The notes: generated by a model not told the origin, from the sequence alone. 33,385 nucleotides of DNA from Alphaproteobacteria bacterium (GCA_029266795.1 JAQSWE010000020.1:1-33385); one strand, 5' to 3'. Positions 1-33,385 are shown, counted from the first letter of the stretch. Translations and numbers: made by a program.

Positions 1-644
1 ATTTCATTGCGGAAGGTCGTGTCGTTGAACATCGCCTTCACGAGGTCTTGACAATCGTCGAAGCTGCCGTCGATCGCGATATTGTGGACGTTATCGTCCA
101 GCACCGTTGTCATCTGGCGGCGCTGCACTTCCGATACGCGGCCCTTCGGGTGCAGGACGAAGATATCGACATTATCCTTGCCGCGGAACGCTTCGATGGC
201 GGCGGAGCCGGTATCGCCCGAGGTTGCGGCGATGATCGTCGTGCGCAGTTTTTTCTGGGCGAGGATATGGCTGAACACCTGCCCGAGGAATTGCAGCGCA
301 ACGTCCTTGAACGCCAGCGTGGGGCCGTGGAACAGCTCCAGCACATGGAAATTGTCGTCGAGCTTGCGCAACGGCGCGATTTCCTTGGTCGAGAAATTTT
401 TATACGACGCGCGCAACAGCTCGATCAGCTTTTCCGACGGGATATCGGCGCTGACGAAGGGCAGCATGACGCGCCACGCGACTTCCAGATAGTTCTGGCT
501 GTTCATGTTGCCGATTTCGGCTTCCGACAGATGCGGGACGGATTCCGGCACGTAGAGGCCGCCGTCGGAGGCGAGCCCCGCCAGCGTCGCGCCGGAAAAA
601 CCAAGGCGCGGTGCCTTGCCGCGCGTGCTGATATAGCTCAGCAT
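1..644 (-). CDS. thrC: Threonine synthase, 5' part (runs off the window start)
   Basis: Not in the ORF track. Manual translation from ATG 644: MLSYISTRGKAP...GLASDGGLYVP...LELFHGPTLAFKD (PLP lysine motif)...ATSGDTGSAAI...VSEVQRRQMTT...DGSFDDCQDLVK. Start overlaps the stop of the M32 gene. Confidence 0.96.
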   Translation of the reverse strand, partial: MLSYISTRGKAPRLGFSGATLAGLASDGGLYVPESVPHLSEAEIGNMNSQNYLEVAWRVMLPFVSADIPSEKLIELLRASYKNFSTKEIAPLRKLDDNFHVLELFHGPTLAFKDVALQFLGQVFSHILAQKKLRTTIIAATSGDTGSAAIEAFRGKDNVDIFVLHPKGRVSEVQRRQMTTVLDDNVHNIAIDGSFDDCQDLVKAMFNDTTFRNE

Positions 645-2140
645 GATCCCTCATATGCTTTTTCGAGATAGCGTTCGGTCACATGTTTCTTGAAGAAATG
701 CGTCGACATTTTCTGCCCCGTCACTTTTTCGACGAGTTCCTGCGGCTTGTAGAGGCAGCCTTTCGACTGCACATTGTCGCGCAGCCAGCCGTTGAAAGGC
801 TTGAAGTTGCCTTTCGCGGCGTCCTGCATCACGTTCGGCAATTGCTTTTTCATGGTGTCGACGAATTGCGCGGCAGTGAACGCGCCGAGCGCATAGGCGG
901 GGAAATAGCCGAACGCGCCGAAATACCAGTGGATGTCCTGCAGGCAGCCGCGGCGGTCGTCGGGCGGCGTCACGCCCAGCAGCGCCTTGAAGCCTTCGTT
1001 CCATGCCTCGGGCAGATCCTTTACCTGCAGCGTGCCTTCGACCATCGCCTTTTCGAGGCGGTAGCGCATGATGACATGGGCGGGATAGGTGACTTCGTCT
1101 GCTTCCACGCGGATAAAGCCGCGCTCCACCTTGATCGCGTGGCGGTAGACGTTTTCGGCATCCCATTCGGGACCCTTGCCGTTGAAAGCCTTCTGGATGA
1201 TCGGCGCGAACCACTGCCAGTATTCGCGGCTGCGGGCGAGCTGCATGTCGAGCGACAGGCTTTGCGATTCATGGATCGCCATGCCCATGTTCTGGCTTGC
1301 GCCCACCGGCTGGTGCTGCCATTCGCGGGGCGTGAAGCGGTCATAGAAACCATGGCCTGCTTCATGCGCCACAGCTTGCAGCGCGTTGATGAAGCTGTCG
1401 GTGTTATAGCGCGTGGTGATGCGCACATCGTCGCCAATGCCGGTCGAGAAGGGATGCGTCGAGGTATCGAGACGACCCCAGCTGGATTCAAAGCCGAGCG
1501 CTTCACACAACTGTTTGCCGAGTTTTTCTTGGATGTCTTGCGCGAACGGGCCGTTGAGCGGCAACGGCTCTTTTTGTTTCTCCAGAACCTGATCGAGGAA
1601 ACCGGGGACGAACGCCGCGATATCGTCAAAAATAACGTCGACGTCTTTGCTGGTCATGTGCGGCGCGTAGGGGTCCATCAGCGCGTCATAGAGCGGCTTT
1701 TTCAGCTTGGCCGCTTTCACTTCCGCCTGTTCGCGCACAATATCGAGCAACCGCGCGAGGTCGTCCTGCACGATTTTAAAGTCGCTTTCGGCGCGCGCCT
1801 TGCGCCAGATGACTTCGGTCTTGGTTTCCTGCCCCATCTTGCGCGATACGAGGTCGGCGGGCAGCGCGGTTGCATGGGTGTATTGCCACTGCATGATGTC
1901 GAGGTTCGCGCGTTCCCACTCGCTGAGGCTTTGCGTGTTCACGCCCGCCATCCAGTCGCCCAGCTGCGGATCGGTCGCCATTTCGTGGATCATGACGCCG
2001 AGGGTTTCAATCTGCTTGGCGCGCTGGTTGACGCCTTTTTCGGGCATCAGCACGGCTTTGTCCCAGTCCAGCACGCTGTCAATCTGGCGCAGCGTCATGA
2101 TTTTTTCAAAGCGTTCTTCGAGTTTTTTATACGCCTGCAT
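638..2140 (-). CDS. Carboxypeptidase M32 (Taq-type)
   Basis: HPF, DVRITTRY, HEAGH (HEXXH), HESQS, IRVEADEVTY and GCLQDIHW...GYFP motifs typical of M32; 500 aa. Confidence 0.95.
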   Translation of the reverse strand: MQAYKKLEERFEKIMTLRQIDSVLDWDKAVLMPEKGVNQRAKQIETLGVMIHEMATDPQLGDWMAGVNTQSLSEWERANLDIMQWQYTHATALPADLVSRKMGQETKTEVIWRKARAESDFKIVQDDLARLLDIVREQAEVKAAKLKKPLYDALMDPYAPHMTSKDVDVIFDDIAAFVPGFLDQVLEKQKEPLPLNGPFAQDIQEKLGKQLCEALGFESSWGRLDTSTHPFSTGIGDDVRITTRYNTDSFINALQAVAHEAGHGFYDRFTPREWQHQPVGASQNMGMAIHESQSLSLDMQLARSREYWQWFAPIIQKAFNGKGPEWDAENVYRHAIKVERGFIRVEADEVTYPAHVIMRYRLEKAMVEGTLQVKDLPEAWNEGFKALLGVTPPDDRRGCLQDIHWYFGAFGYFPAYALGAFTAAQFVDTMKKQLPNVMQDAAKGNFKPFNGWLRDNVQSKGCLYKPQELVEKVTGQKMSTHFFKKHVTERYLEKAYEGSC

Positions 2141-2825
2141 GTTTTTGCTCCGTTGTCGCGGCCGGCTGGCGGCTCGCCATGAGATAGATCAGCAGCATGA
2201 CCGCAGCCATGCCGAACCAGAAAATCGCGTAGTTTTTGTGGTCATTCGGGATGTCGACGCGCAAAGACCCGCCCGCCGGATAAACGCCCGCCGGTTCCGC
2301 CACTGTGTCGACGACGAAGGCGGGCGCGGCGGCATCCATCGCTTTGGTGTCGATCCAGTACCACTGGTTTTTCGCGGGGTCATTCACGGGTGCGAACATG
2401 GTTTTGGCGGGGAAGCGCACGAAGCCTTCGACCTGCACGATGCCTTCGGGGCGGTTAATGGTTTTAATGTCGTCGGAAATCCAGCCGCGATTGACCAGCA
2501 CAGTGCCGCCAGATGCGCGGCGGAATGGCACCACCATGTCGTACCCGACCTTGCCGTCACGCACGCGGGGGCCGAGGTGAAATTCGCGGTCATAAAGGAA
2601 CTGCCCCGCCAGCGTCACGCGGCGGTATTCCCATGCGGTTTTGTCGTCGATGGCCTCCGGCAGCGGCACGGCGGCACCCGCCATCTGGCTGTCGAGCCGC
2701 GCCAGAAGCCCCTGTTTCCATTCCAGCCGCTCCAGCTGCCACACGCCCAGCCCGAACGCGACCGCGACGATGGCGATCGTCAGCAGGGTCGGAATCAGGC
2801 GGAACTGGAAGGTTTTGGCGGGCAT
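2127..2825 (-). CDS. surf1: SURF1/Shy1 family cytochrome oxidase biogenesis protein
   Basis: LGVWQLERLEWK, VLVNRGW and NDHKNYAIFWF motifs with two TM helices. Start taken at ATG 2825 (MPAKTF) rather than 2921. Confidence 0.93.
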   Translation of the reverse strand: MPAKTFQFRLIPTLLTIAIVAVAFGLGVWQLERLEWKQGLLARLDSQMAGAAVPLPEAIDDKTAWEYRRVTLAGQFLYDREFHLGPRVRDGKVGYDMVVPFRRASGGTVLVNRGWISDDIKTINRPEGIVQVEGFVRFPAKTMFAPVNDPAKNQWYWIDTKAMDAAAPAFVVDTVAEPAGVYPAGGSLRVDIPNDHKNYAIFWFGMAAVMLLIYLMASRQPAATTEQKHAGV

Positions 2826-2923
2826 GGGGGTATCCGTATATTTGGGCTTGCTTATATTAATGTTGTTCTGCAAAAAGGTGGAGTCATCTTTAGGTTTATA
2901 TTTTACAGAAAAGGCCGCCACCC

Positions 2924-3508
2924 ATGGTGTCCCGCCCGCTGACCATCGGCGAAACCGCGCTTGCGAAAAGCGTCTTCGGCGATTCCATCGATTACGCGGC
3001 CGTCACCATCAACGACGGGAAATTTGCCGGGTTCCATCCCGAAGGCACCGCGATGGCACCCAACGGCAACCTGTACATGTATGGCTGCTATTCCGACGAC
3101 TACTCAGCGCGCGAGCCGTATGGTCAGGCATTGTTCATCCACGAAATGACGCATGTCTGGCAGTACCAGAACAAGATTCTCGCCCCGATCGCGGAGGCGG
3201 TGAAGCTGAATCTTGCGCATAAATTCAATTACCGCGCGGCGTATGACTATACGCTGGAGCCGGGCAAGGACCTGATCGAGTACAACATGGAACAGCAGGC
3301 GAGCATCGTGCAGGACCGCTTCCTGCTGCAGCGCGAGCCCGGATCCGAATTCTGGAGCAATTGCCTCAACGTCGAATACGGCGCGCAGCGCATGGCGCTT
3401 TACGATCAGGTGCTGGCGAAGTTTGACGCCGACCCCAGTTACGCGAAACAGGCGCAGTTTCCGACGGCGGCGTCGAAGAAAAAGCCAGGCGCAAGCAAGG
3501 ACAAATGA
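2924..3508 (+). CDS. Putative HEXXH zinc metallopeptidase (resembles proteins often auto-annotated as Rhs/Vgr-associated)
   Basis: RPLTxGE...FGDSIDY...AMAPNG...FIHEMTHVWQYQ...NMEQQA; basic C-terminal tail; no signal peptide. Confidence 0.75.
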   Translation: MVSRPLTIGETALAKSVFGDSIDYAAVTINDGKFAGFHPEGTAMAPNGNLYMYGCYSDDYSAREPYGQALFIHEMTHVWQYQNKILAPIAEAVKLNLAHKFNYRAAYDYTLEPGKDLIEYNMEQQASIVQDRFLLQREPGSEFWSNCLNVEYGAQRMALYDQVLAKFDADPSYAKQAQFPTAASKKKPGASKDK

Positions 3509-3825
3509 CAAAAGAACTGACCAATAAGAGGAAATGGATTGCTGTTGGCCAGGTCCTCTTCGCTATTTTATTCCCTTTTTGTCTATTTTGGATTTCGCCT
3601 TTAGAGCGTTTCACAACTGACATGTTGAAAAATATCCCTTGGCAACCAGTCCGACAATTCCTTGCTATGGGCATCATTTTAGGCGGCGGCATTGCTGCTC
3701 TTGGGTGTCTGCCATGTAGCCGGCAGGCCAGAATATTTATTTTGATTGTTTACGCTGCTTTAATGACGCCGGCCATCTTGATTGCTGCCATCATTCACGC
3801 GTGCAATCGCGGCGACTGCCTTTAA
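3505..3825 (+). CDS. Small three-TM membrane protein of unknown function
   Basis: ATGA overlap with the upstream gene; three hydrophobic segments; visibly AT-richer than flanking genes. Confidence 0.65.
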   Translation: MTKELTNKRKWIAVGQVLFAILFPFCLFWISPLERFTTDMLKNIPWQPVRQFLAMGIILGGGIAALGCLPCSRQARIFILIVYAALMTPAILIAAIIHACNRGDCL

Positions 3826-4166
3826 CCTTTCCGATGCCGCCATTCCAATAAAATGATGTAAGCCTTCACCACCGGCAGCAGCAGCGCCATCGCGCCCAGC
3901 ATCACGGTAAGCCATAGCACCCCATGCAGCCAGAGCGGCGGGTGGGCGAGGTTTTCGAATGCCCAGGCCAGCGGAATGATCGTGATGCCGAAGAAGAAGA
4001 TCAGGAAGACGCTCGCCCCGTCGCCGATGTCATGCGCGCCAAGATCCGCGCCGCAGTCGGCGCAGGTTTTCACGACGGTGATCGAGCGCGACTGGAACAG
4101 CCGGCCTTTACGGCAGACGGGACAGCGCGGTTTCAGGCAGAAGCGGAGGTCCTGAACGATGCTCAG
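3822..4166 (-). CDS. DUF983 family membrane protein
   Basis: RCPVCRKGRLF...CADCG...GDGA...PPLWLH pattern; usual position downstream of coxC. Start uncertain (CTG at 4166 or a GTG a few codons upstream). Confidence 0.85.
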   Translation of the reverse strand: MSIVQDLRFCLKPRCPVCRKGRLFQSRSITVVKTCADCGADLGAHDIGDGASVFLIFFFGITIIPLAWAFENLAHPPLWLHGVLWLTVMLGAMALLLPVVKAYIILLEWRHRKG

Positions 4167-5050
4167 GCGTTGCCCCACCAGTAGATCGCGACGAAGAGGA
4201 ACAGCCATACAACGTCCACGAAATGCCAGTACCATGCGGCGGCCTCGAACCCGAAATGGCTCTTCGCGGTGAAATGCCCCTTCATGTTGCGGAACAGGCA
4301 GACCAGCAGGAAGATGGAGCCGACGAGGACGTGGAAGCCGTGGAAGCCCGTCGCCATGTAGAAGGCGGAGGAATAGATGTTGCCGCCGTTTTCGATCGAG
4401 AAACGGAAGGTGGCATGCATGTATTCATACACCTGGAAGCAGGTGAAGAACGCGCCGAGCAGCACGGTGATCAGCAGCGCCTTGGTTGCTTCCGCCTGTT
4501 TGTTTTCGAGGATCGCGTGATGCGCCCAGGTGACCGTGCAGCCGGACAGCAGCAGGATCAGGGTCATCAGGAAGGGAATGTCGAAGGCGTCGATCGGCAC
4601 GACGCTGGAGGGGGGCCATGCGAAGCCAATCGCTTCGGTCGGACGCAACGCGCCGTTGAAGAAAGCCCAGAAGAAGGCGACGAAGAACATGACTTCGGAC
4701 GAAATGAACAGCGCCATGCCGTAGCGGAAGCCGATTTTAGCGATGGGGCTATGCGCCTTTTCCACGACCGCTTCATGGATGACGTCTTTCCACCAGACCC
4801 AGAACACCGCACCGAGCAGGATGAAGCCCAGAACTACCCACCAGATACCGAATTGAAATTGGCCGATTGACGCGTCCTTCAGTGAGTTCGGGAACATGTC
4901 CACAAGCTTTACCTTGTGCATGTACAGGACCGCAAACAAAGCAAGAAGACCCGCCGCAAATGATCCCACGAAGGGCCACGGGCTTGCATTGACCAGATGG
5001 TAGGGGTGGGGCTTGCCGCCCTTCAGGTCATATACCGGTTCATCGGACAT
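4163..5050 (-). CDS. coxC: Cytochrome c oxidase subunit III
   Basis: HPYHLVNASPWP, LFISSEVMFF, ATGFHGFHV and AAAWYWHFVDVVWLFLF motifs. Confidence 0.98.
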   Translation of the reverse strand: MSDEPVYDLKGGKPHPYHLVNASPWPFVGSFAAGLLALFAVLYMHKVKLVDMFPNSLKDASIGQFQFGIWWVVLGFILLGAVFWVWWKDVIHEAVVEKAHSPIAKIGFRYGMALFISSEVMFFVAFFWAFFNGALRPTEAIGFAWPPSSVVPIDAFDIPFLMTLILLLSGCTVTWAHHAILENKQAEATKALLITVLLGAFFTCFQVYEYMHATFRFSIENGGNIYSSAFYMATGFHGFHVLVGSIFLLVCLFRNMKGHFTAKSHFGFEAAAWYWHFVDVVWLFLFVAIYWWGNA

Positions 5051-5066
5051 GGGTCGTTCCTTTTCG

Positions 5067-5663
5067 TTAGCCTTTGTCGTTCACAAAATCGTCCATCGCC
5101 TTCTGCAGTTCGGTACTGTCTTTGCGGAAGAAGGTGTAGGACAGGGTAATGGTGTCGATGCCTTTCAGGTCAGGGTCATCGACGATGGCGGGGTCGATAT
5201 AGAACACGACCGGCATGGAGACTTTCTGCTGCGGCTTCAGGATTTGCTCGCCGAAGCAGAAGCACTGCGTCTTGTAGAAATATTTACCCGCGCGGAACGG
5301 CGTGACGTTGTAGACCGCCGTGCCCGCAACGGTTTCGGTCGTCGGGTTGAGGGCGGAGAAAGACGCGAAACCATCCGCACCGATATTGAGCGTGACGGGC
5401 CCCTGCTCCGACTGGAAATCCCACGGCATGCCGGGCGATGTGTCGGCGTGGAAACGCACCGTGATTTTACGGTCTAGTTCGGCGTGCCGTTTTTTCGCGT
5501 CGGCGACTTGCGCCTCCTGCGTTGTGCCGCCCCAGCCCATCAGCTTGCAGGTAAGTTCGTACAAGGGGACGGAGGCGAAAGACAGCGCAACCATGAAGAA
5601 GACCACGCCGAGGGTAATCTTCAGAACTTTCGCGTTTTTCTGCTGGAGCGTCGGTTCCATCAT
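5067..5663 (-). CDS. ctaG: Cytochrome c oxidase assembly protein CtaG/Cox11
   Basis: FASVPLY..C, YNVTP, KTQCFCF (Cu-binding) and ITLSYTFF motifs. Confidence 0.97.
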   Translation of the reverse strand: MMEPTLQQKNAKVLKITLGVVFFMVALSFASVPLYELTCKLMGWGGTTQEAQVADAKKRHAELDRKITVRFHADTSPGMPWDFQSEQGPVTLNIGADGFASFSALNPTTETVAGTAVYNVTPFRAGKYFYKTQCFCFGEQILKPQQKVSMPVVFYIDPAIVDDPDLKGIDTITLSYTFFRKDSTELQKAMDDFVNDKG

Positions 5664-5782
5664 CAGCCGCCCTTCATGCGGATGATGGTCACGACAAACA
5701 CCGTGACCATGAAGGCGATGACGGAGAGGAACACCGCGTAGTTTTTAAGTTTCTTGCGCTTATGCAGTTCGGATTTCGGCAT
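5663..5782 (-). CDS. 39-aa CoxF-like small membrane protein
   Basis: Below the ORF-track cutoff: MPKSELHKRKKLKNYAVFLSVIAFMVTVFVVTIIRMKGG*. Basic N-terminus plus one TM; exactly fills the ctaB-ctaG gap, with TGATG coupling to ctaG. Confidence 0.85.
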   Translation of the reverse strand: MPKSELHKRKKLKNYAVFLSVIAFMVTVFVVTIIRMKGG

Positions 5783-5784
5783 GT

Positions 5785-6690
5785 TTACACCTTGTCCATC
5801 ATCATGACGGTGAACAGAGCAAACAGGTAGAATATCGAATAGCCGAACATCAGGCGCGCGAAGCGGTAGCCGGTTTCGCGCAGCACGCGCAAGGAACTGA
5901 CGATGAACATCAGGTGCAACAGCGACGCGATGACAAGATAAACCACGCCCGCCATGCCCATGAAATACGGGGCGAGGACGAAGGGGGTCATCAGAAGCGT
6001 GTAGAGCACCATCTGACGCTTGGTCGAGGCTTCGCCCGCCACGACAGGCATCATCGGCACATTCGCCTTTTTATAGTCGTCGTTGCGGTACAGCGCGAGC
6101 GCCCAGAAATGCGGCGGGGTCCAGAGGAAGATGAGCGTGAACATGACGATTGATTCAAGCGACACGCCGCCCGTCACCGCCGCCCAGCCGATCATCGGCG
6201 GGAAAGCGCCTGCCGCGCCGCCGATCACGATGTTCTGCGGCGTGATGCGTTTCAGCCAGATGGTGTAGATCACGACGTAGAAGAACGATGCGAAGGCGAG
6301 CAACGCCGCCGCCGTCCAGTTGACCGCAACGCCCATCAGGCCGACGGAGAGGAAGGTCAGCACGACGCCAAAGCCCAGCGCCTCCGCCGAATCCACGCGC
6401 CCCGTGACGATGGGGCGGTTTTTCGTGCGGTTCATGACGGCGTCGATATCCTGCTCGTACCACATATTGATGGCACCCGATGCCCCTGCCCCGACCGCGA
6501 TGCAGAACACCGCGACCAGTTGCAGGAACGGATGCAGGTGGCCGGGCGCGAGGACAATCCCCGCCACGCCCGAAAACACCACCAGCGTCATCACGCGCGG
6601 CTTCAGGAGCTCGATGAAATCGCGGATACGCGTTTCAGCGCGCGCGGCATCGGGCGCTACGTCGAAACTGTATGTCGCGAAATCGGTCAT
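5785..6690 (-). CDS. ctaB: Protoheme IX farnesyltransferase (heme O synthase)
   Basis: LLKPRVM, DIDAVMNRTKNRP, NIVIGGAAGAFPP and WTPPHFWALAL motifs. Confidence 0.97.
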   Translation of the reverse strand: MTDFATYSFDVAPDAARAETRIRDFIELLKPRVMTLVVFSGVAGIVLAPGHLHPFLQLVAVFCIAVGAGASGAINMWYEQDIDAVMNRTKNRPIVTGRVDSAEALGFGVVLTFLSVGLMGVAVNWTAAALLAFASFFYVVIYTIWLKRITPQNIVIGGAAGAFPPMIGWAAVTGGVSLESIVMFTLIFLWTPPHFWALALYRNDDYKKANVPMMPVVAGEASTKRQMVLYTLLMTPFVLAPYFMGMAGVVYLVIASLLHLMFIVSSLRVLRETGYRFARLMFGYSIFYLFALFTVMMMDKV

Positions 6691-6698
6691 GGATCCTT

Positions 6699-9385
<2,687 letters not shown>

Positions 9386-9407
9386 GAGGGATAGGCCGGA
9401 CTCGACC

Positions 9408-9433
9408 ATGTGACAGTTATATACCTGTCACAT
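9408..9433. promoter_or_regulatory. Palindromic operator upstream of the cox operon (RegA/PrrA-like?)
   Basis: Perfect 9-bp inverted repeat ATGTGACAG-N8-CTGTCACAT. Confidence 0.5.
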
Positions 9434-9603
9434 ATGCTTGTGAAGCATCGCGCAACAAAATTTATATTACATAATATGCTGCGTCGCGGTTGTTTTTGAA
9501 GGGTTTATTGGGGATGTAACAAGAGCGGAATAGTGGCGTGCGAGCAGGCGTTCAATTTTAATCGGTTAATTGTCATAGATAACCCTCGTCCTCTAAGGCC
9601 GCA

Positions 9604-10416
9604 TTAGGGCGTGGGCTGCGCCTTGGGCTTGGTGTTCCGCGATGGATTCAAGCGGGTGGCGATGGCAGCTGCCACTGTCTCCTGCACCGCCTTCGACAAA
9701 TCCTCTTCCGTCCCCTGCCAGTAAGCGGGGCCGTTCACCACATGATGGCGCAGTCGGGTCGGGAATTCCTTCGCCAGCTGTTCGGACAAAAATTCCATCG
9801 AGGTATCCGTGCGGCCAAAGATCACGAAATCGACCGTCGCCCGCAATCCCGCGCGCAGCAGCTTTTCCATCTCCGCCTTCGCCGCCGGATAATCGTGGAA
9901 GCCGCCGTCAGAGATCACGATGAAATGAGAGGCCTTGCCGTTCAGCTTGTTCACGGCGGCCGTTTTAATCATCTCCGTCACCGCAGGCGCGAAGTCGCTG
10001 GAGGGGCCGCCCCTGAATAAATTTTTGCGCGTTTCGGGATCGAGGATATCGCCCCTCACCCATTCCGCCTCGCGCGGACCGGCATATAGGCATACCGGCG
10101 CAGCCAAAACCGCCGCACCATCCAGCGCCGCCGAAAACGGTTTCGCCGTGATGCTGCCGGATCTATCGATGAAAACGGCGAAAGCCGCATCCTTCGGCTT
10201 CGTGCGCAGCCCCTTGACGAATTGCGCGGCAACCGATGTGCGGTTGCGGTACTGCGCGGCGTTTTCATGCGCGCGCCGGCGTTCTTCCTGCTCAAGGCGG
10301 CCGATCAGGGCGTCAACCGTCTGCTCCATGCGCCGGCGGTCCTGCGCCTGTTCCTCGAACGCGCGCTTCAGCCGCTGTGCGTCTTTTTTCAGGTCGTCAG
10401 CATCGCCGGCGGTCAT
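9604..10416 (-). CDS. Coiled-coil plus vWA-like domain protein
   Basis: N-terminal heptad-like helix; MIDAS DRSGS; HFIVISDG; Lys/Pro-rich tail. Confidence 0.8.
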   Translation of the reverse strand: MTAGDADDLKKDAQRLKRAFEEQAQDRRRMEQTVDALIGRLEQEERRRAHENAAQYRNRTSVAAQFVKGLRTKPKDAAFAVFIDRSGSITAKPFSAALDGAAVLAAPVCLYAGPREAEWVRGDILDPETRKNLFRGGPSSDFAPAVTEMIKTAAVNKLNGKASHFIVISDGGFHDYPAAKAEMEKLLRAGLRATVDFVIFGRTDTSMEFLSEQLAKEFPTRLRHHVVNGPAYWQGTEEDLSKAVQETVAAAIATRLNPSRNTKPKAQPTP

Positions 10417-10425
10417 GGTGTCCGC

Positions 10426-11236
10426 TTACGGTTTCGGCGCTGCGGGCTTTTTGCGGCGCGTCGTGTCTTCACGCAGGCGCTCCGACATGATCTCGATCAC
10501 TTTTGACTGGAGGTCTGACGACAGCTGTTGCGACAGGGTTGTGCGGTGCTGGCGCACGCGATCCGGGAAGTTGGCGATAATTTGATTCGCCATTCTTTCC
10601 ATGGAGGTTCCGGGCGGTGACATGATCAGGAAATCGACCGTCACTTTTTTATTACTTTTCAGCAGTGCTTCCAGTTCGTCCTGCGCCTTTTTTGGGTCGA
10701 AAACATCCCCGTCCGAAATCAGAAGAAAATGCGTTGTTTTTCTGGCGAGCGTATTTACTGCCGCAATTTTTTCCATGTCCGGCACGCTGGGCGCAAGATC
10801 CGAGCCGCTGTTCAATGTCTGCAGCAGCTTGCTGCGCAGCGAGGGCTGCGTAATGTCACCCTCAATCCAATAGGGCTTGCTGTCGCCGAACATGGCGAAG
10901 GCCGCCGGTTTCGCACGCGACAAGGTGCCGCCCTTGCGCACAACATCGACTGCATCCAGCGCGGCTGCGATAGGCGGGCCATTCATGCTGCCCGAGCCGT
11001 CAGCAAGCACGACAAATTCCGATCTTTTCTCTTTCCGCAGCTTCCAGAAGCGTCAGAGCATCTCCCACGGCATGCGCCATGCGTTCGTAATCCTGCGCCG
11101 TGTTGTTGAACTGCTGTTTCAACTGGCGCAGGCTATGAATCGTGCGCTGCGCATCGGGCTGCTCGCCATGGGTGCCTGCGGCATGGCCGCTGCTGAGGCC
11201 GTAATTGTTCGCGGCACGATAATGTTCGTTGGTCAT
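10426..11236 (-). pseudogene. Split coiled-coil plus vWA paralog (ORFs 11000-11236 and 10426-11010)
   Basis: The 5' ORF aligns with the N-terminus of 9604-10416 (LKQQFNNTAQDYERM vs LKRAFEEQAQDRRRM). The 3' ORF has DGSGS, HFLLISDGD and TVDFLI. The frame changes by +1 at about 11015-11050. Confidence 0.7.
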
Positions 11237-11343
11237 TAAAAAATCCTCTCCGGCGTGTTTTATGAATAGCCGCCTGTTTTATGACCAGCGGCAACCGGAG
11301 TCAACCCGCATTCTGAAAAAAAAGACGCTTTAAAACGAGGGTT

Positions 11344-11601
11344 TCAGGCGAGCCGCTGCTCCATCTCGAGATCGCGCAACAGGCAGATAACTTCCTCCAA
11401 CTCGCGGTCCATCGCACGCAATGCGCCGTAATCGAGGGGGTTCTGGCGCATCAGCCTTGCCCGCTCTATTTTCGCCTCCACGCAATACAACTTGAGAAGC
11501 TGCAGGTGAAATCCTGCGAGTGTCGCCACCGTCGCGCGTTCCAGGGCATGCTCCACCCCCAGCGCGGCGAGGAACTGGTTGGTCACCGCGTTCAGTGCCA
11601 T
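11344..11601 (-). CDS. Hypothetical helical protein (85 aa)
   Basis: ATG 11601 preceded by AGGA; protein-like composition; fills an intergenic gap. Confidence 0.5.
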   Translation of the reverse strand: MALNAVTNQFLAALGVEHALERATVATLAGFHLQLLKLYCVEAKIERARLMRQNPLDYGALRAMDRELEEVICLLRDLEMEQRLA

Positions 11602-11742
11602 ATGTCCTGCCAAAATGTTTTAAACAATAGACCGAGTTTAGCAGAACCCCGTGGGGTGTCAAAATACCGCTTTCAAGCCGTTGATTATGTTGGAACATGA
11701 TTGAAGGAGCAACTCACGTCGCCCTCCCGAACAAAATACATA

Positions 11743-11771
11743 TTTACATAATCCTAGTGATTGGGTATGAT
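11743..11771 (+). promoter_or_regulatory. Sigma70-like promoter
   Basis: TTTACA-N17-TATGAT, 22 nt before ATG 11794. Confidence 0.6.
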
Positions 11772-11793
11772 ATGGCCTCATCTGGGGGGCTTC

Positions 11794-12813
11794 ATGATCG
11801 AGAACGTTATTTTCGGATATGGGACGGAGAGGCGCGGCGGGGGCGAGACCGCCAACCGTCTTGCCGCCGATCTCGATAAAACCGATCTGGGGCGCAAGCT
11901 CGTGCAGTTCCTGAAACAGCAGGGTTTTACCGTCCATGTCACCCGAGACCTCCCCAAAGGCCATGAGGGTTCTGCCGGTCTTGCGATACGGTCGGCCCGC
12001 AAGATTTATATCCGCGCCGGATATTCGCCCGCCGAAACCTTGCGCATCTTCGCGCATGAGACCCGTCATGTCGGCCAGTTCGCGGCGGAGCAATCCACTA
12101 CCAGCACCTTCCGCCTGTACCATCCGGTCAACCAGATCGCGCATAGCTGGCTGCGGGAGATGGATGCCGAGGCCTTTGCCGCGCATTTCATCAGCACGCA
12201 TGAACGCCGCGTCGGCGACGGCGTGATGTGGACGTTGATGGGCGATATAAGCACCAGATGGAAGAGCAGTTTTTACAAGGCTTATATGAAAGAGGTCGAG
12301 GCGACATCCGGCCGCGACGGCGCAAGCCCCATGCGCGCTGCCTTTTACTGTTTTCTTGAAAGCCCGGGACTGCGCCGCAGTTACGCCTTGGGGGCGATGG
12401 ATGACTGGAACACGCAATATCCCCAACTGAACCAGCAGACGGATTACCTGTCCCCCCTGCGCCGGCAGTTCATCGACCTTGCCGCCGACAGCCGCGGCGC
12501 ATCGGGCCGCGAGTTGCTGTTCGAGCGCGCGCTGGCCTATAGCAAGATTTTCAACGAATTCGGTTCGCCCGATTATTTAAGCGGACAGAAGCTGTCGAAG
12601 CTCGAGGAAAAAATGACGGGCGAGAAAACGGAATTACGCGGCACCGATGCGCACCGGCTGGAAAACGCCCTGTTCCAGTTCAACCAGATCGAAAGCCGCG
12701 TCATGCCGCCGAAAACGCCGGCACCGCAAAGCGGGCTGCTCTCGCGCCTGCTGAACCGCAGGGTCACGCCGGCAGAGCTGAACCTCCGCCACAATCCCTA
12801 TATGAATTACTGA
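11794..12813 (+). CDS. Putative gluzincin-like metallopeptidase, orphan
   Basis: FAHETRHVGQ followed by EMDAEAFA (HEXXH...E); no signal peptide. Confidence 0.7.
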   Translation: MIENVIFGYGTERRGGGETANRLAADLDKTDLGRKLVQFLKQQGFTVHVTRDLPKGHEGSAGLAIRSARKIYIRAGYSPAETLRIFAHETRHVGQFAAEQSTTSTFRLYHPVNQIAHSWLREMDAEAFAAHFISTHERRVGDGVMWTLMGDISTRWKSSFYKAYMKEVEATSGRDGASPMRAAFYCFLESPGLRRSYALGAMDDWNTQYPQLNQQTDYLSPLRRQFIDLAADSRGASGRELLFERALAYSKIFNEFGSPDYLSGQKLSKLEEKMTGEKTELRGTDAHRLENALFQFNQIESRVMPPKTPAPQSGLLSRLLNRRVTPAELNLRHNPYMNY

Positions 12814-13472
12814 CCCGCGACAGGTTCCTGCGCGGCCTGCAGCAGGATCGCGCGCAATTCTGCGATGCCGATGTTTTTATCGGAGCTGGTGGCGAAAACC
12901 TGGCCATGGGCGGCGACGTGCTTAGCGCGCAACTCTTCCTCGACGGTCGCAATCGTGGTGGCAAGCTCCGCCGCTTTCGGCTTGTCGGCCTTGGTCAGGA
13001 TGACGATATAGCGCACGCCGGAGCGGTCGAGGATTTCCATGCTGTCTTTGTCGGCGGGCATGATGCCGTGGCGGGAATCCACCAGCAGGCAGACGCGGCG
13101 CAAGGAGCGGCGTTCGCGTAAGTAATCGTAAATCAGCCCGTTCCACGCGGCGATCTTTTCCTTCGACTCTTTCGCATAGCCATAGCCCGGCAGGTCGACG
13201 AGGCGGAATTTGCCGTCGATATCGAACATGTTGATCTGCTGCGTGCGGCCCGGCGTTTTCGATGCGCGCGCCAGCGCCTTGCGGCCGGTGACGGCGTTGA
13301 TGAGGCTGGATTTGCCGACGTTTGACCGTCCGGCGACCGCGATTTCCGGCATGCCGTCATCGGGCGGCATCGCCTCGTGATTGGCGACGCCCGCCACGAA
13401 TTTACATTCGCGCTGGAACAGCCGTTGTCCCGCCTTCAACGATTCCGGGTCGAAGACGAAACCCTGGGTCAT
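12807..13472 (-). CDS. engB: Ribosome biogenesis GTPase YihA/EngB
   Basis: GRSNVGKSSLIN, SKTPGRTQ, DLPGYGYA and LTKADK motifs. Confidence 0.97.
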   Translation of the reverse strand: MTQGFVFDPESLKAGQRLFQRECKFVAGVANHEAMPPDDGMPEIAVAGRSNVGKSSLINAVTGRKALARASKTPGRTQQINMFDIDGKFRLVDLPGYGYAKESKEKIAAWNGLIYDYLRERRSLRRVCLLVDSRHGIMPADKDSMEILDRSGVRYIVILTKADKPKAAELATTIATVEEELRAKHVAAHGQVFATSSDKNIGIAELRAILLQAAQEPVAGQ

Positions 13473-15325
13473 TCCGGCTTCACTTTTTTCTTGCGGCGGT
13501 CAGCATGGCCGCGGATGAGCGAAGTGTTTTCGCCGCCCACTTTTTTCAGGATGTAATACTGCTGGAAGATCGACAGCACGTTCGACCATGTCCAGTAGAT
13601 GATAAGCCCGACCGCAAACTGCGCCATCATCACGGTTGCGATGTAGGGGAACCATGTTTGCAGCCTTTCCTGCGTCGCATCGGCCATCGGGGGCGTGATG
13701 CGTTTTTGCAGGATCATGGTGAGGCAGAACAGCACCGGCCATGCGCCGATCATCAGCGCATGCGGCGGCGTCCAAGGGATCAGGCCGAACAGGTTGAAGA
13801 GCGATGTCGGGTCGGGCGCGGACAAATCCTTGATCCAGCCGGGGAACGGCGCATGGCGCAGGTCGACCGAGATCAAAATCACTTTATACAGCGCGAAGAT
13901 GATCGGTATCTGCACGATGATCGGCCAGCAGCCGGAAAACGGATTGGCGTTTTCCGTTCGGTATAGCTCGTAGATTTCCGTCTGCAGCTTGGTCTTGTCG
14001 TCCTTGTATTTTTCCTGCAGCTCTTTCAAGCGCGGCGCAATCACCTTCATCTTCGCCATCGAGCGGAAGGATTTACTTGCGAGCGGGAACACGACAATAC
14101 GCACGATCACGGTCATCAAAAGGATACCCATGCCTACGCTGCCCGTCATCTTGAACAGGTAATGCAGGATGTAATAGAAGGGCTTCGTGATGATGTAATA
14201 GATGCCGAAATCGATGCCGAGCTCCAGCTTGTCGAATTTGTACTTGTCCTGATAGGCGCGCATGACGTCGAGGTTCTTCACGCCCGCATAGACGTAAGTG
14301 ACTTCCGACGCTTCGCCGCCCGCAGGGATGGTGAATTCATCGGTGCGGATATCGGTCTGGAAATGCTGGGGCTGCGACTTGTCGAGACCGCCGGCGCAGT
14401 CGTTTTTGCCAAGCTTGCAGACCGCGCGCGCCTTGAATTCCATCGCGGGGTCGGGCAGCAGCGCGACCATCCAGTATTTTTCGGTGATGCCGATCCAGCC
14501 CTTGGCCTTGTCGATCAGCAGCCAGTCGGCGCGGCTTTCGGCGAGGTCGCTGTAGCCGGGCGCATGTTCTTTCTGGTTCAGGTAGGCGATGGGGCCTTCA
14601 TGCAGCGTGTAAAAACCTGTGAAATCGGGCGGCACGCCGCGGCGCGCGACCGCGTGATAGGCGCGCAGCTTCACTTCCGACGCACCGCTGTTGCGTACGG
14701 ACTGCTTGATGGTGAACAGGAAATTTTCGTCGATGCTGATATTGCGCTCGAAGCGCAGGCCTTCGCCGTTGTCCCACTGGAGGGTCACAGGGCCCTTGCC
14801 GGTACCGAGCTCGCCGGCGCTGCCGGGGGCGAGCGACCAGACAGTCTGCTCGTTCGGGACTTTCACATTGCCCTCCGCCAGCCAGCCGCTGTCGATATAG
14901 GCGGGCTGCGCCGCATCGTCTTTTTTCAGGAGCGCGACATGGTCGGCGGCGGGGTTGGTCTTGCAGGTTTCATCGACCTGCATGCAATGCTCGTTCAGCG
15001 TCAGGTCGTCGATGCGGCCGCCGGTCGTCGGGAAGGAACCGGAGACGCGCGCGCCTTTGATGGGAATGCGGATCGCGCTGGCGGCAGCAACGACTTCGCC
15101 GTCCGGCGTATCGCCGGTTGCGGCGACAGGCTTGGCCGCAGGCGTCATCGCGTCGACGCTTTTTTCCTGCTGCGCCTTGTCGCGCGCGGCGGCGGCGAGC
15201 TTTTCCTGGCGCGGCATCTCGACAAAGAAATGGAAGCCCAGAAGGATGAACAGCGAAATGACGACCGCCATCATCATATTGGCGCGGTCGCGGGCTGCGT
15301 TCGGGTCGTTGGGTTGGAAAGCCAT
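13469..15325 (-). CDS. yidC: Membrane protein insertase YidC
   Basis: IDFG, SMAKMK..P, NPFSGCWP, DLSAPDP and GLIIYWTWSN..SIFQQ motifs; operon context. Confidence 0.98.
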   Translation of the reverse strand: MAFQPNDPNAARDRANMMMAVVISLFILLGFHFFVEMPRQEKLAAAARDKAQQEKSVDAMTPAAKPVAATGDTPDGEVVAAASAIRIPIKGARVSGSFPTTGGRIDDLTLNEHCMQVDETCKTNPAADHVALLKKDDAAQPAYIDSGWLAEGNVKVPNEQTVWSLAPGSAGELGTGKGPVTLQWDNGEGLRFERNISIDENFLFTIKQSVRNSGASEVKLRAYHAVARRGVPPDFTGFYTLHEGPIAYLNQKEHAPGYSDLAESRADWLLIDKAKGWIGITEKYWMVALLPDPAMEFKARAVCKLGKNDCAGGLDKSQPQHFQTDIRTDEFTIPAGGEASEVTYVYAGVKNLDVMRAYQDKYKFDKLELGIDFGIYYIITKPFYYILHYLFKMTGSVGMGILLMTVIVRIVVFPLASKSFRSMAKMKVIAPRLKELQEKYKDDKTKLQTEIYELYRTENANPFSGCWPIIVQIPIIFALYKVILISVDLRHAPFPGWIKDLSAPDPTSLFNLFGLIPWTPPHALMIGAWPVLFCLTMILQKRITPPMADATQERLQTWFPYIATVMMAQFAVGLIIYWTWSNVLSIFQQYYILKKVGGENTSLIRGHADRRKKKVKPE

Positions 15326-15356
15326 TTATATTGTCCTGTTGTCTTTGTCGGAATCG

Positions 15357-15626
15357 TCAGGGGGTTTTATCACAAGTGCCTGCATGGGAACAGATTTTAT
15401 CGGGAACGGGATCATGCCCGCCCGCATTGCCCGGATGGCAGCGCAAAATCCGTTTTATCCCCAGCCAGCCGCCCGCCCCTGCCCCGTGCTTGCGGATCGC
15501 TTCCGCCGTATAGTTGGAGCAGCTGGGATAAAAGCGGCACTGTTTTCCCATAATGGTGGAGAACGTAAACTGGTAGAGGCGGATTAGGGCCAGCAGAGCA
15601 CGCGCAACGATCGAGGGTCGGCTCAT
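15357..15626 (-). CDS. yidD: Membrane protein insertion efficiency factor YidD
   Basis: [10 protein letters not shown] and RILRCHP...GGHDPVP motifs. Confidence 0.96.
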
Positions 15627-15964
15627 TCCGCCACCTTCAGCGCGATCAGCCCCTTTTCAAAATCGGCAGTCATCGCTGCGAAGTCATGCGTGGTGGCGGC
15701 GGTTTTGCAGATGATCACGAGGTCGAAGCTCGAGAGCGTGCGGGATTTTAAAAGGAGGCGCACCATTTCGCGGATGCGGCGCTTGGCGCGGTTGCGCACA
15801 ACGGCGTTGCCCACCTTGCGGCTGGCCGTCAGGCCGAGGCGAAAAGCGGGAGTGTCAGTCTTCAGTACCTGCAGGATAAAAGCGGAACCGGACCATCTTT
15901 TGCCGTTCCGCGCGATGCGCTGGAAATCCGGCGACGCCTTGATCATCGTCACGGCGGCGCGCAT
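15623..15964 (-). CDS. rnpA: Ribonuclease P protein component
   Basis: [22 protein letters not shown] (RNR motif). Confidence 0.96.
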
Positions 15965-15978
15965 AAGGCAAATACCGG

Positions 15979-16113
15979 TTAGGCGGTCAGCTTTTTACGG
16001 CCTTTGGCGCGGCGTGCAGCAACGACCTTCTGGCCGCTCTTGGTTGCCATGCGGGCGCGATAGCCGTGGCGGCGCTTGCGGACCAGTTTGCTCGGTTGGT
16101 AAGTACGTTTCAC
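15979..16113 (-). CDS. rpmH: 50S ribosomal protein L34
   Basis: Not in the ORF track. GTG start after GGAG; [44 protein letters not shown]. Confidence 0.98.
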
Positions 16114-16223
16114 AGCAGAATCTCCTCAGTCTCTACATAAATCCAAGTTAGGTGTATATGCCGTGGGCCCGAGCCATGTCAACCATTTAAATTCTTATGT
16201 GAATGTGTTAACGCCGCCAAAAG

Positions 16224-16260
16224 TTGACAGAACGCCGATTATCCCTGATAAGCTTAAAAT
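16224..16260 (+). promoter_or_regulatory. Probable promoter of the tRNA
   Basis: Perfect TTGACA at 16224 followed by AT-rich GATAAGCTTAAAAT just before the tRNA; the exact -10 is ambiguous. Confidence 0.45.
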
Positions 16261-16267
16261 AAGGCAA

Positions 16268-16344
16268 GCGCCCGTAGCTCAACTGGATAGAGCGTCGCCC
16301 TCCGAAGGCGAAGGTTGGGGGTTCGAATCCCTTCGGGCGCGCCA
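16268..16344 (+). tRNA. tRNA-Arg(CCG)
   Basis: Acceptor stem GCGCCCG/CGGGCGC, D arm GCTC..GAGC, anticodon stem TCGCC/GGCGA with loop CTCCGAA, TTCGAAT T-loop, encoded CCA. Confidence 0.97.
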
Positions 16345-16380
16345 ATTTATCATTCACATAATAACTATGATTCGCTGCGC

Positions 16381-17511
16381 TTAAGGATGCGTCGACGCCG
16401 CTTGCGGCTGCGCGGGCTTCGGCGGGCGCTTGATGCTGAACATCCAGTTCCAGACGGCGCTGGTGTAGAAGTACGGCGATTCACATTCATGGCCGACGCC
16501 GCGGATTTCGCTGTAGAAGGCTGCCTTGCCGCCCGAACCGCGGATGACCTGCGCCAGCGTTCCGACAGCCGAGGGTGGCACAACCTTGTCATTGCCGCCA
16601 TGGATCATGAAGAGCGGTGTCTTGGCCAACTTCGGCGCATCGGCAAAGCTCCATTTGCCGCCGATGGAAACCCCCGCCGCGAAGACGCCCGCGTAATGCG
16701 CGAGCGCCCCCAGCACGCCGTCGCCGCCGGTGTCGCAGCCGATGATATACATGCGGCTGTCGTCGATCGGGTGAAGTTCGGTGAGCGACGCCAGCACGAT
16801 GATCGCATCGCGCAGCGACAGCGATGAAGCGCCCGGATGCTTCAACTCGCCCGCTTTGGGAAATTCCTGCCCTGTGTATCTCAAGGGCGCGTCCCAGATT
16901 TTTTCCTTGGGCGATAGCGGGATCATCAAATAGGACGGATAGGCCTTTTGCACGGCAGTCGCGCGCAGCTGAATTGCGGCCTGACTAACGCCGTCCTTGT
17001 CGTGCAGGATGACGACGACGGGCAGCTTGACATCATTGGGGTTGGGCGGCGCGTACCAGTAATAAAAAACTTCGCGCTTGATGCCGTTGTCCTCGATCAG
17101 GAATTTCTTTTTCTTGAACAGCGAGGGCGTGGTGTACTGGCCCATCGGGAAATCGTTGCGCGGCGCCTCCACATTCACCTGACCGCTCAAATTCGCAATC
17201 ACATTGCCGTTGCCGCCGAACAATTTGTGCCGCACCTGCGGGAACATCAGCGCCACGCCGCAGGCAAGCCCAAGGATCGTGAAGATCATGATCAGCTCGC
17301 CCTTTTTCTTGGCGGCCTGCGCTTCTTCCGGCGTCACTTCGTTCTGGCCGCCGGCGCCGGCGGTGCCCGCGCCGGGCTTCTTCTTGTTCTTGTCGGGTTT
17401 CTTGGTGAAGTAGGCGATGCCCTGCTTGACCATCTGGACGAAGGTCATGAAGATTTCGCCCATGACGCGCATGAGCTCAATCGTCATCTCGATCATTACT
17501 TCCCAAAGCAT
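16381..17511 (-). CDS. Membrane-anchored alpha/beta hydrolase-fold protein with atypical nucleophile
   Basis: LPVVVILH, IDDSRMYIIGCDTGG, FAAGVSIGG, HGGNDKVV and GVGH; one TM segment near residues 74-91. Confidence 0.8.
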   Translation of the reverse strand: MLWEVMIEMTIELMRVMGEIFMTFVQMVKQGIAYFTKKPDKNKKKPGAGTAGAGGQNEVTPEEAQAAKKKGELIMIFTILGLACGVALMFPQVRHKLFGGNGNVIANLSGQVNVEAPRNDFPMGQYTTPSLFKKKKFLIEDNGIKREVFYYWYAPPNPNDVKLPVVVILHDKDGVSQAAIQLRATAVQKAYPSYLMIPLSPKEKIWDAPLRYTGQEFPKAGELKHPGASSLSLRDAIIVLASLTELHPIDDSRMYIIGCDTGGDGVLGALAHYAGVFAAGVSIGGKWSFADAPKLAKTPLFMIHGGNDKVVPPSAVGTLAQVIRGSGGKAAFYSEIRGVGHECESPYFYTSAVWNWMFSIKRPPKPAQPQAASTHP

Positions 17512-17610
17512 CGGGCGGGCAATCCTTCGCGCGTTCGTTCAACCCGATTGTGATGGATGGACGGGGGCGGTTACAAGGGGGAGATTGTATTCCATATCGG
17601 AAAGGGGCGG

Positions 17611-17657
17611 AAAATCAAAAGCCGGACCCGCTTTTCTGCGGTGTCCGGCTTTGAATT
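17611..17657 (-). terminator. Rho-independent terminator of the YcbK-like gene
   Basis: Hairpin AAAGCCGGAC..CCGC/GCGG..GTCCGGCTTT followed by TGATTTT on the minus strand, about 20 nt after the stop. Confidence 0.75.
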
Positions 17658-17675
17658 TGGTATCCGATTACCGTG

Positions 17676-18290
17676 TTACCAGTGACGGACGCGGCCCGTA
17701 TCGACATGCACGAAGTTCGAGGACGGGTAATACCCCACGCCGCCCGAGTTCAGCTTGATCGCGGCCTGGCGCAGGCCCTTCAGCGGGGTGCCGGGCAGCT
17801 TGATGTCGATCGCCTGACCCGACATATGCAGGCTGCGGGTCGCGACGCCATGGCTTGCGACGCGCAGCTTGGCATTCGTCTTGGGTGAGCGGTAGCCCGA
17901 GAAAACGTCGAAGGTGTTGGTGTTCGACAGGCGGTGCTGCAGGACATACAAAATGTCCATCAGGCGCGGGTCGATGGGGAAACGCTCGCCGGTGCGGTGA
18001 TCGCGCATGACCGACTTGATTTCACCGAATGCGTCGGGCAGGTAACGCCCGCCATACCAGTATTCGCCGCGAAACTTTTCGCCGGTATGGATGTTTGTCA
18101 GTTGCATCTCGCGACCCACGTTTTTCAGCGCAGGGCCGGTCGAGGCCAGCGAGAGATCAGGCATCCAGCAGCCAAGGGCTGCGGCGGCAACAAGACCTGT
18201 TTTCAGAAACGAGCGGCGATCGGCATCGAAAGCGTCAGCGGCAGAGCTGTTTTTGGACATCAGCTCGGCGGGTTCGATAAAGCGGTTCAT
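17676..18290 (-). CDS. YcbK/DUF882 family (MepK-like) M15 peptidase with Tat signal
   Basis: DRRSFLK Tat motif; SGYRSPKTN, SLHMSGQAID and GGVGYYP..FVHVDTG..R.W. Start is 18290 or 18260. Confidence 0.93.
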   Translation of the reverse strand: MNRFIEPAELMSKNSSAADAFDADRRSFLKTGLVAAAALGCWMPDLSLASTGPALKNVGREMQLTNIHTGEKFRGEYWYGGRYLPDAFGEIKSVMRDHRTGERFPIDPRLMDILYVLQHRLSNTNTFDVFSGYRSPKTNAKLRVASHGVATRSLHMSGQAIDIKLPGTPLKGLRQAAIKLNSGGVGYYPSSNFVHVDTGRVRHW

Positions 18291-18529
18291 GAGTTTATCC
18301 CATGTATGGTTAATACTTTGCTTCTCTTCTCGTAGAGAATACCAAATTAACTGGGGTTTCAAGCAAAAATCTCAAGTTATTACATAATATTAGAAGGATT
18401 AACTTAGATTATAACTCAAATACGCAAGGAAATTACTGCGATGCACAAAAGTATTTAGACACCTGTTCAATATAAGGTGTCACCACCCGAAGAACGGCCA
18501 GATCAAGACCGCTTGAAAAGGAGGGATAC

Positions 18530-18973
18530 ATGATGAATACCGAACAGAAAATCCGCAAATTTTTCGACGACTACACGCGACGCTTTAACAACAACCTTGC
18601 CGCAGGCGCGGCAGTGGATGCGAAAGCCGTGCGTGATTCATTTGCCGACTATTTCGTGGAATCCAGCTCGAACGGCGTGCAGGGCAGCCGCAATAACCTT
18701 TTATTCGGCTTCGTCATCCCGCGCGGCTTCCGCCATTACCGGCGCCTGGGCGCGACCGGCATCACGCTGGCGCGTTTGCAGCTGACGCGCATCGACGATC
18801 ATCATTATATGGCGCAGGCGCATTGGGATGCGGCTTACAGGCGGAAAAACGGCACGTGCAGCATTGGTTTCGATGTCGTTTATTTCCTCACGCTGCATTC
18901 CGGATCGCCGAAAATATTTTCCTACATCACAGCGGACGAGAAAAAAGTACTGCGCGCGCACGGGATTGTTTAA
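18530..18973 (+). CDS. NTF2/SnoaL-like protein
   Basis: Strong RBS (AAGGAGG); I..FF..Y..RF and FDVVYFL...PKIFSYITADE pattern; 147 aa. Confidence 0.7.
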   Translation: MMNTEQKIRKFFDDYTRRFNNNLAAGAAVDAKAVRDSFADYFVESSSNGVQGSRNNLLFGFVIPRGFRHYRRLGATGITLARLQLTRIDDHHYMAQAHWDAAYRRKNGTCSIGFDVVYFLTLHSGSPKIFSYITADEKKVLRAHGIV

Positions 18974-19896
18974 GCGCCGGCGTAGCGGCGGCACACATCC
19001 GAAATATATCCGCGATACCATTGATGGGCGGCATCGGCGTCGCGCCGCGCATGCCAGACCATATGCAGGTCGAATTGCGGAATATCGAAATCGGTTTTCA
19101 GCACGCGAAAACGTGCATTATCCTTCAGGAACCCTACATCGTTGCGGTCGATCAACAGCAGGTAATCCGTTTCCTGCAGCAATTCGATCTCCGCCCAGAT
19201 ATCCGGCACCGATACCAGCGTCTTTTGCAGCAGCCCCTCGCGCCGGAATTTGGCGTCGAGCAGCGACGGCGCAAAACTCGCCGTCGCCTTGATATGGGGG
19301 GTATCGAGATATTCCATCCTGCCGATAATGCCCTTTTTGAAATGCGGGTTTTTGTCGGAGCATAAAACCACCAGTTCTGTTTTGAACAGCTTCACCGACG
19401 AAAACTGCTTGTCGACCTTTTCGGAGACAAGGCCGATATAAATATCTGCCATCCCCTCCTCCACCTGCTGCAACGCCTGCTGCTCGCCGAGATTGATCAT
19501 GTCGGCCTTCAGCAGCGGGAATTTTTTCACGAGGTTGAGCGACAATTCCTCGAACAGCATCCGACCCTTCACGAACGGAATGACGACGGAGAATTGCGCG
19601 GCCATCGTTGCCGGATCGAACACCGCATTGCGCATCGACGCCAGAGATTGCAGCCGGTCGAGCATTTCCGATACCTGTTTCGCATAGGCATGGCAGAACG
19701 CGGTCGGTTCCAGCCCGCGCGGTGTGCGGATGAAAAGCTCGTCGCCCGTCAGCGCGCGCAGTTGTTTCAGGTACACCGAAATGCTGGGCTGCGCGAGGTG
19801 GAGCCGTTCGGCGGCCAGCGTTGTTTTGCGGGTGGCATAGAGCGCCTCCAGCACCGACAGCATCGTCACGTTGATTTTGTTGAGTTCCTGCCTCAT
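18970..19896 (-). CDS. LysR-family transcriptional regulator
   Basis: N-terminal HTH TLAAERLHLAQPSISVYLKQLR...LFIRTPRGLEPT; C-terminal WHARRDADAAHQW. Confidence 0.95.
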   Translation of the reverse strand: MRQELNKINVTMLSVLEALYATRKTTLAAERLHLAQPSISVYLKQLRALTGDELFIRTPRGLEPTAFCHAYAKQVSEMLDRLQSLASMRNAVFDPATMAAQFSVVIPFVKGRMLFEELSLNLVKKFPLLKADMINLGEQQALQQVEEGMADIYIGLVSEKVDKQFSSVKLFKTELVVLCSDKNPHFKKGIIGRMEYLDTPHIKATASFAPSLLDAKFRREGLLQKTLVSVPDIWAEIELLQETDYLLLIDRNDVGFLKDNARFRVLKTDFDIPQFDLHMVWHARRDADAAHQWYRGYISDVCRRYAGA

Positions 19897-19919
19897 ATAT
19901 TGCGCCCCGTAACTGATAT

Positions 19920-19975
19920 TATAATTTATAATAAATTATATCATATTTCATTATTAGATTATATATCCATAATCT
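19920..19975. promoter_or_regulatory. Two AT-rich inverted repeats in the divergent LysR promoter region
   Basis: TATAATTTAT-A-ATAAATTATA (19920-19940) and AGATTAT-N6-ATAATCT (19956-19975). Confidence 0.5.
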
Positions 19976-20017
19976 GGCATTCTGAAGATAGAGGGTAACG
20001 CAACAAGGGGAAATAAC

Positions 20018-20530
20018 ATGGCTGACGCAGATTTCAAACGCCGCGTGGAAATGATCGAAGCAGGCTCGGTGGATGATTTCCAGACCGTCAACAGCCTGCT
20101 CGCCGATGACAAATACCTGCATTCCTTCGGCGTCTATCTTGGTGTCATGTCCCGCGAAAATCCCTCCGCCGTTGAAAAAAGCCTGAACCTGCCGAACCTC
20201 GACCGCACGACCGGCTTCTTCCGCCAAATGATCTCGAATGCGGTTTCGAACGCCGCGTATAGCGGTGAAAAGGAATTCCTCGAAACGCTGTTGAAATACG
20301 CGCCGGAACCGGCAGACCAGGCACAAGACGGCTTGCGCCATATCTTTGACTCGATGGCGATGGACAGCCGCGACAACTTCTCGGCCGATACCGCCGCGAT
20401 CCTTGTGCGCGCGGGCGCGAACGTGCAAACCGCAGCGGCACCTTACGAAGCGCAACTGGTTGCGCAGCAGAACAAGGCGGCTGCGTCGCTGTCGAAAATG
20501 GCGCAGTTCAAGCAAAGCATCGCGGCGTAA
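20018..20530 (+). CDS. Hypothetical protein with degenerate ankyrin-like helices
   Basis: GGGG RBS; NAAYSGEKEFLETLLKY and AILVRAGANV resemble ankyrin half-repeats. Confidence 0.7.
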   Translation: MADADFKRRVEMIEAGSVDDFQTVNSLLADDKYLHSFGVYLGVMSRENPSAVEKSLNLPNLDRTTGFFRQMISNAVSNAAYSGEKEFLETLLKYAPEPADQAQDGLRHIFDSMAMDSRDNFSADTAAILVRAGANVQTAAAPYEAQLVAQQNKAAASLSKMAQFKQSIAA

Positions 20531-20550
20531 GATACGATTGATCCCGAATA

Positions 20551-21441
20551 TTACGGCTTCGGCCAGCGGCGATGCACCCAGAGCCATTGTTCCGGCTTTT
20601 CCCGGATCCAGCTTTCCAGCAGCAAATTTATATCGGTCAGGATGAGTTTGACGTCGGCATCTTTCCCGCCCGTCACGATCACCGGCAACGGGGGAAAAGC
20701 GGTCAGGCGGAAACGGCATCCCGCGATGCGCTCCACGCGAAACGGATAAAGCGGACAGCTGAATTTCAGGGCGAAATGGGCAATCGCGGGTGCGGTCATG
20801 GCATCATGACCAAAAAACGGAATCGCGACGCCCTCGTTCAGTTTCTGGTCCACCAGCATGCCCACAACGCCGCCGGCACGGAGCAGCGTGACGATGGCGC
20901 GCGCGCCGCCCGGGCCTTTTTCGATGTAACCGGCGCCGCCCAGCGACCGCGCATGCGACAGCAGCTTTTCGACCCACCGGTTGTTGGGCTTCCGGTAAAC
21001 GATATGCAGGTCGAGCCCCGTTTTCTGGCGGAGGATCGGCACTTCCCAATTCGCGGTATGCGCGCTGAATAGGATTGCGGCCTTGCCGTTGTCGCGCGCA
21101 GCCTCGAGATGCTCGATGCCGATGACTTCAGCACCCTTCCAGATATGGTGCAAATGCGGATATTCGGCGATGACGCGGCCGAGATTGTCCCACATGCCGT
21201 TCAGGATAATATTTTTTTCGTCTTGTGTTTTCTCTGGAAAGGCGCGGTCCAGATTGCGTCCCGCGATCTTCGCGCCCTTCAGGTGCGGGCCGGCCTTTGA
21301 CAGCAGATAGCCACCGAGGGATGACGCCTTTTCCATCGGCAGCAGCCAGAAGAAGCCATAGATGATATGCGCGAGCAAACCCTCGACGGCATATCGCACA
21401 TGTCGCAAAAATACGGGTTGCCCGAGGGCACGCGCAGTCAT
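20551..21441 (-). CDS. Lipid A late acyltransferase (LpxL/HtrB family)
   Basis: HTANWE (H-X4-E), MLVDQ, PFFG, WIREKPEQWLWVHRRW. Real start is probably ATG 21441, not 21771. Confidence 0.93.
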   Translation of the reverse strand: MTARALGQPVFLRHVRYAVEGLLAHIIYGFFWLLPMEKASSLGGYLLSKAGPHLKGAKIAGRNLDRAFPEKTQDEKNIILNGMWDNLGRVIAEYPHLHHIWKGAEVIGIEHLEAARDNGKAAILFSAHTANWEVPILRQKTGLDLHIVYRKPNNRWVEKLLSHARSLGGAGYIEKGPGGARAIVTLLRAGGVVGMLVDQKLNEGVAIPFFGHDAMTAPAIAHFALKFSCPLYPFRVERIAGCRFRLTAFPPLPVIVTGGKDADVKLILTDINLLLESWIREKPEQWLWVHRRWPKP

Positions 21442-21506
21442 TATCAATTCCTCGCGGCTCTCGATGTTGGGGGGCTCAAGCGGATTTAGTATATCAGAAC
21501 AAAGCG

Positions 21507-22319
21507 TTAAGGCGAGGGCGGAAGATAGGGCGGCTTGGTCAGCTTGGGGTTTTTGATCGCGTCGAGCTCTTCGGTCAGCTCTTTTACCTTCACCTGTAGG
21601 TCGCGGATGGCGAACATTTCTTCTTTTACCTCTTCGAGGAGGGCGCGGTTGCCGCGGAAGCCTTCTTTCTTCGCGCCTTCGATCGCCTCGTCGATATTCG
21701 CGCCGTGGCGCTCGACCAGATAGCGCACAACCTGTTTCTTGTCGCGGCTTGCCGCTTCGCGCAAGGCCCATTGCAGGTTTTTTGGGGGCGTGCCGATCGC
21801 CTCCACCAGCAGGGTATAGGCGCGCAACGCACCCTGTTGCAGCGCGGTTTCCGCCAGCCGTTCGGGGTTCTTGATATTGGCGACGCCGCCTTCGATCAGC
21901 CGCTCGACCAGCATCGCCTTGCGCCCGTCATCAATGCCGGAATGCAGCACGTTCGAGATAATATGCGACCAGCCGTCCGATTTGTTGAAATCGATGCCGG
22001 CGTCGAGGAAATGCTCGAAGGTGTCGTAGCGTTTATCGTTGATGGCGTTGCGGAACTGTTTTTCAAGGAAGCTGTCGCGCGCCGCGCGGTCTTCGAAGCC
22101 CCAGCGCGCCCAGTCTTCGTCGCTTGCCTCTTTCGCAAAAAACTTTATCGTCTCCGGCTGCAAGCGCCAGCTGTCATAGCGTCCATAGCCGCGCTTCTCC
22201 AGCTCTTCTAGCTGCTTTAAAATATTCTTGTCTTCATAGCCCAGCCAGTCGCGCAAACGCTCCACGTTGTTTTCGCGCGCGGCCTGAACGAATTCATAGG
22301 AACTGCCGACATACTTCAT
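21507..22319 (-). CDS. Ankyrin-like repeat protein with C-terminal coiled coil (paralog C)
   Basis: FLDAGIDFN; ALREAASRDKKQVVRYLVERHGANID; heptad C-terminus. Confidence 0.75.
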   Translation of the reverse strand: MKYVGSSYEFVQAARENNVERLRDWLGYEDKNILKQLEELEKRGYGRYDSWRLQPETIKFFAKEASDEDWARWGFEDRAARDSFLEKQFRNAINDKRYDTFEHFLDAGIDFNKSDGWSHIISNVLHSGIDDGRKAMLVERLIEGGVANIKNPERLAETALQQGALRAYTLLVEAIGTPPKNLQWALREAASRDKKQVVRYLVERHGANIDEAIEGAKKEGFRGNRALLEEVKEEMFAIRDLQVKVKELTEELDAIKNPKLTKPPYLPPSP

Positions 22320-22870
22320 CTGCGGTCCGGCTCCGGCTGCTGCAGCATGAACGGCGGCGACCTGTCGATCAGGCCTTTCGTGGCGAAGAAGGCGACGACA
22401 TCGCGGAGATTGGCGCGGTTGGCAAAAGCGACGGCGCGCTCGGGAAAGGTCATGTTGCTGTGCCCTTGCTCCAGCATCTGCGCAATATAACGCAGCCTGT
22501 CCGAATCTTCGATGGGCGACAGGACGACACGCAGCATCGCTTCGGTGCCGTGCCGGCCGTTGAAATGATTTTTTTCTTTACGGATGATAACGTCCAGCGC
22601 CGGGATGTTCCGGGCTTCGAGCAGGCGCGACAGCACATGAAGGAACGGCGTGCCCTCGTCGATATCTTTCTCGTTGGCGGCGCCGTTTTTTCCCGTCAGC
22701 ACCGCCGCCATTTGCGGCGTCAGGGCGGCGGCAAGTTTTTCGTCCAGCAGTTCCGACAATTTGTAGCCCTTCACCTCGCGCGCCAGCCGTTCGGCGACCA
22801 GCACATCGTCCTTCAGAATGGCGTCGCGCAGCTTGCCTGCGGCGGTCTGGAAAACGCCTTTCATGCTCAT
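22316..22870 (-). CDS. Short ankyrin-like paralog B
   Basis: Collinear with the first ~170 aa of both neighbours; ATGA-coupled on both sides. Confidence 0.7.
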   Translation of the reverse strand: MSMKGVFQTAAGKLRDAILKDDVLVAERLAREVKGYKLSELLDEKLAAALTPQMAAVLTGKNGAANEKDIDEGTPFLHVLSRLLEARNIPALDVIIRKEKNHFNGRHGTEAMLRVVLSPIEDSDRLRYIAQMLEQGHSNMTFPERAVAFANRANLRDVVAFFATKGLIDRSPPFMLQQPEPDRR

Positions 22871-23709
22871 GGCGACGGGTTCCGCAGCACAGGCTTGTTC
22901 AGCGACGTATCCGGCTGCAGCTTCGCCAGCTTTTCCGTCAGCTCCCGCACGGTGTCCTGCAGCGACCCCACTTCGGCGGTCAGGGTTTCAACTGTGCGGA
23001 GCGCGGGCGCGGCAGGCAGCTTCTTTTTCAAATCCCCGAGGAATTCGAAAACATCCTTGTTACCCAGCGCCATTTCCGTCGAAATCGCAAGGTCGATATC
23101 CGCGCCATGGCGCGTTACTAAATGCAGTGCCATGTCCGTTGATTGGCCGCGCGCAGCGCCGCGCAGCAGTTGCTCGTTGTTCTTGTGCAAGTCAAGGCCG
23201 ATGGCGGCGAACAGGTCGACCGCTTCAGTAAATTTTTTATCTACCGCTATTTGCAACGATTTGTCCGTATCCTGCATCCCGTCATAGCCCTTGGCGAGCA
23301 TTTGTTTCATCATGCGCAGCTTCACATCGTCGGGAAACGCGCTTGCGATCACGATCCCCAGAAACCAGCTGCCCGTTTTCTGGTTAAAATCCGTGCCCCC
23401 CCTCTCCATCAGCATTTCGGCAATCTCCAACCGGTTACGGCGGATTGCGTCGCCGAGCATGGAATCGAGGATCGTCTGTTTCGAGCCCGGTTTCATCTCC
23501 CAGCGGCCCAGTACCGTGTCATCGAGCTTTTCGATCAGCAGCCCCGCCATGCGGGGCGTTATGTCGGCCACGTACTCGCCGCGCAGTAGTTCTATAAAAA
23601 AGTCGTAACTCTTTTTCTGCATCAGCTGCTCCATGCGCGGCAGGTCGTCGGTTTTCACCGTTTCGCGGAAGGCGTCTGATTTGGACTGGAAGATGCGGGA
23701 CAGTTTCAT
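22867..23709 (-). CDS. Ankyrin-like repeat protein with C-terminal coiled coil (paralog A)
   Basis: AIRRNRLEIAEMLMERG; LLRGAARGQSTDMALHLVTRHGADID; start taken at ATG 23709. Confidence 0.78.
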   Translation of the reverse strand: MKLSRIFQSKSDAFRETVKTDDLPRMEQLMQKKSYDFFIELLRGEYVADITPRMAGLLIEKLDDTVLGRWEMKPGSKQTILDSMLGDAIRRNRLEIAEMLMERGGTDFNQKTGSWFLGIVIASAFPDDVKLRMMKQMLAKGYDGMQDTDKSLQIAVDKKFTEAVDLFAAIGLDLHKNNEQLLRGAARGQSTDMALHLVTRHGADIDLAISTEMALGNKDVFEFLGDLKKKLPAAPALRTVETLTAEVGSLQDTVRELTEKLAKLQPDTSLNKPVLRNPSP

Positions 23710-23763
23710 GGCAAAACCAAAGGATCGGTTGGCGAAGGGAAGATGCCCTTGAGCGCCTGCCAA

Positions 23764-23793
23764 AACTTACGCCGGATGGGTGGATTATGTCAA
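23764..23793 (-). promoter_or_regulatory. Promoter of the ankyrin-like operon
   Basis: TTGACA-TAATCCACCCATCCGGCG-TAAGTT on the minus strand. Confidence 0.55.
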
Positions 23794-23795
23794 CT

Positions 23796-24506
23796 TTAAA
23801 GCTGAAACGGCTTATGCGGTTTTGCGTCGTTTTTAGGGGTGCTTTGCGGGGTGACCGTCAAGACGAAATCGCGCAGCAATTCCAATGCCTTGGGGCTGGC
23901 ATCATGCTTCTGGCCAGTGATGATTTCGGCCTCGGCCCTGAATTGCTGTTCCTTTAGAACGGTTTGGAACCACACCGCATGGGGCGCGCCGGAATAGTGC
24001 TGGTTTTCCAGCTCCCCCGCCACCAGCTTGACCGGCGGTTTTGATTTCACCTCGGCAAGGTCGAGCGCGCCGCCCGAAATGGCGAAGACGCCGGCGACTT
24101 CCGTTTCGCGGGAGAGGCCCGTATAAACCGCCATCGTGCCGCCCTGCGAAAAGCCCGCGATGACGACGCGGTTTTCCGGCAGGCCCGCTTCCGCCGCGAT
24201 TTTCGTGATGTAATCGTTGAGCTCAGCTGCGGTCGCCGGCGCGCGTTCCTGCGCAGTGCGTCGCAACAGGCCAATATCATCCTGCCGGTCGATCACGTCG
24301 CGCAGTTCGAACCAGCTGTGGTTGTTGAAGCCCATCTGCACGGGCGCATCGGGGAAATGCAGTTTCGCATTCGGCAGCATCGGCCCGAGGATGTCGCCGA
24401 CATACTGGCGCATCAGGTCGCCCGACGAGCCGTAGCCATGCATAAACACAACCAAAGTCTCGGGTTTCTTGCCGCTTTCGGGATCGCGCGAATAATCCTG
24501 AATCAT
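23796..24506 (-). CDS. Phospholipase/carboxylesterase (YpfH-like alpha/beta hydrolase)
   Basis: LVVFMHGYGS, PDAP, SWF and AGFSQGG nucleophile elbow; C-terminal His (GQKH). Confidence 0.88.
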   Translation of the reverse strand: MIQDYSRDPESGKKPETLVVFMHGYGSSGDLMRQYVGDILGPMLPNAKLHFPDAPVQMGFNNHSWFELRDVIDRQDDIGLLRRTAQERAPATAAELNDYITKIAAEAGLPENRVVIAGFSQGGTMAVYTGLSRETEVAGVFAISGGALDLAEVKSKPPVKLVAGELENQHYSGAPHAVWFQTVLKEQQFRAEAEIITGQKHDASPKALELLRDFVLTVTPQSTPKNDAKPHKPFQL

Positions 24507-24542
24507 GAACGCCCGTTGCCTAAATTGCTGAAAACAGGCACT

Positions 24543-24571
24543 ACTTTATAATATTATGATAATTAAGTCAA
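24543..24571 (-). promoter_or_regulatory. Sigma70-like promoter
   Basis: TTGACT-N17-TAAAGT upstream of ATG 24506. Confidence 0.55.
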
Positions 24572-24582
24572 GCGTCTGGATA

Positions 24583-25218
24583 TTATCCCAAAGGACGGGT
24601 ATTGCCCATCTGCGCCTGCGCCTTCTGCTGCATGGCCTGCGATTCCATGATCGCGCGGCGGAATTCGATGGGGGTTTCGATGGGCGGCAGAACGACCTCG
24701 CCCACGCCCATGCCGCGGATGACGACGTTGCCATAGCCGAAGATACGGCCCAGCACGCCCTGGCGAACCGACACACCCTCGATCCGGTCGATGTTCAGCT
24801 CACCCACGTTGCGGGCGATGAGGCCTTTTTTGTAGACGAGGCGCTCCGACGTGACCGCGATTTCGGTTGTCGCCTTCACGATCATCATATGCGCGAAGAA
24901 ATAAAGGCCGAGCAGGAACATGCCGAGGATGCTGAAGCGGATCAGCGGGTGCAGCGCCCAGAGGATTTTCAGGTAGCCGCCTTTTTTCGCGACGATCTGG
25001 TTCCAGGCCATGTCGTACATCTGCTTTTCCATGTCGGGCGGATACAGCGCGCGCATTTCCTGCGACACCACCCACCAGATCGCGACATAGCCGACCGCGA
25101 TGCCGAGCGCGAGGCCGAACATGATCCAGCCGATCGCCTGCAGCGTGTACATCCAGTGGAAGCGCGCCCCCATCAGGATTTCTTCTTTCGGGCCGAGTGA
25201 CTGCTGGACGTAAAGCAT
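24583..25218 (-). CDS. Bacterial PH-domain (bPH_2-like) membrane protein
   Basis: YVQQSLGPKEE, two TMs, TTEIAVTSERLVYKKGLIAR, IEGVSVRQGVLGRIFGYG. Confidence 0.85.
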   Translation of the reverse strand: MLYVQQSLGPKEEILMGARFHWMYTLQAIGWIMFGLALGIAVGYVAIWWVVSQEMRALYPPDMEKQMYDMAWNQIVAKKGGYLKILWALHPLIRFSILGMFLLGLYFFAHMMIVKATTEIAVTSERLVYKKGLIARNVGELNIDRIEGVSVRQGVLGRIFGYGNVVIRGMGVGEVVLPPIETPIEFRRAIMESQAMQQKAQAQMGNTRPLG

Positions 25219-25261
25219 GTGACTTCCTTAACCGTTCGACCCTATCTTAACCAAGGCCGTC

Positions 25262-26344
25262 TTAATCGCCAAGGCAAATGCCGAGCATGCGCGCGGTATG
25301 CACCAGCGGGCCTTTCACATCGACCTGCTGGTAGGACGCAATCGCGTCCTGAATCGGCACATCGATCACGCCGCGGTTCGACCAGGCGACCATTCTGTCA
25401 AATTTGCCTTCCGCAACCAGTTCAACCGCGCGCACGCCGAACGCTGCCGCCACAAGACGGTCGGACGGAATGGGCGGCGCGCCGCGCTGGACGTGGCCGA
25501 GGACGGTCACGCGTGTTTCGAAGCCCGTGAGTTCCGCAATTTGCTCGCCGATATGGTAGCCGATGCCGCCGAAGCGTTTTTCGCCGCCCTTGTATTCCAT
25601 CTGCTTGGCGCCGCCTTCAATCGTTTTCACGGCTTCAGAGACAACGACGAGCGCGAAGTTGCGCTGTTCGGTGTCGCGCACCTTGATGATCTTCTCGGCG
25701 ACTTTTTTGATGTCGTAGGGAATTTCGGGGATGAGAATCACATCAGCGCCGCCCGCGATGCCTGTGGAAATGGCGATATTGCCCGCGTCGCGGCCCATCA
25801 CTTCCAGCACCATCACGCGATCATGCGACGCGGCGGTCGGCTGCAAACGGTCCAGTGCTTCTGTTGCGACATAGAGCGCGGTTTCAAAGCCCACCGACAT
25901 TTCCGTCATGCCGACATCGTTGTCGATTGTTTTCGGCACACAGACGAGGCCGAATTTTCCGCGCTGCGCCAGCGTGCGCAAAATCGCCATCGAGCCGTCG
26001 CCGCCGATGCCGATCACGGCTTCGAGGCCCAGCTGCTGGATGCCGTCAATGATTTCGCCGGTGCGGTCTTTTTCCGTGCCGTCTTCCATCGGGAATTTAA
26101 ACGGGTTGCCCTTGTTCGTAGTGCCAAGGATCGTGCCGCCCTGGCGCATCACGGTGGTGTCGAACATCGCGCGGTTCAGCACCTTGTAACGCAAGGGACG
26201 GTCGAGCAGGCCGGCCGTGCCGTCTTCCAGCCCGATCACTTCCCAGCCCTTTTCCGCCGCCGCGTGGACCGCCGCGCGAATAACCGCGTTGAGTCCCGCG
26301 CAATCCCCGCCCGAAGTCAGGATGCCGATGCGTTTCTTTCCCAT
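25262..26344 (-). CDS. pfkA: 6-phosphofructokinase (PfkA family)
   Basis: ILTSGGDCAGLN, GGTILGT, GGDGS, PKTIDND, EVMGRDAG and LGHVQRG motifs. Confidence 0.96.
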   Translation of the reverse strand: MGKKRIGILTSGGDCAGLNAVIRAAVHAAAEKGWEVIGLEDGTAGLLDRPLRYKVLNRAMFDTTVMRQGGTILGTTNKGNPFKFPMEDGTEKDRTGEIIDGIQQLGLEAVIGIGGDGSMAILRTLAQRGKFGLVCVPKTIDNDVGMTEMSVGFETALYVATEALDRLQPTAASHDRVMVLEVMGRDAGNIAISTGIAGGADVILIPEIPYDIKKVAEKIIKVRDTEQRNFALVVVSEAVKTIEGGAKQMEYKGGEKRFGGIGYHIGEQIAELTGFETRVTVLGHVQRGAPPIPSDRLVAAAFGVRAVELVAEGKFDRMVAWSNRGVIDVPIQDAIASYQQVDVKGPLVHTARMLGICLGD

Positions 26345-26530
26345 ATTATATTTCCCTTAACGATTATGCCGTATATTTATTAGAGCGCCCCGTTGAATCG
26401 AACGGCTTTTTGCCATGAGAGTCGGGCTTGGCGCATTGCAACAAATAAAGCTTAAAAAAACAAGGGTTTCCTGATAATATATTTGTGCCTTATAACAAGG
26501 CCGACGAAAAAAAGGACTGTTACGGATCCG

Positions 26531-26737
26531 ATGCTGCAAGAAGACGAAAAAGACATCCAGAAAATGATGCACGAGCTCAAGACCGAGCACCGTGACCTCG
26601 ACATTATCCTCCAGCAGCTGAGCAACGCCACGCCCATCGACTTCCTGCGCCTTCAGCGCCTGAAAAAACGGAAACTGTTTTTGAAGGATTCGATCTCGAA
26701 GCTCGAGAGCATGCTGCTGCCGGATATTATCGCTTAA
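26531..26737 (+). CDS. YdcH/DUF465 family protein
   Basis: EHRDLD...RLKKRKLFLKD...LLPDIIA signature. Confidence 0.9.
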   Translation: MLQEDEKDIQKMMHELKTEHRDLDIILQQLSNATPIDFLRLQRLKKRKLFLKDSISKLESMLLPDIIA

Positions 26738-26750
26738 TTTTCATAAATAA

Positions 26751-26844
26751 TTGTCATTCTGAGCGAAGCGAAGAATCTCCCTTCGCGGGCGAGCACCGGA
26801 TTGCCTCGCGTCAGGGGGATTCTTCGCTCCGCTCAGAATGACAA
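26751..26844. repeat. REP/REPIN-like palindrome (GTCATTCTGAGCGAAGCGAAGAATC type)
   Basis: 32-bp inverted arms at 26751-26782 and 26813-26844 with 2 mismatches. Confidence 0.85.
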
Positions 26845-26877
26845 CTCTTTTCTCTCCCTCCCCTATTCCGCCACTTC

Positions 26878-26986
26878 ACCATGCCGGACTTGTTCCGGCA
26901 TCCAAAAGCGCGTCCGCGCGTCATATAAGTTTTGAGTCACTTGACGGCTGGACAGCCTTTTGGACCCCGCAACAAGCGCGGGGGGG
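26878..26986. repeat. Degenerate second palindromic element (alphaproteobacterial RPE/RIME-like)
   Basis: Terminal mini-hairpins ATGCCGGACTTGTTCCGGCAT and CCCCGCAACAAGCGCGGGG; internal partial inverted repeat TCCAAAAG..GTCC..CGTCA / TGACG..GGAC..CTTTTGGA. Confidence 0.6.
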
Positions 26987-26999
26987 CAGACGAGTTTTA

Positions 27000-27438
27000 T
27001 TATTTTCTCGAAGCTGTTGGCAGGCTTATCGTGTCGAGGGTGAGCCTATCCCCCGGTTCGATCGTGTAGACGGGAAGGTAAAGGTTTTTCGGAGCCGGAC
27101 CGTTACGTACACGCCCCGATTTATCGTAACTGGAACCGCAGCGTGGACACTGCCAACCACCCCATTTTCCGCGAGGGAAGTTTGCGTGTTCAAACATAAG
27201 TGGACAGTCATTAAGCGTACACATCCCGTTCACGACGAGCCATTCAGACAAAACTAATCCGTGCACCAGCTTTAATGTTTTTGAGATCAATATTGGTTAT
27301 GCCGCGACCCCACACATCCGCCGCCGGATTCATGCTGTTGATCATCACCAGTCCGGACGTGCCAACCGCAATCGCGCCCATTGCATAGGCGGTGTAGGTG
27401 AGGAAGCTGCGGCGGTTTTGGGGTTGGGCGTGGTCCAT
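27000..27438 (-). pseudogene. Split, divergent PetA-like Rieske protein paralog
   Basis: 5' ORF (27244-27438, GAGGA RBS): RRSFL Tat motif, [20 protein letters not shown]. 3' ORF: [30 protein letters not shown]. Joined by a +1 frame change at about 27245 with the central segment missing. Confidence 0.8.
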
Positions 27439-27511
27439 GACCAATCCTCGTAAAATTAATTAGTAAATTCAATTCAATAGTATCGGCGTGCTAGCTCACA
27501 TCGCGTAAAAC

Positions 27512-27539
27512 TTGACATAACCACCCATTCCGCTACCCT
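27512..27539 (+). promoter_or_regulatory. Promoter of the orphan gene cluster
   Basis: TTGACA-TAACCACCCATTCCGC-TACCCT, 28 nt before ATG 27568. Confidence 0.5.
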
Positions 27540-27567
27540 GCCCCCGTATTCAAACGAGGGTTTTTTC

Positions 27568-28545
27568 ATGCCGTTCTATCTCGGCGTTGCGCAGCGCGAT
27601 GTGGTTGCATCCATTCACGATAATCTTGCCCTGCTGGAGACATATTCGGTGGGTCCGGCGGTGCAGGCGCAAATCGATGCGTTGCGCGCGGTTGACCCTG
27701 CCACCGGCACATCGAAACTGGGCGCGATTGCGGCGGCGCTCGACGATATGTCGCTGATCCATGCGGTAAAAAATTCGGGCGTGACGGATGTGTTTGGCGC
27801 CGTTGCGGAAGTGCTGCATTTCCACGCGCAGGCGAACACCGATAACAAAGGCACGGCGCTGTGGCAGTCGCTGATGAGCTGGAACGGGCTCGGCAATGGC
27901 CGCACGCTCAGCTATGGCGACACCGATGCGGAATGCGACAGCTGGCTGGCCGTGAACCGCGCGAAGCTGATCCCGATGACGCAGGAGAACCTCGATAAAA
28001 TCCACACCATCGCCCATGTGACGTCACAGAAGCAGGACGCGATTAACAACGCCATGGTCGTGATGACGTCGATGGTGTCCGTCCATCACACGGGCGGCGA
28101 TGTCGATAACATGAAGCATTTGTTCCTGAAACTCGACCTTCATGAGCGCCATATCGTGAACAAGACCTTTGCCGCGATCACGCAGGAAAACGCGCCGCAC
28201 ATCCACGCCCCCGGACCCTATGCGCTTTATGGCGTCGTGATCGACGACATGACATCGGGCAAGATCGGCTGGGGCGACGAGAGCCTGCAGCCGCTGGTGG
28301 AGCGCACCTCTGCCGCGCTGCAGCCGTATCAATCGACCGGCGAGGTGCAGCGTTTCATGGTCGGCCGCATCACGCCGCCGGAAGCAGCCGAGCAGCTGGA
28401 AGGTTTCCTGATCGTATCCACCCGCCGCGCGGGGCAGGCTGTTGCGAACGCTCTGCCGGAATTCCGCGTCGTCGACCGCGACGGCGTCACCCTGCCCGCA
28501 CAATCATCACCGCACCCGAAACCGGGCAGCCGCTTTTCAATTTAA
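27568..28545 (+). CDS. Hypothetical protein (325 aa)
   Basis: GAGG RBS; host-like GC3-rich codons; no recognisable domain; PHPKPGSRFSI tail. Confidence 0.75.
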   Translation: MPFYLGVAQRDVVASIHDNLALLETYSVGPAVQAQIDALRAVDPATGTSKLGAIAAALDDMSLIHAVKNSGVTDVFGAVAEVLHFHAQANTDNKGTALWQSLMSWNGLGNGRTLSYGDTDAECDSWLAVNRAKLIPMTQENLDKIHTIAHVTSQKQDAINNAMVVMTSMVSVHHTGGDVDNMKHLFLKLDLHERHIVNKTFAAITQENAPHIHAPGPYALYGVVIDDMTSGKIGWGDESLQPLVERTSAALQPYQSTGEVQRFMVGRITPPEAAEQLEGFLIVSTRRAGQAVANALPEFRVVDRDGVTLPAQSSPHPKPGSRFSI

Positions 28546-28557
28546 GGAGAATAAAAA

Positions 28558-29055
28558 ATGACCGCCAAGAAACTTGATATCGGCTTCCAGCGCACGCTGG
28601 ATACCATTTCCCTCAGCGACGCTTTCCGCCGCCATGCCGGATACGGCGAGCCGCTGCTGGTGAAGGAAATGGTCAAGGAAGCGCGCCGCTTTGCCGCATT
28701 GGCGACATGGTACGATCCGGGCGAAAAATTCCGCCATGAAGACCTGAAGAAATCCTTCGCCGCCATCGTCACGCGCATGGCCGATCTGGGCAAGAAACTG
28801 GGCGCTGATAATATCGTGCTGCCCGTCAGCGGCGATCCGCGCAGTTCCTTCGCCCAGTTCTTTGAACAAAAAGTCCTGCCCGAATTGAAACTGCCCGTTG
28901 CCGTCAGCCTGCAAAAGGCCGAATACAAAACCGACCTGACGCGCCTTGGCAAGATCGACCATCGCATCAAGACCGCGATCGATAAAGGCGTGCGCGGCAT
29001 GGCCGATATCAACAGCAACCTGAAATACAAATGGGACCGCAACCCCGGCCGCTAA
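28558..29055 (+). CDS. Hypothetical protein (165 aa)
   Basis: TAAGGAG RBS; host-like codons; basic and helical. Confidence 0.78.
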   Translation: MTAKKLDIGFQRTLDTISLSDAFRRHAGYGEPLLVKEMVKEARRFAALATWYDPGEKFRHEDLKKSFAAIVTRMADLGKKLGADNIVLPVSGDPRSSFAQFFEQKVLPELKLPVAVSLQKAEYKTDLTRLGKIDHRIKTAIDKGVRGMADINSNLKYKWDRNPGR

Positions 29056-29070
29056 AAGGAAACTTAAGCC

Positions 29071-29613
29071 TTGTTACGCCGCATCGCATATCTTTGCCTC
29101 ATATTGCCGCTGCTCGGCGCTTGCGCGCAGGCCATCGGGCCGGAGGCGACGACCGACAAGATGCGCGGCGATACTTCGATGACTTACGTCTTCAAGAATG
29201 ACGTGCAATTGCTGCCCCGCACGCGGATCAGCGGTGCGGTATTGCAGGAAGGACAGCATTACCGCGCGCGCGGGCTGCTGGAAATCGACGGCGATGTACC
29301 GCCGCACGGGTCGCTCACCGTCACGGACGGCAAGTTGGTGGTGACCGGCAATGTCGCCCGCAACAGCCGCATTACCGTCATGCAGGATGTGGATACCTTC
29401 GAGGAATTCCGCAACGTGCCATGTAATGCGCCGCTGGAAACCACCGTCTGCCATGAAAAGGTCGAGGTTGTGCGCCGCAAGTTCAGCGACGGCGACCCTG
29501 CCGTCGATATTCGCGGCGCGCTGGGGACGGATGCGAAAATCATCACCAACGGGGCGGTCTACGTCTCGGGCCGCCGCTTCGAACATCCCGGCTACGTCGC
29601 CACCCTCCCGTAA
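29071..29613 (+). CDS. Lipoprotein with putative beta-helix (paralog 1)
   Basis: TTG start; lipobox LLGAC; repeated L/V-x-I/V-x-G-x-V units. Confidence 0.75.
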   Translation: MLRRIAYLCLILPLLGACAQAIGPEATTDKMRGDTSMTYVFKNDVQLLPRTRISGAVLQEGQHYRARGLLEIDGDVPPHGSLTVTDGKLVVTGNVARNSRITVMQDVDTFEEFRNVPCNAPLETTVCHEKVEVVRRKFSDGDPAVDIRGALGTDAKIITNGAVYVSGRRFEHPGYVATLP

Positions 29614-29695
29614 ATCAGGCACTTAGCCGAAAATCCGCGCGGTATCATGAAACCGTGTTATTATGTTCATATCGAGCATAACAACGGAGATTCGC

Positions 29696-30283
29696 ATGAA
29701 GGCTGGTGTGTTTCGCAAGATGGGTCTGGTTCTCGCTTTCGCAGCGGCGCTCGCCGGTTGCGGGCAGGCCCTCGGCCCGGGCGCCAGCACACCCGAGCTG
29801 CAAGGCACCACGACCCTGACACAAGTTTTCAACGGCGGTCCCCAGCAGCCCAGCACCACCATCCGCGCCGAAGCCCTTCAGGCGAAGGAAAGCTATCACA
29901 GTGAAGGCCAGCTGGTGATCGAAGGCAGCGTACCCGCCGGTGCCACCATCAACGTTGAATCCGGCAAGCTGGTGGTGACGGGCGATGTCGGCAACGGCGC
30001 GCGCATCAATGTCTCGCAGCCCACGACGACGCATAGCGAAACCTATACGGGTTATTGCTACGCCTATAGTTTCCGCGGGAAATTCGAATACAGCTTCAGC
30101 GCGTTTTGCAGCCGCACCATCGTCGACGGCCTCACCTATAACGACAGCGCGCCTGCCGTAACGGTGAAGGGGACGCTCGGCACCGATGTGCGGATTTCAA
30201 CCCCAGGTAGTATCACCGTGAACGGCCGCGAGATCGTAAATCCCGGCCGCATCCTGCCCGTGGCGATGAAACCGGGCGCGTAA
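29696..30283 (+). CDS. Lipoprotein with putative beta-helix (paralog 2)
   Basis: GGAG RBS; ATG 29696; lipobox ALAGC; collinear with 29071-29613 (GKLVVTG.V and G.LGTD shared). Confidence 0.8.
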   Translation: MKAGVFRKMGLVLAFAAALAGCGQALGPGASTPELQGTTTLTQVFNGGPQQPSTTIRAEALQAKESYHSEGQLVIEGSVPAGATINVESGKLVVTGDVGNGARINVSQPTTTHSETYTGYCYAYSFRGKFEYSFSAFCSRTIVDGLTYNDSAPAVTVKGTLGTDVRISTPGSITVNGREIVNPGRILPVAMKPGA

Positions 30284-30291
30284 ACATATAT

Positions 30292-30321
30292 TTGACATAA
30301 TTATAAAGTTTCCGCTATAGT
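30292..30321 (+). promoter_or_regulatory. Sigma70-like promoter
   Basis: TTGACA-N18-TATAGT upstream of ATG 30354. Confidence 0.6.
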
Positions 30322-30353
30322 CTCCGGACAATCCATGCCCGAAGGAGACAGCC

Positions 30354-30611
30354 ATGCCGATTAACCCCAATGCTAAAGGCGAAGTGAGCGGTGAATCCCT
30401 GTTCGGCGATGCGGGTAGCCCGGAGGCGCTGGCGATGCGCAATGCGTTCCCACCGGAACCAAAAGAGCGCTATTCCGGCCTAAAATCCCTGCTCGGCAAG
30501 CTCAAAAAGGCCTTTACGGTCGAAGCGTCGAAGGACGGTGCCACTTGCGATAGTCCGCAAGGTGCCTGCCCGTTTAAGCCGCACAGCAATTTCCGCAACT
30601 GGCCCTACTGA
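30354..30611 (+). CDS. Small hypothetical protein (85 aa)
   Basis: AAGGAG RBS and a good upstream promoter. Confidence 0.65.
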   Translation: MPINPNAKGEVSGESLFGDAGSPEALAMRNAFPPEPKERYSGLKSLLGKLKKAFTVEASKDGATCDSPQGACPFKPHSNFRNWPY

Positions 30612-30657
30612 CCCCCTTTTTTCGTGGAACTTAATCCCACTTCCTCCATTCGCTAGA

Positions 30658-30708
30658 GTGGAGAAGCCGGCCATCGAGCCGGTCTTTCAAATGCGCCGGT
30701 TTCTCCAC
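30658..30708 (+). other. 14-bp stem-loop in the leader of 30732-30992
   Basis: GTGGAGAAGCCGGC / GCCGGTTTCTCCAC (one G-U pair); no U-tract directly after it. Confidence 0.5.
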
Positions 30709-30731
30709 CTTAACTTTTACCGGCGGCAATC

Positions 30732-30992
30732 ATGGAATCCACGCGTCAAAAATTTTGGGAGGCGGCGGACCTTCTTTCGACCGGCGACTGCCCTTTGCAG
30801 ATTCGCCTGCGCACCGCCGCCGAACATTTGCGCAGCGTCGATGCGTCCAAAATTCCCGCCCCCTTGCGCGCCGATTTCGAAAAAATCCAGAGCCTTACCG
30901 AAGCCGAGGCCGAACACCTCACCCGCGACGAAGCCGAAGCGCTCGCCTCAGCCATCTTCCACATCTATGCGGAAGTGCATGAGGGGATGTGA
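30732..30992 (+). CDS. Small acidic helical hypothetical protein (86 aa)
   Basis: Host-like codon usage; amphipathic helical pattern. Confidence 0.65.
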   Translation: MESTRQKFWEAADLLSTGDCPLQIRLRTAAEHLRSVDASKIPAPLRADFEKIQSLTEAEAEHLTRDEAEALASAIFHIYAEVHEGM

Positions 30993-31018
30993 GGGTTCTA
31001 TCCCCTTCGTAAATCTAA

Positions 31019-31702
31019 TTAAATCAAAACACCCTGCGCCTGCAAAATCTCCCGCGCCAAGGGCACGGTGACGGGGCGTTTTTGGGAGAGGGATTGTTTG
31101 TCGATTTCGGTCGCGATGGCGCGCAGCGCGGCGAAGCTGCGCTCAATGCGCTTGACGACAAACTCGATCACTTCAGCGGGGACGGATAGCTGGCGGTCGG
31201 AGAACAGTTTGGCCAGCACGATCGACATCAGCTGCTCATCCGGCTCCGAAATCGCAACGGCGGGCGCGGCCATGATGCGGGATTTCAAATCGGGCAGCGT
31301 GAAGCGCCACAGCGCGGGCGGATGTTCGGCGGTGAGCAGGATATGCGCCCCCTCTTCCTTCGCGCGGTTATAGGTGTGGAACAGCGCGGTTTCGCCGTCA
31401 TTACTGCCGATGAATTTTTCGGCGTCGTCGATGATCGTCGCCTGCGGGAAATCGTTGATGCCGCGCAGGTCGTTGATGTTTTGCGGCGTCACGTCCAGCG
31501 CATCTGTCTGTTTCTGCCAGACGCGCGCGAGATGCGTCTTGCCCGATGCGGGCGGGCCGTAGACGACCAGCGCGGGCGCGTTCCAATCCGGATACTTGTC
31601 GAGCCACGCAACGGCATCGGCATTCGATTGCGACACCCAGAGATCATCACGCTCGAAGGCTTCGCGGTGGCCGAGGTCGAAGGGAAGCTGCTGCGGCTTC
31701 AT
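31019..31702 (-). CDS. hdaA: DnaA regulatory inactivator HdaA
   Basis: N-terminal clamp-binding QLPFDL; Walker A GPPASGKTHL; LPDLKSR; RIERSF. Confidence 0.92.
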   Translation of the reverse strand: MKPQQLPFDLGHREAFERDDLWVSQSNADAVAWLDKYPDWNAPALVVYGPPASGKTHLARVWQKQTDALDVTPQNINDLRGINDFPQATIIDDAEKFIGSNDGETALFHTYNRAKEEGAHILLTAEHPPALWRFTLPDLKSRIMAAPAVAISEPDEQLMSIVLAKLFSDRQLSVPAEVIEFVVKRIERSFAALRAIATEIDKQSLSQKRPVTVPLAREILQAQGVLI

Positions 31703-31703
31703 C

Positions 31704-33290
31704 TTACCGCGTCAGCGGCGCAAGGCGCAGGTCATAGACCGCGCGGCCGCCCGGCTGCACCGAAGGCGGGCGCAGTTCAACGCCGCGCGAATAAAGCGAC
31801 TGCTTCACCGCGCCCAAGGGGGCGGTCGAAGACAGCGTGAAGGTCGCGCTGTTGGCGCTGAGGGAGGAAATATCGACCTGCACTGGCGGGTTCATGCCGG
31901 CCAGGCGTTTTTGCATGTCCATCCAGCTGCGGCTGTCGTTGAACTGCATGGTAGCTTCAAGACGGGTTGCGCCGCCTGCGCCGGGGTTCATCGTGCTGCC
32001 GGCAAGCGCCGGGCTCCAAGCTTCACCCGGCACATAGCCGCCGCGCGGTTGCTCATAGGCGCCGCCCTGCTGCGTGATGAGCGACGGGCGTCCGCCGCCT
32101 GCCGGCACTTCGCCGCGGCTGTCGATGATAACCGTGTCGTTGGGGGATCGCGTCTGCGCGGTCAGCTCGCGGCTGATGCTTTCGGAGACGAGGGACGGGC
32201 GGCGCGGCACATAGGGTGCCTGCAGATAGCTGATCGTTTCGGTGATGCCCTTGCGATAGGCTTCCGTCGCCGTCATATCGGCGGCGAAGGGCTTCAGCGT
32301 ATCGCGGCGGCGCAGCTTGCCGTTCGAATAGGTGTAGATGTCGATGCTAAGCTCGGTGCCGGAGCGGTTGGCGACGGCCAGCACAGCCTGCTCCGCATGG
32401 TAATTCGCCAGCAGCTTGTCGACCGCGCGGTAATCGCCGTCCCAGATGCCGTTGCCCGCACCCGCCGCGATATCGCTGATATCGCCGAGCGGCACGTAGA
32501 ACTGGCGGCCATTCGCCGTCGATTTCGGCAGCGCGCCCTGCCACATCAGCAGCCAGGGGTTCTGTTCTTCCCACAGCAGCGTCTGCCCCGCCATATCTTC
32601 AAAATATGGCAGGATCAGCACGGATTTCGCGATGGGCTCGAATTCCTGCGGCGCGGGGGCGTTGCTGCGCACAAGTCCGGGGCGCGCCTTTTGGCCGTAG
32701 ATGGATTCTTTCCAGTCGGGGCGCGATTCCATCGCCGTTTGCGGATCTTCGTCGATTTCTTCCGCTGCGACAGGATCGGGATTGTCGATGGCGGCCCCCA
32801 TCTCGACATGGTTTTCGCCGCTTGTTTCTTCGGATGCGACATCGACCGCTTCCGGCGCGTCATCCTGCACGTTGATATAGCTGCGCACGGCATCGCGGAA
32901 GCGGATCGTGAAGGTGCCGACATAGCGCGTCGTCGACATCTGTTCGTCCTGAATCTCGAAATCCTGCACAAGCATCGCGATGTCGGAATCCTTCGGCATC
33001 TTGAATTTCTTGAATTCGGCGGGGGTCATGTTCCGCTCGGCCAGTTTCTTGAACGCCTCGATGCGTGAATCGTTGATGGCTTTTTCACGGGCCACGACCG
33101 AATTCTCGGCTTCCTTGTCGACCACCACATCGGCAACCACCAGCGGGTTGGCGACCGCAGGCGCAGGGCCCGGCAGGTTGGGGGTCCAGGTGTCGCCGTT
33201 TTTGGGGCCGATTTGCGACGAAACAGGCGAGGTTATGGCTAACAAGCCGAGGATTATAGAAAAAGAAGCGGGTAAAATGACTTTGGACAT
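31704..33290 (-). CDS. DUF2066-like periplasmic protein
   Basis: Signal peptide; V.VD..A.N...AR..A, LVQDFEI..E...TRY and VLILP...LLWEEQNPW...VPLGDISD; typical position upstream of hdaA. Confidence 0.75.
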   Translation of the reverse strand: MSKVILPASFSIILGLLAITSPVSSQIGPKNGDTWTPNLPGPAPAVANPLVVADVVVDKEAENSVVAREKAINDSRIEAFKKLAERNMTPAEFKKFKMPKDSDIAMLVQDFEIQDEQMSTTRYVGTFTIRFRDAVRSYINVQDDAPEAVDVASEETSGENHVEMGAAIDNPDPVAAEEIDEDPQTAMESRPDWKESIYGQKARPGLVRSNAPAPQEFEPIAKSVLILPYFEDMAGQTLLWEEQNPWLLMWQGALPKSTANGRQFYVPLGDISDIAAGAGNGIWDGDYRAVDKLLANYHAEQAVLAVANRSGTELSIDIYTYSNGKLRRRDTLKPFAADMTATEAYRKGITETISYLQAPYVPRRPSLVSESISRELTAQTRSPNDTVIIDSRGEVPAGGGRPSLITQQGGAYEQPRGGYVPGEAWSPALAGSTMNPGAGGATRLEATMQFNDSRSWMDMQKRLAGMNPPVQVDISSLSANSATFTLSSTAPLGAVKQSLYSRGVELRPPSVQPGGRAVYDLRLAPLTR

Positions 33291-33385
33291 ACGGGGACCG
33301 GGGCTTTGACAGATTCCATTGACTGACACTATCTCCAGATGCGCCTAAAATCCAGATATTCCAGTCATATTTTGTTAAAATTCTC

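Follow-up and report, generated by a model that had tools for sequence, protein, structure and literature searches.

Hundreds of lineage-restricted proteins of an uncultured alphaproteobacterium end in short tails rich in proline and basic residues, and the same genome encodes a Dot/Icm (type IVB) secretion machine, a combination suggesting that the tails may be a new address label. We put at about one in two the probability that these ends are a lineage-specific flavour of Dot/Icm C-terminal translocation signal, a reading drawn from sequence in which export is putative. The stretch of DNA that was analysed (the window; GCA_029266795.1 JAQSWE010000020.1:1-33385, 33,385 nucleotides) belongs to a MAG of 317 contigs, 77% complete and with 1.7% contamination. 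Genes were taken from the output of a home-made, crude hexamer caller rather than from standard annotation.

Proline-rich ends of lineage-restricted proteins

A KP tail was defined as a C-terminal stretch of 15 residues with at least two P, at least two K/R, and P and K/R together numbering at least five. Such tails terminate 489 of the 2456 proteins in the refined gene set (19.9%) and 487/2425 in the first gene set, against a background of 3.3% of internal 15-residue windows (3804/115341). The excess shrinks step by step towards the interior of the protein (487, 345, 239, 152 and 113 at offsets of 0, 5, 10, 15 and 20 from the C-terminus in the first gene set), the N-terminus shows this composition in only 177 proteins of that set, and the result holds under different coding-score thresholds and four alternative tail definitions. 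KP-tail genes are also clustered, with 125 adjacent pairs observed versus 84.6 +/- 7.6 expected.

As a coarse proxy for orphan status, proteins were called lineage-restricted when they had no homologue in G032, a reduced, 1.65-Mb genome of the same order of which 1.4 Mb of sequence was used. KP tails are 2.5 times commoner in this class than among conserved proteins (390/1531, 25.5%, versus 77/748, 10.3%; Fisher p=1.8e-18), which bears out genome-wide the enrichment in orphans over core proteins implied by the first-pass annotation. A stricter tail definition raised the enrichment to 3.6-fold (228/1531 versus 31/748), and the lineage-restricted class holds ~230 tails above the conserved-protein rate (390 observed versus ~158 expected, in a 77%-complete MAG). 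The highest rate belongs to lineage-restricted proteins without a hydrophobic segment (292/986, 29.6%); the conserved rate is likewise exceeded by those that have a hydrophobic segment at the N-terminus (45/253) or carry several membrane segments (31/200). Internal windows are alike in the two classes (3.3% and 3.5%). Among the conserved carriers are enzymes resembling thiolase, SOD and LpxL, improbable as effectors, and strong tails were found on an acyl-CoA dehydrogenase and an oxidoreductase as well; in 32 of 76 conserved KP-tailed proteins examined, the C-terminus extends at least 8 aa beyond that of the G032 homologue.

What discriminates the tails is proline together with acid depletion, whereas lysine enrichment is generic, being just as marked at the C-termini of conserved proteins and in a relative that lacks the tail trait; only the proline half of the "KP" signal named at first therefore stands. 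Comparing soluble lineage-restricted with soluble conserved proteins, proline accounts for 17% versus 5% at position -1, 13% versus 6% at -3 and 5% in both classes at -2, and Asp/Glu are depleted from -1 to -11. As a trend of the population only, 19.5% versus 10.2% have Pro at -3 or -4, and D/E at -1 to -6 amount to 4-8% versus 8-13%. Tail E and D stand at 0.79x and 0.67x their internal levels, and the position profile contains no Glu-rich E-block (-8 to -18), D/E being lower from -8 to -11 and equal farther from the end. Pro is the final residue of 11% of all proteins.

Particular ends recur. APKP-COOH terminates 10 proteins versus roughly 0.4 expected (a hand calculation from the product of per-position frequencies), AAPKP-COOH seven and AP[KRQ]P-COOH 18, mostly unrelated; GF.L-COOH/SFDL-COOH is a further recurring end motif (SFDL-COOH in nine proteins), and TA.F[KRGS] occurs in 46 proteins versus 5.8 expected. 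Proteins sharing AP[KRQ]P-COOH differ in codons and in downstream DNA, and a DNA repeat as the origin of the tails was ruled out by their mixed proline codons and unrelated downstream DNA. ClpX-type C-terminal degrons are either non-polar ..AA-COOH ends of the ssrA kind or MuA-like, with A/I after a basic end. Such degrons were rejected as an account of the tails: AA-COOH ends (5.6%) form a class of their own, neither genus-specific (2.3-9.8% in other genomes) nor enriched in lineage-restricted proteins (5.0% versus 7.0%), and most KP tails close with Pro or F.L.

The tails are predicted to be disordered, and they are under purifying selection. Over 47 orthologue pairs between this MAG (G000) and the genus genome G001, dN/dS is 0.152 in the 15 tail codons versus 0.116 in the 65 codons before them, and tail identity in G000-G001 pairs is 83% versus 85%.

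Tail-bearing genes of the window

KP tails are carried by 12 of the 37 predicted proteins of at least 80 aa in the window. Nine basic, proline-rich ends had been picked out there by the first-pass annotation; each is the true C-terminus of an ORF at its position, and eight are KP tails, the exception being WDRNPGR (Table 1).

Table 1. Genes of the window discussed in the text and their C-terminal ends
Product	Coordinates	Strand	Length (aa)	C-terminus	Remarks
HEXXH (FIHEMTHVWQ) protein	2924..3508	+	194	...AASKKKPGASKDK	KP tail; no G032 homologue
Orphan	9604..10416	-	270	...NPSRNTKPKAQPTP	KP tail; P-x-P-COOH
Orphan	10426..11010	-	194	...TTRRKKPAAPKP	AAPKP-COOH class; adjoins 9604..10416 gene
Alpha/beta hydrolase	16381..17511	-	376	...KRPPKPAQPQAASTHP	Pfam Peptidase_S9/DLH, barely above cut-off
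LpxL-like lipid A acyltransferase	20551..21447	-		...WVHRRWPKP	Conserved; Pfam Lip_A_acyltrans 1.3e-45
Ankyrin-like protein	21507..22319	-	270	NPKLTKPPYLPPSP	Tail follows long C-terminal helix
Ankyrin-like paralogue	22867..23763	-	298	...SLNKPVLRNPSP	
Phospholipase/carboxylesterase (Abhydrolase_2)	23796..24506	-	236	...PKNDAKPHKPFQL	F-x-L-COOH class; Pfam 2.4e-22
Orphan	27568..28545	+	325	...SPHPKPGSRFSI	No Pfam family
Orphan	28558..29055	+	165	...KWDRNPGR	Not a KP tail
ORF	30354..30611	+	85	...FKPHSNFRNWPY	KP tail; coding score 19.6

The effector-type cargo first read into the window fared unevenly: Pfam supports the Abhydrolase_2 phospholipase, the HEXXH and ankyrin matches fall below the Pfam cut-offs, and the "vWA" assignment was not confirmed by Pfam (9604-11010), the 270-aa orphan there having no family above cut-off. 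The HEXXH protein gives a weak eCIS_core/DUF4157 match (E=0.0035, below cut-off) and belongs to a cluster of six paralogues, other members of which end in ...RRKPAAPKP and ...PKPPRAA. For the two ankyrin-like genes, which fall outside the 74-member ankyrin cluster described below, the best Ank scores are 20.9 and 24.7 bits versus a cut-off of 27.3. The tail of the first is near-invariant across six genus orthologues (73-91% identity), and its AlphaFold model is all-helical, with helix to residue 256 and pLDDT<50 at residues 259-263 and 265-270; the tail of the second, L[DN]KPVLRNP[AS]P, is kept in four orthologues.

The alpha/beta hydrolase has one hydrophobic segment near its N-terminus. The LpxL-like acyltransferase illustrates a PKP end on a housekeeping protein; its G032 orthologue ends ...WLHRRWSM. 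The phospholipase/carboxylesterase, classed as conserved, bears its KP tail in the C-terminal part unaligned to its G032 homologue. The 325-aa orphan has 32 homologues (33-97% identity), those with names all being hypothetical. Nearly all of the 20 family members aligned, at 32-87% identity to that of the window, end in P[KR][PK]..GF.L-COOH or ..[GS]PKP-COOH, the exceptions being one QKKL and one APKP end, and GF.L-COOH and GPKP-COOH replace each other within the family. The 85-aa ORF is a doubtful gene because of its low coding score.

A Dot/Icm machine and the possible role of the tails

The Dot/Icm parts detected comprise two DotI, DotH, DotG, DotN (3e-26), DotM (1e-47), a DotL-like coupling ATPase (2e-112), DotD (8e-31), DotB (2.7e-115) and IcmT (1e-24), with dot gene copies of this MAG on C256, C35, C89, C69 and C200. 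The component search did not find IcmF or IcmV, and the census leaves out DotO/IcmB, DotA, DotC, IcmS and IcmW. The cytoplasmic part of DotM is net positive (36 K+R versus 29 D+E), so that its charge does not simply complement that of a basic tail; DotL has a C-terminal extension with four W-x-D-V-I-G repeats. A VirB/D4 machine was rejected, since VirB4 (PF03135) occurs in none of five genus genomes (completeness 96-99% in four) and a VirD4 match (PF02534) only in G001; of the type IV secretion invoked in the first-pass annotation, the Dot/Icm alternative thus stands and VirB/D4 does not. The largest lineage-specific family consists of 74 ankyrin-repeat proteins, 49 with KP tails, an expansion that upholds genome-wide the ankyrin effector-type cargo claimed from the window and suggests a eukaryotic host. 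Several dot loci (C69, L013, L153) are flanked by ankyrin and KP-tail genes.

It is directly observed that the tails exist, are enriched and are conserved, and that the genome encodes the machine; so is a mismatch in distribution: the tails are limited to the genus or family, whereas Dot/Icm spans the order. DotH is present in 39 of 41 relatives and in 31/31 high-quality genomes searched in the order, and Dot/Icm in all eight families of the order. Within the genus the KP-tail rate is 20-23% (22.6%, 80/354, in a genome closed as a single contig); two further genera of the family reach 10.6-12.8%, and G032 has 4.6%, its lineage-restricted and conserved proteins not differing in tail proline; six other Alphaproteobacteria span 4.6-12.8%. 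In G037, from another family of the order, seven tandem ankyrin genes all have a basic tail, ...AKIPKIKN.KKI.

In the preferred reading, many lineage-restricted, mostly soluble proteins end in a predicted disordered segment of 10-20 residues beyond the last folded element, Pro-rich, Asp/Glu-poor and net positive, typically closing with P-x-P-COOH (e.g. AP[KRQ]P) or G/S-F-x-L-COOH. We infer that the Dot/Icm machine reads these segments and, likewise, which of its components does so: the coupling complex (DotL/DotM/DotN) would recognise the tail as a translocation signal, and tail-bearing ankyrin-repeat proteins, hydrolases, HEXXH proteins and many unknowns would be injected effectors. More tentatively, the signal may have evolved within the family in a form unlike the Legionella E-block, as a Pro-rich, acid-free basic linker with interchangeable P-x-P-COOH and G-F-x-L-COOH ends, read by a diverged coupling complex (DotM minus three of five Glu-binding arginines; DotL with its four repeats).

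We counted for Dot/Icm reading the C-terminus-specific excess, the enrichment in lineage-restricted proteins, the -1/-3 proline and acid profile, purifying selection, the recurrent and interchangeable ends, the machine parts, the ankyrin family, gene clustering and the basic tails of G037. Counted against it were the order-wide machine set beside genus-strong tails, the likeness of the G032 classes in tail proline, the tails on 10.3% of conserved proteins, the membrane-type lineage-restricted proteins above the conserved rate, the absent E-block, the DotM charge mismatch and the coarseness of G032 as an orphan proxy.

A rival reading, which we consider unlikely, makes the tails a trait of the whole proteome in this lineage, unconnected with secretion. 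Short disordered Pro-rich basic ends might guard against C-terminal exoproteases or the readers of C-end degrons, or might reflect termination or 3' gene-end evolution in a 58% GC genus, and would look enriched in young lineage-specific genes because the ends of these are less constrained. Tails on plain metabolic enzymes, their failure to track Dot/Icm across the order, the generic lysine, the frequency of final Pro and the K/I-rich ankyrin tails of AT-rich G037, as predicted from base composition, all agree with such a trait. It fits poorly with the equal internal composition of the two protein classes, with selection on the tails resembling that on the protein body, with exact ends recurring in unrelated proteins, with a tail motif kept between homologues as far apart as 32% identity, and with G032, whose lineage-specific proteins are without such ends.

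Less likely still, the proteins are injected effectors whose tails work in the target cell and not as an export signal. They could serve there as docking motifs, whether a Pro-rich SH3/WW-like ligand, a hydrophobic-x-hydrophobic PDZ-like C-end or a basic patch that contacts acidic lipids; many tails show PxxP-like and Phi-x-Phi-COOH patterns, a eukaryotic host is suggested by the ankyrin expansion, and Rickettsia RalF is reported to bind the host cytoskeleton through a proline-rich region (PMC4546372). Yet PxxP has no favoured register, KPP, PKP, PPK, P..PK and K.P..P all being enriched, so that the pattern looks compositional, and an extreme C-terminal motif in hundreds of unrelated proteins fits a shared sorting step better than one host partner. 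An artefact of gene calling or MAG contamination, for which a home-made caller and a fragmented, incomplete and slightly contaminated assembly give some occasion, is highly improbable, as the KP rate climbs with coding score (28.6% of lineage-restricted proteins at scores of at least 150), the closed genus genome has the same rate, the tails are kept in orthologue pairs, and only frame and stop codon determine a C-terminus.

Comparison with known translocation signals

Our literature search found no published description of such tails. The signals of Dot/Icm substrates are notoriously ill-defined, and effectors are poorly predicted beyond Legionella and Coxiella; the candidate signal here is visible by eye and separates protein classes statistically. 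Should the tails be the signal, they would provide a cheap effector predictor for the lineage, a second, chemically different class in which to study DotL/DotM/DotN recognition, and a way into the biology of an uncultured group whose genomes each hold ~100 ankyrin genes. If the signal evolved within the family as proposed, the last 15 residues could reveal several hundred effectors in each genome, and the group would offer a natural experiment on signal-receptor co-evolution. If the tails are not the signal, a fifth of the proteome with conserved Pro-ended tails still needs explaining.

The candidate shares with the Legionella/Coxiella Dot/Icm signal the class of machine present in the genome and an unstructured position in the last ~20 residues, and the putative repertoire, like the effectors of those genera, is about a tenth of the proteome, ankyrin-rich and clustered in the genome. 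Legionella substrates, as reported by Burstein 2009 (PMC2701608), have a hydrophobic or Pro residue at -3/-4 and are depleted of acidic residues at -1 to -6, and the tails here resemble them in Pro near -3/-4 and few acids at the very end. They differ in having no Glu-rich E-block, acid depletion reaching to -11, strong Pro enrichment, the P-x-P-COOH end and discrete end motifs, and in an alphaproteobacterium as the host organism. Five arginines of L. pneumophila DotM bind Glu-rich peptides, and co-evolution of DotM with other kinds of tail has been proposed (PMC5802825); as we read the alignment, DotM here has R196->D, R197->Y and R217->A, with R and K retained at the positions of R314 and R315.

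There is also a likeness to VirB/D4 substrates such as Rickettsia RalF, which binds RvhD4: that system reads an unstructured C-terminal tail of net positive charge through a coupling ATPase of the VirD4 family (PMC4546372), of which a DotL-like member is present here. Unlike that system, VirB4 is missing from the genus genomes (5/5), proline is the discriminating residue and arginine is not the main one. The XVIPCD, found on antibacterial T4SS effectors of the Xanthomonadales, folds as a domain of ~120 residues, whereas the module here spans 10-40 residues and is predicted to be disordered. The two are alike in that a single C-terminal module, the recognition element in the case of the XVIPCD (PMC8740702) and a candidate one here, is joined to many unrelated cargo domains.

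KP tails in the window and across the genome

The window, contig C125 of a 2.78-Mb MAG (317 contigs, 77% complete, 58% GC), carries housekeeping genes (M32 carboxypeptidase, SURF1, the cox operon, a YsxC-like GTPase, YidC, YidD, RnpA, an LpxL-like protein, PFK and Hda) interspersed with genes of weak or no Pfam match. The first-pass annotation had quoted nine window proteins with proline-rich basic C-termini (KP tails) and proposed an effector translocation signal. All nine are true ORF C-termini at their assigned coordinates. When a KP tail is defined on the last 15 residues (Pro >=2, Lys/Arg >=2 and Pro+Lys/Arg >=5), eight of the nine are included, WDRNPGR being the exception, as are 12 of the 37 window proteins of at least 80 aa.

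The genome-wide gene set was compiled with a purpose-written hexamer-model ORF selector, the C-terminus being set by frame and stop codon alone. The tails extend far beyond the window: they were found on 489 of 2456 proteins in the refined set (487 of 2425 in the first), against a background of 3.3% of 115,341 internal windows. This excess declines steadily with distance from the C-terminus, and N-terminal KP stretches are far fewer (177 proteins). Over the internal level, the last 15 residues are enriched 1.83x in Lys and 1.69x in Pro, Pro is the final residue in 11% of proteins, and PKP, PPK and KPP are each 16x enriched in tails. The 489 proteins form 374 BLAST clusters, of which 266 are singletons, and certain end motifs are common to unrelated proteins: APKP-COOH (10), AAPKP-COOH (7), AP[KRQ]P-COOH (18) and SFDL-COOH (9). 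In addition, 46 proteins from 25 clusters have TA.F[KRGS] among their last 40 residues (5.8 expected), and a distinct sub-group carries helix-LGG.PP...KP..P; the loose pattern [LIVMKR]GG..P was not enriched in the last 40 residues (60 observed, 66 expected).

A repeat or mobile 3' cassette at the DNA level is rejected: all four codons are used for terminal Pro and a DNA-level motif is absent, the enriched 8-mers being limited to stop-codon contexts and mixed Pro codons; among the 18 AP[KRQ]P ends, codons and downstream DNA are unrelated. A gene-caller artefact is rejected by a contrast that is stable at every coding-score threshold and by the closed same-genus genome G001, which gives the same rate.

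The rates across control genomes mark the KP tail as a trait of this lineage that peaks in the genus.

KP-tail rates in control genomes run through the same pipeline as the window's genome
Genome	Relation to window's genome	KP tails	Rate
G001 (closed)	same genus	80/354	22.6%
G016	same family, other genus	21/164	12.8%
G023	same family, other genus	14/132	10.6%
G032	same order, other family	62/1334	4.6%
G049	same class		5.7%
G050	same class		7.5%
G066	same class		9.6%

Lineage restriction, composition and conservation of the tails

A tblastn search covering 1.4 Mb of the 1.65-Mb G032 genome divided the proteins of the window's genome into lineage-restricted (no hit) and conserved ones. The expected enrichment in orphan over core proteins was borne out: 390 of 1531 lineage-restricted proteins carry the tail versus 77 of 748 conserved ones (Fisher p=1.8e-18), with the top rate (292/986) in lineage-restricted proteins without a hydrophobic segment. 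The contrast survives all coding-score thresholds and four alternative definitions, and the two classes do not differ in the frequency of internal KP windows. Of the proposed KP-rich signature only the proline part holds: tail Pro is enriched 1.97x in lineage-restricted versus 1.20x in conserved proteins, whereas Lys enrichment is alike in the two classes (1.67x and 1.64x) and is also found in G032. The earlier caveat that CoxB and YidC end in basic tails is thereby accounted for, since Lys enrichment is generic and Pro discriminates; both tails are Lys-rich and lack the proline signature. Tail Asp/Glu stand at 0.67x/0.79x in lineage-restricted versus 0.88x/1.08x in conserved proteins, acidic residues being depleted at -1 to -11. 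From soluble conserved to soluble lineage-restricted proteins, Pro rises from 5% to 17% at -1 and from 6% to 13% at -3, and is unchanged at -2; no SH3-type register is favoured.

A second C-terminal class, AA-COOH, ends 137 of 2425 proteins, with KKAA among the commonest last-four residues. AA ends make up 2.3-9.8% in other genomes, are not genus-specific and show no enrichment in lineage-specific proteins; this class may be degron-like.

Across 64 orthologue pairs with G001, identity is 83% in the KP tails and 85% in the 65 residues before them. For dN/dS, 47 ungapped pairs, a choice biased towards conserved ends, give 0.152 in the tail against 0.116 before it. In the ankyrin-like protein at 21507-22319, NPKL.KPPYLPP.P is nearly invariant in six orthologues (73-91% identity), and in an AlphaFold model the tail follows a long helix and has pLDDT <50. 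A window orphan has 32 homologues (33-97% identity), every named one hypothetical. Its alignment (20 sequences, 32-87% identity) ends in P[KR][PK]..GF.L-COOH, or in ..[GS]PKP-COOH in three; APKP and QKKL are each the end of one further sequence. Since both occur among these aligned homologues, the GF.L-COOH and PKP-COOH end types seem interchangeable, and the tail predates the genus.

In the window's genome the largest lineage-specific family comprises 74 ankyrin-repeat proteins, 49 of them with KP tails. With at most 96 candidates scored, the Ank_2 matches listed per genome number at least 91-118 in the genus and at least 9-127 elsewhere in the family; outside the family 0-11 are listed in 15 of 16 genomes and at least 93 in G037, from another family of the order. 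This AT-rich genome encodes tandem ankyrin proteins with basic tails, seven genes that count as a single observation because they are paralogues. Their ends suggest that a basic end may be the common theme and proline its high-GC flavour.

Features located in the window's genome and its relatives
Feature	Location	Remarks
CoxB	window 8333-9409	example of a K/A-rich end
DUF6782 putative metallopeptidase	window 11761-12813 (+)	1e-14
DUF6782 putative metallopeptidase	L153 (G001 dot locus):3996-5045 (-)	3e-15; directly upstream of dotI operon
HEXXH paralogue	C155 (contig of window's genome)	weak DUF6782 match
Overlapping opposite-strand ORFs	window 19919-20719 (-), 20018-20530 (+)	long; no Pfam match for either; + strand ORF preferred by coding score
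Ankyrin-like protein	window 21507-22319
Orphan	window 27568-28545
Seven 95-120 aa paralogues	C42:3359-5271 (six in tandem), C237:2199-2492 (contigs of window's genome)	no Pfam family; shared end ...VELGG.PP.L.PE...LNKP.RGLNP; helix-LGG-PP module also ahead of KP tails in several ankyrin proteins
Seven tandem ankyrin genes	L154 (G037:C157:19001-25500)	~265 aa; all end ...AKIPKIKN.KKI
VirD4/TraG-type gene	G001:C1:1616360-1617613	740-aa ORF; G001 only among five genus genomes
DotL-like protein	L023 (G001 dot locus):4381-6963	Ala/Pro-rich C-terminal extension (residues ~700-860) with four short-motif copies: PLNWMQVIG, PVSWEDVIS, PISWMDVIG, PLNWADVIG
ORF between dotM and dotL	L023:3844-4353; C256:1143-1643 (window's genome)	169 aa; one hydrophobic segment; no family match; 80% identical between the two genomes

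Candidate secretion machinery and the export reading

The search for a type IV system gave a divided answer: Dot/Icm was found, and VirB4 was detected neither in the window's genome nor in four near-complete genus genomes, so that VirB/D4 was rejected as the machine. A VirD4 Pfam match was obtained in G001 only, and the gene probably belongs to a mobile element. Type VI secretion was set aside too (TssC in 0/5 genus genomes), as was an injectisome, the single FHIPEP per genome being presumably flagellar. The two secretins and 5-6 T2SSE ATPases per genome are apparently accounted for by T2SS, type IV pili, Tad and DotB.

A TrbI match in all five genus genomes pointed to the Dot/Icm operon in G001, ordered DotI, a DotI-like gene, DotH, DotG, weak DotF-like and TraQ-like genes, and DotN; two ORFs upstream of dotI have no PDB or NCBIfam match. 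Away from this operon lie DotM with a DotL-like coupling ATPase, as well as DotD, DotB and IcmT; IcmF and IcmV were not found with NCBIfam models. In the window's genome, copies of these genes lie on small contigs. DotH was found in 39 of 41 relatives searched, with each of the order's eight families represented, and in 31 of 31 high-quality genomes. The repeated motifs of the DotL-like extension might be adaptor or substrate docking sites.

The dot loci are flanked by ankyrin and KP-tail genes, and KP-tail genes cluster (125 adjacent pairs, 84.6 +/- 7.6 expected). Several observations stand against export through this system. Dot/Icm is order-wide whereas the tails are not, and one in ten conserved proteins bears a tail. 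In 32 of the 76 tail-bearing conserved proteins examined, the C-terminal extension exceeds that of the G032 homologue by 8 residues or more; thiolase-like, SOD-like and LpxL-like proteins (named from sequence ends, LpxL also by Pfam) are among them. In G032 itself the sole difference is that lineage-restricted proteins are somewhat more hydrophobic than conserved ones at -1 to -3. Proteins with a hydrophobic N-terminus or several membrane segments also exceed the conserved KP rate. Ten sampled strong-tail proteins gave Pfam matches to acyl-CoA dehydrogenase, oxidoreductase, lipase-like hydrolase, GNAT and, weakly (below cut-off), DUF6782; five had none. The basic ends of the seven G037 ankyrin genes weigh in part the other way.

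The effector-signal proposal is supported in part. The proteins that carry the tails form a large, clustered set that is lineage-specific and rich in ankyrin proteins, in an organism that has Dot/Icm. Judged from sequence, the tails show the behaviour of a short signal under constraint. The best single explanation, given about an even chance (roughly 0.5), is that they would serve as the export signal.

Comparison with known type IV signals

A Dot/Icm-type T4SS is reported for seven marine Micavibrionales (PMC9418006), but no type IV system is described in the genome paper of M. aeruginosavorus (PMC3189940). Meir 2018 (PMC5802825) shows Glu-rich tails to bind DotM at R196/R197, R217 and R314/R315, and suggests a co-evolution of DotM with other tails wherever those arginines have not been retained. 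At 6sz9_B R196, R197, R217, R314 and R315 the G001 DotM carries D, Y, A, R and K (read from a phmmer alignment). Charge complementarity with basic tails is not seen: DotM here is net positive, and so offers them no obvious partner. In type IVA systems, C-terminal signals with a positive charge are known to be bound by VirD4-type coupling proteins (PMC4546372). The Legionella signal, as summarized by Burstein 2009 (PMC2701608), has a hydrophobic residue or proline at -3/-4, with a depletion of acids at -1 to -6 and an enrichment of them at -8 to -18. The acidic E-block at -8 to -18 is absent from the tails described here, but they share with that signal the -3/-4 preference and the depletion of acids at the end.
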